NCBI GenBank assembly: GCA_016193565.1 | Contig: JACPRY010000002.1 | Location: 1 to 42,435 of the forward strand | Direction: 5' to 3' | From: Armatimonadota bacterium | Lineage (GTDB): Bacteria; Sysuimicrobiota; Sysuimicrobiia; Sysuimicrobiales; Kaftiobacteriaceae | DNA length: 42,435 nucleotides | Part shown: positions 1 to 42,435 of the stretch, piece after piece | How the letters are laid out: each line of letters starts with the position of its first letter | Position numbering within the stretch: the stretch's first letter is position 1 | Notes under the pieces: model-generated | What the model was told of the DNA's origin: nothing | Databases searched by the model: none | Seen by the model: the letters and a program-made list of their open reading frames with translations, nothing else | Program-made: the position numbers and the translations under genes

Positions 1-28
1 TACACGATCTCCACCATCTACACAATCA
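1..28. repeat. 9-mer tandem array arm (ACACNATCT type), probably truncated by the window edge
   Basis: ACACGATCT CCACCATCT ACACAATCA; reverse complement of the array at 1129-1167 (24/27 identity). Confidence 0.8.
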
Positions 29-229
29 AGCTACATTTCCCGTGGTGTCCTACTTTTGAATGCAAAGTACGTTTGGTTTCTTCTGTTGGATTCACGCTCG
101 ATCCATGGCGAGATCGCGCGGATTCATGTGCAGGCCTCCCTGCGCTTCACGGTGCGCTCCGCGGGCGAGCCGACTCGGAGCGAAGCGGCCCTCCAATGTA
201 GGAAACTACCACATTTCCTTGTGTGGAAC

Positions 230-622
230 TTAACCTCCGATCACGGCTTCGGCTTCGATCTCGACTAGCATCTCTGGATCGATCAATGCCCGGACTTCGA
301 CCATGGTCGTCGCCGGGCGGATCGTCCCGAAGACCTCTCCGTGCGCGCGGCCGATCTGGTCCCACTGGCTGATGTTGGTCACAAAGATGCGGGTCCGCAC
401 CACGTCGGCTATCGTCGCGCCCGAGGCGACCAGCGCCCGCTCGATGTTCCGCAGCGCCTGCCGGGTCTGCCCGTATGGGTCCCCTCGGGCGACAAGAGCG
501 CCGGTCTCGTCTGTGGCCGTCGTGCCTGACACGTAGACCGTGTTCGCGATCCGGACGGCGCGGGAGTAGCCCACGATCGGTTCCCAGGGTGTGCCGCTCG
601 CAATCAGTTGCCGGCGCGCCAT
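230..622 (-). CDS. RidA/YjgF/YER057c/UK114 family protein
   Basis: GYSRAV, VSGTT, RPATTMVEV, LVEIEAEA motifs; start trimmed to ATG at 622. Confidence 0.9.
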   Translation of the reverse strand: MARRQLIASGTPWEPIVGYSRAVRIANTVYVSGTTATDETGALVARGDPYGQTRQALRNIERALVASGATIADVVRTRIFVTNISQWDQIGRAHGEVFGTIRPATTMVEVRALIDPEMLVEIEAEAVIGG

Positions 623-627
623 CGCGG

Positions 628-984
628 CTATTTGCGGAGGTAGCTGTCTTCTTTGTTGATCCAATCCTGCCGCGGCGGGCTGAAGAAGTCCATCTCGACG
701 GTCTCCTCGAGCATCTCCGCGCCGTGAGGGATGCCGCCGGGGATCAGCAGCACCTCGCCGGGCCGCAGCATCAGCTCACGATCCGGCAGGGTAAACCGCA
801 TGAGCCCTGAGATGCAGTAGGTCAGCTGCTCGTTCTCATGCTGGTGGACCGGGACAACGGCCCCCTTCGTGAACTCCAGGTACGCCGCCATCAGCCGGTC
901 GCCCCACAGCATGCGGCGCCGGATCTGTGGGTTGAGCGGTTCGGCTTCCAGCTCCAGCAGGCGCTTGTGGACGACGGATTTCAC
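628..984 (-). CDS. Cupin domain protein
   Basis: PVHQHENEQLTY and PGEVLLIPGGIPH cupin motifs; GAGAGGA SD before GTG. Confidence 0.88.
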   Translation of the reverse strand: MKSVVHKRLLELEAEPLNPQIRRRMLWGDRLMAAYLEFTKGAVVPVHQHENEQLTYCISGLMRFTLPDRELMLRPGEVLLIPGGIPHGAEMLEETVEMDFFSPPRQDWINKEDSYLRK

Positions 985-1128
985 GACGTTCCTCTCCTTT
1001 CATCGCGGGGCTGCCCGCATCGTTCGTCGTCTCAGGGGTCGCCCCTGCCCATCCGCGACGGCCTTCACCCGTCCCGCGTAAATGCGTGTTTAGACACGCC
1101 CACTTGGGGCCTGCCTATGGGAACGATC

Positions 1129-1167
1129 AGATTGTGCAGATCGTGAAGATGGTGGAGATTGTGTAGA
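1129..1167. repeat. 4 x 9-mer tandem array (AGATNGTGN)
   Basis: AGATTGTGC AGATCGTGA AGATGGTGG AGATTGTGT AGA, ending 1 nt from the stop codon at 1169-1171. Confidence 0.85.
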
Positions 1168-1168
1168 C

Positions 1169-1717
1169 TTAGGAGGCCGGTGTCACGGCCTGTTCCAGCT
1201 GGCGTGACGCGCCGGTCCACACATCCGGCGCATCCGGACGCCACGTTTCCACCGCAACGTCGCAGGCCACCGTATCCTGGCCGTCGCGGCCCGTCCGCAG
1301 CTTGAAGGCACCGTGGATGCGGGTCGCAACCACGCGCGCATCTTCATCCCACGTCTCAGGCAGGATGACGACAAACTGGTTGGTGTCCAGACGACCCACG
1401 TAATCGCAGCCGCGCATGTTCTGCTTCAACCATCTGGCGAGCGCCATCGGGATGTCCGCGGCAGCTTTGTCAGTATCACGGATCGAGACCAGCGCGATCG
1501 AGAACGGCACGCCGGTGCGCTCAGCGCGGCGCAACTCGGTTTGGTAGATCTCCTGGATGAAGTCCGGCGTGTACGCGCCCGTGAGCGGGTCGCGGATCAC
1601 GCGGTCGGCCATCCGCAGCTGGATCAGCCGGCGCAGACCGAAGACGACGCCGAGCAGGCACAAAATGGCCACATCATACAAGATGGTTGTCCATTCGGAG
1701 ATCAGCATGTTTACCAC
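1169..1717 (-). CDS. Membrane-anchored degenerate GGDEF-domain protein
   Basis: N-terminal hydrophobic helix, DPLTG, RGCD-YVGRL-DTNQF-VVILPET in place of RxxD-x5-GGDEF. Confidence 0.8.
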   Translation of the reverse strand: MVNMLISEWTTILYDVAILCLLGVVFGLRRLIQLRMADRVIRDPLTGAYTPDFIQEIYQTELRRAERTGVPFSIALVSIRDTDKAAADIPMALARWLKQNMRGCDYVGRLDTNQFVVILPETWDEDARVVATRIHGAFKLRTGRDGQDTVACDVAVETWRPDAPDVWTGASRQLEQAVTPAS

Positions 1718-1739
1718 ACCCGTGGTATGCCCGTCACAG

Positions 1740-2348
1740 CTAGCTCCTAGTCACCGGGCCCCTGGTGTCGAAAACTCTCAACTCGGCTCCGGCCAGGAGC
1801 CGCCGGATGTTGGCCCAATGACGACATACGGCGAGCAGCAGCGCCGCGAGCCCAAACACCAGGTGGGCCCGTGGCTCCCCCCGCCCCCACACCACAAGGG
1901 GGACGGACGCGACCGCAAGCAACGATCCCACCGATGCGTACCGCGTCACGGCGACTGCGGCGACCCAGGCGCCGGCGGCGACTGCGGCCGCGACTGGCGA
2001 GATCGCTAGAAGTACTCCGAAGGATGTCGCAATCCCTTTCCCCCCGCCAAAGCGCAGGAAGACCGACCAGTTGTGCCCGGCGATCGCGATCAAGCCGGCC
2101 GCCACCGCCCATCCTGCGCCAAGGTCAGCGGCACGAGCCAACAGCACCGCGGATGTTCCCTTCAGCATGTCGGCCGCCAAGACCAACGCGGCCAGGCCCG
2201 GACCGGCAACACGGTACACGTTCGCAGCACCGATGTTTCCGCTGCCCTGGCGGCGGAGATCGGTGCCTGCGAGCATCCTCACGAGCGCGAGTCCGGTCGG
2301 GAGCGACCCGACCAGGTAGGCCGCTGCCAGCACCGCCGCGGCGGTCAC
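1740..2348 (-). CDS. plsY: Glycerol-3-phosphate acyltransferase PlsY
   Basis: YLVGSLP, GSGNIGAAN, GHNWS..F.GGKGIAT, RHWANIRR; follows der. Confidence 0.95.
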   Translation of the reverse strand: MTAAAVLAAAYLVGSLPTGLALVRMLAGTDLRRQGSGNIGAANVYRVAGPGLAALVLAADMLKGTSAVLLARAADLGAGWAVAAGLIAIAGHNWSVFLRFGGGKGIATSFGVLLAISPVAAAVAAGAWVAAVAVTRYASVGSLLAVASVPLVVWGRGEPRAHLVFGLAALLLAVCRHWANIRRLLAGAELRVFDTRGPVTRS

Positions 2349-3715
2349 GGGGCGCGCTCTTCCCGCGTGCCTGCGCTCCGCTCGCGCGCCCGGGCGACCA
2401 GCCGAATCGGCGTCCCCGTGAAATCAAACGCCCCGCGCAGCCTGGCCTCGAGATAGCGCCGGTAGTCCTCGGTGAGGAGGTCCGGATCGTTGACGAAGAG
2501 GACGAAGGTTGGCGGCTTCGATTTCGGCTGCGTCGCGTAGTAGATCTTCACCGCTCGGCCCGCGCGATCCGCCGGCGGATGATGCGCGTCCTCAGCCTGT
2601 TCGACTACACGGTTGAGGGGTCCTGTTGCGATTCGCCGTTCGAACGATGCGGCCGCGGCCCTCACGCGTTCCAGCAGCGCGGGGATGCCCCATTGCCGTT
2701 CGGCGGAGGTGACGACGACCGGGGCATAATCAACAAACCGCAGCGGGCGCTGGAGGGCCTCGAGCCGTTCCGGGGATGCGTTCGGTGTCTTGCTCACCAG
2801 ATCCCATTTACTCACGGCGATCACCAGCGCTCGCCCCTGTTCCAACGTGTAGCGCGCGATCTCCTGGTCCTGATTGACCACCGGTGCCCCGGCCTCAATG
2901 AGCAACACCACGACGTCGCTCCGGTCGACGGCGCCCAGCGCTCGACCGGCGCTGAACCGTTCCAGGAGCTGGTCGATCCGCGCCTTCCGGCGCAGGCCTG
3001 CGGTGTCGATGAGGATGAACGGCTGGCCGTCATGCACGAACGGCGTGTCCACTGCGTCGCGGGTTGTCCCCGGCGCTGGATCGACAACGACGCGCTCCTC
3101 CCCCAGGACGGCGTTCACCAGCGACGACTTGCCGACGTTCGGCCGGCCCACAATGGCGACGGCGATTGCCGGTGCAGCCTCGGGGGCGAGCCCGATCTCG
3201 GGCAGCAGTCCCACCACGGCATCAAGGAGGTCGCCAATTCCCAGGCCGTGGATCGCAGAGACCGGCATCGGATCGCCGAGCCCGAACTCGAAAAACTCGT
3301 AGTGACCGGGATGATCATGGCGATCTGCTTTGTTTACCACCAGCAGCACGGGACGCCGCCCTTCTCTCAGATGCTGCGCCAGCTCGCGGTCCTCGGGCAC
3401 GATGCCAGACGTCGCGTCGACGACGAAAAGGATGACGTCCGCCTCGTTGATCGCGTGCTCGGCCTGCCGGCGCACCTGCTGTTGAATCGGCTCCGCCGCG
3501 TCTGACACGAAGCCGCCGGTATCGACCACCAGAAACGGGCGCTCTCGCCACGTTGCGGGCGCGTAGAGCCGGTCTCTGGTCAGGCCCGGCACCTTCTCAA
3601 CGATGGCCAGGCGGCGGCCGGCGAGCCGGTTGAAGAGCGCGGATTTGCCGACGTTCGGCCGGCCCACGATCGCCACGACAGGCAACCCGCTGCTAGCTTT
3701 CTGATGGGTCGTCAT
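2345..3715 (-). CDS. der: Ribosome biogenesis GTPase Der (EngA)
   Basis: Two GRPNVGKS P-loops, DTGG/DTAG, NKAD/SKWD, C-terminal FTGTPIR. Confidence 0.97.
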   Translation of the reverse strand: MTTHQKASSGLPVVAIVGRPNVGKSALFNRLAGRRLAIVEKVPGLTRDRLYAPATWRERPFLVVDTGGFVSDAAEPIQQQVRRQAEHAINEADVILFVVDATSGIVPEDRELAQHLREGRRPVLLVVNKADRHDHPGHYEFFEFGLGDPMPVSAIHGLGIGDLLDAVVGLLPEIGLAPEAAPAIAVAIVGRPNVGKSSLVNAVLGEERVVVDPAPGTTRDAVDTPFVHDGQPFILIDTAGLRRKARIDQLLERFSAGRALGAVDRSDVVVLLIEAGAPVVNQDQEIARYTLEQGRALVIAVSKWDLVSKTPNASPERLEALQRPLRFVDYAPVVVTSAERQWGIPALLERVRAAAASFERRIATGPLNRVVEQAEDAHHPPADRAGRAVKIYYATQPKSKPPTFVLFVNDPDLLTEDYRRYLEARLRGAFDFTGTPIRLVARARERSAGTREERAP

Positions 3716-3720
3716 ATATG

Positions 3721-3742
3721 AAAAAGGGCGGCAGTCGCCGCC
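3721..3742 (-). terminator. Putative intrinsic terminator after ispH
   Basis: Minus strand GGCGGC-GACT-GCCGCC followed by CTTTTT. Confidence 0.55.
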
Positions 3743-3752
3743 ATGACTCCAG

Positions 3753-3773
3753 GGTCAACGGCCAACGGTCAAA
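3753..3773. repeat. Short orphan 7-mer array (GGTCAAC x3) containing the ispH stop
   Basis: GGTCAAC GGCCAAC GGTCAAA; TCA at 3769-3771 is the ispH TGA. Confidence 0.55.
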
Positions 3774-4632
3774 GGCGCTGCTGCGTTCCGATCTCCTCCA
3801 GGCGTCGCAGCACCTCGGCGATGATCCACTCCGGTGTCGACGCGCCCGACATCACGCCGACCTTACGCACCCCCGCGAACCAGGCCGGATCCAGCTCCTC
3901 AGGCACTTCTAGATGGTAGGTTGGAAGCTCGTTGGCGCGGCCGATCTCTGCCAGCCGCGTCGTGTTGGCGCTGTGATGGCCGCCGATGACCACAAGAGCG
4001 TCCACCTCCTCCACCATCACTTCGGCCTCTTCCTGGCGGACGGTGATGGCCGGGCACAGCGTGTTCACAACCCTCAACTCTTTGGTGCGCAGCGCCAGAT
4101 CGCCGACAATCTGCCGGAAATTTTCCTGTGACTGTGTCGTCTGCGACATCACGGCGATGCGGCCGCGCAGTTTCACCAGCACCGCTTCTTCGCGCGTGTG
4201 GACAATCGTGACTTTGTCGCCCAGCGCTTCTTTGAGCGTCACCATCTCCGGGTGTCCGTGGTCGCCGACGACCACCAACTGATACCCTTCCTCAACCAGC
4301 TTGAAGGCCAGGGAGTGCGCGCGGATCACAACCGGGCACGTCGCATCCACGATGCGCATGCCCTCGGCCTTCGCCGCGTCGAGGACGCTGTGCTCGACCC
4401 CGTAGGCCGAGACGACGAATGCCTCGCCGGCCAGATCCTCGAGCTCCCCCGCAACCTTTACGCCCGCGTCCTGGAGCTTGCCGACAACCTGAGGATTATG
4501 GATGAGGGGGCCCCACGTGTACACGGATCCTGCCGAGGACTCGGCGGTGCTGCGCGCCATCTCGACCGCTCGCTTGACGCCGCCGCAGAAGCCCATATGT
4601 TTGGCGACGATGATTTCCACGCTCCTTAGCAT
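3769..4632 (-). CDS. ispH: 4-hydroxy-3-methylbut-2-enyl diphosphate reductase
   Basis: GFCGGV, LIHN, DATCP, GHPE, SQTT, NTLCPA..RQ, SANT, GASTP; start uncertain (4632 ATG or 4620 GTG). Confidence 0.95.
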   Translation of the reverse strand: MLRSVEIIVAKHMGFCGGVKRAVEMARSTAESSAGSVYTWGPLIHNPQVVGKLQDAGVKVAGELEDLAGEAFVVSAYGVEHSVLDAAKAEGMRIVDATCPVVIRAHSLAFKLVEEGYQLVVVGDHGHPEMVTLKEALGDKVTIVHTREEAVLVKLRGRIAVMSQTTQSQENFRQIVGDLALRTKELRVVNTLCPAITVRQEEAEVMVEEVDALVVIGGHHSANTTRLAEIGRANELPTYHLEVPEELDPAWFAGVRKVGVMSGASTPEWIIAEVLRRLEEIGTQQRL

Positions 4633-4697
4633 ACACGCCGGCAATAGTCAGTGTCCACGAAGGAGTGCCTTCAAACTCGCCGTATGAGGGTGTTGGC

Positions 4698-5606
4698 ATG
4701 GAGGCTGGGAAAGGGCCAATCCTCGTCATCATTAATCCCACCGCCAGCCGGGGCCGCGGCGTCCGTGCCTGGGCCAGAGTCCGTGATGCGGTGGCCTCCC
4801 GCGGATTTGTCGTCACCGAAGTCCTCACTGAACGGCGGATGCATGCCTGGGAGATCGCGCGTGGTGCCGGTCAGCAGGGCTACAGCACCGTCGTGGCGGT
4901 AGGGGGAGACGGCACTGTGCACGAGGTCATCAACGGTCTGATGCAGACAGCCCAGACGGCGCGGCCTGCGCTGGCGGTCCTTCCCGGGGGAACCGGCAAC
5001 GATTTCGCGCGGGGCATCGGCACACCAAAGCGGGCCGAACTCGCGATTCAGGCGCTACTGAACGGCACGAGAAAGCGTGTTGATGTGGGGCAGGTGAACG
5101 ATCGGTACTTCGGCAGCATCTCGGGCGTGGGGTTCGATGCCGAAACTGCGCGGCAGGCGAACCAGTGGCCGAAGTGGATCGGCGGCACGGCGCTGTACGT
5201 CGCTGCGCTTCTGAAGATGCTTGTAGCCTACACCCCGGTCGAGACGACGATCACGATCGACGGACGCGTCCAGACGATCCGGATGTTTCTACTGGCGGCG
5301 GCCAATACCAAGTGGTACGGGGGCGGAATGTTCATGGCGCCGCATGCAGACATGAATGACGGCCGCCTGGCCGTTGTGTATGCGCGCGACCTGGGGAAAC
5401 TTGAAACGCTCGCAGTGCTCCCGAAAGTCTATTCTGGGAAACACCTGCTGCACCCCAAGGTCTCACACACAACGGCCGACGAAATCCGGGTCGAGAGCGA
5501 CACTCCGCTGTCCATTCACGCCGACGGAGAGATCGTCGGTCGTGTGCCCGCGGTGTTCCGCGCGGTTCACGGCGCCCTTGAAGTGCTGGTCCCCCAACTG
5601 CCGTGA
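4698..5606 (+). CDS. Diacylglycerol kinase family lipid kinase (YegS/DagK/BmrU)
   Basis: INP, GGDGTVHEVING, GTGNDFAR, GFDA, YGGG, DGE. Confidence 0.93.
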   Translation: MEAGKGPILVIINPTASRGRGVRAWARVRDAVASRGFVVTEVLTERRMHAWEIARGAGQQGYSTVVAVGGDGTVHEVINGLMQTAQTARPALAVLPGGTGNDFARGIGTPKRAELAIQALLNGTRKRVDVGQVNDRYFGSISGVGFDAETARQANQWPKWIGGTALYVAALLKMLVAYTPVETTITIDGRVQTIRMFLLAAANTKWYGGGMFMAPHADMNDGRLAVVYARDLGKLETLAVLPKVYSGKHLLHPKVSHTTADEIRVESDTPLSIHADGEIVGRVPAVFRAVHGALEVLVPQLP

Positions 5607-5684
5607 ATCGTGAATCGTGAATGGTGAATCGCACTACCTCTTAGGGTCATCACCATTCACCATTCACCATTCACCATTCACGGC
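5600..5684. repeat. Inverted heptamer-array element, GTGAATG family, copy 1
   Basis: (GTGAATS)x4 at 5603-5630, spacer, (CATTCAC)x4 at 5654-5681; closes with GCC/GGC; contains both convergent stop codons. Confidence 0.92.
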
Positions 5685-6376
5685 TTCTTGGGTTTCTGAT
5701 CCTCCGGCAACAGTTTCGCAATTTCCGCCATGATCCGCCGTCCCCACTCCTCCAGCACCTGGTGATCGAGTTTCCCTTCGATCTTCGGCACGGATAAGGG
5801 CCGGCCGAACCGCACGATGACGCGCTGAAAACGCGGCAGGGCCGAACCCTTGGGCATCGCGCGATGGCTGTTGACAACGGCGATGGGTAGGACCGTCACT
5901 CCCGTCCGCAGCGCCAGCATCGCCGCGCCGGGTTCGGGATCCTGGAGCCGGCCGTCGGGGCTCCGCGTCCCCTCGGGGAACATCACGAGGACGCCTCCGG
6001 AGGCCAGCACCTCGAGCGAGTGCCGGATCGCCGCACGGTCGGGCTGGCCGCGCCGGACGGGAAACGTTCCAATCGATCGCAGCCAGGGACCCACGACCGG
6101 CACCGAAAAGAGCTCGGCCTTCGCCATGTACGCCGCCCGGTTGCGCAGCGCCGCGCCAATGATAAGTGGATCGGCCGCGCTCGCGTGGTTGCCCGCCACG
6201 ATGAACGGGCCCCGCTCCGGCTCGTGCTCCCGGCCTTCGATCGTGAAGCGCGTGAGCACCTTGAAGAACGCGCTCATTACGAGCTTCCAGAAGAGGTACC
6301 ACAGGCCGGAGAGCGTCCCGGCGACGCGGTGCCCGGGGGATGCCCGTGGGATCGACGCGACGGCGTTCCGGTTCAC
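5678..6376 (-). CDS. plsC: 1-acyl-sn-glycerol-3-phosphate acyltransferase
   Basis: NHASAAD (NHxxxxD), FPVRR, FPEGTRS; follows cmk. Confidence 0.92.
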   Translation of the reverse strand: MNRNAVASIPRASPGHRVAGTLSGLWYLFWKLVMSAFFKVLTRFTIEGREHEPERGPFIVAGNHASAADPLIIGAALRNRAAYMAKAELFSVPVVGPWLRSIGTFPVRRGQPDRAAIRHSLEVLASGGVLVMFPEGTRSPDGRLQDPEPGAAMLALRTGVTVLPIAVVNSHRAMPKGSALPRFQRVIVRFGRPLSVPKIEGKLDHQVLEEWGRRIMAEIAKLLPEDQKPKKP

Positions 6377-7065
6377 CGAGGCGGCCTCGCCAGCTGCACA
6401 ATGCGATTCACGATCTCCTCGACGGTCAACCCTGTGGTATCGATGACCACGGCATCCTCGGCCCGTCGCAACGGGGAGTGCGCTCGGGTCGTGTCCCGCC
6501 GGTCGCGCTCTTCCTCAGCCCGCTTGAGTGACTCAAAGTCCACCCGCACACCTTTCGCAACCAGTTCCTGATACCTGCGGCGCGCGCGCTCGGCGGGCGA
6601 CGCGTCCAGAAATACCTTGACGTCGGCATCGGGGAAGACGACGGTGCCGATGTCCCGGCCTTCCATCACCACACCGCCTGACGCGCCCAGCCGCCGCTGC
6701 TCTGCGACCAGGCCCTCCCTGACGGCAGGATGGGCGCTGACGACGGAGGCTGCGTGGCTGACCTCAGGACTGCGGATGATGTCGGTGACATCCGTGCCAT
6801 TGACGAGAATTCGCGGCCGGCCGTTCGCGGTGACGAATTCGATCGACACCGACCTGGCCAGGGTCGCAACGGCACGCTCATTTCGGAGATCCACGCCCTG
6901 AGATTTGGCGAGCCAGGCCACAGAGCGGTACATTGCGCCGGTGTCGACATAGCGATACCGAAGCGCCGCGGCGACCGCCATTGCGACCGTACTCTTTCCG
7001 GCGCCGACCGGTCCGTCGATCGCGATGATCGGCGCCGCCCTGCGGCGTGCTCCGGGATCGGGCAT
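6373..7065 (-). CDS. cmk: Cytidylate kinase
   Basis: IAIDGPVGAGKST, DTGAMYR, MEGRDIGTVVFPDA. Confidence 0.96.
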   Translation of the reverse strand: MPDPGARRRAAPIIAIDGPVGAGKSTVAMAVAAALRYRYVDTGAMYRSVAWLAKSQGVDLRNERAVATLARSVSIEFVTANGRPRILVNGTDVTDIIRSPEVSHAASVVSAHPAVREGLVAEQRRLGASGGVVMEGRDIGTVVFPDADVKVFLDASPAERARRRYQELVAKGVRVDFESLKRAEEERDRRDTTRAHSPLRRAEDAVVIDTTGLTVEEIVNRIVQLARPPR

Positions 7066-7961
7066 CAGCGGTGCTCTGACGTGAGTTGGCGCGCCGCTCC
7101 GGAGGCAAGCACGTGCGGCCGTCCCGACACTGGGTGTGGGACCACCGTGACCGGAATTCCATACGCGGCTTCGAGGATCGGTGCCTGCAACACCTGGTCG
7201 GGTCTGCCGAGCGCGGCGACTCGCCCCCCTGAGAGCAGCACAAGCGGATCGCAGAACGCGGATGCCAGGTTGACGTCGTGCACGGCCGCGACCAGCGCGA
7301 TACCGCCTTGGCGCAGCGCCGACAGCAGCTCCATGATCTCGATCTGGTACCTGAGGTCCAGGTGTGCTGTCGGCTCATCGAGCAGCAGCACGCGGGGTCC
7401 CTGCGCGAGCGCGCGCGCGATCAGCACCCGCTGGAACTCGCCGCCGCTCAACGTGTCGACCGGCCGATGGGCCAGGTGGAGGATGCCGGTTTGCGCCATC
7501 GCCGCACGCACGATTTCGAGGTCCTTCGAGGTTTCGGCGGCAAGGGGAGCGAGGTGTGGGGCCCGGCCCATCGAGACGATCTCATGCGCCGTGAACCCGA
7601 ACCCAGACCCTGTGCGCTGAGGCACGACGCCGGCCAGGGCGGCGACCTCCCGGCGCGACATCTTCGCCACCGGACGGCCCTCGATCAGCACCGTCCCGCG
7701 TTCCGGCGACACCACCGCGTCCATCGCCCGCAGGAGCGTGGTCTTTCCGCTGCCGTTGGGTCCGATGATCCCGCACATCTCTCCTGGCGAGACCGTCAAG
7801 CTGACACCGTCGAGCGCCGGGATCGCGCCGTAGCGGCAGACGATCTGATCAACGAGGATCGCCGCTTGTGCCACTGCCGAATGAGCCACTTCCGCCCCCC
7901 TCACCCTACCCTCTCCCACCCCGGGGAGAGGGGAAGAGGTTGGCCCCTTCCGGGGCCTCAC
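7065..7961 (-). CDS. Cobalamin/Fe-siderophore ABC transporter ATP-binding protein
   Basis: GPNGSGKT, LSGGE.QRV, LDEPTAHLD, HD; start uncertain (GTG 7961 or 7889). Confidence 0.92.
   Translation of the reverse strand: MRPRKGPTSSPLPGVGEGRVRGAEVAHSAVAQAAILVDQIVCRYGAIPALDGVSLTVSPGEMCGIIGPNGSGKTTLLRAMDAVVSPERGTVLIEGRPVAKMSRREVAALAGVVPQRTGSGFGFTAHEIVSMGRAPHLAPLAAETSKDLEIVRAAMAQTGILHLAHRPVDTLSGGEFQRVLIARALAQGPRVLLLDEPTAHLDLRYQIEIMELLSALRQGGIALVAAVHDVNLASAFCDPLVLLSGGRVAALGRPDQVLQAPILEAAYGIPVTVVPHPVSGRPHVLASGAARQLTSEHR
7895..7936. repeat. REP-like CCCTCACCC..CCCTCTCCC/GGGAGAGGG hairpin element
   Basis: CCCCCTCACCCTACCCTCTCCC-ACCCCG-GGGAGAGGGGAAG; 9-bp perfect stem. Confidence 0.7.
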
Positions 7962-8830
7962 CTGCGAAAGGCCTCCGGATGCAGGAGCCGCGCCAGATAC
8001 GCCAGCCCGTCGACGATGCGGGGCCCCGGCCGGGACAGAAGTGCCGAATCGGCGCTGACGACGCGCCCCGACCGGATCGCGTCGACCTGGGCCCAGCCAC
8101 GGCGGGCGAGGACCTGATCGCGCTGGCGATGGGTGAGCACGATGATCTCCGGATTTCGCTGGATCACGGCCTCGGCGCTGAGCTGGGGCCAGCCGCGTAG
8201 ATCCGCGAAGACGTTGCGTCCACCCGCGCGCCGGACCAGATCGTCGATGAACGTCCCCTGCCCTGCCGTGATCAACGGCTCCCCCCAGATCTCGACGTAC
8301 ACCCGAAGCCTCGGCCGTCCCCGCACGGCGGCTTCGACCCCCGACTGCTGCGAGCGCATGCTCGCAATCAGGCGCTGCGCCGCTCGCTCTGATGCCGTCG
8401 CGGCGCCGACGAGCGCAATCTGGGCGTATGTCTGCGGTATCGAATTCGCCTCCACGGCCAGCACCGGCAGTCCCATCGCAATGAGACGCTCAAGCTGCGC
8501 GGCCTGCAGGCCGGGCATCCCGATGATGAGATCGGGCCGCAGGCTCACGATGCGCTCGATATTGAGCTGCACGCCGCCGACGCGGGGTTTCGTCCTGACG
8601 CGCTCCCGCGGGTAGTCGTCAGCATCGCTGACTCCCACGATCCGCCTGTCCAGCCCGAGCGCGAACAGCACTTCGGTGACACTCGGCGCGATGGAGATGA
8701 TGCGGGCCGGTTCCCGGACGAGTGTGACCTTCCGGCCGAGCGCGTCCGTGACCGTGACCGGAAACGCACCGCCGGCCGGCACTGTGGCGGCGAGCACCAG
8801 GGTGAGCGCAAGCCACCAACCTCGAAGCAT
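7958..8830 (-). CDS. Cobalamin/iron-complex ABC substrate-binding protein (BtuF-like)
   Basis: Signal peptide, FPVTVTDALGR, RIISIAPSVTE, ERIVSLRPD, RPGPR; start trimmed to MLRGWW. Confidence 0.9.
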   Translation of the reverse strand: MLRGWWLALTLVLAATVPAGGAFPVTVTDALGRKVTLVREPARIISIAPSVTEVLFALGLDRRIVGVSDADDYPRERVRTKPRVGGVQLNIERIVSLRPDLIIGMPGLQAAQLERLIAMGLPVLAVEANSIPQTYAQIALVGAATASERAAQRLIASMRSQQSGVEAAVRGRPRLRVYVEIWGEPLITAGQGTFIDDLVRRAGGRNVFADLRGWPQLSAEAVIQRNPEIIVLTHRQRDQVLARRGWAQVDAIRSGRVVSADSALLSRPGPRIVDGLAYLARLLHPEAFRR

Positions 8831-8864
8831 CGCTACTCTTCCCAGCTGATCTGCATCCCGAGAT

Positions 8865-9353
8865 TCATTTGAGCGTCCACGTTTTCCGCCAGCTTTCGGG
8901 GAGATCGAGTTCGGCAATTTTCGCGTAGAACACCCACATCCCATGATGAAGCGTTTCGTGTTGTAACAGATACATGAGGTGCTGCAGCAGCGTCGCCTGG
9001 GTCCCATGCCACTCGATCGTACGGGCGGCATCGGCCTCACGCAGCGCGGCGAGCAGCGAGGCGTCTTGTTCCCGCAGGAACGCGTCCAACCGGTCCTTCG
9101 ACTGCTCGAGCGCGCGCTGCCTGGGTCGTGTCGCAAAATCCAGCCGGCCGCTGGTGATCGCGGCGACGTAGGCGGCCTGAATCTCTCCGACGTGACGGAT
9201 CTGGCGGATCAGCGTTCCGAACCCGGGATGGGGCGAGAAGTTCATCACGGCGTAGGGCAGAGACCGCAGGAGATCGTACGTCAACGCCCGCGCCGCCTGC
9301 CACGCGTCCGCCCACTGCTCGATCTCAGGAGTCGGAAACGCCGGCTCCGGCAT
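8865..9353 (-). CDS. DinB/DUF664 family protein
   Basis: IRHVGEIQ and HETLHHG His motifs; AGGAG SD before ATG 9353. Confidence 0.82.
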   Translation of the reverse strand: MPEPAFPTPEIEQWADAWQAARALTYDLLRSLPYAVMNFSPHPGFGTLIRQIRHVGEIQAAYVAAITSGRLDFATRPRQRALEQSKDRLDAFLREQDASLLAALREADAARTIEWHGTQATLLQHLMYLLQHETLHHGMWVFYAKIAELDLPESWRKTWTLK

Positions 9354-9390
9354 GTCGCTCCTACGTTCGCGCACGCCAGATGCAATCCCC

Positions 9391-10521
9391 CTACGGGGGC
9401 CTGCCGGCGAGACGGCGCGCCCATCGGACAAAGCGCGCCCACCACGATCCCCTCCTGACATCTTCGGCGGCGAGCAGCCGCACGTGAGCGACCACCCTGC
9501 CCTCACTGCTGAACACCGCAGTGCCGACAATCTGGCCGCTGCGCACCGGCGCACCTGTCGAGAGCAACGTAATACGCGTTGCAATGGAAGCGCCGCGCCG
9601 GACCGGCACGACGACCTCGTCCTCCGCGACCGCCACCAGGAAACGCGCCCCGCCGGGCAGAGGCCCATCATACAGGATCTCTCCGGCCGCGGCCGCTCGG
9701 ACCGGTGAAAATGCGGCGAAGCCGTAGTCAAGGAGCGCCGCGGCGTCTCTGTACATCCGTGGAGCGTTCAGTACGACGGCGATCAGCTGCCAGCCGTCCC
9801 GGGTGGCTGAGGCGATCAGGCACGGCCCGGACTGTGCGATCCACCCCGTCTTCACGCCGTCGGCCCCACGATACCGCCAGAGCAGGCTGTTTGTATTGAT
9901 CAGCATCATCGACTGTTGGCCGGGGCGGGCGAGGCTCCAGGTTTGCGTGCGGACGATCTCGGCAAACCGGGGAATTCGAAGGGCCGCGCGGGCGATCACC
10001 GCCAGGTCGTAGGCCGTTGCCAGGTGACGCGGATGATAGCGCCCGTGGGGCGAGTTGAAGTGACTGCGCCGCGCGCCGAGCGTCTTCGCACGAGCGTTCA
10101 TCTGGACAGCGAACTGGTCGAGCGATCCGGCCACCGCTTCAGCCAGCGCGATTGCGGCGTCGTTCGCGGAGTGCATCAGCAGCGCATAGAGGAGGTCGCG
10201 CGCCTTCCACCGTTCGCCGGCTTCGAGTCCGATCGCCGACCCAGACCGCTCCTCCGAAGCGCGCTCGTGAATCGGAACCAGTGTCTCGTCGGTCAGCGCC
10301 TCCATCGCGAGGAGTGCGGTCAGGATCTTTGTGGTGCTGGCGGGGGGCCGGGGGACGTCGGGCGATTTCGCGTGGAGCACGCGGCCGCTGCGCGCGTCCA
10401 TCAGGACTGCCGAGGTGGCGCCGATGATCGGGGGGCGGGGCGTTGGGGCCGCCGGCGCCGGCGTACTGATGACGGCGGCCAGCAGATGAAAGACGAGCGC
10501 CGCCGCGGCGATCCAACGCAC
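9391..10521 (-). CDS. Serine D-Ala-D-Ala carboxypeptidase (S11; DacB/DacF-like)
   Basis: PASTTK (SxxK), SAN (SxN), KTG; signal peptide after GTG 10521. Confidence 0.92.
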   Translation of the reverse strand: MRWIAAAALVFHLLAAVISTPAPAAPTPRPPIIGATSAVLMDARSGRVLHAKSPDVPRPPASTTKILTALLAMEALTDETLVPIHERASEERSGSAIGLEAGERWKARDLLYALLMHSANDAAIALAEAVAGSLDQFAVQMNARAKTLGARRSHFNSPHGRYHPRHLATAYDLAVIARAALRIPRFAEIVRTQTWSLARPGQQSMMLINTNSLLWRYRGADGVKTGWIAQSGPCLIASATRDGWQLIAVVLNAPRMYRDAAALLDYGFAAFSPVRAAAAGEILYDGPLPGGARFLVAVAEDEVVVPVRRGASIATRITLLSTGAPVRSGQIVGTAVFSSEGRVVAHVRLLAAEDVRRGSWWARFVRWARRLAGRPP

Positions 10522-10534
10522 GGTGCCGCGGCGA

Positions 10535-11107
10535 TCAGGACGGCGCAGACAGTTCTTCCTGGGAAGGCGCGACACCGTCGAGCGCCTTGCGGGGGTCATG
10601 GTTGGCAAGTGGCGGAAGACTGGTGAGATCTTTGAGTCCGAAGTGCCGCAGGAACGCTTCGGTCGTCCCGTACAGGAACGGCCGGCCGGGCGCCGGGCGC
10701 CGGCCGACTTCTCGGATCAGGTACCGGTCGAGGAGCTTCTCCAAAACGTGCTCGCAGCGCACCCCACGGACCGCTTCGATCTCCCCACGCGTCACCGGCT
10801 GTCGGTACGCGATGATCGCGAGCGTCTCCAGCTGCGCATGCGTGAGCGTCTCCTGATGCTCCAGCTGGAGAAAGCGCTGCACATAGTCGGCGTAGGCCGG
10901 CCGGGTGACCAGCTGGTACCCGCCGGCGACTTCCTGAATCTGCAGGCCGTGGCCCTCGTAGTCACGGGCCAGATCAGCCAGCGCAGAGATGATGACCTCG
11001 TCGCGTGCGCCGAGCGCCTCACGTAGCTGCTGAAGCCGGACCGGGCCGCCGCCCACGAGGAGGAGGCATTCCGCGGCCCGCTTGAGCATGTCGTCGCCGA
11101 CGCTCAT
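10535..11107 (-). CDS. scpB: SMC-Scp complex subunit ScpB
   Basis: LETLAIIAYRQPVTRGEIEAVRGV, PGRP.LYGTT..FL..FGL. Confidence 0.96.
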   Translation of the reverse strand: MSVGDDMLKRAAECLLLVGGGPVRLQQLREALGARDEVIISALADLARDYEGHGLQIQEVAGGYQLVTRPAYADYVQRFLQLEHQETLTHAQLETLAIIAYRQPVTRGEIEAVRGVRCEHVLEKLLDRYLIREVGRRPAPGRPFLYGTTEAFLRHFGLKDLTSLPPLANHDPRKALDGVAPSQEELSAPS

Positions 11108-11829
11108 GACACCATGAGGAGCCGGATCGGCGCGAACATCCCGCGCTGATGCGCGCGAACCCGCCGCTCATTGATCAGTTCCAGCAGGGCCAAAAACGTC
11201 ACGATCACCTCGAGTGTGCCAGCCGCCTGCGAAAACAGCGCGGGGAACTCAACGCCGTCGGGGTGGGACGTCAGCATCGCCAGGATCGCCTCCATCCGGT
11301 CGGCGACCTTGACCTCTTCGGTCGGGATCTCTCCGATCTCTTCCTGTGCGCGTTCCAGCACGCGCTGGAATGCGCGAAAGAGGTCGTCAATCGTCACGCC
11401 CTCGAGGACCATTGCTTCGGGGTCGCCGGTGGTCGTTCGGGAGAAGACGCGCTTCTGGTAGTCCTCAAGCGCCCGGAGTGCGGTGGCGACTTCTTTGAAC
11501 GCGCGGTACTCGGCCAGACGTTCCTCAAGCCGCTCCTGCAGATCGCTCGCTCCCTCTTCGGCGGCGAGGGCCTCCTCAGACGGCTCGGGTTTAGGCACGA
11601 GCAGTCTGGACTTCATCTCGATCATTGCGGCGAGTGTCCAGAGCACTTCGGTCGCCTGCTCGAGGTCGACGCCGCTGTGGGTGGTCGCGAGGTAGTCCTC
11701 GGCAATCTGCCCGAGCGGAATCTCGCGGAGGTCAATCTGACCCTGCTGCGCCAGCGAGAGCAGCAGATCTAGCGGGCCCTCGAACTGTGGGAGCTTCACA
11801 CTGTAGGGGTGTCTTGGCTCATTGGCCAC
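11104..11829 (-). CDS. scpA: Segregation/condensation kleisin ScpA
   Basis: FEGPLDLLL, KSRLL.P, VTFLALLEL. Confidence 0.95.
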   Translation of the reverse strand: MANEPRHPYSVKLPQFEGPLDLLLSLAQQGQIDLREIPLGQIAEDYLATTHSGVDLEQATEVLWTLAAMIEMKSRLLVPKPEPSEEALAAEEGASDLQERLEERLAEYRAFKEVATALRALEDYQKRVFSRTTTGDPEAMVLEGVTIDDLFRAFQRVLERAQEEIGEIPTEEVKVADRMEAILAMLTSHPDGVEFPALFSQAAGTLEVIVTFLALLELINERRVRAHQRGMFAPIRLLMVS

Positions 11830-11843
11830 GGGCTAACCCTCCA

Positions 11844-11943
11844 ACTGCGGAAACAAGGAAACGTGGAAACTAGGAAACGACACGAAATCAACTGAAGTTC
11901 GGTGTTTTGTTTCCTCGTTACCTTGTTTCCTCGTTTCCGCAGT
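11844..11943. repeat. Inverted octamer-array element, GGAAACNN family
   Basis: ACTGC+(GGAAACNN)x4 at 11849-11880, 26-nt spacer, (TYGTTWCC)x4 at 11907-11938 + GCAGT. Confidence 0.92.
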
Positions 11944-11959
11944 CATGCCCTAGCAAGCT

Positions 11960-12574
11960 TCAAAAGAACGTTGCTCCCGTCGCCTGCGCCACCAGCCACC
12001 GCATCGGCGGGATCATGAAGGCCGAGAGGACATTGGTGAACGCAACCAGCAGCAGCAGGACGAGTGTCCCGTAGGGTGTGAACCGAGCATAACTGATCGC
12101 TTGCGCCGGAGGCAGGAGTCCCATCAGGATCTTCGAGCCATCGAGCGGCGGGACGGGCAGGAGGTTGAAGACGGCCAGCATCGCGTTGATACGAATCGTC
12201 GTCAGCAGCAGGCGTTCGAGCGGCGCCGAGAAGTCGAGCAGACCGAGTTTGAACGGCATGCCCAGCAGAAACAACAGCGTCACGTTGGCCAGGGGGCCGG
12301 CCGCGGCGACGATCATGGTGTCCCGCCGCCACTCCCGGAAGTTCGCGGGATTGATCTGGACGGCCTTCGCCCACCCAAACCCGGCCAGAAGGATCAGCAG
12401 GGACCCCAACGGATCGAGGTGAGCCAGCGGGTTGAGGGTCAGCCGCCCCTGGCTCCTGGGAGTGGAATCCCCCAGGCGATCGGCGACGTACGCGTGGGCG
12501 TATTCGTGGACGGTGGCTGCAACGATGAGCGCCGCGGCGACCCGCAGGAGCGTTGGGAGATCGAGACCCAGCAT
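11960..12574 (-). CDS. Site-2 protease family (M50) membrane metalloprotease, YwhC-like
   Basis: HEYAH, GRLTLNPLAHLDP, AGPLAN, FNLLPVPPLDG. Confidence 0.93.
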   Translation of the reverse strand: MLGLDLPTLLRVAAALIVAATVHEYAHAYVADRLGDSTPRSQGRLTLNPLAHLDPLGSLLILLAGFGWAKAVQINPANFREWRRDTMIVAAAGPLANVTLLFLLGMPFKLGLLDFSAPLERLLLTTIRINAMLAVFNLLPVPPLDGSKILMGLLPPAQAISYARFTPYGTLVLLLLVAFTNVLSAFMIPPMRWLVAQATGATFF

Positions 12575-12593
12575 TCCGGAACCACTTTCGCTG

Positions 12594-13898
12594 CTACAGG
12601 GCCACGTCCTTGCGCACGAGGTCGTCGTAGGTTTCCCGCTCCACAATGGTGCGCGCGTGTCCTCGGCCCGCGAGCACCACCGCCGGGCGCGGAAACCGGT
12701 TGTAGTTGCTCGCCATTGAGTAGGTGTACGCGCCGGTGGAGAAGGTCGCCAGTAGATCGCCCGGCTTCACCTCGGGCAGGTGTGCTTCCCAGATCAGCAC
12801 GTCGCCCGATTCGCAGCACCGTCCGGCGACGGCGACAGGCTGCGCCGCCTTCGCGTCAGGACGCGTGGCGATCGCGGCTTCGTATCGCGCGCCATAGAGC
12901 GCCGGCCGGGGGTTCTCGAACATCCCGCCGTCCACGGAGACATAGGTACGCACGCCGGGAATGACCTTCACGGCTCCGACAGTATACAGCGTGACGCCCG
13001 CATCGCCGACGATTGAGCGTCCCGGTTCCACGAAGAGTGTGGGTGGGCTCAGGCGATGCTCGCCGAGTTTCGCGTTGACCGTCTGTGTGAGCGAGCCAAT
13101 GTAGTCGCGGATCGACGGCGTCTCATCCGTCCGGAGGTAGCGGATGGCGAGTCCGCCGCCGAGGTTGAGTTCTTCAACGGTGACGTCGAACTCGTCGCGG
13201 ATGCGCGCCGCGAAATCCAGCAGCGCCGCCGCCGATTGCCGGAACGGTTCGAGATCGAAGATCTGGGACCCGATGTGCGCGTGCAGCCCGCGAAGATGGA
13301 CACCCGGCATCTTCCGGGCCCGTTCCACTGCCCGGTACGCCGCGCCGTCGAGGATCCCAAAACCGAACTTCGAGTCCACGCCGCCGGTCCGGATCGCCTG
13401 GTGCGTGTGGGGTTCGATCCCGGGCGTGAGTCGGAGCTGAATGTGCGCCTGTACACCCAACCGTCCGGTCAGTGCTTCGAGCAGATCGAGTTCGTAGTCA
13501 TTATCGACGATGAACCGACCGACCCCAATCCGCAGCGCATCTTCGATCTCGTGCGGCGTCTTGTTGTTCCCGTGGAAGTACATCTCGGAAGCCGGCACGC
13601 CGGCGCGGCGCGCGGTGTAAATCTCTCCGCCCGACGCGACGTCAACACCGAGTCCCTCCTGATGTGCGATCTGACAGGTCGCAACGATGCAGCAGGCCTT
13701 TGACGCGAAGAGCACCCGACCGGTTCCATACGATTGGGCCATGATGCCCGTGTAGGCGCGGCAGTTCGCGCGGAGCCGGTCTTCGTCCAACACGTGCAGC
13801 GGCGTGCCGAACTCGCGCGCCAGATCGGCCGCGTCGCAGCCCGCGATTTCGAGATGGCCCGCCGTAGAGATTCCGAACCCGAAGAGCGCCATAAACAT
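12594..13898 (-). CDS. lysA: Diaminopimelate decarboxylase
   Basis: FGTP, ASKA (PLP Lys), HGNNK, SKFG, HIGSQI, EPGRSIV, CESGD, GAY...MASNYN. Confidence 0.95.
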   Translation of the reverse strand: MFMALFGFGISTAGHLEIAGCDAADLAREFGTPLHVLDEDRLRANCRAYTGIMAQSYGTGRVLFASKACCIVATCQIAHQEGLGVDVASGGEIYTARRAGVPASEMYFHGNNKTPHEIEDALRIGVGRFIVDNDYELDLLEALTGRLGVQAHIQLRLTPGIEPHTHQAIRTGGVDSKFGFGILDGAAYRAVERARKMPGVHLRGLHAHIGSQIFDLEPFRQSAAALLDFAARIRDEFDVTVEELNLGGGLAIRYLRTDETPSIRDYIGSLTQTVNAKLGEHRLSPPTLFVEPGRSIVGDAGVTLYTVGAVKVIPGVRTYVSVDGGMFENPRPALYGARYEAAIATRPDAKAAQPVAVAGRCCESGDVLIWEAHLPEVKPGDLLATFSTGAYTYSMASNYNRFPRPAVVLAGRGHARTIVERETYDDLVRKDVAL

Positions 13899-13902
13899 CA
13901 GT

Positions 13903-13931
13903 ACTGTACCAGGGCGGCATTGCGGCAGCAA
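13903..13931 (-). promoter_or_regulatory. Putative sigma70 promoter of lysA (extended -10)
   Basis: TTGCTG-N17-TACAGT with TG at the extended position; ATG 4 and 10 nt downstream. Confidence 0.55.
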
Positions 13932-13963
13932 GCAAGATTCGTCAGCTCCCTTGGCGACCGGCG

Positions 13964-13992
13964 TTGCGGCTGTGGATTTGGGCAAGTACACT
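13964..13992 (+). promoter_or_regulatory. Putative sigma70 promoter of the thiolase gene
   Basis: TTGCGG-N17-TACACT, back to back with the lysA promoter. Confidence 0.55.
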
Positions 13993-14029
13993 TGAGACGG
14001 CGGGCGCCATCGCACCCGCAGGTGATTGT

Positions 14030-15208
14030 ATGCGAGACGTCGTGATTCTCAGCGCGGCGCGCACGCCCATCGGCCGCTTCCTGGGCGGCCTGGCCGCCAT
14101 CCCGGCGCCGCGCCTGGGCAGCATCGCCATCGCCGAGGCGATCCGTCGGGCCGGGATTGATAAGGGCGACGTCGACGAAGTCCTCATGGGCCATGTGCTG
14201 ACCGCCGGGGTTGGAGGGGCGCCGGCACGTCAAGCCACACTATACGCGGGCCTGCCGACCTCCGTGCCTGCGACCACCATCAACAAGATGTGCGGCTCTG
14301 GCCTCAAGACGGTGATGATGGGGGCACAGGCGATCGCCGCCGGCGACGCCGACATCATCGTTGCCGGCGGGATGGAGAACATGAGCGCCGCCCCCTACCT
14401 CCTGCCGCGTGCCCGCGCCGGCTACCGGCTGGGCGACGACAAGATCATCGACACGGTGCTCCACGATGGCCTGGTTGATGCCTTCAAACACATTCATATG
14501 GGCAACTGCGCGGAGATCCTGGCACGCGAGTACAAGATCTCCCGCCAGGAGCAGGATGACTACGCTCGGCTGAGCTACTCGCGCGCGATCGCGGCGATGG
14601 ATGACGGGTTCTTCGCAAACGAGATCGTCCCAGTCGAAGTGTCCCAGGGCAAAGCCGAACCGGCGATCGTCGCCGAAGACGAGGAACCCCGCCGCGTAGA
14701 CTTCGGCAAGATGGCAACACTGCGTCCCGTATTCGAGGAGAACGGCACGGTGACGGCGGCCAACGCCAGCAGCATCAGCGACGGCGGGGCGGCGGTGGTG
14801 ATTGCGGCGGCGGAGGTCACAAAGGCGAAGGGGCTTCGCCCCCTGGCCCGCATCGTCGGCCAGGCGGGGGCGGCGATGGCTCCGGAATGGTTCACGATCG
14901 CCCCCGCGCAGGCCGCCCGGGCGCTGCTGGACAAGGTCGGCTGGTCGAGAGATCACGTGGATCTGTTCGAGATCAACGAAGCCTTTGCCGCGGTCGTCAT
15001 TGGGGTGTGCCGCGACCTCGGTCTCGCGTATGACCGGGTGAACGTCCACGGCGGCGCGGTCGCCATGGGTCACCCTATCGGCGCAAGCGGCGCCCGGATT
15101 CTCACCACCCTGCTGTATGCGATGCCGCGGAACGAAGCCCGGCGCGGTGTCGTCGCGATCTGCCTGGCCGGGGGCGAGGCCGTCGCCCTCGCAATCGAAA
15201 GGATGTAG
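14030..15208 (+). CDS. Acetyl-CoA C-acetyltransferase (canonical thiolase)
   Basis: NKMCGSG, GGMENMS, NEAFA, GHPIGASG, ICLAGG: all catalytic Cys/His/Cys present. Confidence 0.95.
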   Translation: MRDVVILSAARTPIGRFLGGLAAIPAPRLGSIAIAEAIRRAGIDKGDVDEVLMGHVLTAGVGGAPARQATLYAGLPTSVPATTINKMCGSGLKTVMMGAQAIAAGDADIIVAGGMENMSAAPYLLPRARAGYRLGDDKIIDTVLHDGLVDAFKHIHMGNCAEILAREYKISRQEQDDYARLSYSRAIAAMDDGFFANEIVPVEVSQGKAEPAIVAEDEEPRRVDFGKMATLRPVFEENGTVTAANASSISDGGAAVVIAAAEVTKAKGLRPLARIVGQAGAAMAPEWFTIAPAQAARALLDKVGWSRDHVDLFEINEAFAAVVIGVCRDLGLAYDRVNVHGGAVAMGHPIGASGARILTTLLYAMPRNEARRGVVAICLAGGEAVALAIERM

Positions 15209-16996
15209 TTGACGCCGGCGGCTTACCTGACGCTTGCCGTTCTACTCGTCGCTACCGTCGCCTTCGCCAGCGGCCGGTGGCGGCCCGATGCGGTCGCCGT
15301 CCTCACCCTGCTCGCGCTGCTCCTCGGCGGGGTGATCTCCCCCGAGAAAGGATTCGCCGGCTTTGGCTCTCCGGTGCTCGTCGCCGTCGCGTGCGTCCTC
15401 GTGGTGAGTGCCGCCCTCGACCGCACCGGGATCGCAGCGACCATCGGCCGGCGCATCCTCCGTGCCGCGGGCGCGAACGAGCTGCGGCTCGTTATCACCT
15501 TCGGCACCGTGGCCGGCCTCCTGGCCGGCGTCATGAACAGCATCGGTGCGATCGCCGTGCTGCTGCCTGCCGCCATGGCCGCGGCGCGCGAAGCGCGGAT
15601 GAGCCCCTCAAAGCTGCTGCTGCCGCTTGCGCTCGGAACCCGGCTCGGCGGCAACCTGACCTTGATCTCCGGACCCAGTAACCTCATCGCCAGCGACGCG
15701 CTGGTTCACGGCGGAGGGCGCCCGTTGGGATTGTTTGAATTTCTTCCCCTCGGCCTCGCATTTCTCATCGGCGGCATGGCCTTCATCGCCTATGTTGGGC
15801 GGCGATGGTTGCCGGATGTGCCGATCCACGAGCTCCCGCGGTCAGGGCGGCTGATGGAACTCTACCGCCTCAAAGAGCGGCTGTTCGAGGTGAAGATCCC
15901 TGAGGACTCGCCGCTGGTCGGCCGGACGATCGGAGAAAGCAATCTCGGCCGCGCGCACGGGCTGACGGTGCTCCGCATCACCAGGGCCGGCCGCCAGATC
16001 CTGGCACCGACCCGCGAGGAGGTCCTGTTCGACGGAGATCTGCTTACCGTGCAGGGCTTGATGGAAGCGTTGACCAAGGACGGTGCCCTGCAGACCATCG
16101 GCCTCGGGCCGGCCACGGAAGTCACCGCGCCGTTGCTGGAATCGGCCGACGTCCGTGTCGTGGAGGTGATCCCGGCGCCGCGCTCGACATTTGCGGGAAA
16201 GACGCTGCGCGAGATTGGCTTCCGCGAAAAGTATGGCATGACCGTGCTCGCAATCTGGCGTGAGGGCCAGCCCCGGCGCACCGGTCTGGTCGATCTGCCG
16301 GTCCGGTTAGGCGATGCGCTCCTCGTGCAGGGGCACAGGGAGCGGATCAGACTGCTCAAGCGGGATCCTGAGTTCCTTGTGCTTGAGCCGGAGACCGAGG
16401 AGATCCCGCGCGCCGACCGGGCGGCGTGGGCGCTTGCGGCCGTCGTGCTCATGATCGCGGCGATCACCGCCGACGTACTCCCGGTCGCCGTCGCCACACT
16501 GCTGGCCGCGGGTATTGTCGTCGCTGGTGGATGCCTGACATTAGAGGAAGTCTACCGGTCGATCGACTGGCGGGCCCTGGTGATGATCGGCGCGATGTTG
16601 CCGGTGGGGGACGCCCTCGGCGCCACCGGGGCCGCAGGGGTGGTGGTCACCGGCACCCTCGAATTTATCGGCCGGACCCCGCTGGCGGCCATGTCCGCGC
16701 TGCTGCTTGCGGCGATCGCCATCAATCAGCTGATGCCGAGCATCGCCGCCACCGCGCTGCTGGCGCCGATTGCGCTCCAGGCCGCCCAGGCGACCGGCGG
16801 GAATCCCGTCGCCTTCGTGATGGCGGTGGTTGCCGGAACCGGTACAACCTTCACGCCGATCAGCAACCCCGTGAACCTGCTGGTGATGGGACCCGGCGGT
16901 TACAAGGTGAGCGACTACGTTCGGATCGGCCTGCCGCTGGCGCTCGTCCTCGGCGCAATCGCGGTGCTGGTGATCATCACCTTCTGGCCTCTGTGA
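15209..16996 (+). CDS. SLC13/CitMHS-type permease with two TrkA-C (RCK_C) domains
   Basis: Multiple TM segments, SKLLLPL...LGG.LTLI...NL, two SPL.G.T RCK_C-like repeats, GGYK.SDY.RIG. Confidence 0.88.
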   Translation: MTPAAYLTLAVLLVATVAFASGRWRPDAVAVLTLLALLLGGVISPEKGFAGFGSPVLVAVACVLVVSAALDRTGIAATIGRRILRAAGANELRLVITFGTVAGLLAGVMNSIGAIAVLLPAAMAAAREARMSPSKLLLPLALGTRLGGNLTLISGPSNLIASDALVHGGGRPLGLFEFLPLGLAFLIGGMAFIAYVGRRWLPDVPIHELPRSGRLMELYRLKERLFEVKIPEDSPLVGRTIGESNLGRAHGLTVLRITRAGRQILAPTREEVLFDGDLLTVQGLMEALTKDGALQTIGLGPATEVTAPLLESADVRVVEVIPAPRSTFAGKTLREIGFREKYGMTVLAIWREGQPRRTGLVDLPVRLGDALLVQGHRERIRLLKRDPEFLVLEPETEEIPRADRAAWALAAVVLMIAAITADVLPVAVATLLAAGIVVAGGCLTLEEVYRSIDWRALVMIGAMLPVGDALGATGAAGVVVTGTLEFIGRTPLAAMSALLLAAIAINQLMPSIAATALLAPIALQAAQATGGNPVAFVMAVVAGTGTTFTPISNPVNLLVMGPGGYKVSDYVRIGLPLALVLGAIAVLVIITFWPL

Positions 16997-17000
16997 AACT

Positions 17001-17078
17001 GCCGAAGGTCGTATGTCGAAGGTCGAATGTTGCCACGGAAATTGCTCTCGACTTTCGACCTACGACCTTCGACCTACG
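17001..17078. repeat. Inverted heptamer-array element, GTCGAAG family
   Basis: GCCGAAG GTCGTAT GTCGAAG GTCGAAT, 17-nt spacer, TCTCGAC TTTCGAC CTACGAC CTTCGAC CTACG; CTA 17074-76 is the trmI stop. Confidence 0.85.
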
Positions 17079-17868
17079 TTGTTTTCTCTGGTTGGATCTT
17101 CCTGGCCGTGGTGATGAAGGCGGTATGCGCCACCATCCGGTGTGCCGGACGTACGCTCTGCCCCTCAATGTTCCACGGCCGGAGCAGCGTCTCGCTCGTC
17201 TCAATCATGGCAAACGTGCCCTCCCGACGGAGCGTCTCCACCATCTGCGCGGCCTGCGGGACCGTCGGCACATACGACAGCAGCACCCCACCGGGACGGA
17301 GGGCCCCCGCTGCGTGCGGAACGACCCGCCAGGGCTCGGGGACATCAAGGAGGATGCGGTCGAGCGGTTGATCGGGGATTGCCTCGTACACGTCCTGCGC
17401 CCGCAGGACGAGATGATCCACTGGACCCAGATACCACTCGATGTTCTGGACCGCCCGTCGTTGGAACTCCTCGCGGACCTCGTACGAGAACACCCGGCCG
17501 TTGGGTCCCGCTGCGCGCAGGAGCGCCATGGTCAGCGCGCCGGACCCCGTGCCGGCTTCAAGGACCGTCGCGCCTGGAAAGATGTCCGCCGCAATGAGGA
17601 TCACGCTGAGGTCCTTCGGGTAGATGATCTGCGCCCCGCGGGGCATTTCGAGTACGAACTCAGCCAGCGTGGGCCGGAGGAGCAGGAACTGCTCTCCGCG
17701 TGTGGTGGTGACGTACCGGCCTTCGGACGTGCCGAGGAGCTGGTCGTGCGGAAGTTTGCCGCCACGCAGATCAGCAGTCGCGCCGGCGCGAAGCGTGATC
17801 ATGTAGCGCCGGGATTTGCGGTCAATGAGCAGCACGGGCTCGCCTTCATGGAGCGGGCCGCTGCGCAC
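17074..17868 (-). CDS. trmI: tRNA (adenine58-N1)-methyltransferase
   Basis: MPRGAQIIYPKD, EAGTGSGALT, LDVPEPW, RPAHRMVAHTAF. Confidence 0.93.
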   Translation of the reverse strand: MRSGPLHEGEPVLLIDRKSRRYMITLRAGATADLRGGKLPHDQLLGTSEGRYVTTTRGEQFLLLRPTLAEFVLEMPRGAQIIYPKDLSVILIAADIFPGATVLEAGTGSGALTMALLRAAGPNGRVFSYEVREEFQRRAVQNIEWYLGPVDHLVLRAQDVYEAIPDQPLDRILLDVPEPWRVVPHAAGALRPGGVLLSYVPTVPQAAQMVETLRREGTFAMIETSETLLRPWNIEGQSVRPAHRMVAHTAFITTARKIQPEKTT

Positions 17869-18281
17869 TACGCGTTCACGCCTCGGGGTTTCACGTGTTC
17901 CCTCACCCAGCGGACGATGTACTCCAGTGAAGCCCCGGGGGTGAAGATCTCGCTCACCCCCGCGCCCTTCAACCCTAGCACGTCGTCTTCAGGAATAATC
18001 CCCCCGCCGAAGACGACGATATCGTCTGCCCCGTTGGCCCGAAGGAGCTCCATGACACGCGGCAACAGCGTCATGTGCGCGCCGGAGAGGATCGAGAGTC
18101 CGATCGCGTCCGCGTCCTCCTGGATCGCCGCGTTCACGATCATCTCGGGGGTCTGGTGCAGCCCGGTGTAGATCACCTCGAACCCCGCGTCCCGCAGAGC
18201 GCGCGCCACGACCTTCGCCCCGCGGTCGTGGCCATCCAACCCGGGCTTGGCGACGATGATTCTGATCTTAGAGTTGGCCAT
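17868..18281 (-). CDS. icmB: Acyl-CoA mutase small (cobalamin-binding) subunit
   Basis: [10 protein letters not shown] (DxHxxG), SILSGAH, GGIIP; adjacent to the large subunit. Confidence 0.85.
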
Positions 18282-18297
18282 CGGAATGATCTTACTA

Positions 18298-18339
18298 CCG
18301 TTTTCTCGTTTCCTCGATTCCTCGTTTCCTCGATTCCGC
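18298..18339. repeat. Orphan octamer arm, GGAAACNN family
   Basis: CCGTTTTC TCGTTTCC TCGATTCC TCGTTTCC TCGATTCC GC, just after the mutase stop; matches the right arm at 11907-11940. Confidence 0.85.
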
Positions 18340-18341
18340 CT

Positions 18342-20027
18342 CTAGATTATCGCGGGTTCCCGATACTCCCCGTAGACCGCCCTGAACACATCGCAGATTT
18401 CGCCCAACGTGCACCCGGCCTTCACGCATTCGAGGACGTGATACATGGTGTTGCCGCCGCCGTCGGCCGCCGATTTCAAACCGCCCAGGGCTCGCCCTGC
18501 GCGGACGCTCTCCCGCTGCGCGCGCACCCGGCTCACCCGCTCGATCTGGCGGCGCTCCACCTCAGGATCGACGCGGAGAAGGGGAATCCGCCGTTCCTCG
18601 GGCACGAGGAACTCATTGACCCCGACAATGATCTGCTCTTTTCGCTCCAGTTGCTGCTGGTAGTGATAGCTGGCTTCGGCGATCTCCCGCTGCGGGTAGC
18701 CGAGCTCGACCGCCCGCACCATCCCGCCGAGATCGTCGATCTTCTGGATATACGCCTCGGCGCGCTCCTCCATAGTGTTGGTCAGCGACTCCACGAAGTA
18801 CGCGCCGCCCAGCGGGTCCGCGGTGTTCGTCAACCCGCTCTCATGGGCGATAATCTGCTGGGTACGGAGCGCCACCATGACGGCTTGCTCCGTCGGGAGG
18901 GCATACGTCTCGTCCATGGAGTTGGTATGCAGCGACTGGGTGCCACCGAGCACCGCCGCGAGTGCCTGGACTGCCACACGGACGATATTGTTGAGCGGCT
19001 GCTGTGCCGTGAGCGACACGCCGGCAGTCTGGGTGTGGAAGCGCAGCCACCACGAGCGCGGGTTCTGAGCCGCAAAGCGCTCTCGCATGATCCGGGCCCA
19101 CAGGCGGCGGGCGGCGCGGAACTTGGCGATCTCCTCGAAGAAGTCGTTGTGGCAATCGAAGAAAAATGACAGGCGCGGCGCGAACTCGTCGACATCGAGT
19201 CCCGCCTCCGTTCCGGCCTGGACGTATGCGATCCCGTCAGCGAGTGTGAACGCGAGCTCCTGGACCGCCGTCGCCCCGGCCTCGCGGATGTGGTATCCGC
19301 TGATGCTGATGACGTTCCACTTGGGCAGCTCGCGCGTGCCGAAGACCAGCATGTCCTGGATCAGCTTCATGCTCGGCCGCGGCGGCACGATCCATTCCTT
19401 CTGGGCAATGAACTCCTTGAGCATATCCGTCTGGGTCGTGCCGCCGATCTGCGTCCGGGCGAAGCCCATCGACTCGGCCGCCGCGACATACATCGCCAGG
19501 AGCACGTTCGCCGGCGCATTGATCGTCATCGAGGTCGTGATACGGTCCAGCGGCAGGCCGCGAAGGAGGATGGCCATGTCCTCGGCTGTGTCGATCGCGA
19601 CGCCCTCGCGGCCGACCTCGCCGAGCGCGCGCGGGTGGTCGGAATCGTAGCCCATCAGCGTGGGCATGTCGAACGCGACCGACAGTCCCGTTTGCCCATG
19701 CTCCAGGAGGTAGTGAAAGCGGCGGTTGGTGTCCTCGGCGGACCCGAACCCGGCGAACTGGCGCATCGTCCACAAGCGGCCGCGATACATCGTCGGATGG
19801 ACCCCGCGGGTATATGGGTACTCTCCCGGGACGCCAAGCTCACGCTGGGGATCGAAATCCTTCAGGTCCTCTGGACCATAAACCCGATCGATCGGCAGAT
19901 CTGAGAGTGAGGAGAATCGCTCCACGCGCTCGGGCTGGCTCTTCAAGGATTGCTTGAGCGTCGTGGCCTCCCAGCGCTGCCTTTCGCGGCGGAGGTGCTC
20001 GAGTTTCTTGGGGTCGATCAAATTCAT
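18342..20027 (-). CDS. icmA: B12-dependent acyl-CoA mutase large subunit, isobutyryl-CoA mutase type
   Basis: [50 protein letters not shown]. Confidence 0.85.
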
Positions 20028-20036
20028 CAACTCCTC

Positions 20037-20114
20037 AGGGCTTGGGGCTTAGGGCTTTGGGCTTAGAATTCCTCATCCTCATTATTAAGCCCTAAGCCCG
20101 ATGCCCTAAGCCCT
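20037..20114. repeat. Inverted heptamer-array element, GGGCTTA family, copy 1
   Basis: (NGGGCTT)x4 at 20037-20064, 21-nt spacer, TAAGCCC TAAGCCC GATGCCC TAAGCCC; contains the etfA stop. Confidence 0.92.
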
Positions 20115-21098
20115 TCCTTTCGCCTGGCGTATCGCTTCCGTCAGTTTGGGCACGATCTCGAACAGGTCGCCGACGATGCCGAGGTCGGCGAGTTGAAAGA
20201 TCGGTGCGTTGGAGTCCTTATTGATAGCCACAATGTATTTCGCGCCCGACATCCCGGCGAGGTGCTGCGGTGCGCCGGAGATGCCGCATGCGAGGTAGAC
20301 CTGCGGGCTCACGGTCTTTCCGGTCTGCCCGATCTCATAGTCGTGGCTCACCCAGCCTGAGTCCACCGGCGGTCGCGATGATCCGACCGCCGCCCCCAGC
20401 GCCTTCGCCAGCGCGTCAAGGAGAGCGAAGTTCTCAGGTCCCTTCAGGCCCCGACCACCGGAGACGATCACGTCGGCTTCGGTCAGCGGCACCGTCTCGC
20501 GCTGGATGGCACGCACCTCGCGGACCTGTGTCCGTACCCCCTTGCTGTCGAGCGCGACCTGGAACGCTCTGATCTCTGCGCGGCGCCCGGCCTCAGCCGG
20601 TGGCACGGAATACACGGCCGGGAGCACCACGGCAATCCGGATCCCCCCGCTCGAAAACACCACCGTGCCGATCGTCTTTCGCGTGTACATCGGCCGAGTC
20701 GCCACCAGATGACCGTCCGCGACCTCCAGGCTCGCGCAGTCGGTCACGATCCCAGCGCCGAGCCTGGCCGCGACCCGGGGCGCGTAATCCCGGCCCTGTG
20801 CTGTGGACCCGACGAGCACGAGGGTGGGCTGCTCTGCTTGGAGCGCCTGACTGACAGCCTGCGCGTACGCATCTGCGGTGTACGGCTGCAGGAGCGCATG
20901 ATCCGCCGCATAGACAATGTCCGCTCCCCGGGAACCAAGTGACTCAGCGACGTTCGACACACCGGCGCCTGGCACGAACGCCACGACCGTTCCGCCAAGT
21001 GTCTCGGCCAGTTCCCGGGCGCGGCCAAGCAGCTCAAGGCTGATTTTTTTTGGCGCGCCGTCCTGATGCTCGATGATGACCCACACGTCCTTCGACAT
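20106..21098 (-). CDS. etfA: Electron transfer flavoprotein alpha subunit
   Basis: [39 protein letters not shown]. Confidence 0.95.
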
Positions 21099-21100
21099 CG

Positions 21101-21892
21101 CTACAGAACTTTCGCTTCGTTCTTGAGGAACGCGACAATCTCGGCCACGGCTTTCTCGGCATCCTCTTCAATCATCCGGCCGGCCTGGCGCTTGGGCGGG
21201 GGCACGAGCCGCGTCAAGGCGCTCTTCGCCGCAGTTGCACCGACGGAGGGGACCTCGACGCCGAGATCGGCGAGGCTCATCGTCTTGATCTCCTTGCGCT
21301 TGGCCTTCATGATGCCCGGGAGCGACGGGTAGCGCGGCTCATTGAGGCTGCGCTCAACCGTCAGGAGCGCCGGCAGCGGGACCTCCAGCACTTCCACCCC
21401 ACCCTCGACCTCACGATGAACAACCACGGTCCCCCCCGACGTGTCAACCTCCAGCTGGGCAATCGCCGTCGCCTGCGGCAGGCCGAGCAGTTCGGCCAGC
21501 GCCGGTCCCACGATCGCGGCGTTGTCGTCCGTGCTGAGTTTCCCGCAGATGATAAGGTCGTGCGGCAAGGTCTTGATCGCCGCCGCCAGCACACGCGCCG
21601 TCCCGAGATGATCGCTACCCAGGAGCGCCACGTCGCTGACGAGGATCGCCTCGTCCGCCCCCATCGCCAGTCCGGTGCGTAATGCCTCCTTGGTGCGCTC
21701 GGGGCCGACGCCGATCAAGGTGACCGAACCGCCGAACTGCTCCTTAAGGCGCAGTCCGGCCTCAGTCGCATGCTCGTCATAGTAGTTCATGACGAGGTTG
21801 AGGCCCGATTCATCAATACCGCTCCCGTCAGGCCGAATGCGAATCGGGGCCTCCGTGTCGGGAACCTGTTTGACACAGACGACGATGTTCAC
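21101..21892 (-). CDS. etfB: Electron transfer flavoprotein beta subunit
   Basis: IVVCVKQVPD, LAMGAD, NEPRYPSL.GIMKAK. Confidence 0.95.
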   Translation of the reverse strand: MNIVVCVKQVPDTEAPIRIRPDGSGIDESGLNLVMNYYDEHATEAGLRLKEQFGGSVTLIGVGPERTKEALRTGLAMGADEAILVSDVALLGSDHLGTARVLAAAIKTLPHDLIICGKLSTDDNAAIVGPALAELLGLPQATAIAQLEVDTSGGTVVVHREVEGGVEVLEVPLPALLTVERSLNEPRYPSLPGIMKAKRKEIKTMSLADLGVEVPSVGATAAKSALTRLVPPPKRQAGRMIEEDAEKAVAEIVAFLKNEAKVL

Positions 21893-21905
21893 CCTACAAC
21901 ACCTC

Positions 21906-21979
21906 GTGAATAGTGAATGGTGAATGGTGAATCACTACATCCGGTTCTTGCCATTCACCATTCACAATTCACCATTCAC
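21906..21979. repeat. Inverted heptamer-array element, GTGAATG family, copy 2
   Basis: (GTGAATN)x4 at 21906-21933, 18-nt spacer, (MATTCAC)x4 at 21952-21979; contains the dehydrogenase stop; abuts the etfB SD. Confidence 0.92.
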
Positions 21980-23124
21980 TGCCTTGTTTTCAAAATGTTC
22001 CTCGCGATTACGAGTCGCTGTATCTCCGATGTCCCCTCATAGATCTCGGTGATCTTTGCATCGCGGAAATAGCGTTCCACAGCGTAGTCCTGGAGGTATC
22101 CGTACCCGCCGTGGATCTGCACCGCTTTGTGCGTCGTCCACATCGCGGTCTCAGAGGCGAACAGCTTCGCCATCGATGCTTCCTTTGTAAAGCGTTGTCC
22201 CTGCTGCCGGACGTAGGCGGCCCGGTACATGAGCAGCCGGGCGGCCTCGATCCGGGTCGCCATATCGGCTAGCATCCACTGAATCGCTTGAAACTCCCCG
22301 ATCGGCCGGCCGAACTGGAGGCGCTCGGTGGCGTAGGCGACTGAATCCTCCAGGGCCGCCCGGGCGATGCCGATGGCCTGTCCAGCGATGCCAAGGCGCC
22401 CGCCGTCGAGCGTGGACAGCGCGATCTTGCCGCCGATCCCTGGTTCCCCAAGCAGGTTGTCTTCCGGGACACGGCAGTCGTCGAGGAGAATCTCGGACGT
22501 CGACGAACACTTGATCCCGAGTTTCTTCTCCACCTTTCCAACGGCAATACCCGGAAACGATTTCTCAACGATGAACGCGGAGATCCCCCTCGCACCGGCG
22601 TCGGGTCCGGTGCGAGCGTACACGATGCAGACGTCGGCCTCGACGCCGTTCGTGACGAAGACCTTGGTCCCCCTCAACACCCACTCGTCCCCCGAGCGCC
22701 TGGCAGACGTGGACAGCGACATCGCATCGGAGCCCGAGGAGGGCTCGGTCAGACAGTAGCACCCCAGACGTATTCCGTTGCATAAGCCGGGAAGATAGTT
22801 CCGCTTCTGTGCCTCAGTGCCGTAGCGGGCGATCGGGTCAGCAACCAACGAGTTGTTGACGGTGATGATCGTCTGCACGCCGGCCGAGGCGCGCGCCAGT
22901 TCTTCCTGAGCCACGACATAGGAGATGGCGTCCATTCCGGTCCCGCCGTATGACTCGGGAACCAGCATGCCCATGAGGCCGAGGCCGGCCGCTTTCTTGA
23001 GAATCTCCTGGGGGAATGTACCGGAATGGTCCAGCTGCGCGGCGGCCGGCAAGATCTCCCGGGACGCGAACTCCCGCACCATCGATTGGACCATGCGGTG
23101 TTCTTCTGTCAGTCGAAAATCCAT
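21976..23124 (-). CDS. Short/branched-chain acyl-CoA dehydrogenase (Bcd-like)
   Basis: LTEPSSGSD, GTKVFVTNG, R.QFG, QIHGGYGY, IYEGTSEIQR. Confidence 0.94.
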   Translation of the reverse strand: MDFRLTEEHRMVQSMVREFASREILPAAAQLDHSGTFPQEILKKAAGLGLMGMLVPESYGGTGMDAISYVVAQEELARASAGVQTIITVNNSLVADPIARYGTEAQKRNYLPGLCNGIRLGCYCLTEPSSGSDAMSLSTSARRSGDEWVLRGTKVFVTNGVEADVCIVYARTGPDAGARGISAFIVEKSFPGIAVGKVEKKLGIKCSSTSEILLDDCRVPEDNLLGEPGIGGKIALSTLDGGRLGIAGQAIGIARAALEDSVAYATERLQFGRPIGEFQAIQWMLADMATRIEAARLLMYRAAYVRQQGQRFTKEASMAKLFASETAMWTTHKAVQIHGGYGYLQDYAVERYFRDAKITEIYEGTSEIQRLVIARNILKTRQ

Positions 23125-23215
23125 CCGCCATGCGAAAATTCTGCACTCGGGAAGGAGTCACCTCTGGACCGGTCAAATCACCACACGCCACGCCTTTTCT
23201 TCCGGGAGTTTACTC

Positions 23216-24364
23216 ATGAGCGAGGGTGTCGCCATCGTGGGCGTCGGCGCTGCTGTCCCACGCCCGCTGTCGCGTGATGTGTCGTACCGGGAGATGATCT
23301 TCGACGCCGCGACGCGGGCCCACACGGACGCGGGCGTCACGCACCACGAGATCGACAGCGTTGTCAGTGTCTGTGAGGACCTCCACGAAGGCACCAGCAT
23401 TACCGACGAGTACGTCCCCGACCAGCTCGGCGCAGTCCTGAAGCCGGTCCAGACGATCGCCGGTGATGGCGTGCAGGGCGTGGCCACGGGGTTCATGCTG
23501 ATCCGCACCGGCATCGCGGACCTGGTGGTGATCGAATCGCACTGCAAGTCATCGAACATCCTTCGCCACGGCGACGTGCTGGAGATGGCATTGGACCCGG
23601 TCTACGACCGGCCGCTGCGGGCGAACCCGCACTACATCGCGGGGATGGAGATGCGCCGCTACCTTCACGAGAGCGGCACCACGGAGGAAGCCGTCGCCGC
23701 CGTCGTCAGCAAGAACCGAGCTCACGCCCTGGACAACCCCGTGGCCCCGTTCGGTGCACGCATCCACACCGATGACGTGCTGGCCTCGTCTCCGCTGTGC
23801 GAACCGCTGCGTGTCCTGGAGATGAGCCCGTACGCCGATGGTGCGGTGGTGTTCGTACTGGCCTCGGAAGAGCGGGCACGGCGCTGTCCAAGGCCCGTCT
23901 GGATCCGCGGCATCGGCTGGATCTCCGACAGCCCGTGGCTTGCGATGCGCGAGTGGGCGGACGCCGTGTACGCATCGCTTTCGGCTCAGATGGCATATCA
24001 GATGGCAGGGATCGCCTCGCCCGCCGAGGAGATCGGGTTCGCCGAGGTCGACGATACGTATGCGTACAAGGAACTGCAACACCTGGAGGCCGCGCAGCTC
24101 GCACCGCGGGGTCGCGCGGGCGTGATGACGTTGGCGGGAGAAACCCGGCGCGATGGCCGCCTTCCCGTGAACTGCTCGGGCGGCAGCCTGGGGATGGGCT
24201 ACTGCTTTGACGCTTCCGCGCTGTACAGGATCGCTGAGGCTGCACGCCAGATTCGGGGCGAGTCTGGCCGCGCGCAGGTCGCGCACGCCACGACGGGGCT
24301 CGTGATCTCCTGGCGAGGCGTTCCGACGCAGAGCGGCGGCGCGGTTGTGCTCAATGCAGACTAA
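23216..24364 (+). CDS. Non-canonical (SCP2-type) thiolase-fold protein A
   Basis: Thiolase fold (A.DNP.A, DGA...VLAS, LPVN.SGG); no CxS nucleophile and no GHP. Confidence 0.85.
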   Translation: MSEGVAIVGVGAAVPRPLSRDVSYREMIFDAATRAHTDAGVTHHEIDSVVSVCEDLHEGTSITDEYVPDQLGAVLKPVQTIAGDGVQGVATGFMLIRTGIADLVVIESHCKSSNILRHGDVLEMALDPVYDRPLRANPHYIAGMEMRRYLHESGTTEEAVAAVVSKNRAHALDNPVAPFGARIHTDDVLASSPLCEPLRVLEMSPYADGAVVFVLASEERARRCPRPVWIRGIGWISDSPWLAMREWADAVYASLSAQMAYQMAGIASPAEEIGFAEVDDTYAYKELQHLEAAQLAPRGRAGVMTLAGETRRDGRLPVNCSGGSLGMGYCFDASALYRIAEAARQIRGESGRAQVAHATTGLVISWRGVPTQSGGAVVLNAD

Positions 24365-24368
24365 GTGA

Positions 24369-24444
24369 AGGGCTTAGGGCTTCGGGCTAAGGGCTAGACA
24401 ACTTCAAAGGGATACTAAGCCCCAAGCCCTAAGCCCAAAGCCCC
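24369..24444. repeat. Inverted heptamer-array element, GGGCTTA family, copy 2
   Basis: AGGGCTT AGGGCTT CGGGCTA AGGGCTA, 19-nt spacer, (NAAGCCC)x4. Confidence 0.92.
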
Positions 24445-24460
24445 AACAGTGGAGGACAGA

Positions 24461-25636
24461 TTGAAGCGAAAACCTCGAAGAAAGGTTGCGGTCATCGGGG
24501 CCGGGTTGAGTTTATTCATGCGCCGGGCACTCGAAACCGGCAAGGAACTCTCCTACTATGCCGCGTCACAGGCATTGGAAACCGCGGGCGTCCGGTTGAA
24601 AGACATCCAGGCCGTGGTGATGGCCACCGCGCCCGATGCCTTCGACGGCGTCCACATGAAGGGCGACTGGCTGCTGGACGGCGCCGGCGGCGTGCGCAAA
24701 CCCTACACGCGCGCCTATGTTGGCGGTGGCTCGGGCGTCTTCAGCATCATCAGCGGGTGGACGCTCGTGGCCTCGGGTCTGTTCGATCTCGTGCTCGTGG
24801 TCGGCGAAGAGAAGATGAGCAGCTGCCAGCCGCACCCGCAGGGCGCGTTCCTCACGATTTTCGATCACACGATCGAGCGGCCGCTCGGTCCCAACCTGCT
24901 CTGGATCTTCTCACTGGAGCAGCACCGCTATATGTCCTCCTACGGGATCCGCAACGAAGATATCGCGCTCGTCTCGGTGAAGAACAAACGCAACGCCCTC
25001 AACCATCCCGCCGCGCAAGTGGCCGCCAACCTGAGCGTCAAGGACGTGCTGGCCAGTGATGTCGTCGCATGGCCGGTGCACCGCCTCATGGTCAGCCCGG
25101 TCAGCGATGGCGCGGCCGCGATCGTCCTGGCCGCCGAGCACGTCGCCCGCCGGCTCAGCGAGAAGCCTGTGTGGGTGCAGGGTGTGGGCTGGTCGCTCGA
25201 CACGTCGTACTGGGGCAACCGCGACCTCGCCTATCCGCGGTACGTCGAGCGCGCAGCGCGCATGGCCTACGGGATGGCCGGAATCTCAGAGCCCCGCAAG
25301 GAGATCCACATCGCAGAGCCGTACGACCCGTTCGCGTACAAGGAACTGCATCACCTCGAGGGGCTGTTGCTCGCTGACCGCGGCAAGGCACCCGACGACC
25401 TCGCGCGTGGCCGGTTTGACCGAACGGGGGAACTCCCCACCTGCCCATCCGGCGGGCTGATGGGCGTCGGCAATCCGATCGCCGCGGCCGGCGTGATGAA
25501 GGTGTGCGAGCTGTTCTGGCAGTTGCGCGGTGAAGCCGGCGCCCGCCAAATTCCCGGCAATCCCGAGCGCGGCGTGGCGCAGGCCTGGGGAGACCTCATG
25601 CAGATCGGTACCGTCGCCGTCCTGGGAGTGCACTGA
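24461..25636 (+). CDS. Non-canonical (SCP2-type) thiolase-fold protein B
   Basis: APDAFDG, GEEKMS, SPVSDGAAA, EPYDPF, GNPIAA; TTG start after GGAGG (alternative GTG 24449). Confidence 0.87.
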   Translation: MKRKPRRKVAVIGAGLSLFMRRALETGKELSYYAASQALETAGVRLKDIQAVVMATAPDAFDGVHMKGDWLLDGAGGVRKPYTRAYVGGGSGVFSIISGWTLVASGLFDLVLVVGEEKMSSCQPHPQGAFLTIFDHTIERPLGPNLLWIFSLEQHRYMSSYGIRNEDIALVSVKNKRNALNHPAAQVAANLSVKDVLASDVVAWPVHRLMVSPVSDGAAAIVLAAEHVARRLSEKPVWVQGVGWSLDTSYWGNRDLAYPRYVERAARMAYGMAGISEPRKEIHIAEPYDPFAYKELHHLEGLLLADRGKAPDDLARGRFDRTGELPTCPSGGLMGVGNPIAAAGVMKVCELFWQLRGEAGARQIPGNPERGVAQAWGDLMQIGTVAVLGVH

Positions 25637-26211
25637 TGGCCAAACCTGCCCGCGCAGTGCGGAAGATGGACGCCCCACCCTGGTTGGCGCTTCGAGGGTC
25701 CCCGCTGAGCGATGACGAGTTCCACGGCAAGGTCTCAACGACGTCCTGGATTCCCAGGTTGGAGTACGGCTGGGACGCCGGCATCGCGATCAGCAGGTTC
25801 CTGGAGGGCCTAAAGGCGGGCAAGATCCTCGGGGTCCGCTGCCGCGTCTGCGGACGCACGGTGACGCCGCCTCGGGCATTCTGCGAGCTGGATTTCAGAC
25901 CAATGGACGACTGGGTCGAACTCGCCGACACTGCCACGATCAACACCTACTCAATCTGCTATGTCACCTGGGATTTGAAGCCGCTGCGCAAGCCTCAGAT
26001 TCCTGCGGTCGTTGAGATCGACGGCACCACGCCGCGGGTCGGCTTCCTTCATCTGATCGGCGGCGTCAACGGTTCTTCGGTCGAGGCGATCCGAAAGCAA
26101 CTCCGCGTGGGGATGCCCGTCCGGGCAGTTTGGAAGAAACCTCATCAACGCGCAGGCGCGATCACGGACATTCTGTATTTCGAGCCGGTGAAGAGACACC
26201 CAGAACGATGA
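25636..26211 (+). CDS. Zn-ribbon/OB-fold DUF35 (ChsH2-like) protein
   Basis: CRVC...PPRAFC, G.PV.AVW, G.ITDI.YF.P; 1-nt overlap with the upstream stop. Confidence 0.9.
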   Translation: MAKPARAVRKMDAPPWLALRGSPLSDDEFHGKVSTTSWIPRLEYGWDAGIAISRFLEGLKAGKILGVRCRVCGRTVTPPRAFCELDFRPMDDWVELADTATINTYSICYVTWDLKPLRKPQIPAVVEIDGTTPRVGFLHLIGGVNGSSVEAIRKQLRVGMPVRAVWKKPHQRAGAITDILYFEPVKRHPER

Positions 26212-26747
26212 GGCGACAACGGGACAACGCGACAACGCGATCAATAGCCGTTGGCGGGCTGGCCCGCGTGGAGCCCCGCGTCTGGAGAGGGGCGATGCCG
26301 GTGCAGTTTCTCTACACCGCAGGCGCGGCGGGGGAGCGGTTCTTTCAGACGCTCAAGCGCAAGGGCATCTTTACTGCCACGCACTGCGAAGAGTGCCGGC
26401 TCACCTATCTACCGCCGCGTCTCTACTGCGAACGGTGCTTTGCGGATCTCTCAGACACCTGGCGGGACGTAACACCGGTCGGGCGTGTATACACATTCAC
26501 GATCGTGCATGTTGATCGGGAAGGTGGTCCCCTTTCCTCTCCCGAGCTCGTTGCCTTTGTCCGAATTGATGGGACCGACGGCGGTCTTGTGACCAGGCTC
26601 CTGGAGATCGCTCCAGAAGACGTTCGCATCGACATGTCCGTGGAGATCACGCTCGCTCCGCCGCGCAAGCGGCGCGGTACGCTCGAGGACATTCTCGGCT
26701 TTCGGCCCGCAAGATCCGTTGCGAAGCGTCCATTCACTCGGAGGTGA
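26208..26747 (+). CDS. Second Zn-ribbon/OB-fold DUF35 protein
   Basis: CEEC...PPRLYCERC, GRVYTFT; ATGA-coupled start assumed. Confidence 0.88.
   Translation: MRRQRDNATTRSIAVGGLARVEPRVWRGAMPVQFLYTAGAAGERFFQTLKRKGIFTATHCEECRLTYLPPRLYCERCFADLSDTWRDVTPVGRVYTFTIVHVDREGGPLSSPELVAFVRIDGTDGGLVTRLLEIAPEDVRIDMSVEITLAPPRKRRGTLEDILGFRPARSVAKRPFTRR
26213..26240. repeat. Orphan octamer array (GCGACAAC x3.5)
   Basis: GCGACAAC GGGACAAC GCGACAAC GCGA, 1 nt after the TGA at 26209-26211. Confidence 0.7.
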
Positions 26748-26751
26748 GGAA

Positions 26752-26979
26752 ATGGAAGAAGGCGCCTGGAGCCGGATCGTGGGAATCAAGGACCTCATGG
26801 AGAAGGCCGGCCTCGATCCGAACAACAAAGAAGATTTCAACCGCACCGTCAACTGGCTGCGCTCGCGGAAGATTCCGTTCGCCTCGATCGGCAAGGCCGT
26901 CCGCGGCCGCCAGCGCGGCATCCTCGTCCTGGCCGATCACATCGAGGTCGCGATCAAAAAGGGTCGGGGGGGCGAGTAG
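26752..26979 (+). CDS. Small hypothetical protein (75 aa)
   Basis: GAGGTGAGGA SD, ATG, GC-rich third positions, protein-like composition. Confidence 0.75.
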   Translation: MEEGAWSRIVGIKDLMEKAGLDPNNKEDFNRTVNWLRSRKIPFASIGKAVRGRQRGILVLADHIEVAIKKGRGGE

Positions 26980-26989
26980 AAGGCTCGTT

Positions 26990-27094
26990 CTGCACGTGGC
27001 CAGCTTTCGTGGGCTCCGCGGCCTCTCCCCGAAAAGAAAACTGCAACGGGGCCCCTCAGGCCTCGGAGCCCCCGGCGCTGGCCCGTTCAGTTTT
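26990..27094. terminator. Long hairpin between convergent genes, possible bidirectional terminator or structured RNA
   Basis: Nested inverted repeats and A/T runs at 27032-27040 and 27091-27094. Confidence 0.5.
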
Positions 27095-27146
27095 AGCGAC
27101 GCTCTTCCTTCCTCGCAGGTCAAGATGACGGGTGGACCCGCCTGGC

Positions 27147-28007
27147 TCACTTTTTCTCGGAGTAGTCATAGAATCCGCGGCCGGTCTTGCGCCCGTGGAG
27201 TCCGGCCAGCACCATCTGCTTCATCAGTGGCGGCGCGGCATAGCGGGTATCTTTGAACTCCTGGAACATCGCCTCAGCGATGAAGTAGGTCGTATCGATC
27301 CCCACGTAGTCCAACAGCGTCAGCGGGCCCATCGGATGGGCGAGCCCAAGCACGACCGCGGTGTCGATATCTTCCTTCGTCGCGATGCCCAGTTCGAGTG
27401 CGCGCACGGCGTCGAGCATGTAGGGGACGAGCAGTAGATTCACGATAAATCCCGGACTGTCTTTGCACACGACCACAGTCTTGCCCAGCGACTCCGCGAA
27501 CCGGCGGCCGGCGGCCATCGTGTCTTCGGTCGTCTGCAGCCCGCGGATGAGCTCGACGAGTTTCATCACCGGCACCGGATTGAAGAAGTGCATGCCCAAG
27601 AAGCGCTCGCGCCGCGTCGTCACTGACGCCATCTCTGTGATGGACAGCGATGAGGTGTTACTGGCGAAGACCGTCTGGGGCGGGCAGAGCTCGTCGAGCT
27701 CGCCGAAGACCTGCTGTTTCAGGTCCATCTGTTCGACCACGGCCTCGATGATGAGGTCGGACTGAGCCAGGTCGCGGAGGTTCGTCGTCCCACGAATCCT
27801 GCCCCGCGCCGCCTCGGCGTCGGCCTCCGTGAGCTTCCCACGCTGCAGTCCCCGCTGCATCGAACCCTCGACGCGGGAGAGACCCTTCTTCAGCAGATCG
27901 TCGTTCACCTCACGGACCGCGACCTGATAACCGCCCCGCGCGCAGACTTCGACGATCCCCGATCCCATCAGGCCGCACCCAACGACGCCAACCCGCCTAA
28001 TCTCCAT
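27147..28007 (-). CDS. hbd: 3-hydroxybutyryl-CoA dehydrogenase
   Basis: GCGLMGSG, EAVVE, ASNTSSLS, GMHFFNP, PGFIVN, HPMGP, G.KTGRGFY. Confidence 0.93.
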   Translation of the reverse strand: MEIRRVGVVGCGLMGSGIVEVCARGGYQVAVREVNDDLLKKGLSRVEGSMQRGLQRGKLTEADAEAARGRIRGTTNLRDLAQSDLIIEAVVEQMDLKQQVFGELDELCPPQTVFASNTSSLSITEMASVTTRRERFLGMHFFNPVPVMKLVELIRGLQTTEDTMAAGRRFAESLGKTVVVCKDSPGFIVNLLLVPYMLDAVRALELGIATKEDIDTAVVLGLAHPMGPLTLLDYVGIDTTYFIAEAMFQEFKDTRYAAPPLMKQMVLAGLHGRKTGRGFYDYSEKK

Positions 28008-28563
28008 CGGTCCCTCCCTGCTCTGCGGCGCGGGCCGCCGGCTCCGTCCCGCGGCGACGCCTAACGAGCTCCACCGTCACGCGAGCGAGATTGTCCTCGC
28101 TGAGAATGACGACCTCATCGTACGCTTCGCGCGAGATCTCCTTGAGCGCCTCCTGCAGCTGCTCCCACTGCCGCCGGATCACCGGACGACCGACCCGCCG
28201 CTCGCGCGCCTCATTCCACTTGACGGCGGTGGCCTCACTGATGTCGAAGACGATCAGCGTCACCGGCACGCCCGCACGCCGGCCCAGCTGCCGCAGTTCG
28301 CGCCGGGCCTCTTTCGACACAGCCGTGCTGTCCGCCACGGCCAGCAGGCCGTGGCGAAGTCTCACGGCGGTGATCTGGTGAAACAGGTCGAACGCTTCGC
28401 CCGAGACCGCCATGTTCGATTCATCATCAGAGATCATCGCGCGCAGGCGGTCGGTTGAGACGATCGCCGTTTCTCGAAAGTGGTTCCGTGCGAACGTGCT
28501 TTTGCCGGTGCCCGCCGGACCGCACAGGATGACCAGCGAAGGATCGGGAATCCGCAGCCGCAT
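27997..28563 (-). CDS. AAA_33 P-loop kinase (polynucleotide-kinase-like)
   Basis: GPAGTGKSTFA, STDRLR, ADST, N.ARER.V. Confidence 0.85.
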   Translation of the reverse strand: MRLRIPDPSLVILCGPAGTGKSTFARNHFRETAIVSTDRLRAMISDDESNMAVSGEAFDLFHQITAVRLRHGLLAVADSTAVSKEARRELRQLGRRAGVPVTLIVFDISEATAVKWNEARERRVGRPVIRRQWEQLQEALKEISREAYDEVVILSEDNLARVTVELVRRRRGTEPAARAAEQGGTDGD

Positions 28564-28565
28564 CG

Positions 28566-29816
28566 TCAGGTCACGATCTCGTGAATCAGCGTTCCTGCTG
28601 GCGGGGCGCTGCGGCCGATGGCATAGGCCGCCTGGACCCGGGCGACGGCCTCACCCGCGCGTCGCCGGTCCGCCGCGTGAACCGCCGCCAGCACCTCCCC
28701 CTCGCGGACGGCATCGCGCACTTTCTTGCGAAGCACGATGCCGACCGCTGGATCGATCACGTCGTCCTTTTTCGCGCGCCCGGCGCCGAGCGCCATCGCC
28801 GCAAGCCCGATGCGCTCAGCGTCGATCGCCACCACCACACCTGACGAGGGAGCCGGCGCCTCGCCCTTCTGGGCCCGCACCATCTCCCTGAACTTCGCGC
28901 GCGCCTCGCCGTCAGAGAGCAGCCGTTCGAGGCGCGCTTTGGCATCTTCCTCGGAGACGGCAATCCCGGCGAGCACGAGCATCTGCGCGCCCAGGGTCAC
29001 ACACAACTCCCGGAGGTCATCCGGACCTCCGTCCCGCAGCGTCTCAATCGCTTCGCGGACCTCGAGCGCGTTGCCGACGGTCATCCCGAGCGGCTGCGCC
29101 ATGTCGCTGATGACCGCCACCGTGCGCCGACCGGCCGCATTCCCAATCGCGACCATCGTCTTGGCGAGATTACGCGAGCCATCCAGGGTCTTCATGAACG
29201 CGCCACTGCCGGTCTTGACATCCAGCACGATCGCGTCGCTGCCGGCGGCGATCTTCTTGCTCATCACGCTGGCCGCGATCAGCGGGATGCTGTCGACGGT
29301 CGCGGTCACATCGCGCAGCGCGTAGAGTTTCTTGTCGGCCGGCACAAGGTCGGCGGCCTGCCCCGCGATGGCGCAGCCGATGCGGTTGACCTGGCTGACG
29401 AACGCTTCCGCGGAGAGCTCAGTGGTGAAGCCGGGGATCGACTCGAGCTTGTCGAGCGTACCGCCCGTGTGGCCGAGGCCTCGCCCCGAGAGCTTTGCCA
29501 CCGGCACCCCCGCAGCGGCCACCAGCGGGATGAGCACGAGCGACGTCTTGTCCCCCACTCCGCCCGTGCTGTGCTTGTCGACCTTCGTACCGCGGATCGC
29601 ACGCAGATCAAGCGTCTCACCCGAGCGGACCATCGCCATCGTCAGCGCCGTCGTCTCCTGAGCGGTCATCCCCCGAAAGAAAACAGCCATGAGCAACGCA
29701 CTCATCTGATAATCGGGAATCTCACCGGAGAGGTAGCCCTTGAGCAACGCCTCAATCTCCTCGGCAGTGAGTTCACCCCCGTCCCGCTTCTTCTGGATCA
29801 GTTCGTAAGTACGCAT
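28566..29816 (-). CDS. pdp: Pyrimidine-nucleoside (thymidine) phosphorylase
   Basis: [47 protein letters not shown]. Confidence 0.95.
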
Positions 29817-29819
29817 ACG

Positions 29820-30653
29820 TTACATCTGCATCTCCCTGACAATCCGCTTCACAAGGCGAATGAACTTCGGCTCCACTTCTTTCGCGACCGCCATCACCTC
29901 TTCGTGGGTCACCTGCTGCACCTGCTCGCCGGTGGCCATGTCGGTGATCGCGGTGATCCCCAACACGCGCATTCCTATATGCCGCGCCGCGATCACCTCG
30001 GGCACGGTGGACATCCCCACCGCGTCCGCACCCCAGCGTCCCAGCATGCGCAGCTCGGCTGGCGTCTCATAACTGGGCCCGTGCACACCCACGTACACCC
30101 CCTTGCGAACGGTGATTCCCTCGGCGGTCGCCGCGCGCTCCACCAACGCGACAAATTCCGGGTCATAGGGCTGCGACATATCCGGAAACCGCGGCCCCAG
30201 ATCGGGATCGTTCGGCCCGATCAGCGGGTTGCTGCCGAAGAAGTTGATATGGTCGGCAATGATCATCAGATCGCCGCGGTACCATTGCCGGTTGATGCCC
30301 CCGGCCGCGTTGCTCACCAGGAGCACGCCGGCGCCGAGCGCGCGCATCACGCGCACGGGAAAGACGACCTGCTGCAGTGTGTATCCTTCATAGAAGTGCA
30401 CGCGCCCCTGCATCGCGACGACCGGCTTGCCCTCGAGCCGGCCCAGCACGAGCTGGCCGCTGTGCCCTTCAACGGTTGACCGCGGGAAGTTCGGGATCTC
30501 GGCGTAGGGAATGGCGGCGTCGGCGTCGATCTCGCGGGCCAGCGCGCCCAGTCCTGAGCCCAGGATCATCCCGATCTGGGGCTTGACCTTTGTCCGCTGC
30601 CGCACGAACGCGGCCGCCTGGTCAATCTGCTCGCGTACGTTCACGTGCACCAC
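29820..30653 (-). CDS. punA: Purine-nucleoside phosphorylase (trimeric type)
   Basis: [36 protein letters not shown]. Confidence 0.94.
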
Positions 30654-31836
30654 CCCGCCGCCCGGTGCGAATCAGTCCCAGCATGCTGGTCCCCGGTCCT
30701 GTCCAGCTGACCCCGAGCGCCTCAGCGACCGTCGCGCCGACGTCCGCGAACGTCCGGCGCGTGCCCAGATCCACGCCGCGAAGGCGTGGAGTCGTCGTGA
30801 GGACCGGCGTGTATTCCCTGGAGTGATCGGTGCTGACTGTCGTCGGGTCGTTGCCGTGATCGGCCGTGATCACCAGCAGGTCCAACGGTGTCAGCTTCGC
30901 CAGCACTTCGGGGATCCGCGCGTCGATCGCTTCCAGGTCGCGGGCGTAACCTACCGGGTCGTTGCGGTGCCCATATTTGGTGTCGAGATCGACGAGGTTT
31001 GTGAAGATGATGCCGCGCTCCACCTCGCCCATCGCCCGCACGGTCTGCGTCATCCCGTCGAGGTCGTCGTGGGTGTGGATACTCGTGGTGATCCCGCGCC
31101 CCGCGAACAGATCGGGGATCTTGCCGATGCCGATGACGGGCAGTCCGGCCTCGACAGCGCCGTCCAGCACCGTCGGCTGCGGGGGCACGAGAGAGAAATC
31201 CTTCCGGCGGTCGGTCCGTGTGAACGCCCCGGGCCGCCCCACGAACGGCCGCGCGATCACCCGGCTCACCGCGTGATCGCCGGTCAGCATGGCGCGCGCG
31301 ATCTCGCACAGTTCGTACAGTCGGCTCACGGGGATCACGTCCTCGTGCGAGGCGATCTGGAAGACGCTGTCGGCCGATGTGTAGACGATTGGATAGCCGG
31401 TCCGCAGGTGCTCCGGACCGAGCCGCTGGATGATTTCGGTTCCTGAGGCGGGAGCGTTCCCGAGCGTTCTCGTCCCGATCTTCCGCTCAAACGCGGCGAT
31501 GATCTCTTTGGGAAATCCGTTGGGATAGGTGGGAAACGGCCGCTGCAGGATAATTCCCATCAGTTCCCAGTGGCCGGTGGTGCTGTCTTTTCCCGCCGAC
31601 TGTTCTGTGAGTTTCCCGAAGGCCCCGGCCGGATGTGGCACAGGCGCGACACCGCGGATCGGCACGATGCGGCCCAGGCCCAGCGACTCCAGCACCGGCA
31701 CCTTCAGGCCGCCGACGGAGGCGGCCGTGTGCGGGATCGTGTTGCTGCCCTCGTCCCCGTAGCGGGCCGCATCGGGGAGTTCGCCGACCCCGGCGCTGTC
31801 GAGCACGATGATGATCGTCCGGGTGAACTCGCTCAC
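30622..31836 (-). CDS. deoB: Phosphopentomutase
   Basis: [43 protein letters not shown]; GTGA-coupled to xerD. Confidence 0.95.
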
Positions 31837-32762
31837 GATCTCTTCACACGAAGCCCTTCCCGCGGGTGGGCCTGGCGGTAGACTCGGCGCAGATGATCGC
31901 GGGTGACGTGCGTGTACACTTGCGTGGTGCTGATCGAGGCGTGGCCCAGCATCTCCTGGACCGCGCGTAGGTCTGCGCCGCGTTCCAGCAGATGCGTGGC
32001 AAACGAGTGACGGAGGACGTGCGGCGTCAGCGGCTTTCCGATGCCTGCCCGGCGCGCGTAGATCTTGATGAGTTTCCAGCATGCCTGCCGGGTCAATCTG
32101 CCGCCCCGGCGGTTGGTGAACAGTGCCTGGCCGCCGCGACCCCGTGTGAGCGGCGGCCGCGCGTACAGGAGGTAACCGCGAAGCGCCCTGACCGCTTTAC
32201 TGCCGACCGGGACGATGCGCTCCTTGTTCCCTTTGCCGATCGTGCGCACGACTTCGTGGGCCAGGTCCACGTCGCCGAGGTCAAGGTTGACCAGTTCGGA
32301 CACGCGCAGCCCGCTCGCGTACAGCAGCTCGAGCATCGCCAAGTCCCTGCTGCCCGCCGGCGTCGTGGGATCGGGCATCGAAAGCAGGAGGCCGACCTCG
32401 TCGATCCTGAGCACGTTCGGCAGTTGCTTCGGTAGCTTCGGGGGGGCCAGATCGAGCGTCGGATCGTGCCGTAGAACCTCTTCGCGCAGCAGAAAACGGT
32501 AGAAGGCACGAATGGCAGCCGCACGCCGCTTGATCGTGGCCGCCGAGCGCCCGTGCCGGCGCAGGGTGAGCAGATACACGGTGAGTCCTGCCCGGTCGAC
32601 GTCCGCAGGGCTCTTGGCGCCGTGCGAGGTCACGAATGCTGCAAACTCAACAAGATCGCACCGGTAGGCATCGACACTGGCGCGCGCCAGTCCCTGCTCA
32701 GCCAGCGCATACGCCAGAAAGGCCTCGATGTGCGCGGCAAAGGGGACACGGCTGCGGCTCAT
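31833..32762 (-). CDS. xerD: Site-specific tyrosine recombinase XerD
   Basis: [32 protein letters not shown]; nudF-xerD-deoB context. Confidence 0.93.
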
Positions 32763-33286
32763 GTGCGGGCACGGGGCGAGCCGGCCAGCAGCAGTCCGAT
32801 GATCGACTTTGCGTCGATGATCTCAGCGCCGATGAGACCCTGCGCCTGCGTCAGCGCCATCGGCACGACCGCCAGATCTTCCTCTTCACGATCACGTGAG
32901 GCCGGATGGAGCCCTTCGGCGAGATAGAGATGGACCTGCTCGGTCAGGAAGCCAGGCGAGGGCAGGAAAGTCATGAGACGCCGGATGCGCGCGGCCTGCA
33001 TCCCCACTTCTTCCGCGAGTTCGCGCTGCAAACAGCCTTCAACGCTCTCTCCCGGCTCGATCGTTCCCGCGGGGATCTCGAGGAGTGCCCGTCCGGCCGC
33101 AGTCCGGAACTGACGGACCAACAGCACCCGGCCGTCATCGGTGAGAGGAACGATCGCCACCGCCCCGCGGTGCTCGACGATCTCGCGCGCTGCCGTGCGG
33201 CCGCTGGGGAGGACAACCTCATCGACTCGCAGGGAGACCACGGCCCCGTCGTAGACGCGCGTCGATTTCACGAGCTTTTCGCCCAC
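32759..33286 (-). CDS. nudF: NUDIX hydrolase, ADP-ribose pyrophosphatase type
   Basis: REIVEH.GAV, EIPAG...GE......RELAEEVG, SPGF. Confidence 0.88.
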   Translation of the reverse strand: MGEKLVKSTRVYDGAVVSLRVDEVVLPSGRTAAREIVEHRGAVAIVPLTDDGRVLLVRQFRTAAGRALLEIPAGTIEPGESVEGCLQRELAEEVGMQAARIRRLMTFLPSPGFLTEQVHLYLAEGLHPASRDREEEDLAVVPMALTQAQGLIGAEIIDAKSIIGLLLAGSPRART

Positions 33287-33295
33287 AGACGAACG

Positions 33296-34198
33296 CTACG
33301 TCCGCCCTTCAACGACCTCGGTCTCGTAGATCGGCGTGCCCTCGCGCCGGGTGAGCTCGCGGAACAGCTTCATGACCCTGAGCGTCGTGGGTCCGGGCGC
33401 GCCCGTCCCGATGCGGCGGCTGTCCACCTCCACGACCGGCCCGACCTCCGCGCCGGTGCCGGTGAGGAAGCACTCTTCGGCGGTGTAGACGTCGTACATG
33501 GTGAAGACCTTCTCGAGCATCGGCAGTCCCAGCTCGCGCACGAGCCCCATCACCGTCTCGCGGGTGATCCCCTTGAGAATACCCAGGTAGGGCGCCGGGG
33601 TCCAGACCTCGCCGCCTCGGACCAGGAAGATATTTTCTGCGCTGCACTCGCAGACGTAGCCGTCGCTCGTGAGCATGATCGCCTCGTCGACGCCGGCCAG
33701 GTTGGCCTCCATCCGCGCCATGATGCCGTTGAGGTAGTTCAGCGTCTTCGCCTGCGGGGAGAGCGCGTCCGGCCGCACCTTGCGGGTCGTGGCGTGGATC
33801 GCGCGCAGCCCGCGAAGGTACGCCTCTTCGGGATGCAGCTGGATGGTGTCAACGATGATCACCACGCTGGCCGTTTTGCACTTGCGGGGGTCCAGCCCGA
33901 GATCGCCCACGCCGCGCGACACGACCGGCCTGATGTAAGCGTCGCGCAGGCCACAGCGCCGCACCGTCTCCAGGATCGCCTGCTTCATCTGCTCTGGAGA
34001 GAGCGGGATCTCCAGCATGAGGTAGTGGGCTGAGTCATAGAGGCGCTTCACATGTTCGTCCAGCCGGAAGACGCGGCCGTGGTACACGCGGATGCCTTCG
34101 AAGATCCCGTCGCCGTAGAGGTAGCCGTGGTCGAAGACGGAGATCTTGGCTTCTTCCTTGGGAACGAACTGCCCGTTGATGTACGTGACGAGCCCCAT
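33296..34198 (-). CDS. ilvE: Branched-chain amino acid aminotransferase
   Basis: DHGYLYGDGIFEG, AKTLNYLN, E.SAENIF, L.GITR, TGTGAE. Confidence 0.93.
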   Translation of the reverse strand: MGLVTYINGQFVPKEEAKISVFDHGYLYGDGIFEGIRVYHGRVFRLDEHVKRLYDSAHYLMLEIPLSPEQMKQAILETVRRCGLRDAYIRPVVSRGVGDLGLDPRKCKTASVVIIVDTIQLHPEEAYLRGLRAIHATTRKVRPDALSPQAKTLNYLNGIMARMEANLAGVDEAIMLTSDGYVCECSAENIFLVRGGEVWTPAPYLGILKGITRETVMGLVRELGLPMLEKVFTMYDVYTAEECFLTGTGAEVGPVVEVDSRRIGTGAPGPTTLRVMKLFRELTRREGTPIYETEVVEGRT

Positions 34199-34202
34199 GT
34201 CC

Positions 34203-36699
<2,497 letters not shown>

Positions 36700-36703
<4 letters not shown>

Positions 36704-37524
36704 CTCCGTGCCGCTCCCAGCACGGTGTCATGCGCCTGCGCCACCATCGATTCGACATCGATCTCTATTGATTCACCGCGCACATTTTTCAGGAGCAGGA
36801 AGAACTCCAGGTTACCTTCGGGCCCCGCCACAGGCGACGGCGTGGCGCGCAGGACGCTCCATCCGCCGGACCGCGCCGTCTCGATCACGTCACCGAGCAC
36901 GCGCCGGTGCACCGCCGCCTCACGAACGACGCCGCGCTTGAGCTGCTTGCTTCCGGCTTCAAACTGTGGCTTCACCAGGACGACCGCCGTGCCGCTGAGT
37001 TTGAGCAACCGCCGCACCGCGGGAAGAATCTTGCCGAGCGAGATGAAGGACACATCAACGGTGGCGAGGTCTGCAAGTCCGCCGAGATCGTCAGCGGTCA
37101 CATCGCGCACGTCGTGCTGTTCCAGACTCCTGACGCGCGGATCGTTCCGGAGACGCCAGTCCAGTTGCCCTGTTCCCACGTCTATGGCCGCGACGCGAGA
37201 CGCCCCGCGTTGCAGCAGGCAGTCGGTAAACCCGCCAGTCGATGCTCCGACGTCCACCGCCACAAGGCCGTCAGGCGCAATCCCGAACTCGCGCAGGGCG
37301 TGATCGAGTTTGAGCCCGCCGCGGCTCGCGAACGCCGGCCGGGAGGGCCGGAGTTCTACTGCCGCGTCATCAGCGACGGTCATGCCCGCTTTCGCTGCGC
37401 GAACGCCATTCACGTAGACTTCTCCAGCAAGGATGGCGGCCTGTGCCTTGGCCCGGGACGATGCGAGACCCCGTTCTACCAGCAATGCATCCAGGCGTAT
37501 CCGCCTGTGGGCCACCGTCATCAT
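36700..37524 (-). CDS. tlyA: TlyA rRNA (cytidine-2'-O)-methyltransferase
   Basis: S4 domain RLD.LLV.RGL..SR, SRGGLKL, DVGASTGGFTD, DVSFISL, KPQFE, GN.EF. Confidence 0.95.
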
Positions 37525-38453
37525 CGCTCGCGCGCCAACAGGTACTCCGCCAGCTCGCGCAGGATCCGCCCGCGCGGGCCGAGATCGGCGATCGCCGCCT
37601 CGCCCTCACCCGTCAGTGCCGCGGCAATCTGCCGCGAGCGCTCGATCCCAAACGCGATGGGATAGGTCAGTTTCGAGCGAGCGGCGTCACTGCCCAGCCG
37701 CTTGCCCACCGCGGACTCCTCCCCAATGACGTCCAGAATGTCGTCCACGATTTGAAACGCCACTCCCACGCGCTCGCCGTATCGGCCCAGCGCTGTGACC
37801 GTGCGGTCATCGGCACCTGCCAGCATCGCGCCCGACAGCACCGAGGCGCGGATGAGTCGTCCGGTCTTGCGAAGATGGATCTCCCGGACCATGTCGGCAC
37901 GGGGGATCCTGGATGGCGCACGGCCGGCAGGGAACGTGCGGCCTTCTTCGCCGAGCAGATCCAGCACCTGTCCACCCACCATCCCGTCGGTACCGATCGA
38001 CTCTGCGATCAAGCGGCTCACCAGTAGCGTGCGCTCGGCGCCGACGGCATCGGCGGCGGAGGCGATGAGCGCAAACGCCAGCGCATGGAGCGCGTCCCCG
38101 GCGAGCACCGCGATCGCATCACCGAACGCGACGTGACAGGCGGGCCGGCCGTGACGCATATCCGAGTTATCCATCGCGGGCAGGTCGTCGTGAATAAGCG
38201 AATACGTGTGGATCAACTCCACCGCGCACGCGACCGGCAGCGCCTGCGTGGGATTGCCGCCGCACGTTTCGCTACCGGCCAGCACCAGCATCGGACGCAA
38301 TCGTTTGCCCCCGGCAAACACGCAGTACCGCATCGCCCGGTGGATGATTTCGGGAGGCTGAGACTCTGGCGGCAAGGAGCGGTCGAGCGCCTCATCCACA
38401 AGGCGTCCGCGCGTCTCAAGGTACTGTTGCAGGGTGAGGTCCGTGACCGGCAT
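37521..38453 (-). CDS. ispA: Farnesyl/geranylgeranyl diphosphate synthase
   Basis: GGKRLRP, HDDLPAMD, GGQ..D, KTG, FQIVDDILD. Confidence 0.93.
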   Translation of the reverse strand: MPVTDLTLQQYLETRGRLVDEALDRSLPPESQPPEIIHRAMRYCVFAGGKRLRPMLVLAGSETCGGNPTQALPVACAVELIHTYSLIHDDLPAMDNSDMRHGRPACHVAFGDAIAVLAGDALHALAFALIASAADAVGAERTLLVSRLIAESIGTDGMVGGQVLDLLGEEGRTFPAGRAPSRIPRADMVREIHLRKTGRLIRASVLSGAMLAGADDRTVTALGRYGERVGVAFQIVDDILDVIGEESAVGKRLGSDAARSKLTYPIAFGIERSRQIAAALTGEGEAAIADLGPRGRILRELAEYLLARER

Positions 38454-38465
38454 GACTAGGAACCG

Positions 38466-38753
38466 TTACCCGACAATGTGAAACCCCCGACCACCCGACG
38501 GCGCTTCCCACGTCATCTGGAGATCGTCCACCCGGGCACCCGAGGGGCCGGCTCGAATAGCCTCGATGAAGGTCTCGACCGCGTCCCGCGAACCTTCCAC
38601 CGCCGTCTCGACGCGGCCGTCGGGCAGGTTGCGGGTGAACCCCGACACCCCAAGCCGCCGGGCCGTGCGCTCTGCGAAGAACCTAAAGCCGACGCCCTGC
38701 ACGCTGCCGCGGATCCAGAGGTGACAGCGGACACTCTCAGGCACGTGCATCAT
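38466..38753 (-). CDS. acyP: Acylphosphatase
   Basis: G.VQGVGFR, G..RNL.DGRVE, GP..A.V; start approximate. Confidence 0.92.
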   Translation of the reverse strand: MMHVPESVRCHLWIRGSVQGVGFRFFAERTARRLGVSGFTRNLPDGRVETAVEGSRDAVETFIEAIRAGPSGARVDDLQMTWEAPSGGRGFHIVG

Positions 38754-39177
38754 CCTGCCCTGCTCCGGCCGGGAGCTTCCGGTACACGGCTCCCAGCACA
38801 CCGTTCACGAACTTCCCTGATTCGTCCGTGCCGTAGCGCTTCGCGAGTACGACCGCTTCGTTGATGACGACCCGTGCCGGCGTGTCGAGGTAGAACAGTT
38901 CGTACGTGGCCATGCGCAGGATCGTCCGGTCGGTGCTCGCGAGCCGGTCGACCGGCCAGTCCTTCGTGAGTGAGGCCAGCGTCCGGTCGATCTCGGTACG
39001 GTGTGTCCATGTCCCTTCACACAGTGCGCGGACGAACGGCCATTCCGACTCCGGAACTCCAGACTGAACCCGGGCGAGGGCCGCGGCCAGGGGGTGTCTG
39101 CCGACATCAACCTCGAAGAGGACGCGCAGCGCGAGTTCCCGCATCCGCCGGCGAGACCCCACTTTCGGCCGGCTCAC
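38737..39177 (-). CDS. nusB: Transcription antitermination factor NusB
   Basis: RRR.RE.AL..LF, DR.ILR, V.INEAV.LAK.YG, FVNGVL; start approximate. Confidence 0.94.
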   Translation of the reverse strand: MSRPKVGSRRRMRELALRVLFEVDVGRHPLAAALARVQSGVPESEWPFVRALCEGTWTHRTEIDRTLASLTKDWPVDRLASTDRTILRMATYELFYLDTPARVVINEAVVLAKRYGTDESGKFVNGVLGAVYRKLPAGAGQDDARA

Positions 39178-39266
39178 TGCATCGACGCTCCGGCGCGCCG
39201 CACGGCATGTGGCGACCACCAGTGTACCCGAGCAGCGGGCCGGCGGCGCAGCGAGGCCGAACCGCG

Positions 39267-39443
39267 AAAAGACCTACCGGATGAAGCACCAATCGATGTC
39301 TCTTGTGGGCAGGCGGTGAGGCCGGTGGATCTAGCACGTTGAAAACGAAAGGACCACCTTGCGGTGGCTTGATGGCTCGCCTGCCCAACCGGTTCGTTGG
39401 GCCCGGTCAGACACGCGTCAATCACCCGCGGGTGGCCCTGCAC
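39267..39443 (-). ncRNA. Putative ~177-nt structured non-coding RNA (6S-RNA-like rod or unknown class)
   Basis: Own promoter, 5'/3' closing helices with G-U pairs only on the minus strand, 10-bp UGGGCAGGCG/CGCCUGCCCA helix, CCACC-GCAA-GGUGG GNRA hairpin, 3' UUUU. Confidence 0.7.
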
Positions 39444-39449
39444 GGAGGT

Positions 39450-39478
39450 ATTATAGAGGGTCTATTTCACCCGTTCAA
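39450..39478 (-). promoter_or_regulatory. Near-consensus sigma70 promoter overlapping the efp 3' end
   Basis: TTGAAC (39478-39473)-N17-TATAAT (39455-39450) in a high-GC background. Confidence 0.8.
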
Positions 39479-40022
39479 GGTATTCGCCCGTGCGCGTGTC
39501 GATGCGCACGCGATCGCCTGCGGAGACGAAGAACGGCACCTGCACCGTGATCCCGGTCTCCAGCTTCGCCGGTTTTGAACTGCCGGCAGCGGTGTCCCCT
39601 TTCACTCCCGGCGGTGTCTCCACCACCTCAAGCTCCACGGCGTTCGGCAGCTCGACAGCGATCGGCCGGCCCTCGTAAAACACGACGGTGACATCGGTGT
39701 TTTCCTTCAAGTAGCCCACGGCATCGCCGAGCAATGCATTCGGGAGCGAGAGCTGCTCGTACGTCTGGTGATCCATCACGACGTACTCGCCCGCCTGCGA
39801 GTACAGGAACTGCATCGGCTTCCGATCGAGGTAGGCCTGGCTCACGCGCTCATCGGAGGTGAAGTTGCGTTCCAGCACGGCCCCGGTCTTCAGGTTGCGG
39901 AGCCTCGCGCGCACGAACGCCTGGCGCTGCGCCCGCTTGTGATGGTGTGTCTCAATCACCGCGTATAGGTCGCCTTCCAGCTGGATGACCACGCCCGGGC
40001 GGAGATCGCCGGTCGAGATCAT
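39462..40022 (-). CDS. efp: Elongation factor P
   Basis: AFVR..L.NL.TG, MQFLY, T.PGVKGDT, KPA.LETG..V.VP.F, DTRTGEY..R. Confidence 0.96.
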   Translation of the reverse strand: MISTGDLRPGVVIQLEGDLYAVIETHHHKRAQRQAFVRARLRNLKTGAVLERNFTSDERVSQAYLDRKPMQFLYSQAGEYVVMDHQTYEQLSLPNALLGDAVGYLKENTDVTVVFYEGRPIAVELPNAVELEVVETPPGVKGDTAAGSSKPAKLETGITVQVPFFVSAGDRVRIDTRTGEYLERVK

Positions 40023-41080
40023 AGGACCAGCAGCTCCTTCGGCGCGCGCGTGAGAACTTCACTGGCGTGGTCGCGGATCACCACGAGGTCTTCGATGCGC
40101 ACCCCGCCCCACCCGGCCAGGTAGATGCCGGGTTCTACCGTCACCACCATGCTCGCTCCGAGCACGGCGTCCTCACGCGGAGACAGCGTCGGGCCCTCGT
40201 GCACCATCAGGCCGACGCCGTGCCCCAAACTGTGCCCAAAGGCATCCCCGTAGCCAGCGCCGGCGATCACGTCGCGCGCCAGCGCATCGGCTTCCTTGCC
40301 CGTCATGCCGGCATGAATGCCGCGCACCGCCGTCTGCTGCGCCTCAAGGACGAGCGCGTAGACCTCCCGCTGCTTTGGTGACACTTCGTCGATCACCACG
40401 GTGCGCGTGCAGTCAGAGTTGTAGTGACGGTACACCGCCCCGAAATCCAAGGTCACGAGGTCCCCTGCCTGCAGGACGCGCTCGGCGGCGCGCCCGTGCG
40501 GGAGCGATGAGCGCGGGCCGCTGGCGACGATGGTCTCGAACGCCTCCTTGTCCGCGCCGTGGCGCCGCATGAAGAACTCCATCTCCAGGGCGATATCGCG
40601 CTCCACCGCCCCGGGCCGCAGGTACGAGCGGATGTGGGCGAACGCCGCATCAGCGATCTCGACGGCCTTCCGGATGCGCGAGAGTTCCTCGTCGTCTTTC
40701 ACCCAACGCGCCCGGTCCAGGCCTTCCATCGGCACCAATTCCGCCGGCTGAAGTCTTGTCGTGTAGTCCTGATACTGCTTGACGGTGACTGATTCGCTCT
40801 CGAAACCGATCCGCTTCCATTCCCGCTGCTGCACGAGCGCGGCCAGCGTTTCGATGTACTGCCGGTCGGCCTTCATCACCTCGAACTCGGGCGCCTCGCG
40901 TCCCGCCTGCTCCACGTACCGGAAGTCCACCAATAAGATCGCTTCTTTCCGCGTGACGATCGCGACGCCGTCGGAGCCAAAGAACCCCGTCACGTACGCC
41001 CGGTTCTCGGACTTCTGAATGAGCAGCGCATCCAGGTTATGCTGGCTGAGCATCGAGCGAACCCGCTCGAGTCGAGACAT
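40019..41080 (-). CDS. Xaa-Pro aminopeptidase (M24B; YqhT/PapA-like)
   Basis: N..Y.TGF.G, DFRY, PHG, DFGA...Y.SD.TRT, H.LGHGVG, EPGIY, GVRIED. Confidence 0.93.
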   Translation of the reverse strand: MSRLERVRSMLSQHNLDALLIQKSENRAYVTGFFGSDGVAIVTRKEAILLVDFRYVEQAGREAPEFEVMKADRQYIETLAALVQQREWKRIGFESESVTVKQYQDYTTRLQPAELVPMEGLDRARWVKDDEELSRIRKAVEIADAAFAHIRSYLRPGAVERDIALEMEFFMRRHGADKEAFETIVASGPRSSLPHGRAAERVLQAGDLVTLDFGAVYRHYNSDCTRTVVIDEVSPKQREVYALVLEAQQTAVRGIHAGMTGKEADALARDVIAGAGYGDAFGHSLGHGVGLMVHEGPTLSPREDAVLGASMVVTVEPGIYLAGWGGVRIEDLVVIRDHASEVLTRAPKELLVL

Positions 41081-41173
41081 CAAGATAACTACGCTCCTCG
41101 CGCAATCTGATCCTGACTTTGGTTCGTGAGTTCTGGTGGAATGGCCTTCTCCAGTCGCACCACGCATCCAACG

Positions 41174-41755
41174 TCATTCTGCGACGGCGGTTTCAGTTGG
41201 TCGAGCGGTCTTCATTGAGTGACGGACGAACTCCACATAGGCCGATCTCGCTCGACCGCGGTCTTCCGCCAGGAGCGCAAGTACCGGCGCCACGTCGACG
41301 AGAGAATCTCCACCATCGGTCGCATAGGCGCCAAAACTGCTCCACGGATACTGCTCAGGCTGCTCTACGATGCCGGCTCGCACGGGGTTAAGGTGTACGT
41401 AGCACGTCGACTGGAGAAGATCCTCATTGCGATCGATAACCCGGCCATGGAAGCGCGTCGCAAACAGGTGCCCCCGTCTGGTGTGTTTCCGATTGAACGC
41501 GATTGCGTAGCGACCGTGCACCCACCAGATGCTTTCGGAGACGTTGGGCTTCGTCGTCTGAATGACGAGATGGATGTGGGTAGTCATCAGTGCGTAGGCG
41601 AAGATGCAAGGGTCGCACTTTGCCTTGGCTTCGGCGAGTAGGATCAGGTACCGATACCGATCCCCGTCGTCCACGAAGAGTGCGTCTCCGCCGGTGGCAT
41701 GCGCCGTGATGTGGTAGGTGACTCCGGCACCAAGCAAACGGTGCGCCCTAGGCAT
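41174..41755 (-). mobile_element. REP-associated tyrosine transposase (RAYT, Y1_Tnp/HUH family)
   Basis: MPR start, YHIT, YALMTTHIHL (HUH), GHLF..RF, YVHLNPVRAG (catalytic Tyr), YPWSS. Confidence 0.88.
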
Positions 41756-41768
41756 TGCTCTTCCTCAC

Positions 41769-41844
41769 AGGCCAGATCTGAGAGATCTGTGCCTCACCTC
41801 AGGTGCCAGGCACCTGAGTGCCTGGCACCTGAGTGCCTGGCACC
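41769..41844. repeat. REP-like palindrome cluster upstream of RAYT
   Basis: AGGC-CAGATCT-GAG-AGATCTG-T-GCCT hairpin, then three GTGCCWGGCAC palindromes at 15-bp spacing (41803, 41818, 41833). Confidence 0.85.
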
Positions 41845-41895
41845 GGCATGAGAGATAGCTCAAATGGGTCATCTCCCTTTGTGCTCACGGTTGGC

Positions 41896-42375
41896 CTAGG
41901 GACAACCGGTGTTGGACACGCGGACCCGTCCTGTGGCGGGCATCACGCGGACGCACAGGTGGGCGGAGCCGGCTCTCAGGGTCACCGTGCCTCCGCCGGA
42001 TGGGGCGCCAAACAGACTGACACCCGTGAAGAACACCGCTGAGGAGGGGCTCCCGCCGAAGCGGACATGCGTCAGGTGAACGCGGGCGGGGAGGCGCTGC
42101 TCGCGCACGACGGTGGTCCTGCTCCCGGTCCGGATGAAGACGAGGTAGCGAGAGGCCTCGGGCCGGAACTCGATGCCGTGGCGGCGGTCGGGCTCTCGCT
42201 CGGCGATGGCGCGGGCCTGCACCAGCCGCAGATCAGCGACCAGCGTGATCGCGGCTGAGCGAAGGGCGACCCGGGACAGCAGGGGATACGCCAGCCAGAC
42301 GACCCCGAGCAGGCCGGCCGCCAGTCCACTGACGATGATGACCTCAAAGAGGGTCGCGCCTTTTTGCGTGGCCAC
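41896..42375 (-). CDS. Type IV pilin/pseudopilin (GspH/FimT/ComGD-like)
   Basis: QKG|ATLFE class III signal, hydrophobic helix, DLR..Q.RAI, C-terminal TGRVR. Confidence 0.8.
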   Translation of the reverse strand: MATQKGATLFEVIIVSGLAAGLLGVVWLAYPLLSRVALRSAAITLVADLRLVQARAIAEREPDRRHGIEFRPEASRYLVFIRTGSRTTVVREQRLPARVHLTHVRFGGSPSSAVFFTGVSLFGAPSGGGTVTLRAGSAHLCVRVMPATGRVRVSNTGCP

Positions 42376-42377
42376 GC

Positions 42378-42405
42378 ACTGACCCCTACGCTCTCCGGGG
42401 TCAGT
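42378..42405. repeat. REP-like hairpin
   Basis: ACTGACCCC-N10-GGGGTCAGT perfect 9-bp inverted repeat. Confidence 0.55.
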
Positions 42406-42435
42406 CCACCACACTCAATGAACTGCGCCAATGAC

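Follow-up and report, generated by a model that had tools for sequence, protein, structure and literature searches.

In the window (the whole 42,435-nt stretch of DNA that was analyzed), a cupin gene and a RidA-family gene lie between two inverted arrays of 9-nt units. We favor, with a probability of roughly 0.6, the explanation that a palindrome was passively split here by gene insertion at a variable site beside a tRNA gene. The two arrays, or arms, would be the halves of one native intergenic palindrome built of tandem 9-nt units with the core GAT.GTG, which would have stood between a GGDEF-like gene and tRNA-Pro(GGG), with arm 1 abutting the stop codon of the former and arm 2 abutting the latter. 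In the lineage of the window, a cupin-RidA module, complete with a leader (144 nt) and a trailer (201 nt) of its own, would then have come to occupy the spacer.

Arm 1 (1129..1167, minus strand) was reported by Tandem Repeats Finder with a period of 9 and 4.3 copies, and a repeat search over 1129-1167 returned four copies, 9 nt apart, which read TACACAATC TCCACCATC TTCACGATC TGCACAATC on the minus strand. The array starts 1 nt past the stop codon of the GGDEF-like gene (1169-1171), exactly as the first-pass annotation of this DNA had it, and its first unit is overlapped by a promoter-like sequence, GTGACA-17-CACAAT, that runs from 1186 to 1158. Arm 2 (1..28, minus strand) comprises three 9-mers; positions 1-27 are the units TACACGATC TCCACCATC TACACAATC, and the minus-strand reading of the arm is T GATTGTGTA GATGGTGGA GATCGTGTA. 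The caveat entered earlier that this left arm is cut holds, as it is truncated at position 1. This position is probably the end of the contig, and not an arbitrary cut, since an identical RidA protein is recorded with a longest contig of 42435 nt, which equals the span of the window.

The two arms run in opposite orientation, 1101-1111 nt apart, and are complementary at 24/27 positions (89%) when the 27 nt of 1-27 are set against 1139-1165; the longest exact complementary run between them, judged by eye, is 13 nt. The earlier observation that inverted 9-mer arms surround the cupin and RidA genes was thus confirmed. None of 300 shuffles reached the border-against-border inverted score of the window. 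The two-unit motif CACNATCTNCACNATC has five zero-mismatch matches in the window, every one of them within the two arms, and 11 matches at up to two mismatches, compared with 0.82 expected (11 were reached in 0/100 shuffles). When the whole window was searched, the GAT.GTG unit was found as an array in these two arms only. One candidate for a nearer partner of arm 2 inside the window, the stretch at ~105-119 with which it pairs in the fold of 1-240, was rejected as a partner array, because it contains one 1-mismatch unit at 112 and no array.

The segment between the arms carries two genes on the minus strand. The cupin gene (628..984; Pfam Cupin_2, E=1.1e-11) encodes a protein of 118 amino acids that belongs to a conserved family of this length, with 64-82% identity in records named Armatimonadota. 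Its stop codon is followed after 5 nt by the ATG at 622, the likely start of the RidA-family (Rid/YjgF) gene (230..622), whose reading frame is open up to a TTG at 664 (Pfam Ribonuc_L-PSP, E=9.4e-33 for 230..664). NCBIfam Rid-family models match the RidA protein with scores under their curated cut-offs, and homologues with 74-97% identity are found in many metagenome genomes. Pairs of cupin and RidA homologues share longest-contig figures of 54553 and 39288 nt, and no GGDEF-like match is listed there. Non-coding DNA separates both genes from the arms: a 144-nt leader between arm 1 and the cupin start (985..1128, minus strand) and a 201-nt trailer between the RidA stop and arm 2 (29..229, minus strand). 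A search of 1-1300, leader and trailer included, against Rfam gave no match at the gathering cut-off or at E<=1, and neither the leader region (975-1175, z=-0.84) nor the trailer region (1-240, z=-0.88) folded better than shuffles. There were no direct repeats of note flanking the trailer, and a second 9-mer array was not found in 29..229.

Both genes look native. Their third-position GC (0.87 for cupin and 0.78 for RidA) compares with 0.71-0.90 in the other genes of the window, the overall GC profile of the window is flat, and the closest named homologues of both belong to genomes labelled Armatimonadota. Positions 1-1170 had no match to phages, and the four weak matches to plasmid records (69-70% over 13-29% of the query) reflect coding similarity. 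The arrangement is also probably not an assembly artifact, since homologues of the GGDEF-like (87%), cupin (98%), and RidA (97%) proteins from one and the same source are each recorded with a longest contig of 21823 nt; judged only from these equal figures, all three would lie on one contig.

The GGDEF-like gene (1169..1717, minus strand; Pfam GGDEF, E=1.8e-8) encodes a small membrane-anchored protein whose GGDEF domain is degenerate; a protein search returned 52 homologues of it. We fetched 19 loci. Synteny is kept in 16 of them, with the GGDEF-like gene as the conserved left neighbor of a variable site, and the gene order ispH-engA-(plsY)-GGDEF-like-[gap]-tRNA-Pro(GGG) is found in 14 related loci. 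Counts of the gap refer to the 14 loci in which the GGDEF-like stop and the tRNA are both visible; they leave aside L002 and L009, the contigs of which stop before any tRNA, as well as L017-L019 (labelled Betaproteobacteria, delta proteobacterium, and Enterobacteriaceae), which have no synteny and 33-37% identity and also stand outside the tree. Records of the lineage itself carry the label Armatimonadota, with one relative assigned to Candidatus Sysuimicrobiota. Neither cupin nor RidA was detected in any of the 19 fetched loci (tblastn, E<=1e-5), and so no relative was found in which these genes occupy the site without the arms.

Support for the idea that the two arms are halves of one native tandem-unit hairpin came from L001, which has both side by side. 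This locus is sister to the window (SH-aLRT 100 in an ispH+engA tree of 17 rows), and its GGDEF-like protein is 82% identical to that of the window. In L001, one arm-1 unit stands after the GGDEF-like stop codon; next come 52 nt and five arm-2 units, which lead directly into tRNA-Pro. The sequence after the stop codon, ATCTGCACAAT, is 11/11 identical to window positions 1141-1131, the innermost unit of arm 1; with ~1.2 units, this arm is barely more than one unit long, and the hairpin is consequently lopsided. The 52-nt spacer contains a terminator-like stem and then a T run. Arm 2 is made of five GATTGTGNN units, agrees with window 28-2 at 24/27 positions (blastn of L001 10610-10636, 89% over 27 nt, E=1.8e-5), and adjoins tRNA-Pro at 10659 with no gap. 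A -10-like TAGATT in L001 appears to be supplied by the last arm-2 units, where the relatives have TATAAT. The site folds with z=-3.25, and in the predicted fold the single arm-1 unit pairs with arm 2. A relative lacking the cargo and having a short hairpin after the GGDEF-like gene had been predicted in the first-pass annotation, and L001 is such a relative. The structural part of the proposal that 1.1 kb stands in place of a hairpin spacer also holds, given that the L001 arms are 52 nt apart with no cupin or RidA gene.

No further partner arm was found beyond arm 2 in L001. Homology with this locus predicts a further two or so units, followed by tRNA-Pro(GGG), to the left of window position 1; the 42-kb window itself contains no tRNA genes. 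Judged in the same way, with arm 2 leading straight into tRNA-Pro, the arm at 1-28 would have no partner of its own farther upstream, the possibility against which the earlier proposal had been guarded. The L001 spacer has no significant similarity to the interior of the window (126-324 of 500 shuffles score as well). Since it is unlike any part of that interior, the borders of the insertion cannot be located, and what happened resembles an exchange of the interior more than a clean insertion.

Hairpins of similar build are common in this genome and in its relatives. The elements that had been used for comparison are real: six complete ones are present in the window (5602-5681, 11849-11938, 17003-17078, 20037-20114, 21906-21979, and 24369-24446), with fold z of -4.4 to -10.4 and short spacers of ~18-30 nt, as taken from the array coordinates. 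In hairpins of this build, each arm strings together about four 7-9-nt units in tandem, and copies differ in their unit, the types being GTGAAT, AGGGCTT, GGAAACNN, CGAAGGT, and GATNGTGNN. The other elements of the window are located 0-21 nt from stop codons. The arms at 1..28 and 1129..1167 share with this class the two inverted arrays and the position after a stop codon, but not the short spacer, which is seen in L001. In L009 and L016, unsplit members of the 9-mer family stand between ispH and engA, with no cargo and with spacers that measure ~55-62 nt, and the family must therefore have spread or arisen repeatedly; these two-armed hairpins fold with z=-4.8 and z=-2.75, respectively. Every other element of this build in the window and the loci examined is short and free of internal genes. 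There are also solo arrays that directly follow a stop codon (for example, 18299-18337 and 26213-26240). A long-range partner of its own was found neither for three solo arrays of the window, one of which matches only an arm already paired nearby, nor for nine in seven loci. The elements lie just after stop codons, between convergent or same-operon genes. Given that they fold into long hairpins, their most likely role is in RNA, where they would terminate transcripts or stabilize mRNA 3′ ends, like REP elements.

The gap that separates the GGDEF-like gene from tRNA-Pro is itself a general variable site, with different genes in different relatives. It measures 41-112 nt in six loci (L001 and L011-L015), which fall on four separate branches, 291-295 nt in three (L006-L008), and 702-1845 nt in five (L003, L004, L005, L010, and L016). 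These five relatives carry unrelated genes at the site, without tandem-unit arms; Pfam identified an endonuclease V with a metallophosphoesterase, an EamA transporter, and an AlkZ-like glycosylase, and the gap of L003 holds a 251-aa ORF with a signal-like N-terminus. An unrelated 8-mer array that has no inverted partner is situated just upstream of tRNA-Pro in L016 and L009. We found no border inverted repeats above chance in L003, L004, L006, L010, and L016; in the border test of L003, L004, L010, and L016, 85-288 of 300 shuffles did as well. In L005, a 26-nt inverted repeat of 81% complementarity lies near the insertion borders. It is borderline, having been reached by 1/300 mononucleotide shuffles, and leaves some room for inverted repeats and insertions going together at this site.

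Arms that fill both ends of a gap of ~110 nt oblige an insertion to fall between them if it is to leave the gene end and the tRNA intact, and the arms would thus be passive bystanders. The most likely route, we infer, would be recombination via the conserved flanks, or illegitimate insertion. L001 is the only comparison genome with arms at this site, and parsimony alone is silent on whether the arms preceded the cargo, because insertion in the window lineage and loss in L001 cost two events each.

An equal number of events is needed if the arms and cargo are one mobile unit with terminal inverted repeats, which landed in an ancestor shared by the window and L001 and subsequently lost its interior in L001, leaving a MITE-like remnant. 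The unlike interiors of the window and L001 agree with such a unit, as does the presence of the 9-mer family at ispH/engA in L009 and L016, and cupin and RidA appear to travel together, to judge only from their shared 54553- and 39288-nt figures. We nevertheless consider it unlikely, since there is no transposase in the cargo or in the window, the other elements of this build are short and gene-free, the L009 and L016 copies have no cargo, and positions 1-1170 lack any plasmid or phage match past weak coding similarity. The insertion lies exactly between the arms, and this would also be expected had the hairpin actively favored it, by extrusion or a replication stall, a cut near the loop, and repair that captured foreign or ectopic DNA. 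This is the capture idea of the first-pass annotation recast so that no recombinase is required, with spacers as preferred landing sites. The borderline inverted repeat of L005 is in keeping with it, and so are the spacers of the 9-mer family, which are larger and more variable (52-62 nt) than those of the 7-/8-mer elements (~18-30 nt). A position between the arms is expected anyway, however, when these bound a gap of ~110 nt; the case is a single one, the insertions of L003, L004, L010, and L016 have no border inverted repeat above chance, and none of the other solo arrays checked has its own partner at a distance, and we think an active role of the hairpin quite improbable.

It is similarly doubtful that the arrays are separate features that never formed one hairpin, with arm 1 a solo 3′-end array and arm 2 an upstream or promoter array of tRNA-Pro, such that their complementarity merely reflects a shared unit core in opposite orientation. 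Solo arrays do exist right after stop codons, the 8-mer arrays upstream of tRNA-Pro in L016 and L009 have no inverted partner, and arm 1 of L001 is barely above one unit. In addition, by hand count, arm 2 keeps 18/18 fixed core positions compared with 6/9 variable ones between the window and L001, the GAT.GTG core of the unit being its only fully conserved part, which would point to selection on the unit and not on pairing. On the other hand, a GAT.GTG array is found nowhere else in the window, the same family forms regular two-armed hairpins in L009 and L016 (z=-4.8 and z=-2.75), and the fold predicted for L001 has its arm-1 unit paired with arm 2. Flanking inverted repeats are also the hallmark of invertible DNA segments, and assemblies break near here, as the contig of the window probably ends within arm 2 and that of another genome breaks off within the GGDEF-like gene (P0009, with residues 1-120 only). 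Even so, a segment flipped by a recombinase, or an assembly chimera joined via the repeat, strikes us as very improbable: the scan of the 45 window proteins found no invertase, the longest exact complementary run of 13 nt is shorter than the usual assembly k-mers, and a second genome appears to have the GGDEF-like, cupin, and RidA genes on one 21823-nt contig.

The further suggestion of the first-pass annotation, that the arms may mark the limits within which cargo genes are captured or exchanged, found no support. There is no recombinase nearby, no other array examined has a distant partner of its own, and the suggestion is weakened further by the five relatives that carry other genes at the site without tandem-unit arms. 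The sole recombinase in the window is a Phage_integrase family protein with Xer-like N-terminal domains (31833-32762), ~30 kb away, and Pfam identified no transposase, invertase, integron integrase, or REP-associated Y1 transposase among the 45 window proteins. That the tandem-unit palindromes of this clade are, beyond RNA hairpins, sites at which gene modules move in the absence of a dedicated recombinase is accordingly an idea to which we give little credence. In that reading, the spacer would be a preferred site of break and capture, or arms and cargo would move together as one unit and decay to short hairpins; the cupin-RidA segment would be the first "loaded" copy and L001 the "unloaded" state.

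The arrangement resembles several known systems in part. Like REP/BIME elements, the hairpins considered here are short imperfect palindromes that occur in many copies per genome, are intergenic and placed right after stop codons, be it between convergent genes or within an operon, and form stable hairpins. In one account, the roles proposed for REPs are transcription termination and mRNA stabilization, and canonical REPs are marked by a conserved tag, GTAG or CGTC, and by association with a Y1 transposase (PMC3733652). In contrast, the arms here are tandem arrays of about four 7-9-nt units, with a unit that differs between copies, and no REP-associated transposase is encoded among the 45 window proteins; GTAG is present inside some 9-mer units. 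Cyanobacterial STRRs are intergenic tandem heptamer repeats. The TAACTGA repeats of Beggiatoaceae, as far as their description in PMC4679880 goes, are tandem 7-nt units in 2-6 copies, nearly all intergenic, near gene starts or ends, with some overlapping ORF ends. The sets described there repeat one heptamer in direct orientation, for the most part shortly before a start codon, with an inverted repeat in only 1/170 (PMC4679880). Here, by comparison with heptamer repeats, the norm is two inverted arrays that form a hairpin, and there are several unit families.

As with integron attC sites, genes are tied to an imperfect palindrome and the gene content of one site varies among relatives, but the window encodes no integron integrase, neither arm contains GTTRRRY on either strand, and the halves of the palindrome enclose the genes, where an attC would come after each gene, with both arms kept at the empty site. 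Inverted repeats that bracket a segment, and the short cargo-free form in L001, are reminiscent of MITEs and transposons with terminal inverted repeats, whereas the L001 site has both arms without genes and the 42-kb window has no transposase. Finally, conserved flanks (the GGDEF-like gene and tRNA-Pro) with unrelated inserts of 0.7-1.8 kb in separate lineages recall variable islets beside tRNA genes. Integrases usually act at the 3′ end of a tRNA gene; the variable gap here is 5′ of the tRNA gene and has no adjacent integrase.

If the arms are passive, the cupin-RidA segment would represent ordinary gene gain at a variable intergenic site, and the split palindrome would provide a dated marker, the palindrome being older than the insertion. 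If it were true that the arms help to move genes, they would constitute a route of gene capture without a recombinase. The literature that we searched offered direct heptamer arrays and classical REPs only, with no description of tandem-unit hairpins such as these. The wider point is that REP-like hairpins, whose arms are composed of 7-9-nt tandem units, fill many intergenic gaps of a little-studied lineage.

On the minus strand, the small gene for a GGDEF-like protein (1717 to 1169; stop codon 1171-1169) is followed after a single base by four 9-nt units, TACACAATC TCCACCATC TTCACGATC TGCACAATC (1167 to 1129), designated here arm 1. Beyond it, on the same strand, lie 144 nt of non-coding DNA, a cupin gene encoding 118 aa (984 to 628), a RidA-family gene (622 or 664 to 230), a further 201 non-coding nt and arm 2, made up of three complementary-type units, GATTGTGTA GATGGTGGA GATCGTGTA (28 to 1), where the window stops. 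The two arms are complementary at 24/27 positions. All five exact matches of the two-unit arm motif in the window fall within the arms, and with ≤2 mismatches allowed the count is 11 where 0.82 would be expected; 0/100 shuffles attained 11. A border-against-border inverted-repeat test of the window gave a score attained by 0/300 shuffles. The first-pass annotation was therefore correct that inverted 9-mer arms bracket the cupin and RidA genes, and chance is excluded by the shuffles as the source of the paired arms. Position 1 is most likely a contig end falling inside arm 2, since the record of the identical RidA protein has a longest contig of 42,435 nt, the length of the window.

An alignment of the GGDEF-like protein and 30 homologues served as the query for a scan of genome contigs, which returned 19 loci (L001-L019); the window's own genome is absent from the scanned collection, and the best locus was L001 (82% identity). 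The gene order ispH-engA-(plsY)-GGDEF-like is common to 16/19 loci, and the three without it (L017-L019, 33-37% identity) were excluded. In a 17-row tree of ispH and engA, the window groups with L001 as its sister (SH-aLRT 100). Directly past the GGDEF-like stop, L001 carries ATCTGCACAAT, which agrees at 11/11 positions with the innermost arm 1 unit (window 1141-1131); this is followed by 52 nt with a GC-rich stem and then a T run, by GATTGTGTT GATTGTGGA GATTGTGTC GATAGTGTA GATTGT.., the first 27 nt of which agree in register with window 28-2 at 24/27 positions, and finally by tRNA-Pro, 8 nt beyond the final TAGATT. L001 is thus a relative of the kind the first-pass annotation had proposed to look for, with the GGDEF-like gene joined to the next gene by a short 9-mer hairpin only, and this empty site in the sister genome supports its structural reading of a hairpin element in which genes replace the spacer. 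As to its caveat that the arm at 1-28 may pair with something off the window, arm 2 of L001 directly borders the tRNA gene, with no partner on the far side. Homology to L001 predicts about two further units and then tRNA-Pro immediately left of position 1. No similarity was found between the L001 spacer and the window interior; everything between the arms differs in the two genomes, and the ends of the event cannot be located.

The GGDEF-like stop and a same-strand tRNA-Pro(GGG) are both visible in 14 loci (the sequences of L002 and L009 end too early for the gap counts), and the gene neighbours tRNA-Pro in all 14. The intervening gap measures 41-112 nt in six, 291-295 nt in three and 702-1845 nt in five. 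Homologues of the cupin and RidA proteins are encoded in 0/19 loci. The genes that fill the long gaps are unrelated: an ORF of 251 aa whose N-terminus is signal-like (L003; the L004 gap is about the same size), a hypothetical gene, endonuclease V and a metallophosphoesterase in 1.8 kb (L005), an EamA transporter (L010) and an AlkZ-like glycosylase (L016). Because short gaps are spread over four separate branches of the tree, the short gap is likely the older state and the cupin and RidA genes in the window a gain. The 291-295 nt gaps hold a non-coding stretch conserved in three related genomes (L006 6521-6815, L007 4654-4944, L008 5728-6018), which could be a small RNA or leader. Tandem arrays recur upstream of tRNA-Pro, and assemblies break there: an 8-mer array (CGCGNTTC) lies immediately upstream of the tRNA-Pro -10 box in L016 (12005-12054), and a similar one lies 45 nt past the GGDEF-like stop in L009 (10565-10586), whose contig stops inside it. 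In the window and 13 loci, plsY separates engA from the GGDEF-like gene; tblastn gave no plsY match in L001, L014 and L015, where these two genes are nearly adjacent.

The window also contains six complete hairpins of similar build (5602-5681, 11849-11938, 17003-17078, 20037-20114, 21906-21979 and 24369-24446), each with about four unit copies, a spacer and about four inverted copies, and two solo arrays (18299-18337 and 26213-26240). Units are 7, 8 or 9 nt long and spacers about 18-30 nt; the unit sequences are GTGAAT twice, AGGGCTT twice, GGAAACNN twice (one solo array counted) and CGAAGGT. All six fold into long stems (z of -4.4 to -10.4; 0/200 shuffles equally stable). They occupy intergenic gaps immediately after stop codons, the stop codon itself lying within several arms; two sit in convergent gaps and four in gaps between same-strand genes, for example acyl-CoA dehydrogenase/ETF-beta and ETF-alpha/methylmalonyl-CoA mutase. 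In position and fold they resemble REP elements, but they differ in build, as their unit sequence varies from copy to copy. Between ispH and engA, L009 (7796-7930, z=-4.8) and L016 (7740-7882, z=-2.75) each have a two-armed hairpin built from the 9-mer family of the split arms, the spacer measuring about 55-62 nt; the arms in the window are therefore bona fide element halves. A GC-rich stem and T run come after both hairpins. The ispH/engA gap of the window is just 53 nt, and the 9-mer family thus occupies different loci in different genomes. In the convergent plsC-like/diacylglycerol-kinase gap, the window hairpin at 5602-5681 (unit GTGAATC) has a counterpart in the distant relative L016 (5755-5842, unit GTGATTC), and sister L001 has instead a single (AAGCCCT)x3.9 array (6754-6780) inside which both genes terminate, as read off the printed sequence; old conservation and fast turnover therefore meet at one site. 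A 15-nt unit, GTGCCTGGCACCTGA, each copy of which includes a short palindrome, is repeated 2.8 times at 41803-41844, in the gap that precedes the window's final gene. The literature searched, which excluded subscription journals, yielded no account of hairpins with tandem-unit arms; the nearest items were direct TAACTGA heptamer arrays with 1/170 sets inverted (PMC4679880) and classical REPs (PMC3733652).

On the most likely reading, which we consider somewhat probable (roughly 0.6), genes gained at a variable site beside tRNA-Pro passively split a native REP-like palindrome. The palindrome would have been present before the cupin-RidA pair was gained between its arms. The reverse order, in which arms and genes came first and the genes were later lost in L001, takes the same number of events; we prefer the hairpin as the earlier state, since hairpins usually stand alone and no mobility gene is present in the cargo. 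The cupin and RidA genes look native; their GC3 is inside the range of the window genes, cupin homologues in Armatimonadota-named records share 64-82% identity, and one named RidA homologue shares 79%. Cupin-RidA homologue pairs come from sources with equal longest contigs (54,553 and 39,288 nt), with no GGDEF-like match of either size, which hints, on equal contig sizes alone, that in more distant relatives the pair is a module located elsewhere. A nearer relative apparently shares the arrangement of the window: homologues of the GGDEF-like (87%), cupin (98%) and RidA (97%) proteins each come from a source with a longest contig of 21,823 nt, which argues against an assembly chimera.

The further proposal that the arms delimit capture or exchange of cargo found no support. 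Among the 45 window proteins scanned there was no transposase, integron integrase or invertase, and the sole recombinase, encoded 30 kb away (31833-32762) among housekeeping genes, was a tyrosine recombinase whose N-terminal domains are of the Xer type. No border inverted repeat above chance was found at the insertions in L003, L004, L010 and L016. The 1.6 kb that L016 has gained relative to L009 lies between the GGDEF-like stop and the 8-mer array preceding the tRNA, with no inverted arm there, and none of the other solo arrays examined has its own distant partner. As arm 1 touches the stop and arm 2 the tRNA gene, any insertion sparing both neighbours must fall between the arms. The counter-evidence is a 26-nt inverted repeat in L005, 81% complementary (4759-4784 and 6481-6506), near both borders of the 1.8-kb insertion and attained by 1/300 mononucleotide shuffles. 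Seven loci were covered by the test; since the L005 repeat is GC-rich and partly self-palindromic, we regard it as borderline.

The GGDEF-like protein belongs to a conserved family of ~180 aa with a single N-terminal hydrophobic helix. In the family alignment, RLDTNQF stands at what we take to be the position of the GGDEF motif, and the protein probably lacks cyclase activity.

A promoter-like site directed toward the cupin gene, GTGACA-17-CACAAT, overlaps arm 1 at its first unit. A single transcript from this site to the tRNA could let the arms pair across 1.1 kb; processing stems of rRNA operons likewise pair over distance. Comparison of the window with L001 shows arm 2 unchanged at 18/18 positions of the core GAT.GTG and at 6/9 variable positions (manual count), which suggests that the unit core, rather than arm-to-arm pairing, is what is conserved. 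In 10/14 relatives tRNA-Pro is preceded, at a distance of 8-13 nt, by a TATAAT or TATAGT box; L001 has neither, and because TAGATT, made at a unit junction of arm 2, stands in its place, arm 2 may carry the tRNA-Pro promoter.

Follow-up and report, generated by a model that had tools for sequence, protein, structure and literature searches.

Cyanobacterial STRR repeats are intergenic heptamers in tandem, each genome having several words, as is also the case in the genome described here; neither stop anchoring nor a paired-arm architecture is known for them. The introduction of Rehm 2015 (PMC4692102) cites STRR repeats for Calothrix PCC7601, and the same paper describes GGGAATC and GGGGA(C/T)T heptamers in Xanthomonas and Nostoc, with their function given as unknown. 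As portrayed there, these repeats resemble the present elements in being tandem heptamers with four units preferred, in their intergenic bias and rarity between divergent genes, in carrying the G-rich strand as the coding strand 0-50 bp from the stop (stop overlaps included), in allowing inverted pairs, and in varying in length and sequence among close relatives. Direct repeats of TAACTGA were described by MacGregor 2015 (PMC4679880) in marine Beggiatoaceae, some Cyanobacteria and Bacteroidetes. Points of likeness are the heptamer itself, its forward orientation to genes, a patchy phylogenetic spread, and stops in all frames that limit overlap with ORF ends; by that account the repeats occur in 2-6 copies, mostly just upstream of starts, with one inverted pair in 170 sets. 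A literature search found no description of stop-flush, multi-word hairpins.

The genome of the soil bacterium examined here contains intergenic repeats of 7-8 bases that fold gene gaps into hairpins. A census over its 1.74 Mb yielded 132 intergenic hairpins and 182 single arrays, built of about four units each of 7-, 8- or 9-nt words and present at approximately one gene junction in six. The median arm measures 31 nt (4.3 units), and the commonest period called by TRF is 7, with 8- and 9-nt words also occurring. Although 90% of the genome is coding, period-7 arrays number 263 in intergenic regions versus 67 in coding regions, and element density is 2.0-2.1 per kb in gaps between convergent or co-directional genes, compared to 0.49 between divergent ones. 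The purine-rich arm is the 5' arm in 85 of 126 hairpins and the opposite polarity is seen in 27, while single arrays lying within 6 nt of a stop are purine-rich in 59 and pyrimidine-rich in 10 of 83 cases. Their predicted minimum free energies (MFE) range from -40 to -53 kcal/mol, with z values between -6 and -10. They were rejected as intrinsic terminators, with a run of at least four T past the distal arm at just 12 of 133 ends.

We assign the elements to the heptamer-repeat class already described (Rehm 2015; MacGregor 2015), as a variant whose function is putative; in common with that class they have the approximately four tandem 7-nt units, the intergenic bias and the purine-rich coding strand by the stop. 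The G-tracts of the G-quadruplex subclass of Rehm are absent from most words here: GTGAATN, CGAAGGT, GACAACGC and GGAAACGA have no GGG tract, whereas GGGAACN and AGGGCTT have one, which makes a quadruplex unlikely. In contrast to the Rehm repeats, a single genome contains 15 or more distinct words, with lengths of 7, 8 and 9 nt, anchoring is resolved to 0-5 nt, a TAACTRM cap is common, 132 of the 314 intergenic elements are hairpin pairs, and orthologues show native stops. The difference from the MacGregor repeats is that TAACTGA serves here as a single cap unit, placed on stop-anchored arrays that are built from other words; no tandem TAACTGA pair was found.

The window, the whole stretch of 42,435 nucleotides that was analyzed, contains the ten elements listed in the table below. 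The first-pass annotation had placed six stop codons within or overlapping an outermost unit (ispH, lipid kinase, plsC, trmI, etfA and acd), and all six coordinates were borne out, ispH being the weakest case. It had also reported five arrays immediately next to a stop, at 1169, 16996, 18342, 24364 and 26211, and these coordinates hold, with stop-to-array distances of 1, 1, 4, 4 and 1 nt, respectively, or 6 nt at 16996 if the TRF boundary is used and the AACTGC cap is not counted. The reported contacts of far ends with Shine-Dalgarno (SD) sites likewise agree with SD-like hexamers found at icmA (GAGGAG, 20031-36), etfB (GAGGTG, 21900-05), scpA (GGAGGG, 11837-42, touching the ACTGC cap) and thiolase B (GGAGGA, 24451-56). 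In the lipid kinase/plsC hairpin (MFE -45.5 kcal/mol, z -10) the lipid-kinase stop TGA at 5604-5606 lies within CGTGAAT, the outermost unit, and the plsC stop TCA at 5678-5680 lies in the opposite outermost unit. The trmI stop CTA at 17074-17076 is part of CGTAGGT, the last unit of its hairpin. The far end of the hairpin behind the scpA SD and the stop of gene 11960-12574 are 21 nt apart, counted from position 11938, where the TRF array ends. A terminator-like GC hairpin comes after the ispH heptamer run. Rfam gave no matches at gathering score within the window.

Repeat elements of the window and their position relative to stop codons and SD sites
Element	Coordinates	Strand	Position and parts
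Single array, about four 9-nt units	1129..1167		Ends 1 nt before stop 1169-1171 of minus-strand gene 1169-1717
Weak run, about 3 imperfect heptamers	3753..3773		Covers ispH stop TCA 3769-3771; no TRF call
GTGAATN hairpin, lipid kinase/plsC	5596..5684		AACTGC cap 5596-5601; arms 5602-5631 and 5650-5682
GGAAACNN (8-nt) hairpin, ACTGC/GCAGT caps	11843..11943		Near end touches scpA SD 11837-42
CGAAGGT hairpin	16997..17078		AACTGC cap 16997-17002 abuts TGA 16994-96
Single GGAAACGA-type 8-nt array	18299..18337	-	4 nt after icmA stop 18342-44
AGGGCTT hairpin	20037..20114		Outer unit holds etfA stop CTA 20106-20108; other end touches icmA SD 20031-36
GTGAATN hairpin	21906..21979		Outer unit holds acd stop TCA 21976-21978; other end touches etfB SD 21900-05
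AGGGCTT hairpin after TAAGTGA	24362..24446		Gene 23216-24364 stops at TAA 24362-64; SD GGAGGA 24451-56 next
Single GACAACGN 8-nt array	26213..26240	+	1 nt past TGA 26209-11

The placement of the elements was assessed genome-wide using gene calls from an in-house codon-usage caller, in which starts are approximate and stops are robust because they are the ends of ORFs. The null model was restricted to gaps leaving at least 30 nt of freedom, and an element was scored as near a stop at -9 to +5 nt. In these roomy gaps, 24 of the 48 hairpins fell in this range versus 13.1 expected (z 3.9), as did 47 of the 116 single arrays versus 24.9 expected (z 5.4); about half of the elements did not. Proximity to the SD or start was at the chance level for both hairpins (13/49 versus 10.8) and single arrays (17/113 versus 21.2). 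The median distance from array to stop is 4 nt (133 hairpin ends), compared to 18 nt from array to start (119 ends), and the distances to stops cluster at -5/-4, 0/+1 and +4/+5 nt. Where an array overlaps the stop, the stop falls in unit 1 in 27 of 30 cases versus 37% expected (p 2e-9). The proposal that insertion is targeted to stop/RBS junctions thus divides into two halves. The stop half is sustained by the roomy gaps, by the preference for unit 1 and by unchanged C-termini (see below), while at the RBS there is nothing beyond what short ancestral spacers give. The sequence data support a placement tied to the stop, for which targeted insertion and selection are both possible origins.

An alternative is that arrays arise or land anywhere, and that purifying selection spares those in the few harmless bases between stop and RBS; the gaps being tiny, closeness to both sites would be a by-product. 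This fits the chance-level SD proximity and the gap left after subtracting the element, which in co-directional hairpin gaps has a median of 23 nt, resembling the 19 nt of element-free gaps. It also fits 9 of 23 hairpin junctions, where the gap in the sister-genus genome G001 is at most 24 nt and ours is longer by about the element length. However, the stop anchoring persists where at least 30 nt of room is available, stops fall in unit 1 and not in units 2-3 although relatives tolerate extensions of 2-5 amino acids, and C-termini are conserved at least as well as in controls. We consider such passive tolerance unlikely as the explanation.

The C-termini of the flanking proteins were compared with those of orthologues within 803 kb of G001, about a third of that genome. 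Where the orthologue has no array, the C-terminus is of equal length in 27 of 36 cases versus 150 of 242 controls, and within 2 amino acids in 34 of 36 versus 186 of 242. The protein ends are therefore unchanged, and the first unit overlays or abuts the native stop. The claim that repeat arms supply the stop codons of flanking genes is correct in that the first unit coincides with the stop, but the stop that it contains is the native one. At four of seven sites with a TGA-containing word, G001 has TAA as the stop, in the identical codon or its neighbor, so that the lengths differ by 0, 0, +1 and -1. Array-free orthologues in G001 use TAA in 14 of 36 cases versus 52 of 242 controls (p 0.03), an excess that fits target choice as well as selection. 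Within the window, the icmA tail ..EYREPAII is identical in this genome, G001 and the relative G009, and the acd stop position is common to these three and L001. The G001 orthologue of gene 1169-1717 has one copy of the 9-nt unit after TAA, with the position unchanged.

It had also been suggested that heptamers containing TGA or TAG put stops in all three frames and so render near-terminal insertions harmless. In a related reading, arrays with a period of 7 or 8 nt are kept since a stop in every frame would end read-through or frameshifted translation. The period arithmetic holds and is noted for TAACTGA in MacGregor 2015 (PMC4679880). Such stops are in use in relatives, where ORFs end inside arrays (G009 trmI with ..VNRES and plsC with ..RESVNRES, L002 acd with ..VTSDW, each followed by the stop). 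However, closure of all three frames is achieved by 71 of 252 arms, which equals the 28% obtained from shuffled units, and the abundant words GGGAACN, CGAAGGT, GACAACGC and GGAAACGA contain no stop. Since ORFs almost never run deep into arrays, the stop pad is not the main cause; this reading is largely refuted, and we regard it as highly improbable.

The position of the arrays outlives their sequence, the word changing at fixed junctions. Among 18 junctions with arrays in both this genome and G001, read by eye, five have the same word, two to three have related words and about ten have different words. Relatives also differ from this genome at junctions of the window. Lipid kinase and plsC overlap tail to tail in most relatives, while their junction carries AGGGCTT units in G001 and GTGAAT units here; the trmI junction is a 14-nt convergent overlap in G001 and a GTGAAT hairpin in G009. 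The etfA/icmA junction is compact and without an element in relatives, with a start 3 nt past the stop in L002 and overlapping genes in G001. The gap at the scpA junction is 19 nt in G001 and -10 in G009, and that at 24362..24446 is 0 nt in G001.

Some of these comparisons are what would be expected if slippage expanded a chance proto-repeat at a gene end in place and quasi-palindrome template switching copied the other arm. A single unit in G001 corresponds to four units here behind both acd (GTGAAT...ATTCAC) and gene 1169; at 26213 the spacer is of equal length (83 nt) in both genomes, with an array in ours and merely degenerate 8-nt periodicity in G001; at locus C29 all four units differ between the genomes by T versus G; and the end codons of etfA resemble the AGGGCTT unit. 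Growth in place is nevertheless very unlikely as the source of the population, because dozens of loci share the same words, unrelated words occupy the same junction in sister species (as at lipid kinase/plsC), and slippage leaves the TAACTRM cap and the stop anchoring unexplained. The idea that the end of a gene locally seeded the word next to it was rejected, as it fits etfA and acd and fails at lipid kinase/plsC.

The TAACTRM heptamer often caps the arms, its TAA often being the stop codon, and TAACTGA, TAACTGC and TAACTAC are all found as caps in this genome. The motif ACT[AG][ACG] is present at 35% of the hairpin ends that face a stop and at 26% of those that face a start, compared to 4-5% in controls. 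Of 69 genes whose stop is followed by an array at 2-6 nt, 40 use TAA, versus 19% of 1423 element-free genes. A chromosome of the Gemmatimonadales has the identical cap, word and architecture. The elements share the inverted terminal motif (TA)ACTRM...KYAGT(TA), and the TA common to TAAC...GTTA may be a target duplication; no direct target duplication was seen in the flank listing of elements. At acd/etfB, a candidate duplication, GTGAA at both ends, was dismissed as the repeat unit itself. The sequence past the acd/etfB element bears a loose likeness to the acd tail of L001.

REP sequences have the motif GTAG at the stem foot, to be compared with GYAGTT at the stem foot here. Liang, Rudd and Deutscher (2015) reportedly found an effect on translation for E. 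coli REPs located up to about 15 nt from a stop codon. In a review of RNase R, REP-containing mRNAs are presented as targets of RNase R and PNPase. The present elements resemble REP/BIME and REPIN-RAYT systems as abundant intergenic palindromes at gene 3' ends in a genome with Y1_Tnp genes, four of which were found by a PF01797 search of the genome. They differ in that their arms consist of many tandem short words instead of one conserved imperfect palindrome per family. This likeness raises the alternative of non-autonomous MITE- or REPIN-like elements, moved by a transposase that prefers stop-like targets, e.g., TAA or TGA followed by C. The common terminal motif, the TAA excess at empty orthologous sites, the recurrence of cap, word and architecture in the Gemmatimonadales, the four Y1_Tnp genes, and the patchy, burst-like distribution of triple GTGAATN matches (123 here, 9 in G001, 67 in G009, none across 12 genomes belonging to other families) speak for mobility. 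In contrast, at two of the four Y1 genes the flanking palindrome is another one, a separate conventional REP (GGTGCCAGGCACC), and inspection of the flanks found no heptamer hairpin adjoining any of the four; Y1/RAYT was therefore dropped as the driver. Further counter-evidence is the lack of a target duplication in the flank listing, the single architecture common to many unrelated words, and the single-unit or degenerate versions at the same sites in G001. Moreover, arms can flank conserved older spacer sequence instead of having come in as a single block: at C133 they enclose a small hairpin conserved in this genome and G001, and at C34 arrays are located between the stop and a conserved hairpin. 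We judge mobile elements of this kind to be decidedly unlikely.

The explanation that we favor, at about an even chance of being correct, is that the repeats of the window belong to a genome-wide population of stop-anchored word arrays that keeps native stops and may act as mRNA hairpins. The purine-rich copy of the array is anchored on the stop of the upstream gene in one of three forms: a first unit whose stop is the native stop (GTGAAT, CGTAGGT, AGGGCTT-AG), an array beginning 0-1 nt past the stop (TRA, then CG...), or an array capped by one TAACTRM heptamer whose TAA is the stop. Because the reverse-complement array occupies the opposite end of the spacer, the transcript can form a stem of some 30 bp, the foot of which would bring together the stop and the RBS of the next gene, or the stop of a convergent gene. 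The arrays sit on pre-existing stops and create no new protein ends, and touch the SD only because ancestral spacers were approximately 0-20 nt long. The anatomy, the stop anchoring, the intact C-termini and the exchange of words at fixed junctions are established by the sequences, while any role at the RNA level is an inference. A stop-flush mRNA hairpin would loop out the added sequence, so that the stop-to-start spacing at the stem foot would stay as in an ordinary operon junction; this geometry would maintain the coupling of translation and protect the spacer that is not translated. Either selection on the geometry or a stop-directed installation process would keep arrays flush with the stop while the words are freely replaced. 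Counted against this explanation are the 27 of 126 hairpins of opposite polarity, the roughly half of roomy-gap elements off stops, and the 182 unpaired arrays, which indicate that a hairpin is not essential to whatever anchors single arrays.

A bolder and rather unlikely version takes stop codons as the installation sites of a cassette-like repeat system with swappable words, a punctuation of operons shared across phyla. Putative machinery or templated repair would write a 7-8-nt word about four times immediately 3' of the stop and its complement at the other end of the spacer, with the TAACTRM heptamer as punctuation, and the hairpin would keep the stop adjacent to the following start. The occurrence of TAACTRM in the Beggiatoa and cyanobacterial repeats and of the same architecture in Gemmatimonadota would be compatible with such a system.

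Heptamer repeats have been a puzzle without an explanation at least since the studies reviewed in Rehm 2015 and MacGregor 2015. The present results sharpen a location within 50 bp of the stop to a rule: arrays begin at the native stop or immediately behind it, leave the C-terminus of the protein intact, and can change their word without losing their position. The TAACTRM cap links two repeat types that had been described separately.

The assembly containing the window contig (1.74 Mb, 183 contigs, 64% GC; termed G000) was annotated with our own codon-usage gene caller, which gave 1815 genes (90% coding) with approximate starts, and tandem arrays and their boundaries were taken from TRF. Genome-wide, we found 132 intergenic hairpins, composed of two inverted arms of tandem words, and 182 intergenic single arrays lacking a partner arm, with a period of 6-9 that falls between 7 and 9 in all but two. 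Of the period-7 arrays, 263 were mostly intergenic and 67 mostly coding. The hairpins have median arms of 31 nt (4.3 units), loops of 21 nt and a total length of 86 nt, and the six in the window fold with minimum free energies of -40 to -53 kcal/mol (z -6 to -10 vs. shuffles). At least 15 kinds of words were distinguished, including GTGAATN, GGGAACN, AGGGCTT, CGAAGGT/CGTAGGT, GTGACTN, GGAAACNN, GACAACGC, GGTAACGC, and 9-mers. The purine-rich arm is the 5' arm in 85 hairpins and the 3' arm in 27, with 14 unclear. Elements occupy 18.5% of convergent, 15.7% of co-directional, and 9.8% of divergent gaps, at densities of 2.0, 2.1, and 0.49 per kb, respectively. In the GGGCTT/GGGCAT family (contigs C12 at 6912, C87 at 6184, and C134 at 152), with arms (GGGCTTC)n and (GATGCCC)n, each unit carries the identical A-A or U-U mismatch, indicating that these arms were homogenised separately and are not mutual copies.

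An Rfam search of the window matched no family. A terminator reading was rejected, since a T-run followed only 12 of 133 distal ends. The REP/RAYT system of the genome was likewise rejected as a source: two of its four Y1_Tnp genes have adjoining repeats, and these are GGTGCCAGGCACC palindromes, which form a family of their own (32-48 copies). One of the two genes, encoding a 193-aa IS200-like/RAYT-like protein (41174-41755, minus strand), has GGTGCCAGGCACC-type repeats, palindromic and in tandem, immediately upstream at 41798-41844, and the palindrome also lies directly upstream of the second, on contig C169. This Y1 gene and its repeats resemble an ordinary REP-RAYT pair that is distinct from the heptamer hairpins.

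The first-pass annotation of the window proposed that repeat arms contain the stops of flanking genes and abut the next Shine-Dalgarno (SD) sequence. TRF, an inverted-repeat search and sequence inspection confirmed six hairpins and three single arrays. Five of the six genes named have their stop in the outermost unit, ispH being the weak case. Arrays were also confirmed close to the stops at 1169, 16996, 18342, 24364, and 26211, at distances of 1-6 nt, and SD-like hexamers touch far ends at 20031-36, 21900-05, 11837-42, and 24451-56.

Stop codons of window genes lying within repeat units
Gene	Stop codon	Positions	Relation to the array
lipid kinase (lipK)	TGA	5604-06	within unit CGTGAAT
plsC		5678-80	within outermost unit
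trmI		17074-76	within unit CGTAGGT
etfA		20106-08	within outermost unit
acyl-CoA dehydrogenase (acd)		21976-78	within outermost unit
ispH		3769-71	within only about three imperfect heptamers, not called by TRF (hence weak)

The median distance from a hairpin end is 4 nt to the stop (n=133) and 18 nt to the start (n=119); for single arrays it is 7 nt (n=173) and 48 nt (n=155). Array-to-stop distances peak at -5/-4, 0/+1, and +4/+5. In the null model, an element could fall with equal probability anywhere in the gap that holds it, with up to 9 nt of stop overlap permitted and the 12 nt before a start kept free; the gaps used all offered 30 nt of freedom or more. Under this null, 24 of 48 hairpins fell within -9 to +5 of a stop where 13.1 were expected (z 3.9), as did 47 of 116 single arrays (24.9 expected; z 5.4). 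No excess beyond chance was observed 6-22 nt from the start, either for hairpins (13/49 vs. 10.8) or for single arrays (17/113 vs. 21.2). The excess near stops in roomy gaps demonstrates that stop anchoring is real and beyond chance, whereas the abutment to SD sequences is a product of short gaps. Passive tolerance was considered as a rival explanation for this placement. Once the element is subtracted, co-directional hairpin gaps have a median of 23 nt vs. 19 nt in element-free gaps, and an SD-like motif precedes 50% of starts, with and without an element alike.

Alignment of all cases at the stop revealed three junction forms: the first unit contains the stop (words bearing TGA or TAG); the array opens directly 3' of the stop, mostly with CG (the base after the stop is C in 77% of 39 genes with an array-to-stop distance of 0-1 nt); or one heptamer (TAACTGA, TAACTGC, TAACTAC, or TAACTAA) intervenes, its TAA being the stop. 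Scored as ACT[AG][ACG], this cap marks 35% of the hairpin ends facing a stop and 26% of those facing a start, against 4.9% of intergenic windows drawn at random and, among element-free genes, 4.3% of the stop-plus-14-nt windows; it thus belongs to the element, not to stops. Its complement (CG-GYAGTT) on the far side lengthens the stem. Where an array follows 2-6 nt behind the stop, that stop is TAA in 40 of 69 genes, vs. 267 of 1423 element-free genes, and overall stop-codon usage differs between genes with an array nearby and those with none (chi-square p 2e-11).

The effect on protein ends was assessed against 803 kb, about a third, of the congeneric genome G001. The test genes have an array no more than 6 nt from the stop in G000 but lack one in G001, and the control genes lack one in both. 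C-terminal length was identical in 27/36 test genes vs. 150/242 controls and within 2 aa in 34/36 vs. 186/242; the stop codon was identical in 17/36 vs. 132/242. Of the seven TGA-word sites, three show TGA and four TAA in G001, at the same or the adjacent codon, and at one of them (contig C57) the third base of the last sense codon has also changed to the unit's G. Twelve window genes were compared with G001 and with G009, from the same family. Relative to G001, tail length is unchanged in five genes, and 11 of the 12 differ by no more than 2 aa; the exception, the lipid kinase, differs by 4. In all three genomes icmA ends in the same tail, ..EYREPAII*, the acd stop occupies the same codon in these genomes and in locus L001, and the etfA stop aligns with those of loci L001-L004. 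The proposal that arrays supply the stops of flanking genes therefore held only in part: equal lengths with and without an array show that the arms overlay native stops and create no new ends.

Some tails are nonetheless read from repeat units. G009 trmI (..VNRES*), plsC (..RESVNRES*), and lipK (..SEW*) end in GTGAAT units, and the acd tail ..VTSDW* of locus L002 in GTGACT units. The ispH tail ..QPTQSTQ* of G005 (L086) is translated from a 9-mer array as three-residue repeats. A further hairpin of 9-nt words lies in G009 (L127) between genes matching window 14030-15208 and 15209-16996. The L002 acd orthologue (2011-2592), from the closest named relative, appears interrupted (tblastn residues 1-182, then an in-frame stop); either a frameshift or faulty assembly could account for this. 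Most family genomes encode the lipK and plsC C-terminal tails on opposite strands of one DNA (L083-L092). Among 11 relatives examined, nine had both gene ends visible (plsC lies outside locus L087), and the tail-to-tail overlap was 39-77 nt in seven of these, 183 nt in L091, and 11 nt in G001. In the window a hairpin takes the place of the overlap, and the cap CAACTGCCG codes for the end of lipK, QLP.

The reading frame does rotate with a period of 7, as had been suggested, or of 8, but closure of all three frames is no commoner than in shuffled units: 71 of 252 arms read inward close every frame, equal to the 28% of shuffled-unit arrays. On the opposite strand only 2/252 do so, because of purine richness. 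Stop pads were considered as a rival in this context. In 61 all-frame-closing stop-side arms, the stop lies upstream in 29, straddles the edge in two, and falls in unit 1 in 27, unit 2 in three, and unit 3 in none; random frame entry predicts a unit 1 share of 37% (binomial p for the excess 1.8e-9).

At the six window hairpin junctions, the G001 gaps measure -11, 19, -14, -12, 244, and 0 nt. The 244-nt gap (acd/etfB, L125) holds a different insertion, a related copy of a GC-rich repeat (GGGGCCCCTCAGGCC...GGAGCCCCCG, ~100-240 nt, with inverted copies) that fills the convergent gap at window 26980-27146; the window has a GTGAAT hairpin between acd and etfB. Both neighbours were found in G001 for 23 hairpin junctions: in nine the G001 gap is at most 24 nt and G000 is longer by about the element length, and in 14 it is at least 51 nt. 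One-unit or degenerate versions occur in G001 behind acd, behind the gene ending at 1169, and at 26213. At 18 junctions with an array at the stop in both genomes, the words, judged by eye, are the same in five, related in two to three, and unrelated in about ten, and the stop position is unchanged in 11. The trmI junction has GTGAAT in G009 vs. CGAAGGT in the window; L002 uses GTGACT at acd/etfB and ACCAGGGA behind icmA. On contig C133 the spacer enclosed by the arms is older, the same conserved small GC hairpin standing between different words in G000 and G001, and on C34 arrays of different words lie between the stop and a conserved hairpin. In-place slippage was considered as a rival here.

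Triple GTGAATN matches are patchy among genomes, numbering 123 in G000, 9 in G001, 67 in G009, 39 in G011, 58 in G015, and 34 in G017, at most four in each of the other 12 family genomes, and none in 12 searched genomes from six other families of the order. In the species collection, the exact cap-plus-GGGAACN pattern was found at four loci, two from Gemmatimonadota and one each from Armatimonadota and Methylobacterium, and one Gemmatimonadales chromosome has the complete architecture, in which a cap containing TAA follows a putative ORF. TRF analysis of 80 etfA loci showed heptamer arrays just before the start or just after the stop also in distant phyla, at loci from Acidobacteria (L008), Calditrichia (L051), Bacteroidota (L058), Anaerolineae (L015), and Ignavibacteria (L055).

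The arrays are thus anchored on pre-existing stops, leave protein ends intact, have a cap in common, and can exchange one word for another while the site stays the same. Judging from the sequences, paired arms in the mRNA would loop out the added sequence, and the stem foot would keep the stop and the next ribosome-binding site at the spacing of an ordinary junction. Either selection for this geometry or a stop-directed installation process may hold the arrays flush with the stop, and a conserved position with changing words fits both. TAA is more frequent in array-free G001 orthologues of test genes (14/36 vs. 52/242 controls; Fisher p 0.034), and this excess at empty sites leans toward target choice; a MITE-like element with a stop-like target was among the rivals considered. 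Four-unit heptamers on the coding strand, 0-50 bp from stops and including overlaps, were described with a function not known there (Rehm, 2015; PMC4692102), and TAACTGA repeats were noted to place stops in all frames and hence to limit ORF overlap (MacGregor, 2015; PMC4679880). Relative to these descriptions, as far as they address such repeats, the new elements are the resolution of anchoring to 0-5 nt, the test of array-bordered protein ends against orthologues, the change of words at fixed junctions, and the TAACTRM cap, which ties together the repeat types of the two reports.

Follow-up and report, generated by a model that had tools for sequence, protein, structure and literature searches.

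The 42,435-nt stretch of DNA analysed here (the window), from an uncultured bacterium, carries at several gene junctions short elements that share a plan, tandem units followed by a spacer and inverted units, and use different units to build it. This raises the question of what kind of element keeps its architecture but not its sequence. The original prediction had named six complete elements and five single arms, and all were found where they had been placed (Table 1). A scan for long hairpins (stem ≥18, ≥80% paired, loop ≤60) returned exactly the six complete elements in the window. In RNA folding they reached -39.9 to -52.9 kcal/mol with z-scores of -4.4 to -10, and none of 200 shuffles equalled any of them. 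The arrays at 1-30 and 1129-1167 are mutually inverted 9-mers; the 1.1 kb separating them is filled by ordinary RidA-like and cupin genes, and no partner array was found within 80 nt of the latter.

Table 1. Tandem-unit hairpins and single-arm arrays of the window, with gene context and RNA fold.
Position	Form and unit	Arms; loop	Neighbouring genes	Position relative to genes; borders	Fold (kcal/mol; z)
1-30	9-mer array, ATCTNCACN			truncated by contig start	
1129-1167	single arm, 9-mer array, AGATTGTGA x4.3				
3753-3775	single arm, 7-mer array, GGTCAAC-like, x3			at stop codon of a gene	
5600-5684	hairpin, GTGAATN	5600-5629 / 5655-5684; 25 nt	convergent DAGK/YegS-like gene (4665-5606, +) and acyltransferase gene (5678-6376, -)	outermost units contain stop codons of both neighbours	-45.5; -9.96
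11844-11943	hairpin, 8-mer GGAAACNN	11844-11878 / 11909-11943; 30 nt	M50 peptidase gene and scpA, both -	bordered by ACTGC...GCAGT	-52.9; -8.47
17001-17078	hairpin, GTCGAAG/GTCGTAN	17003-17026 / 17048-17071	convergent CitMHS transporter gene (+) and TrmI-like methyltransferase gene (-)		-39.9; -7.29
18298-18337	single arm, 8-mer array, CGTTTCCT x4.9 (GGAAACGA on - strand)		icmA and next gene	adjoins conserved GTAGTAAGAT motif	
20037-20114	hairpin, GGGCTTN	20045-20066 / 20092-20113	etfA and icmA, both -	first unit contains etfA stop codon TAG	-43.6; -4.37
21906-21979	hairpin, GTGAATN	21906-21932 / 21953-21979	acyl-CoA dehydrogenase gene (acd) and etfB, both -	last unit contains acd stop codon TGA	-41.3; -6.69
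24369-24444	hairpin, GGGCTTN	24370-24388 / 24418-24436	22925-24364 and 24449-25636, both +		-42.7; -5.61
26213-26240	single arm, 8-mer array, GCGACAAC x3.5		25636-26211	immediately 3' of its stop codon	

Applied to the whole genome, the same thresholds gave 175 long hairpins, 113 of which have tandem-periodic arms with a period of 7 (76 cases), 8 (21), 9 (15) or 6 (1); the predicted class, constant in plan but diverse in its units, is real. One GC-rich in-gene case was removed after the scan, leaving at least 112 tandem-armed hairpins in 1.74 Mb; the count is conservative because the 11844 element fell just below the periodicity cut-off. The predicted dimensions, about four units, a spacer of 17-26 nt and four inverted units in 74-100 bp, agree with population medians of 3.8 units per arm (IQR 3.3-4.3), a loop of 24.5 nt (17-32) and a total length of 79.5 nt (70-91); the stem measures 27.5 bp at the median. 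TRF detected 110 neighbouring inverted array pairs; an inverted partner lies within 80 nt of 257 of the 529 arrays of period 7-9, and 181 intergenic arrays are unpaired. The hairpins lie a median of 7.5 nt past a stop codon and 26 nt ahead of the next start, in co-directional (80), convergent (12) and divergent (5) contexts, and TAA makes up 47% of the adjacent stop codons versus 22% overall. The units form about 13 clusters, and the expected recurrence at distant sites was evident, the same few families occupying dozens of unrelated sites. The pattern GTGAATN x3 was present in 10 of 22 genomes of the family and in none of 72 genomes of other families, with a reversed-pattern control of 0 in all genomes.

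Each arm consists of 3-5 tandem units of 7-9 nt, in which a constant core is combined with one or two free positions, and the elements lie in mRNA spacers directly past stop codons, not in rRNA. Exactly one column is variable in 51 of the 76 period-7 elements, and 111 of the 112 elements have a fixed polarity. Core positions pair between the arms at 95%. Among the free positions, 315 of 547 cases are paired, compared with 204.5 ± 9.4 after shuffling (maximum 240 in 2000 shuffles), and this mirroring above chance points to one arm having been copied from the other rather than to independent synthesis. Sense-strand G-U and A-C mismatches in the stems gave no signal of RNA-level selection (37 versus 27, p = 0.26).

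A connection of such arrays with four-helix-bundle genes had been suggested, and it was corroborated in this genome, in the family and in other phyla. On contig C53, a gene with scores of 97.9 bits for PF05635 and 90 bits for TIGR02436 (S23p, the "23S rRNA intervening-sequence protein" family) lies between arrays at 3127-3157 (CGACAACG x3.9) and 3669-3715 (inverted CGACAACG, x5.9), and the single arm at 26213 in the window belongs to the same unit family. Inverted 7-9-mer arrays stand on both sides of 19 of the 27 four-helix-bundle loci of the family, or 19 of the 24 scoring at least 89 bits. The whole cassettes measure 497-606 nt and have unit families in common with the gene-less hairpins. 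In the sister family f5, where four-helix-bundle genes are sporadic, two of six also have inverted arrays (G047, G050). Clearly inverted heptamer arrays were seen at three of six plasmid loci with such genes (Nostoc edaphicum, Gemmatirosa and Riemerella), the remaining three having arrays in other arrangements; in N. edaphicum, AGTAGGG x7 and CCCTACT x5 surround the gene in the nrdB-nrdA interval. Because the arrays flank four-helix-bundle genes in all these settings, the six elements are read as gene-less relatives of IVS/STRR-type cassettes in mRNA spacers.

The further proposal that the hairpins are empty cassettes held only in part. The same arrays do flank four-helix-bundle genes, but the 93 hairpin loops lacked matches to cassette interiors beyond those of shuffled loops (about 110 weak matches versus 107), and internal deletion is unproven. 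GxxExxY genes, also expected between arrays, dropped out altogether, with TIGR04256 matches in none of the 22 family genomes. A four-helix-bundle cassette is not sufficient for hairpin expansion: f5 genomes with a single cassette contained no tandem-armed hairpins, and their array density of 4-7.4 per 100 kb is the same as that of cassette-free f5 genomes (0-8.3). Four-helix-bundle protein similarity tracks array-unit similarity in just the five closest pairs, and the relation was not significant when all 190 pairs were taken together (Spearman 0.05, p = 0.26).

Invariance among relatives had been set beforehand as the outcome telling against the original prediction, and the opposite was observed. 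At orthologous junctions in 20 relatives, presence/absence and unit-swap polymorphism was rampant, and arms were single or double, or unequal, with related or swapped units. G001, of the same genus, has none of the six window hairpins; its 5600 site carries a GGGCTTA mini-array in place of the GTGAATN hairpin, and a one-unit GTGAAT...ATTCAC mini-hairpin was seen at an orthologous site. The TrmI-CitMHS junction has GTCGAAG in the present genome and GTGAATC in G009, the acd-etfB junction has GTGAATN, GTGATTN or GTGACTN across genera, and G009 has a single GATCCC where G004 and G010 carry arrays. Contigs C32 and C83 have different hairpins between flanks that are 100% and 96.4% identical. In contigs from three other studies (X5, X6 and X8; strains ~98% identical), five of five compared elements were skipped or replaced. 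An unrelated 33-nt stretch stands for the 17001 hairpin and 16 nt for the 18298 array in all three, and 27 nt for the 20037 hairpin in X6; at the 21906 hairpin 82 nt are skipped in X5, with 3 other letters in between, and 22 nt take the place of the 24369 hairpin in X8, while in X5 this hairpin differs by a number of small insertions and deletions. Element turnover is extreme. Since individual copies are missing in strains this similar, selection on each copy is weak, and with single copies dispensable the population would count as tolerated or selfish DNA, not as needed regulators.

The original prediction had considered a mobile system, yet signs of cut-and-paste or copy-and-paste movement were absent. 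Classical transposition is not supported, because the loops are unique (a comparison of 93 gave only 1-2 real matches between loops), a search for target-site duplications at the hairpins found none, and it is another repeat that accompanies the RAYT-like genes. Missing target-site duplications would fit the IS200/IS605-like chemistry of a REPIN/RAYT-type system, in which HUH Y1 transposases would move non-autonomous doublets as single-stranded DNA with ACT(A/G)C as cleavage or target site; inverted arms around a less conserved spacer in extragenic DNA are likewise REPIN-like. Four Y1 transposase genes (PF01797) exist in the 1.74 Mb. The one in the window (41174-41755) reaches 73.5 bits with the model for "REP-associated tyrosine transposase" (NF047646), which is under the curated cut-off of 80; heptamer arrays flank none of the four, and two are instead preceded by the palindromic repeat GTGCC(A/T)GGCAC, which has 48 sites in the genome and is the natural REP candidate. 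For each of the four array edges, 14-20 of the 112 elements do carry ACT[AG]C, compared with 2-4 of 112 at control positions; the motif is orientation-specific and lies 0-1 nt from the stem, but a given junction shows it in just 12-18% of the elements. With arms that are direct tandem arrays and not themselves palindromes, and with four enzymes that would have to serve about 13 unit clusters, REPIN/RAYT-type movement appears improbable. We regard as still more improbable a dedicated repeat-synthesising enzyme, a version of the enzyme-templated synthesis proposed originally, that would add units of a core plus an untemplated base at gene ends. A reverse transcriptase acting together with a four-helix-bundle protein like Avd, or else a primase-polymerase or telomerase-like enzyme, would suit the single variable column and the fixed polarity, and Avd, the accessory protein of diversity-generating retroelements, itself belongs to PF05635 (10.1101/2021.01.26.428298). 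However, no candidate enzyme emerged, the reverse transcriptase model PF00078 being without a match in the 86.7%-complete genome; the mirrored free positions speak for arm-to-arm copying, and the f5 genomes have a cassette without expansion.

A purely local origin followed by selection deserves more weight, although we consider it unlikely as a general account. Slippage of a stop-adjacent heptamer and a fold-back template switch would produce the two arms, the hairpin would be kept as a terminator or mRNA stabiliser, and four-helix-bundle cassettes would share only the mutational mechanism. Unique loops fit this, as do the unpaired intergenic arrays as possible intermediates, the unequal arms, the single-unit "proto" states at orthologous sites (GATCCC in G009, GTGAAT...ATTCAC in G001) and units that, as at acd-etfB, are often related at one junction across genera. 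The T content past the stems is also mildly raised (32% versus 19% in intergenic DNA), but TTTT follows within 12 nt in only 5 of 79 hairpins, and none of the six window hairpins was called terminator-like. The recurrence of few unit families at dozens of unrelated sites, across four genera, argues against it, as do the different families at one site in close relatives (the 5600 site and the TrmI-CitMHS junction) and the weak selection per copy; such an origin would also leave unexplained why, in several phyla, the arrays and four-helix-bundle genes are associated almost constantly. Purely local amplification is possible for part of the population, because some junctions have a unit that looks like sequence already present at the site.

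On balance, we favour the reading that the hairpins are lineage-specific palindromes of ~80 bp that represent the gene-less form of a four-helix-bundle cassette widespread among bacteria; the one clear cassette and one fragment in this genome, set against 13 unit clusters, count against it, and a search for RNA runs containing the region found none. The hairpins would be transcribed with their operons and form a stem of 23-30 bp with regularly spaced mismatches. We infer that RNase III, whose gene is present in the genome, cleaves this stem, or the stem may stop exonucleases, as with IVS stems in rRNA. Array length would shift up and down by slipped-strand mispairing, and templated copying inside the palindrome would keep both arms mirror-like. 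New arrays at gene ends would be seeded by units copied from the existing repertoire of the genome, possibly by microhomology-primed template switching or by a cassette-linked activity, and elements would be lost by imprecise deletion.

Among the closest known systems, the IVSs of 23S rRNA (Coxiella, Leptospira) likewise have terminal inverted repeats, a stem of ~28 bp, a loop that in some cases contains a PF05635 gene and a sporadic distribution. Enterobacteria have short IVSs without an ORF, and loaded and gene-less sizes both exist here, 497-606 nt versus ~80 nt. The available part of PMC4990558 describes for the Coxiella IVS a terminal stem of 28 bp that RNase III cuts and, ahead of the S23p ORF, 2-3 tandem GACAGAT units with a further unit whose 3' base is degenerate, with a heptamer copy number that differs among strains. 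IVSs sit in rRNA helices 9, 25 or 45, whereas the present elements occupy protein-coding operon spacers in more than 100 copies per genome, with arms made wholly of 3-5 repeat units from ~13 unit clusters, and RNase III cutting is here only proposed.

STRRs are heptamer arrays of cyanobacteria, and with them and with Nostocales plasmids the elements share tandem heptamers in intergenic DNA; on the plasmids, heptamer arrays border both sides of four-helix-bundle genes that are wedged between the genes of operons. The phylum and the units differ, and the dominant form here is a compact gene-less inverted pair with about four units per arm, for which a literature search found no description as an element class. 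REPIN/REP elements with RAYT resemble the hairpins in their two inverted arms, less conserved spacer, extragenic position and tens to hundreds of copies, and, in the portion of that literature consulted, in vertical persistence with within-genome dynamics. Their arms are short palindromes, unlike the tandem direct repeats found here, where RAYT-like genes go with another repeat. Finally, TAACTGA direct repeats are described, in the available part of PMC4679880, from marine Beggiatoaceae, cyanobacteria and Bacteroidetes as arrays of 2-6 heptamers, spread over hundreds of intergenic sites, with a patchy phylogenetic distribution and no established mechanism; here, too, array edges are marked by an ACT(A/G)-type word. 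In the genome described there, a single heptamer forms 169 direct sets and 1 inverted set, which end shortly before start codons (PMC4679880), whereas the present elements draw on many units, occur as inverted pairs and lie shortly past stop codons.

The elements at the gene junctions of the window are DNA palindromes at gene ends that match the inverted arrays around four-helix-bundle genes, have arms that partially mirror each other and are gained, swapped and lost fast. The plan given in the original prediction, about four tandem units, an unrepeated spacer and about four reverse-complement units, was read in all six intervals. Both arms of all six elements and the single arrays at 1129, 18299 and 26213 were reported by Tandem Repeats Finder (TRF), and two further short arrays, at 1-30 and 3753-3775, were seen by reading the sequence. 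Exactly these six elements made up the whole output of a hairpin scan of the 42-kb window (stem at least 18, pairing at least 80%, loop at most 60), and their RNA folds range from -39.9 to -52.9 kcal/mol, with z-scores of -4.4 to -10. All six lie between protein-coding genes and none carries an ORF, and an Rfam search of the window found no family, rRNA included. The predicted flanking-gene names agree with the window annotation, the neighbours being DAGK/YegS-like, acyltransferase, M50 peptidase, ScpA, CitMHS transporter, TrmI-like, methylmalonyl-CoA-mutase-like, EtfA, EtfB and acyl-CoA dehydrogenase genes. For several elements a stop codon lies inside the first or last unit. At another gene junction (window ~7891-7965), a stretch of 64-74 nt has matches of 80-91% identity at numerous unrelated sites in relatives, and could be either a further small repeat or a motif conserved among paralogous genes.

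The window is contig C45 of the assembly G000 (1.74 Mb, 183 contigs, 64% G+C, 86.7% complete), which contains a large population of such elements. The commonest TRF period is 7 (374 of 1537 rows), and 113 of 175 long hairpins have tandem-periodic arms, with period 7 in 76, period 8 in 21, period 9 in 15 and period 6 in one; after removal of one GC-rich in-gene hairpin, 112 elements were analysed. A separate TRF-based count gave 110 adjacent inverted array pairs. Among 529 arrays of period 7-9, an inverted partner is found at up to 80 nt for 257 and at 81-700 nt for 19, whereas 181 have no partner and lie between genes or at gene edges, and 72 are well inside gene calls. Median values are 27.5 bp for the stem, 24.5 nt for the loop, 79.5 nt for the total length and 3.8 for the units per arm. 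With up to one mismatch allowed, the 38 consensus units group into 13 clusters, the biggest being GTGAATN/GTGAYTN (29 elements) and GGTCGTN/GTCGAAN/GTCGTTN (27 elements). Polarity is fixed in 111 of 112 elements, with G exceeding C on the 5' arm in 95. An 8-mer array was also seen within a ribosomal-protein operon (G000 contig C25:190-222), immediately before a short zinc-ribbon ORF, S14-like as read by eye; thus arrays also occupy essential, highly expressed operons.

Exactly one column of the unit is variable in 51 of 76 heptamer elements. Complementarity between the arms reaches 95% of cells at core positions and 315 of 547 (58%) at variable positions, compared with 204.5 +/- 9.4 after shuffling, within each element, of one arm's variable bases; both pairing figures are somewhat inflated by a hairpin scan that itself selects for pairing. 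The arms thus mirror each other in part, though not perfectly. As a measure of RNA-level constraint, sense-strand mismatches were counted and comprise 37 G-U versus 27 A-C, a difference that is not significant (p = 0.26). Directly adjoining the arrays is the word ACT(A/G)C (G(C/T)AGT on the opposite side); each of the four edges has it in 14-20 of the 112 elements, compared with 2-4 for control positions at a distance of 40-60 nt.

Gene contexts were taken from a crude in-house gene caller, which placed 80 elements between co-directional genes, 12 between convergent and 5 between divergent genes, 14 at contig edges and 2 inside gene calls; among intergenic gaps overall, 1032 are co-directional, 156 are convergent and 160 are divergent. 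The median distance from the stop codon to the start of the stem is 7.5 nt, and that from the end of the stem to the next start is 26 nt. TAA accounts for 47% (35/74) of the hairpin-adjacent stop codons, compared with 22% overall.

Synteny of the window is kept within the taxonomic family, and orthologous junctions were compared across 20 relatives. At the acd-etfB junction, 4 of 21 rows have a hairpin with tandem arms, the units being GTGAATN, GTGATTN, GTGACTN and GTGAATC; in 12 rows the junction measures 8-30 nt, and genomes of the same genus differ. Hairpins occupy the etfA-icmA junction in 3 of 21 rows (GGGCTTN, GGGACTN and GGGACCN), and in one genome the etfA reading frame extends into the array. 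Between icmA and the next gene, arrays of unlike units with one or two arms occur in 6 of 19 rows, the two arms in one genome having roughly 5 and 11 units. The conserved word GTAGTA(A/T)(G/A)(A/G)T is found at window 18281-18297 and at the orthologous sites, empty ones included, and arrays of unlike units in different genomes all stop exactly at it. The gene at 17868-18281 has its start codon 7-11 nt downstream of this word, which looks like the -10 box of a leaderless or near-leaderless mRNA.

In G001, a genome of the same genus whose proteins here are 78-91% identical, none of the six hairpins is present, and 2.5 GGGCTTA units stand at the 5600 site in place of the GTGAATN hairpin. Over 16900-24500 the window was compared with contigs from four metagenome runs, each from a different study; the X1 contig has the same form as the window, and the forms in X5, X6 and X8 are listed in the table, as read from contigs that attest the existence of forms and not their frequencies. 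The shorter form at 18283-18344 also lacks the last icmA codons, which other genera retain, so it represents an imprecise deletion and not an ancestral empty site. Within G000 itself, the ends of contigs C32 and C83 have flanks that are 100% (141 nt) and 96.4% (250 nt) identical around entirely different hairpins. These are overlapping contig ends (C32:5507-6029 and C83:14943-15480), and the assembly seems to contain two strain variants of the locus. A further replacement was observed in the spacer from which the acyl-CoA dehydrogenase gene and its neighbour diverge (window 23143-23214), where 70 nt are swapped for 75 other letters in the X5, X6 and X8 contigs; the relatives' version of this spacer contains 9-mer inverted arrays.

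Coordinates of window elements with their forms in other metagenome contigs, and of Y1 genes and associated palindromes (C, contigs of G000; L, loci)
Feature	Location	Form elsewhere or remark
Hairpin element	window 5600-5684	
Hairpin element	window 11844-11943	
Hairpin element	window 17001-17078	33 other letters instead in X5, X6, X8
Single array	window 18298-18337	16 letters instead in X5, X6, X8
Hairpin element	window 20037-20114	27 letters instead in X6
Hairpin element	window 21906-21979	missing in X5, 3 letters between
Hairpin element	window 24369-24444	22 letters instead in X8; several indels in X5
Y1/HUH transposase-like gene (PF01797)	window 41174-41755 (-); noted together with 41803-41844	
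Y1/HUH transposase-like gene (PF01797)	C156:107-1030	
Y1/HUH transposase-like gene (PF01797)	C128:2298-2942	
Y1/HUH transposase-like gene (PF01797)	C169:16510-17172	
GACCCATTTGGGCTATC-type palindrome	window 41850-41880	- strand view
GACCCATTTGGGCTATC-type palindrome	L087 1340-1365	
GACCCATTTGGGCTATC-type palindrome	L086 1975-1995	
GACCCATTTGGGCTATC-type palindrome	L085 1065-1085	

A pattern of three GTGAATN units was found in 10 of 22 family genomes, with 123 matches in G000 and 67, 58, 39, 34, 9, 4, 3, 2 and 2 in the others. It was absent from all 72 genomes of the other six families in the phylum set (71 without the unpublished G030), and a reversed-pattern control gave 0 in all genomes. Sampled densities per 100 kb of period 7-9 arrays and tandem-armed hairpins, respectively, were 30.4 and 6.5 in G000, 26.2 and 1.2 in G010, 19.6 and 3.9 in G009, 12.5 and 0 in G003, 8.8 and 0 in G021 (other family), 3.8 and 0 in G013, and 3.7 and 0 in G012. 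PF05635 has no match in G013 or G012, the two genomes of the family whose densities are at background.

The single strong PF05635 match in G000 is on contig C53 (97.9 bits; 90 bits against TIGR02436 "four helix bundle protein"). This gene lies between two convergent gene ends and is flanked by an array of CGACAACG units and an inverted array; a second copy in G000 is truncated at a contig start and followed by a 9-mer array. PF05635 matches occur in 17 of 22 genomes of the family, and at 19 of 27 family loci inverted 7-9-mer arrays lie on both sides, within about 40-170 nt, forming cassettes of 497-606 nt. The remaining loci comprise two ambiguous, three one-sided and three without arrays, all three of the latter being weak matches (<55 bits). 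The cassette units include GTGAATC, GTGACTG, GGGAACA, GTTGAAG and CGTTGGT, the same families as in the gene-less hairpins. In the sister family f5, inverted heptamers flank two of six sporadic copies. Among six plasmid loci drawn from 40 matching records, three (Nostoc edaphicum, Gemmatirosa and Riemerella) have clearly inverted heptamer arrays, the Trichormus locus has a clear array on a single side only, and the Pseudanabaena and Nostoc PCC 7120 loci are flanked on each side by arrays that are either direct or differ in unit. Together with the C53 cassette and the Coxiella 23S rRNA intervening sequence (IVS), these loci bear out the predicted tie of heptamer arrays to four-helix-bundle genes. 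The tie to GxxExxY genes, also predicted, did not hold, as TIGR04256 had matches in none of the 22 family genomes. PMC4990558 describes the Coxiella IVS as having a 28-bp terminal stem cut at its middle by RNase III and, ahead of the S23p ORF, two or three copies of GACAGAT along with a further copy whose 3' base is degenerate.

Several other identities were weighed for the hairpins. They are not canonical intrinsic (Rho-independent) terminators: none of the six was called terminator-like, the median loop is 24.5 nt, and TTTT occurs within 12 nt downstream of the stem in only 5 of 79 cases. A classical MITE or transposon is rejected by the unique loops, with 1-2 real matches in an all-against-all comparison of 93 loops, and by the absence of a target-site duplication, the longest common flank word averaging 3.14 nt compared with 3.05 +/- 0.08 for shuffled pairing. 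The architecture recalls REPINs, and Y1 genes of the kind that accompany them are present, the window copy scoring 73.5 bits against NF047646 "REP-associated tyrosine transposase" (cut-off 80). This is, however, not evidently a REPIN/RAYT system: the hairpin arms are direct tandem arrays and not short imperfect palindromes (REP), the four Y1 genes have no flanking heptamer arrays, and a different palindromic repeat accompanies them. This repeat, GTGCC(A/T)GGCAC, precedes two of the four Y1 genes and has 48 genome sites, often within a longer conserved unit, and probably constitutes a separate REP/RAYT system with them. An imperfect palindrome of the type GACCCATTTGGGCTATC is conserved upstream of all four Y1 genes and may be an operator or promoter element. 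Beside the Y1 gene on C128, a divergent, weakly four-helix-bundle-like ORF was noted (L086 2142-2432; TIGR02436 19.8 bits, below cut-off), which has no surrounding heptamer arrays. Loss of the palindrome nuclease SbcD was rejected as a cause, with TIGR00619-like matches, mostly sub-cut-off and covering only the N-terminal third, in 20 of 21 family genomes and in G000. No reverse transcriptase (PF00078) was matched in G000, at 86.7% completeness.

A hitherto undescribed self-propagating or mobile system, in which four-helix-bundle proteins recognise their own units, cassettes seed and maintain gene-end arrays and the hairpins are non-autonomous offspring, is conceivable, but we consider it improbable. 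A comparison of 93 loops with the interiors of the 20 available cassettes gave about 110 weak matches, compared with 107 for shuffled loops, which speaks against simple descent of the hairpins from loaded cassettes. In three f5 genomes with one cassette each, samples of 20-100 kb per genome gave background densities, with 4-7.4 arrays and no hairpins per 100 kb, so a cassette is not sufficient for hairpin expansion. Higher identity of the four-helix-bundle proteins goes with more similar arrays only for the five closest pairs, and co-variation of protein and unit over all pairs is not significant. As to other cargo in G000, array pairs 80-3000 nt apart bracket mostly ordinary genes (YbaB-like, response regulator, RidA/cupin). 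Were the self-propagating reading true, one mechanism would account for rRNA intervening sequences, these hairpins and the cyanobacterial heptamer arrays, which we take to be those named "STRR".

The patterns suggest that copy number changes by slippage, that one arm is corrected from the other through template switching inside the palindrome, and that new arrays are seeded out of the unit repertoire of the genome. Seeding is suggested because unrelated sites have common units and one site differs in family between close relatives. An RNase III gene is present in G000, and a transcribed stem of 23-30 bp would, by analogy with the IVS stems in PMC4990558, serve as an RNase III substrate. A search for RNA runs containing the region had no match. 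If the stems are RNase III sites, more than 100 operon junctions, among them etf/acd, ribosomal-protein and transporter operons, would have strain-specific processing, which would make expression vary at little cost. Strains only ~2% apart show gain, swap and loss, so the dynamics are directly measurable, and the lineage, with loaded and gene-less forms and dozens of unit families common to several genera, offers a natural study system. Because the elements supply stop codons, alter C-termini and vary by strain, they also affect gene calling and the strain resolution of metagenome-assembled genomes.

To our knowledge, no mechanism or function has been established for STRRs, rRNA intervening sequences or the widespread four-helix-bundle genes, although all three have been known for decades. 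A literature search, with supplementary files that could hold relevant tables outside its scope, found no published description of inverted heptamer-array hairpins as a genome-wide class or of their strain-level turnover. With rRNA intervening sequences the elements share long terminal-stem inverted repeats, the median stem and the folds agreeing with an IVS-type long stem of about 20-30 bp, and a PF05635 ORF can lie in the loop, as in the C53 cassette and the 19 family loci. An IVS, however, is defined by its location in a 16S or 23S rRNA helix, and the elements lie between protein-coding genes and therefore fall outside the strict IVS family. With four-helix-bundle or STRR-like cassettes they share inverted tandem 7-9-mers on both sides and the same unit families in loaded and gene-less forms, although the loops here carry no detectable remnants of cassette interiors. 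The closest known systems are the S23p-bearing rRNA intervening sequences, the cyanobacterial heptamer arrays and, in architecture, REPINs. We regard the elements as a previously undescribed variant of a known but mechanistically unexplained kind.

Follow-up and report, generated by a model that had tools for sequence, protein, structure and literature searches.

The 177-nt stretch that lies on the minus strand between efp and nusB, at 39443..39267 of the window (the whole 42,435-nt DNA analysed here), consists of two unrelated elements placed side by side, a leader of nusB of about 100 nt (39443..39342, minus strand) and an inserted copy of a dispersed repeat of about 140 nt (39341..39203, minus strand). 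We lean towards a reading in which the leader opens an upstream ORF, predicted to be leaderless, that would couple both read-through into nusB and nusB translation to ribosome loading. A first-pass annotation had presented the stretch as one structured RNA with its own promoter, drawn as a rod, which might be a divergent 6S RNA, a new class of RNA or an attenuating leader of nusB. The features of the locus are collected in Table 1.

Table 1. Features of the efp-nusB locus, in window positions.
Feature	Positions	Strand	Basis
efp (elongation factor P), upstream neighbour	39462..40022	minus	Pfam EFP_N, EFP, Elong-fact-P_C, E 2e-20 to 2.5e-28
-35-like hexamer TTGAAC	39473..39478	minus	promoter scan
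-10 hexamer TATAAT	39450..39455	minus	promoter scan; comparison of 30 leaders
GUG, start codon of the upstream ORF (predicted leaderless) and expected first bases of the transcript	39441..39443	minus	invariance, fixed spacing
Upstream ORF, 89 codons + TGA	39174..39443	minus	translation; comparative frame/stop analysis
Leader RNA core	39352..39443	minus	RNAalifold + pair counts, per-sequence folds, P1 pair table, covariance models
Terminator-like hairpin + U-rich tract	39342..39368	minus	terminator scan; conserved in leaders
Copy of the ~140-nt dispersed structured repeat	39203..39341	minus	BLAST + nhmmer; empty sites; own covarying stems
nusB, GTG start at 39177, 146 aa	38737..39177	minus	Pfam NusB, E 1.3e-37; translation; start set by comparison with 36 other genomes

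The elements from which the rod had been drawn are present. The promoter TTGAAC-N17-TATAAT is found at 39478..39450 (minus strand), and all five listed helices, including a perfect 10-bp duplex between UGGGCAGGCG and CGCCUGCCCA, exist in the sequence, where 31 pairs can be enforced together. The energies speak against a single rod. The minimum free energy (MFE) of the 177-nt stretch is -69.8 kcal/mol, with a marginal z-score of -1.75 (9 of 200 shuffles fold equally well or better), and the rod lies 8.7 kcal/mol above this minimum (-61.1 against -69.8) and 12.6 kcal/mol above that of a 249-nt context (-96.1 against -108.7). The two halves also have different relatives: the 3' half, used as a query, has many matches in the genome of the window (G000) and in four related genomes (G001, G005, G006, G015), and the 5' half matches G001 and G007 only. 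In G001, the counterpart of 39462..39342 is directly joined to that of 39202..38707, the insert being absent, and G007 is likewise without insert at the nusB-leader site. Thus the 3' arm of the rod with its "UUUU end" (39341..39267) corresponds to the first 75 nt of the repeat, which continues to about 39203; the "CGUU-UUC-AACG" hairpin is made up of the leader's U tract and the bases with which the repeat opens; and the repeat segment CGCCUGCCCA, drawn as a partner of the leader, overlaps a covarying stem internal to the repeat family, so that part of the same bases is already occupied. A single rod-shaped RNA spanning 39443..39267, whether 6S-like or of a new class, therefore has next to no probability in our judgement. 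As drawn, a new 177-nt class is unsupported because its unit is a chimera, and the rod is an accident of the repeat having landed beside a structured leader. The proposal of a nusB attenuating leader fared better: it is supported for the 5' portion of about 100 nt (39443..39342), with its own promoter, conserved fold and terminator-like end, and not for the remainder.

The likeness to 6S RNA (RF00013) was one of size and of a rod-like drawing with an internal loop. An Rfam scan of the whole window at the gathering score returned 0 matches, RF00013 included, and a scan of 39100-39520 at E <= 10 gave two chance matches, both outside the element, and none to RF00013. No match at the leader was obtained when nine leader loci were scanned at E <= 1, and no Rfam family matches either the leader or the repeat. 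A full-length 6S RNA is found on another contig of the same genome (G000:C171:2606-2782), with 85.1 bits for a gathering score of 46.4; a genome generally carries one 6S gene, occasionally two. With no match to the model here, a genuine 6S RNA elsewhere and a drawn rod that covers two unrelated elements, half of it a mobile repeat, a divergent 6S RNA at this locus is not supported.

The repeat gave 25 nhmmer matches in G000, corresponding to 12 near-full and 13 partial copies, which occur in both orientations. Its site beside nusB is empty in both relatives examined, a congener and a member of another genus (G001 and G007), and for two further copies the orthologous site is empty in 5 of 5 relatives each. 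In the fold of the repeat 95.9% is paired, pair 40-98 being AU in 7 copies and GC in 7, and the observed count of double-change cells was reached by 0 of 500 shuffles. Judged by its many dispersed copies and by its presence or absence among relatives, the repeat is a mobile, structured intergenic element. REPINs, MITEs and MIRU are non-autonomous structured intergenic repeats, and MIRU elements keep an open frame. Our repeat resembles them by its length of about 140 nt, its many copies in both orientations at tight intergenic positions of operons, its conserved hairpin-rich fold, its presence or absence between close relatives and its short and long forms. It differs from MITEs in that no target-site duplication was found at the one filled/empty pair examined and no terminal inverted repeats were seen, apart from a partial 11-nt inverted match between the repeat arms. 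It also differs from REPINs, being distinct from the palindrome cluster beside the RAYT-like gene of the window (41174..41755): as the REP of this gene it was rejected, since no copy lies beside the gene and the flanking palindromes differ in sequence. A MIRU-like open frame was discarded as well, stop counts per frame over 11 copies showing no consistent one. Finally, the 5' half of the stretch is not an inverted copy of the repeat, as the repeat profile (nhmmer) gave no opposite-strand match at 39342-39443 with E < 0.01.

The leader, for its part, belongs to nusB. Two covariance models, R1 and R2, score it in the window with 85.0 and 79.9 bits, respectively. R1 matches 31 of the 94 genomes of the phylum set and R2 matches 38 of 94, in two families: 19 of 21 genomes of family f1 besides G000 and 18 of 34 of f5, with 0 of 23 in f3 and 0 of 12 in f4. 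There is one full-length match per genome, and all 37 leaders examined sit directly upstream of nusB; both f1 genomes lacking a leader match also lack a good NusB match. The leader travels with nusB and not with efp, being kept in G001, G002, G008 and G013, where the upstream sequence has no efp match. In genera g7 and g11 nusB starts 8-13 nt past the stem, and between f1 and f5 only the 5' and 3' ends of the leader are conserved, the interior of the rod being different. In the window, a GGAG stands 11 nt before the nusB start.

In the leader alignment, 94.5% of the cells are paired, whereas sliding the partners gives 44.1% at most, and the fold has 9 double-change cells, a number reached by 1 of 500 shuffles. 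The outer helix, P1, pairs about 39437..39431 with 39358..39352 (5' strand GACCACCC, 3' strand GGGUGGUC) and encloses inner helices and a variable apical hairpin. Pairs 1-7 of P1 are Watson-Crick or G-U in nearly all of the 29 distinct strand combinations, and at pair 8, 19 combinations have C-G and 4 have G-C (P1 pair table). P1 is contained in the MFE structure of 11 of 16 f1 sequences, judged by presence or absence alone, the enforced energies being left unused because forced non-standard pairs score oddly. Close to the 3' end of the leader, GCCACC-GCAA-GGUGGU (39368..39353) can fold into a hairpin, with the U-rich tract CCUUUCGUUUUC behind it. The combination was scored as terminator-like; it presents the G+C-rich stem-loop and subsequent U tract (CCTTTCGTTT) of an intrinsic terminator. 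The U tract is conserved in 30 leaders, with 4-8 U within 10 nt past the stem, and is weak in part of f5 (4-6 U in 10), therefore termination may not be the common output. The terminator-like hairpin and P1 use a common 3' arm, and extra CCACC boxes are able to pair with the same GGGUGG as P1. We saw no antiterminator structure, P1 and the CCACC boxes being the alternative partners found for the 3' arm. When the first 16 nt were masked, 21 of 26 sequences re-paired GGUGG with a CCACC box further downstream, indicating that a ribosome parked at the 5' end would not prevent the hairpin and that only close pursuit of the polymerase could.

A scan of 38700-40100 found one sigma-70-like site, compared to 0.2 expected from shuffles; its -35 box lies inside the last efp codons. 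Among the 30 leaders compared, all have a TAnnnT hexamer upstream of the GUG, at 6 nt in 29 and at 7 nt in 1, and 28 have an extended -10 TGn, which is absent from the window's own promoter; TTG is found at the corresponding -35 distance in 12. The first three bases of the leader, G1, T2 and G3, are invariant (alignment A1). Since the -10 box stands 6 nt before the GUG, the transcript should open with the start codon, as a leaderless mRNA, the transcription start at the GUG being a prediction from this spacing. A genome-wide test for leaderless genes (TAnnnT-N6/7-RTG with long ORFs) gave equal fractions with the control spacings. Transcripts reading through from efp would have the GUG internal, which counts against the leaderless model.

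The stretch had been said to hold no credible ORF, and the frame that leads from the predicted transcription start to the start codon of nusB had been overlooked: a conserved upstream ORF opens at 39443. In the window it traverses the leader fold and the U tract and then the entire repeat, and its TGA (39176..39174) overlaps the GTG of nusB (39177..39175) as GTGA. Because the genomes are related, the counts given here do not stand for independent events. The ORF opened by the GUG ends within -8..+5 nt of an ATG/GTG in the nusB frame in 29 of 30 genomes and in all 7 found later; its stop lies on or beside the nusB start in 36 of 37, mostly as GTGA or ATGA, but also as TGATG, TAGTG and similar, that is, in stop-start overlaps of the NUGA/URRUG type; and, counted from the GUG, nusB occupies frame 2 in 27 of 30 and in 6 of the 7 later genomes. 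This frame is kept despite ORF lengths of 32-89 codons and although 117 to 302 nt separate the GUG from a conserved NusB motif. The first stop falls in the 26 nt before the NusB motif in 17 of 18 classes, which mononucleotide shuffles achieve in 2-9% of trials per sequence. Two genomes depart from this plan, an f3 genome (G028), where the ORF stops before the hairpin, and G020, where it is fused in frame to nusB. Leaders with another interior follow the same plan in G036 (10 codons, GTGA), G039 (24 codons, ATGA), G041 (ATGA) and the f3 genome G078 (GTGA).

The peptide itself appears to be free to change. Substitutions by codon position number 93/108/87 in the upstream ORF against 299/208/685 in nusB, and this lack of third-position bias indicates that the peptide is not conserved. 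It has no Pfam family, and no codon run that could be regulatory is common to the peptides, whose sequences differ freely. Sensing of EF-P through Pro-Pro codons was considered and not adopted: such motifs occur in about half of the peptides as a by-product of CCACC boxes read in one frame. Judged by these comparisons, the frame and the RNA fold are conserved and the peptide is not. The repeat provides a natural experiment in this respect. It was inserted just past the U tract with a net gain of 138 nt (46 codons), without a stop codon and without change of frame, so that the stop of the upstream ORF has stayed at the start of nusB, an outcome that selection for intact coupling would allow.

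The comparisons show five features: the spacing of the promoter, the RNA fold, the U tract, an uninterrupted frame and the overlap of its stop with the nusB start. We infer where transcription begins, that initiation is leaderless, that termination occurs, what the ribosome does and in which direction nusB is regulated, and these steps would combine as follows. The strong promoter would yield, from the unit 39478..39342 (minus strand), an mRNA beginning at the GUG. Ribosomes engaging this 5' GUG would translate the short upstream ORF, whose peptide would be irrelevant, through P1, the inner helices, the back-up CCACC boxes and the U tract, to its end at or next to the start codon of nusB. If no ribosome is present, the fold and the U tract would act as an intrinsic terminator and, where nusB starts 8-13 nt past the stem, the fold would also bury the start region. 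As P1 begins at nt 7, the finished fold should block late ribosome loading. An early-loaded ribosome moving close behind RNA polymerase would keep the hairpin from forming and would be handed to nusB by termination-reinitiation, and nusB output would be a readout of the speed of ribosome engagement on the nascent RNA. In its strictest form, which we put forward tentatively and with more doubt than belief, the leader would be a ribosome-availability sensor of undescribed design, in which a 70S must engage before P1 locks the 5' codons, chase RNA polymerase through a redundant terminator (three CCACC boxes for one GGGUGG) and hand over to nusB. The leader family was found neither in Rfam 15 nor in the literature searched. 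If the proposal is true, transcription-translation coupling would directly gate the production of an rRNA antitermination factor in Ca. Sysuimicrobiota, a candidate phylum without experimental genetics.

Other readings of the leader have to be weighed against this coupling. The locus could be plain punctuation, with the hairpin and U tract as the efp terminator, the promoter as that of nusB and an open frame without function: the end of efp lies 19 nt ahead of the GUG, the hairpin with its U tract makes a good terminator, open frames are frequent at about 70% G+C, and efp and nusB are joined without the leader in f4 and part of f5. However, a promoter placed upstream of this terminator sends its own transcripts across it, the leader is retained in the four genomes where efp is not the upstream neighbour, and the far-upstream strand of P1 is conserved, with G-U pairs and one compensatory change. 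Neither would the adjacency of stop and start in 36 of 37 genomes, with the frame kept over such varied lengths, be expected from punctuation, which we judge unlikely. That the product is the terminated transcript of about 100 nt, a small rod-shaped trans-acting RNA, perhaps with two functions, is in our view improbable. It would fit the leader's own strong promoter, the pairing of its 5' and 3' ends, its terminator and its single copy per genome, but the leader is always fused to nusB, which in g7 and g11 begins 8-13 nt past the stem, its interior is not conserved between the two families and the frame constraint extends past the terminator to the nusB start.

The same two observations, an interior that differs between families and a frame constraint left unexplained, bear on autoregulation by a bound protein, in which NusB/NusE (S10) or a ribosomal protein on the rod would control termination or translation. 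The repeated CCACC boxes may be a binding platform, and there are documented cases in gamma-proteobacteria of Nus factors regulating their own genes through BoxA (PMC5725501). We searched for such an element: the BoxA-like ACCUUGAAAACUG occurs in the rRNA leaders of G010, G012 and G004 and is absent from the nusB leaders, where it has no counterpart, and we regard this explanation as quite improbable. A metabolite riboswitch with a terminator as expression platform is very improbable. Its place 5' of a gene would be typical and the platform would, depending on the genus, resemble a terminator or a mask over the start site, but the fold is a simple rod that shares only its two ends between f1 and f5, without a conserved core resembling a ligand pocket, and the Rfam scan of the nine leader loci was empty even at its permissive threshold.

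The leader ORF coupled to nusB has counterparts in several known systems. In pyrBI attenuation of enterobacteria, the leader ORF spans the attenuator hairpin, hence only a closely following ribosome prevents termination; the leader peptide is led by a Shine-Dalgarno sequence, and pausing is UTP-sensitive. The nusB leader is similar in that its ORF extends through an attenuator-like hairpin, whereas it has no sign of nucleotide sensing, is predicted to be leaderless and to be tied to the start codon of the gene under control. A Nus factor gene with a dedicated regulatory leader is also found in Pseudomonas, where a putative boxA lies upstream of ribH-nusB (Baniulyte et al. 2017, PMC5725501); autoregulation of Nus factors has so far been reported through BoxA, as far as the available part of that article goes. 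In contrast, the nusB leader described here has no BoxA-like sequence, and the ribosome, instead of the Nus complex, is proposed as its sensor.

The closest parallels come from mycobacteria. According to the available portions of the two reports, leaderless short ORFs act there as attenuators (Canestrari et al., bioRxiv 10.1101/834739), and upstream ORFs of Mycobacterium tuberculosis form NUGA/URRUG overlaps with termination-reinitiation (D'Halluin et al., bioRxiv 10.1101/2022.06.01.494293). Both the mycobacterial and the nusB systems would have a short ORF with a 5'-terminal AUG/GUG as first cistron of an operon transcript, whose translation sets downstream expression. The mycobacterial ORFs, as described in the available part of 10.1101/834739, carry runs of cysteine codons and sense cysteine, whereas the nusB leader has no regulatory codon and a peptide that drifts; its ORF contains a conserved rod and a terminator and stops at the start codon of nusB. 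The M. tuberculosis upstream ORFs, some of them leaderless, are alike in that they share 4 nt or 1 nt with the ORF that follows, and the authors propose a 70S hand-over and a link of translation to premature transcription termination (10.1101/2022.06.01.494293, available part, in which nusB has 0 occurrences). Termination in M. tuberculosis is mostly Rho-dependent according to the same part, whereas the nusB leader, in another phylum, has an intrinsic-terminator-like hairpin within the ORF. If confirmed, the coupling proposed for the nusB leader would tie the supply of an rRNA antitermination factor to the engagement of ribosomes, and the mycobacterial logic of leaderless ORFs and NUGA coupling would also be at work in a distant uncultured phylum.

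The locus holds two things: a leader of an undescribed but mechanistically familiar type, and one copy of a mobile repeat. The first-pass annotation had proposed a 177-nt 6S-like RNA here. Its promoter, TTGAAC-N17-TATAAT, is indeed in the sequence and is the only promoter-like site within 38700-40100 (shuffles give 0.2), and its five helices are all there, with 31 pairs enforceable at once. The promoter, hairpins and pairings thus exist, but not as one 177-nt structured RNA. The stretch is no unusually good folder, its MFE being -69.8 kcal/mol (z = -1.75; 9 of 200 shuffles fold equally well), and the proposed rod falls short of the MFE by 8.7 kcal/mol, or by 12.6 kcal/mol with the 3′ flank added. 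Rfam 15, searched for 6S and other families, gave no match over the whole window at the gathering score and none on the element even at E <= 10. Identity with 6S RNA was rejected, RF00013 being silent there and the true, full-length 6S RNA of this genome (G000) lying on another contig (locus L001, G000:C171:2606-2782, minus strand; 85.1 bits, gathering score 46.4). The rod's 3′ arm and 'UUUU' end fall inside a repeat copy, and the rod is a chimera of this copy and the leader; mostly wrong as a 6S-like RNA, the interpretation was partly right in suggesting a nusB leader.

A nucleotide search against 41 genomes (G000 and 40 relatives) separated the two components. The 3′ part of the query (~39341..39232) occurs at about 20 places in G000 and at others in G001, G005, G006 and G015, and the 5′ part (39462..39342) at a single place each in G001 and G007 and nowhere else. 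In G001, of the same genus, 39462..39342 abuts 39202..38707 directly, and in G007 the 5′ part runs straight into nusB with no repeat between. Because both genomes are without 39341..39203, this stretch is an inserted repeat copy, or was deleted in the others. We also observed a 10-bp perfect complementarity between 39387-39378 in the leader (UGGGCAGGCG) and 39311-39302 in the repeat core (CGCCUGCCCA). Since the G001 leader, which no repeat adjoins, has CGGGCGGGCG at the position of UGGGCAGGCG, the match would most simply be a coincidence of two G+C-rich motifs.

Coordinates of features in the window
Feature	Position	Strand	Remark
efp	ends 39462	minus	nusB next downstream
Promoter-like TTGAAC-17-TATAAT	39478..39450	minus	promoter scan
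Leader	39443..39342	minus	~100 nt, before nusB
Upstream ORF	39443..39174	minus	TGA overlaps nusB GTG at 39177
Hairpin GCCACC-GCAA-GGUGGU with U-rich tail	39368..39353	minus	terminator-like by scan score
Repeat copy	39341..39203	minus	~140-nt dispersed element
RAYT-like Y1 transposase gene	41174-41755	minus	NCBIfam REP_Tyr_transpos, Pfam Y1_Tnp
Three 15-nt palindromic units GTGCC[A/T]GGCACCTGA	41798-41847		directly upstream of RAYT-like gene start

By BLAST and an nhmmer profile, the repeat has 25 matches in G000 (E < 0.01), 12 of which span most of the 147-position profile (one of them truncated at a contig end) and 13 of which are partial. Fifteen copies from G000, G001, G005, G006 and G015 align with a mean column identity of 74% and fold into a long-range stem (GGCC..CCGC with GCGG..GGCC) and a 3′ hairpin (GCCCGC...GCGGGC). 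The stems are 95.9% paired, versus at most 45.5% with slid partners, and hold 11 double-change cells, a number matched by none of 500 shuffles. At one pair, seven copies have A-U and seven have G-C. The long-range stem takes up bases that had been paired with the leader in the rod. Copies occupy tight intergenic gaps in both orientations relative to genes, two examples being the lpd-pdhA gap and the one that separates rpsS from the ribosomal protein gene after it; the orthologues of these two sites are empty in all five relatives searched (G001, G005, G006, G007, G010). Most of the 55 matches in G001 are of a short form that lacks the variable middle hairpin and has both conserved end segments side by side. 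Neither target-site duplication nor terminal inverted repeats were seen at the single filled/empty pair compared. We file the element as a mobile, structured intergenic repeat.

Two tandem arrays were seen in G000: at C4:4005-4246 a truncated copy immediately precedes a full one, and at C21:20547-20748 a full copy precedes a partial one. On contig C110, right-half (12533-12621) and left-half (14098-14156) matches, both on the minus strand, flank about 1.5 kb that carries two ORFs, one TetR-like and one membrane-protein-like; they may be a cargo-carrying longer relative of the repeat or two unrelated fragments. The window also carries a RAYT-like gene (REP_Tyr_transpos 73.5 bits, slightly below the cut-off of 80; Y1_Tnp E 6e-6). 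The palindromes beside it, whose core GGTGCC[AT]GGCACC has 32 occurrences in G000, spread over 20 contigs, look like a REP family separate from the 140-nt repeat; identity of the two was rejected, the sequence families being different.

NusB was found in 21 of the 22 genomes of the window's own family (f1), and the regions upstream of nusB inspected in 19 of them all contain the same ~100-nt element. A covariance model built on 16 f1 leaders (R1) matched 31 of 94 genomes of the order, which are also the whole phylum content of the genome collection, and a second model (R2) matched 38. By family, R2 matched 19/21 in f1 besides G000, 18/34 in f5 (a count that takes in G062 by its table row only), 0/23 in f3, 0/12 in f4 and 0/1 in each of f2, f6 and f7, with one full-length match per genome. 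Two f1 genomes without a leader match also lack a good NusB match, and their leader loci are therefore probably unassembled. All leaders examined are immediately 5′ of nusB, and no efp match was found 5′ of it in G001, G002, G008 and G013; therefore the leader belongs to nusB. By the covariance models, this previously undescribed, mechanistically familiar leader type is present in 38 of 94 Ca. Sysuimicrobiota genomes, in two of seven families. The nearest named public records by NusB similarity are the MAG 'Armatimonadetes bacterium RBG_19FT_COMBO_69_19' and Candidatus Calidihabitans tengchongensis, the latter classified in Ca. Sysuimicrobiota.

Comparison of the leaders brings out the promoter spacing, the fold and the U tract. 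A TAnnnT hexamer precedes an invariant GUG in 30/30 leaders, at 6 nt (29) or 7 nt (1), with TGn ahead of it in 28; given this fixed spacing, the RNA should start on the G of GUG or on an adjacent base. In the RNAalifold structure, nt 7-14 (GACCACCC) form a helix with GGGUGGUC, which lies just 5′ of the U tract; this helix encloses inner stems and an apical hairpin that varies. In the MAFFT alignment, 94.5% of cells are paired versus at most 44.1% with slid partners, and the 9 double-change cells were matched by 1 of 500 shuffles. For the outer helix, P1, the 37 leaders give 29 distinct strand combinations. All have C-G at pairs 3 and 4; pairs 1, 2, 5, 6 and 7 change to G-U alone except for 4 A-C mismatches at pair 2; and at pair 8, 19 have C-G and 4 have G-C. 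Several of these changes swap the encoded amino acid yet preserve pairing. Of 16 f1 sequences, 11 have P1 in their MFE fold and 5 instead form a compact hairpin between its 3′ arm and a CCACC box close by; masking the first 16 nt leaves the arm paired to a box of this kind in 21/26 sequences. The tract after the stem has 4-8 U per 10 nt. Leaders of f1 and f5 are similar at both ends alone, the interior being unlike.

An ORF of 32-89 codons opens at the 5′ GUG, and its frame and overlap with nusB also emerge from comparison. The first stop falls -4 to +5 nt from the nusB-frame ATG/GTG in 29/30 genomes, in arrangements such as GTGA, ATGA, TGATG, TAGTG, TAG-ATG and TAGcATG, and seven further R2-only genomes, examined later, all conform (six with GTGA, one with the start 8 nt before the stop). 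The exception, G020, has the ORF fused in frame to nusB; there (L154, G020:C232, downstream of 8491) the U tract and the bases after it are duplicated in tandem (35 nt), which gives a predicted fused ORF of 191 codons and could be a true variant or an assembly artefact. Relative to GUG, nusB is in frame 2 in 27/30 and 6/7 genomes, despite a GUG-to-conserved-NusB-motif distance of 117 to 302 nt. Most genera have a structured core whose length is 0 mod 3; in two genera it is 1 mod 3, and the spacer compensates. In mononucleotide shuffles, 2-9% of the trials for a given sequence have the first stop inside the 26-nt window before the NusB motif; the observed stop is there in 17/18 distinct classes, the genomes being related and the trials not independent. 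Within-genus substitutions at codon positions 1/2/3 number 93/108/87 in the upstream ORF and 299/208/685 in nusB, and the conserved GGGUGGU is read in frames that differ between genera. Translation itself and the frame, not the peptide, thus appear to be selected. In the window, the repeat insertion kept the frame and added no stop, and the ORF is 46 codons longer than in G001.

Leaders with another interior retain the same plan, the upstream ORF ending in GTGA in G036 (10 codons) and in ATGA in G039 (24 codons) and G041. In f3, G028 and G078 (L177/L178) have a related, shorter leader missed by the covariance models, in which TATAAT-ACGGTA-GTGC precedes GACCACC-N5/6-GGUGGUC, a simple hairpin, with UUUGUUU; in G078 the ORF spans this hairpin and ends in GTGA, and in G028 it stops short of it, after 18 codons. 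G049 (L181, G049:C45) has no promoter or leader; efp and nusB are separated by a mini-ORF of 6 codons, whose ATG overlaps the efp stop (ATGA) and whose stop is 5 nt ahead of the nusB ATG, a putative minimal ribosome relay from efp to nusB. No leader was found at the efp-nusB region of G054 or of the f4 genome G032. Separately, leaders 5′ of 16S rRNA in G010, G012 and G004 (L062, L063, L064) have a promoter TTGACA... then TAAGGT/TATCGT, a hairpin and a BoxA-like ACCUUGAAAACUGCAUAG.

The best-supported reading of these sequences is that the leaderless upstream ORF couples nusB expression to ribosome engagement. From the inferred transcription start, RNA without a translating ribosome would fold into the rod or compact hairpin, with termination expected at the U tract, and in leaders with the nusB start 8-13 nt past the stem the fold would be expected to mask the start region as well. 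By leaderless initiation, a ribosome would load on the 5′ GUG ahead of P1 formation and trail the polymerase, blocking the hairpin, and the same ribosome would reinitiate at the overlapping nusB start, so that ribosome engagement is predicted to favour nusB expression. In the literature searched, Nus factor autoregulation included, we found no paper that describes a nusB leader built on an upstream ORF. Unlike a classical attenuator, the nusB leader has neither an antiterminator structure nor regulatory codons. Leaderless ORF attenuators have already been described (10.1101/834739), and NUGA overlaps with termination-reinitiation were reported in M. tuberculosis (10.1101/2022.06.01.494293), in a text where nusB goes unmentioned. 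The mechanistic kind to which the nusB leader belongs, that of leaderless ORF attenuators and NUGA termination-reinitiation, is already known.

Follow-up and report, generated by a model that had tools for sequence, protein, structure and literature searches.

The efp gene in the window (the whole stretch of DNA analysed here, 42,435 nucleotides of the Armatimonadota bacterium genome GCA_016193565.1) encodes an elongation factor P (EF-P) with Gln as the tip residue in the loop between strands β3 and β4. This raises the question of whether the gene is intact, how it came by such a loop, and whether a factor with this tip works with or without a modification.

The efp gene, its protein and its surroundings

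The protein scores 244 bits with the efp profile TIGR00038 (cut-off 185.8) and 246.7 bits with NF001810 (cut-off 161), and PF08207, PF01132 and PF09285 are the Pfam domains precomputed for near-identical clusters. A model made with AlphaFold2, for which 66 of the best 120 hits among 90%-identity clusters were aligned (mean pLDDT 89.1), has the three-domain fold of EF-P, with a KOW-like domain I and two OB domains, and Foldseek matched this predicted model to solved EF-Ps at TM 0.89–0.95. The preliminary description had taken the gene for a genuine efp, and both the profile scores and the fold agree with it.

Translation of the minus-strand open reading frame gives HHHKRAQRQAFVR for residues 26–38. 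In phmmer alignments, which are free of gaps in the loop region, Q32 lies opposite the tip Lys of 1YBY (HVKPGKGAAFVR, KPGKG) and opposite the tip Arg of Thermus 1UEB (HQKLGRGGAKV; KLGRG). The predicted strands 18–28 and 36–43 bound a loop of seven residues, 29–35, and Q32 is therefore the loop centre. The gap-free placement of Gln at residue 32, first proposed in the preliminary description, was thus confirmed by alignment and by model. The tip is Gln32, not Lys or Arg. Since the entries accepted as EF-P in published surveys include proteins whose tip is Q, N, M, A, S or G (PMC6544042; PMC11611912), a charged tip is typical of EF-P but not defining.

The features of the locus are collected in Table 1. 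The open reading frames, the profile hits and the ATGA overlap also bear out the canonical pepP-efp-nusB arrangement that had been described. The true start of nusB is probably further inside its open reading frame, with the HMM match beginning at residue 22; beyond nusB, in the downstream direction, lie genes for an acylphosphatase, an FPP synthase and TlyA (tlyA). A promoter-like site (39450–39478, minus strand, 10 of 12 matches, by consensus match only) overlaps the 3′ end of efp. The consensus matches to a promoter and a hairpin suggest that nusB is transcribed separately from pepP-efp. Directly upstream of pepP is an open reading frame resembling a REP-associated tyrosine transposase (41174–41755, minus strand), which at 73.5 bits stays under the NF047646 cut-off of 80. 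No Rfam families were found within the whole window.

Table 1. Features of the efp locus, in coordinates of the window.
Feature	Position	Strand	Basis
efp, sole EF-P found in the 86.7%-complete genome	39462..40022	-	186 aa; ORF, family profiles and fold
H27 H28 and β3-β4 loop K29 R30 A31 Q32 R33 Q34 A35	39918..39944	-	codons 27-35
Gln32 CAG codon, loop tip	39927..39929	-	translation
Arg33 codon (+1), in place of Gly of the ancestral loop; proposed charge donor	39924..39926	-	
Domain I codons 26-57, with all 13 substitutions fixed in the Gln-type clade	39852..39947	-	
M24 Xaa-Pro aminopeptidase (pepP-like); TGA stop overlaps efp ATG (ATGA)	40019..41167	-	
nusB	38737..39219	-	TIGR01951 130.9 bits, cut-off 88.35
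Terminator-like hairpin, about 95 nt past the efp stop	39353..39368	-	consensus match only

Distribution and origin of the Gln loop

The genome that contains the window (G000) comprises 1.74 Mb in 183 contigs and is 86.66% complete. No second efp was found in it, either with the window protein as query or with TIGR00038 at E ≤ 10. Among 61 genomes of the same order that were searched, 53 have a full-length primary EF-P, three have only a distant paralog and five gave nothing. Twelve primary EF-Ps out of the 53 have the A-Q-R-Q loop (11 with K-R-A-Q-R-Q-A and one with R-H-A-Q-R-Q-A), hereafter called Gln-type, and the other 41 have a K-x-G-R-G loop in which x is R, L, V, I or K (Arg-type). These 41 include L023, a row belonging to the unpublished genome G033; leaving it out makes the count 40 of 52. 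The survey of loops across the lineage and the search for a canonical second copy, both proposed in the preliminary description, have thereby been carried out, with the same loop recurring in the order and no canonical copy found in G000.

The best 120 clusters at 90% identity from a collection of 5.8 billion proteins divide into 38 with an AQRQ loop and 82 with GRG. A degenerate DNA pattern for HH-x3-AQRQAFV, applied to one genome for each of 185,579 species, matched 12 loci, ten of them the efp of one lineage and two of them chance matches outside efp. The efp records matched by the pattern are named Armatimonadota, 'Bacillati bacterium ANGP1' and Candidatus Calidihabitans tengchongensis, the last of which is filed by NCBI under Candidatus Sysuimicrobiota, the former CSP1-3 (PMC11604079).

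Outside G000, the AQRQ efp is the only EF-P match in 8 of the 11 Gln-type genomes, including five that are at least 92% complete (G001, G002, G005, G006, and G011), and no EF-P with a Lys or Arg tip was found in any of the 12. The extra matches are a paralog with a GGGQ loop (G004, G010, and G012) and frame-broken Asn-tip fragments (G015). The latter, on the 3.7-kb contig C33 (L050), are two pieces with the loop T-P-G-N-L-R-A; present beside a Gln-type efp, they are either contamination or a pseudogene.

The GGGQ-loop paralog (loci L033–L048) is about 41% identical to the window EF-P and has the loop H-[AM]-G-G-G-Q-[ML]-[GS]-G. Besides the three Gln-type genomes it was seen in G029, G032, G035, G039, G041, G044, G045, G047, G050, G053, G056, G059, and G060, and it was not found in G000. 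Its sequence places a release-factor-like GGQ motif at the loop position that reaches the peptidyl-transferase centre, the KGDTA...KPA motif usual in domain III is missing from it, and the copy of G010 scores 176.8 bits on TIGR00038, under the cut-off of 185.8. For Cupriavidus necator H16 and Paraburkholderia, the published listing has second EF-Ps with a similar loop, AGGGQQGS (PMC11611912).

The Gln-type genes have a median dN/dS of 0.11 at a dS of 1.18 (66 pairs). Residues A31–A39 are invariant in 12 of 12 Gln-type genomes and have synonymous variants at eight of the nine codons; Gln32 itself is encoded by CAG in 11 genomes and by CAA in one. The fragmented state of G000, 86.7% complete in its 183 contigs, would leave room for an artefact, whether an error of sequencing or assembly, a pseudogene in decay, or a canonical efp within the 13% that is not assembled. 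Yet the same loop recurs in 11 other genomes, in 38 independent protein clusters and in ten species-level records, its reading frame is intact and under purifying selection, and the five Gln-type genomes of at least 92% completeness named above have no other efp. This recurrence and selection rule out a sequencing error, the objection raised in the preliminary description, or a pseudogene, and we give an artefact of any of these kinds almost no credence. The Gln-type efp is an intact gene under purifying selection in its ancestral operon.

In a maximum-likelihood tree of the 53 primary EF-Ps, built with the loop columns removed, the 12 Gln-type rows form one clade (support 85/92) with one change of state, and a single change was also obtained in 90% of the bootstrap trees. 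The clade is nested in starred sets with Arg-type EF-Ps of the same family, and the gene order pepP-efp-nusB-acyP is common to Gln-type and Arg-type relatives. As there is a single Gln-type clade and the gene order is unchanged, the switch from K-R-G-R-G-S-A-Y to K-R-A-Q-R-Q-A-F took place once and in situ, and the Gln-type efp has been inherited vertically within one clade of the CSP1-3/Sysuimicrobiota lineage. The loss of Pro and of both Gly residues, as the loop had been described, holds against an E. coli-type loop but not against its own ancestors: the ancestral loop K-R-G-R-G-S-A never had a Pro, and so only the two Gly and the Arg changed.

The switch was accompanied by changes outside the loop. 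All 13 positions that are fixed differently in the Gln-type clade fall in residues 26–57, in domain I. With the loop excluded, the divergence of domain I relative to domains II–III is 0.38–0.47 among Arg-types, 1.44 between the two types and 0.99 within the Gln-type clade. Likewise, conservation of domain I outside the loop and of domains II–III is 0.79 vs. 0.79 in the Gln-type clade and 0.92 vs. 0.80 in Arg-types. The 13 positions together with the divergence ratios point to a burst of change in the KOW domain at the switch and to looser constraint since. Judged from sequence, the looser domain I would fit the loss of an enzyme that recognised this domain, and a relaxed function would fit it equally well.

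The loop DNA of Arg-type (L013–L020) and Gln-type genes has the 8-mer GCAGCGCC in common, displaced by 5 nt and out of frame, so that it is read within GGC AGC GCC in the former and G CAG CGC C in the latter. For out-of-frame shared runs the mean longest is 7.1, and a run of 8 is reached in 0.7% of control windows. The shared 8-mer is a hint that the loop may have been recoded by a compensated frameshift, perhaps in one step, with extra substitutions still required. A further alignment took in the 150 nearest representatives of clusters at 50% identity (P0123–P0272). Several of those with an Arg tip have Ala at −1 (KRARGSA, KMARGSA, and KQARQAA), and such loops are possible intermediates between the Gly-flanked and the Gln-type designs.

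The confinement of all 13 clade-specific substitutions to residues 26–57 could also mean that domain I and the loop were not remodelled in place but imported by recombination from a foreign Gln-type efp, and the identity of the AQRQ core in Erysipelothrix (KTAQRQM) and in representative P0187 (KIAQRQA) would suit such an import. However, domain I outside the loop is 58–63% identical to that of the Arg-type sisters and only 27–52% identical to that of 11 Gln-tip representatives. A word search with residues 18–60 in the 5.8 billion proteins returned 34 candidates, all from the same clade. In addition, a FastTree of 191 rows (the 53 EF-Ps of the lineage and 138 of the 150 representatives, 12 with an unusual length or a tip outside K, R, Q, and N being left out) placed the 53 in one starred clade (98) without other Gln-tip EF-Ps. 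None of these three comparisons revealed a foreign donor of domain I, and we consider an import highly improbable.

Gln tips among the known types of EF-P

Tips other than Lys and Arg have been recorded before. In the Volkwein (2019) set of 1166 EF-Ps the tip is K in 81.1%, R in 14.75%, N in 2.23%, M in 0.77%, Q in 0.6%, and A in 0.51%; a Q tip never occurs with Pro at −2 and the only Armatimonadetes entry is P/K (PMC6544042). Sieber (2024) notes the existence of tips with Asn, Gln, Met, Ser, and Gly (PMC11611912). The matches listed in Suppl. Data 1 of that paper and in Dataset S1 of Volkwein (2019) include at least the following Gln-tip loops, each in a sole EF-P (PMC11611912): RAQQRKA in Brachyspira, KVAQGQA in Caldimicrobium, HMAQGQA in Dictyoglomus, KMQQRAP in Thermodesulfovibrio and Dissulfurispira, KTAQRQM in Erysipelothrix, RKAQGAA in Thermodesulfobium, and RKSQARA in Elusimicrobium. 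Because sole Gln-tip EF-Ps are already catalogued, the loop in the window is not of a new kind. The novelty first claimed for it was overstated, given published entries such as Erysipelothrix, Brachyspira, Dictyoglomus, and Thermodesulfovibrio, and the accompanying remark that the tip is normally Lys or Arg was incomplete, Q, N and other tips being present in the same two surveys.

Five types of EF-P are known, beside a large remainder with 'unknown modification' (two reviews of 2026, PMC12856214 and PMC13602936; Brewer and Wagner 2024, PMC11388002), and in the portions of these three papers considered here we saw no discussion of Gln tips. The literature searched gave no functional study of the activity or modification of a Gln-tip EF-P.

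Gaps or insertions in the loop led us to set aside six of the 150 aligned representatives. The tips of the 144 usable ones are K in 77, N in 28, R in 26, Q in 11, M in one, and I in one. Arg at +1 or +2 accompanies the Q tip in 11 of 11 (nine at +1) and the N tip in 28 of 28, compared with 0 of 77 for K and 4 of 26 for R; the 11 of 11 do not amount to 11 independent events, because the representatives are interrelated and were chosen by similarity to the query. None of the 11 Q-tip representatives has Gly at −1, Gly at +1 or Pro at −2, and the K-tip representatives have them in 76, 75, and 73 of 77, respectively. The window loop KRAQRQA fits the Gln pattern exactly, with its central Q, R33 at +1, and neither flanking Gly nor Pro.

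Among the published loop types, Arg is found at +1 in 4 of 8 and at +2 in Elusimicrobium. The AQG loops of Caldimicrobium, Dictyoglomus, and Thermodesulfobium have no Arg after the Gln, and for this reason the Arg rule is strong but not universal; the first or second position of their loop is basic, so that all eight types have either Arg at +1 or a basic residue at one of these two positions. Many Gln-tip lineages carry names that point to thermophily (Dictyoglomus, Thermodesulfovibrio, Caldimicrobium, Thermodesulfobium, Dissulfurispira thermophila, and Ca. Calidihabitans), unlike Brachyspira, Erysipelothrix, Elusimicrobium, and the soil ANGP1 genomes.

The published Gln-tip EF-Ps and the window EF-P share a seven-residue loop that has Gln at its centre, lacks Pro at −2, and carries Ala, Gln or Ser instead of Gly at −1, and the AQRQ core of Erysipelothrix is identical to that of the window. 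They are also alike as sole EF-Ps, which holds for G000 at its 86.7% completeness, three relatives adding the GGGQ paralog. In contrast to the published ones, the window EF-P has Arg also at −2 and a His triplet ahead of the loop, and it originated independently, within the Arg-tip CSP1-3/Sysuimicrobiota lineage. Its most fitting place is in the catalogued, uncharacterised Gln-tip class, as a member that evolved independently.

By loop ancestry, its closest solved relative is the Arg-tip EF-P of the Thermus thermophilus type (KLGRGGA; PDB 1UEB, and 4V6A on the ribosome). 1UEB matches the window EF-P with an E-value of 1.6e-50 and, for the predicted model, a TM of 0.89; neither is accompanied by EarP, and the other EF-Ps of the order, with K-[RLVIK]-G-R-G, are Thermus-like. 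Compared with this type, the tip Arg has become Gln, both flanking Gly have been replaced and an Arg has moved to +1. The actinobacterial PGKGP-type EF-P (PDB 6S8Z) is described as acting unmodified by means of a stiffened loop (PMC12856214), a principle that we propose for the window EF-P as well, although the PGKGP type has a tip Lys and two stiffening prolines, and the window loop has neither Pro nor tip Lys. EfpL/YeiP (PDB 8S8U), with its unmodified Arg-dependent loop (PMC12856214; PMC11611912), bears a likeness too, but its loop has nine residues with an Arg tip, it is a second copy, and the window protein stays below the NF003392 (142.3 vs. 216) and TIGR02178 (135.7 vs. 264) cut-offs with a loop of seven residues. 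Closest in the chemistry of the tip are the Asn-tip EF-Ps (T-P-G-N-[LKW]-R), which like the window EF-P have an uncharged amide there, with an Arg two residues later in 28 of 28; unlike it, they retain Pro at −2 and Gly at −1. A deoxyhypusine-synthase-like gene, which was not found here, accompanies Asn-tip EF-Ps in published tables (PMC6544042).

How the Gln-tip factor may work

Genes for the known modification enzymes, which the preliminary description had suggested looking for as epmA, earP and DHS, were not found. EarP (PF10093) was detected in 0 of the 61 genomes of the order; as a control, a single gammaproteobacterial genome gave no match and a wider draw of 41 gave one, at 337.6 bits. 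Deoxyhypusine synthase (DHS) was likewise found in 0 of 61, with the control detected in 6 of 14 genomes, and the best match to EpmA reached 67.1 bits against a cut-off of 286.9, the level of aminoacyl-tRNA synthetases only. PrmB was above its cut-off in 0 of 22 genomes of the family, and one PrmC-like methyltransferase was present in 22 of 22, with both loop types; in these 22 genomes no PrmB-type Gln methyltransferase was found to track the Gln-type. No candidate modifier gene adjoins efp, the flanks being the same in Gln-type and Arg-type genomes. Overall, no known modifier enzyme and no efp-linked gene tracks the Arg-to-Gln switch. The window EF-P also falls outside the EarP type, which combines a tip Arg with an EarP gene, and outside the EpmA- and DHS-associated types, having neither a Lys or Asn tip nor Pro at −2 nor the enzyme gene.

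We prefer the reading, with a probability of roughly 0.55 and on sequence grounds, that the window protein is a working sole EF-P which would need no modification and became Gln-type by convergence. The Arg-tip loop K-R-G-R-G-S-A would have switched once, in place, to K-R-A-Q-R-Q-A and so have converged on a rare class that is the sole EF-P of several unrelated bacteria. As other EF-Ps do, the factor would bind between the P and E sites, and the amide of Gln32 may together with Arg33 replace the single long cationic side chain, the positive charge then coming from the new Arg33 plus K29 and R30. Stiffening or lengthening of the loop is a known compensation in unmodified EF-Ps. By analogy with the prolines of the actinobacterial EF-P, Ala31 and Arg33 in place of the flanking Gly may stiffen the loop. 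Against a factor that works unmodified stand the Gln side chain, which has less length than that of Arg or Lys, modified or not, and may or may not reach the CCA end, and a Gln-type domain I that is no better conserved than domains II–III, which could reflect relaxed function. The lowest PP density sampled is also that of G000, a genome 86.7% complete.

Counts of PP and PPP, made on crude GC3-based ORF calls and, for the relatives, on partial samples of 73–335 kb, gave no sign of the polyproline depletion that would mark a failure of EF-P. In G000, PP was observed 1611 times against 1513 expected (1.06) and PPP 128 times against 83. On the same crude calls, observed/expected ratios for PP are 1.20 in a second Gln-type genome and 1.03–1.29 in four Arg-type samples, and for PPP 2.26 and 1.23–2.39, respectively. 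The PP density of G000 is 3.2 per 1000 aa vs. 3.6–5.5 in the other samples.

The low density, the uncharged tip, and the burst of change in a domain I that has since stayed comparatively loose would agree with a polyproline-rescue role that has been lost or changed, leaving a weakened or specialised factor or one with another job at the E site, and ABCF-like factors to cover the stalls. This is unlikely, since PPP is enriched in G000 on crude ORF calls, dN/dS is 0.11, the loop is invariant, translational coupling to pepP is preserved, and most genomes of the clade have no other copy; moreover, the same loop design is the sole EF-P in at least seven other lineages among the published entries (PMC11611912).

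The preliminary description had left the choice between a modification-independent type and a new modification chemistry, an interpretation that is partly supported here: both readings are live, and they are inseparable in silico. The Gln of the GGQ motif in release factors has an N5-methylated amide, and Gln32 or Arg33 might similarly carry a new kind of EF-P modification, such as N5-methylation of Gln, made by an enzyme whose gene lies elsewhere. Absolute conservation of the loop is what a recognition site of an enzyme would lead one to expect, a PrmC-like methyltransferase is at hand in all 22 genomes of the family, and about half of bacterial EF-Ps are placed outside the known modification classes (PMC13602936). 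Still, we find such a modification rather unlikely: there is no efp-linked candidate between flanks that are identical in both types, no PrmB reaches its cut-off in the 22 genomes, the PrmC-like gene occurs with both loop types and does not track the switch, and the looser domain I of the Gln-type is the opposite of what an enzyme recognising domain I would predict.

More speculatively, Gln-tip EF-Ps in general could represent, next to the extension of lysine and the rhamnosylation of arginine, a third activation chemistry in which the tip amide works with the adjacent Arg and is possibly N5-methylated. We would call this clearly unlikely. If it were true, the CSP1-3 lineage would record a switch from the Arg-type to the third chemistry within one bacterial family; the ancestral Arg-type would perhaps have had an unrecognised modifier, whose loss freed domain I to drift.

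What is added to the preliminary description is a single-origin switch from Arg to Gln together with a remodelled domain I. In recent reviews, in the portions considered, the EF-P tip is still given as Lys or Arg, and about half of bacterial EF-Ps fit no known modification class (PMC13602936); Gln-tip EF-Ps are one group in this unexplained remainder of bacterial EF-Ps. The organism from which the present Gln-tip efp comes is uncultured. The sequence rule, a nearby Arg and, in 11 representatives, no flanking Gly, leads to a testable hypothesis of how an EF-P may do without a long cationic side chain, and the single-origin switch, with Arg-type sisters in the same gene order, provides a natural matched pair.
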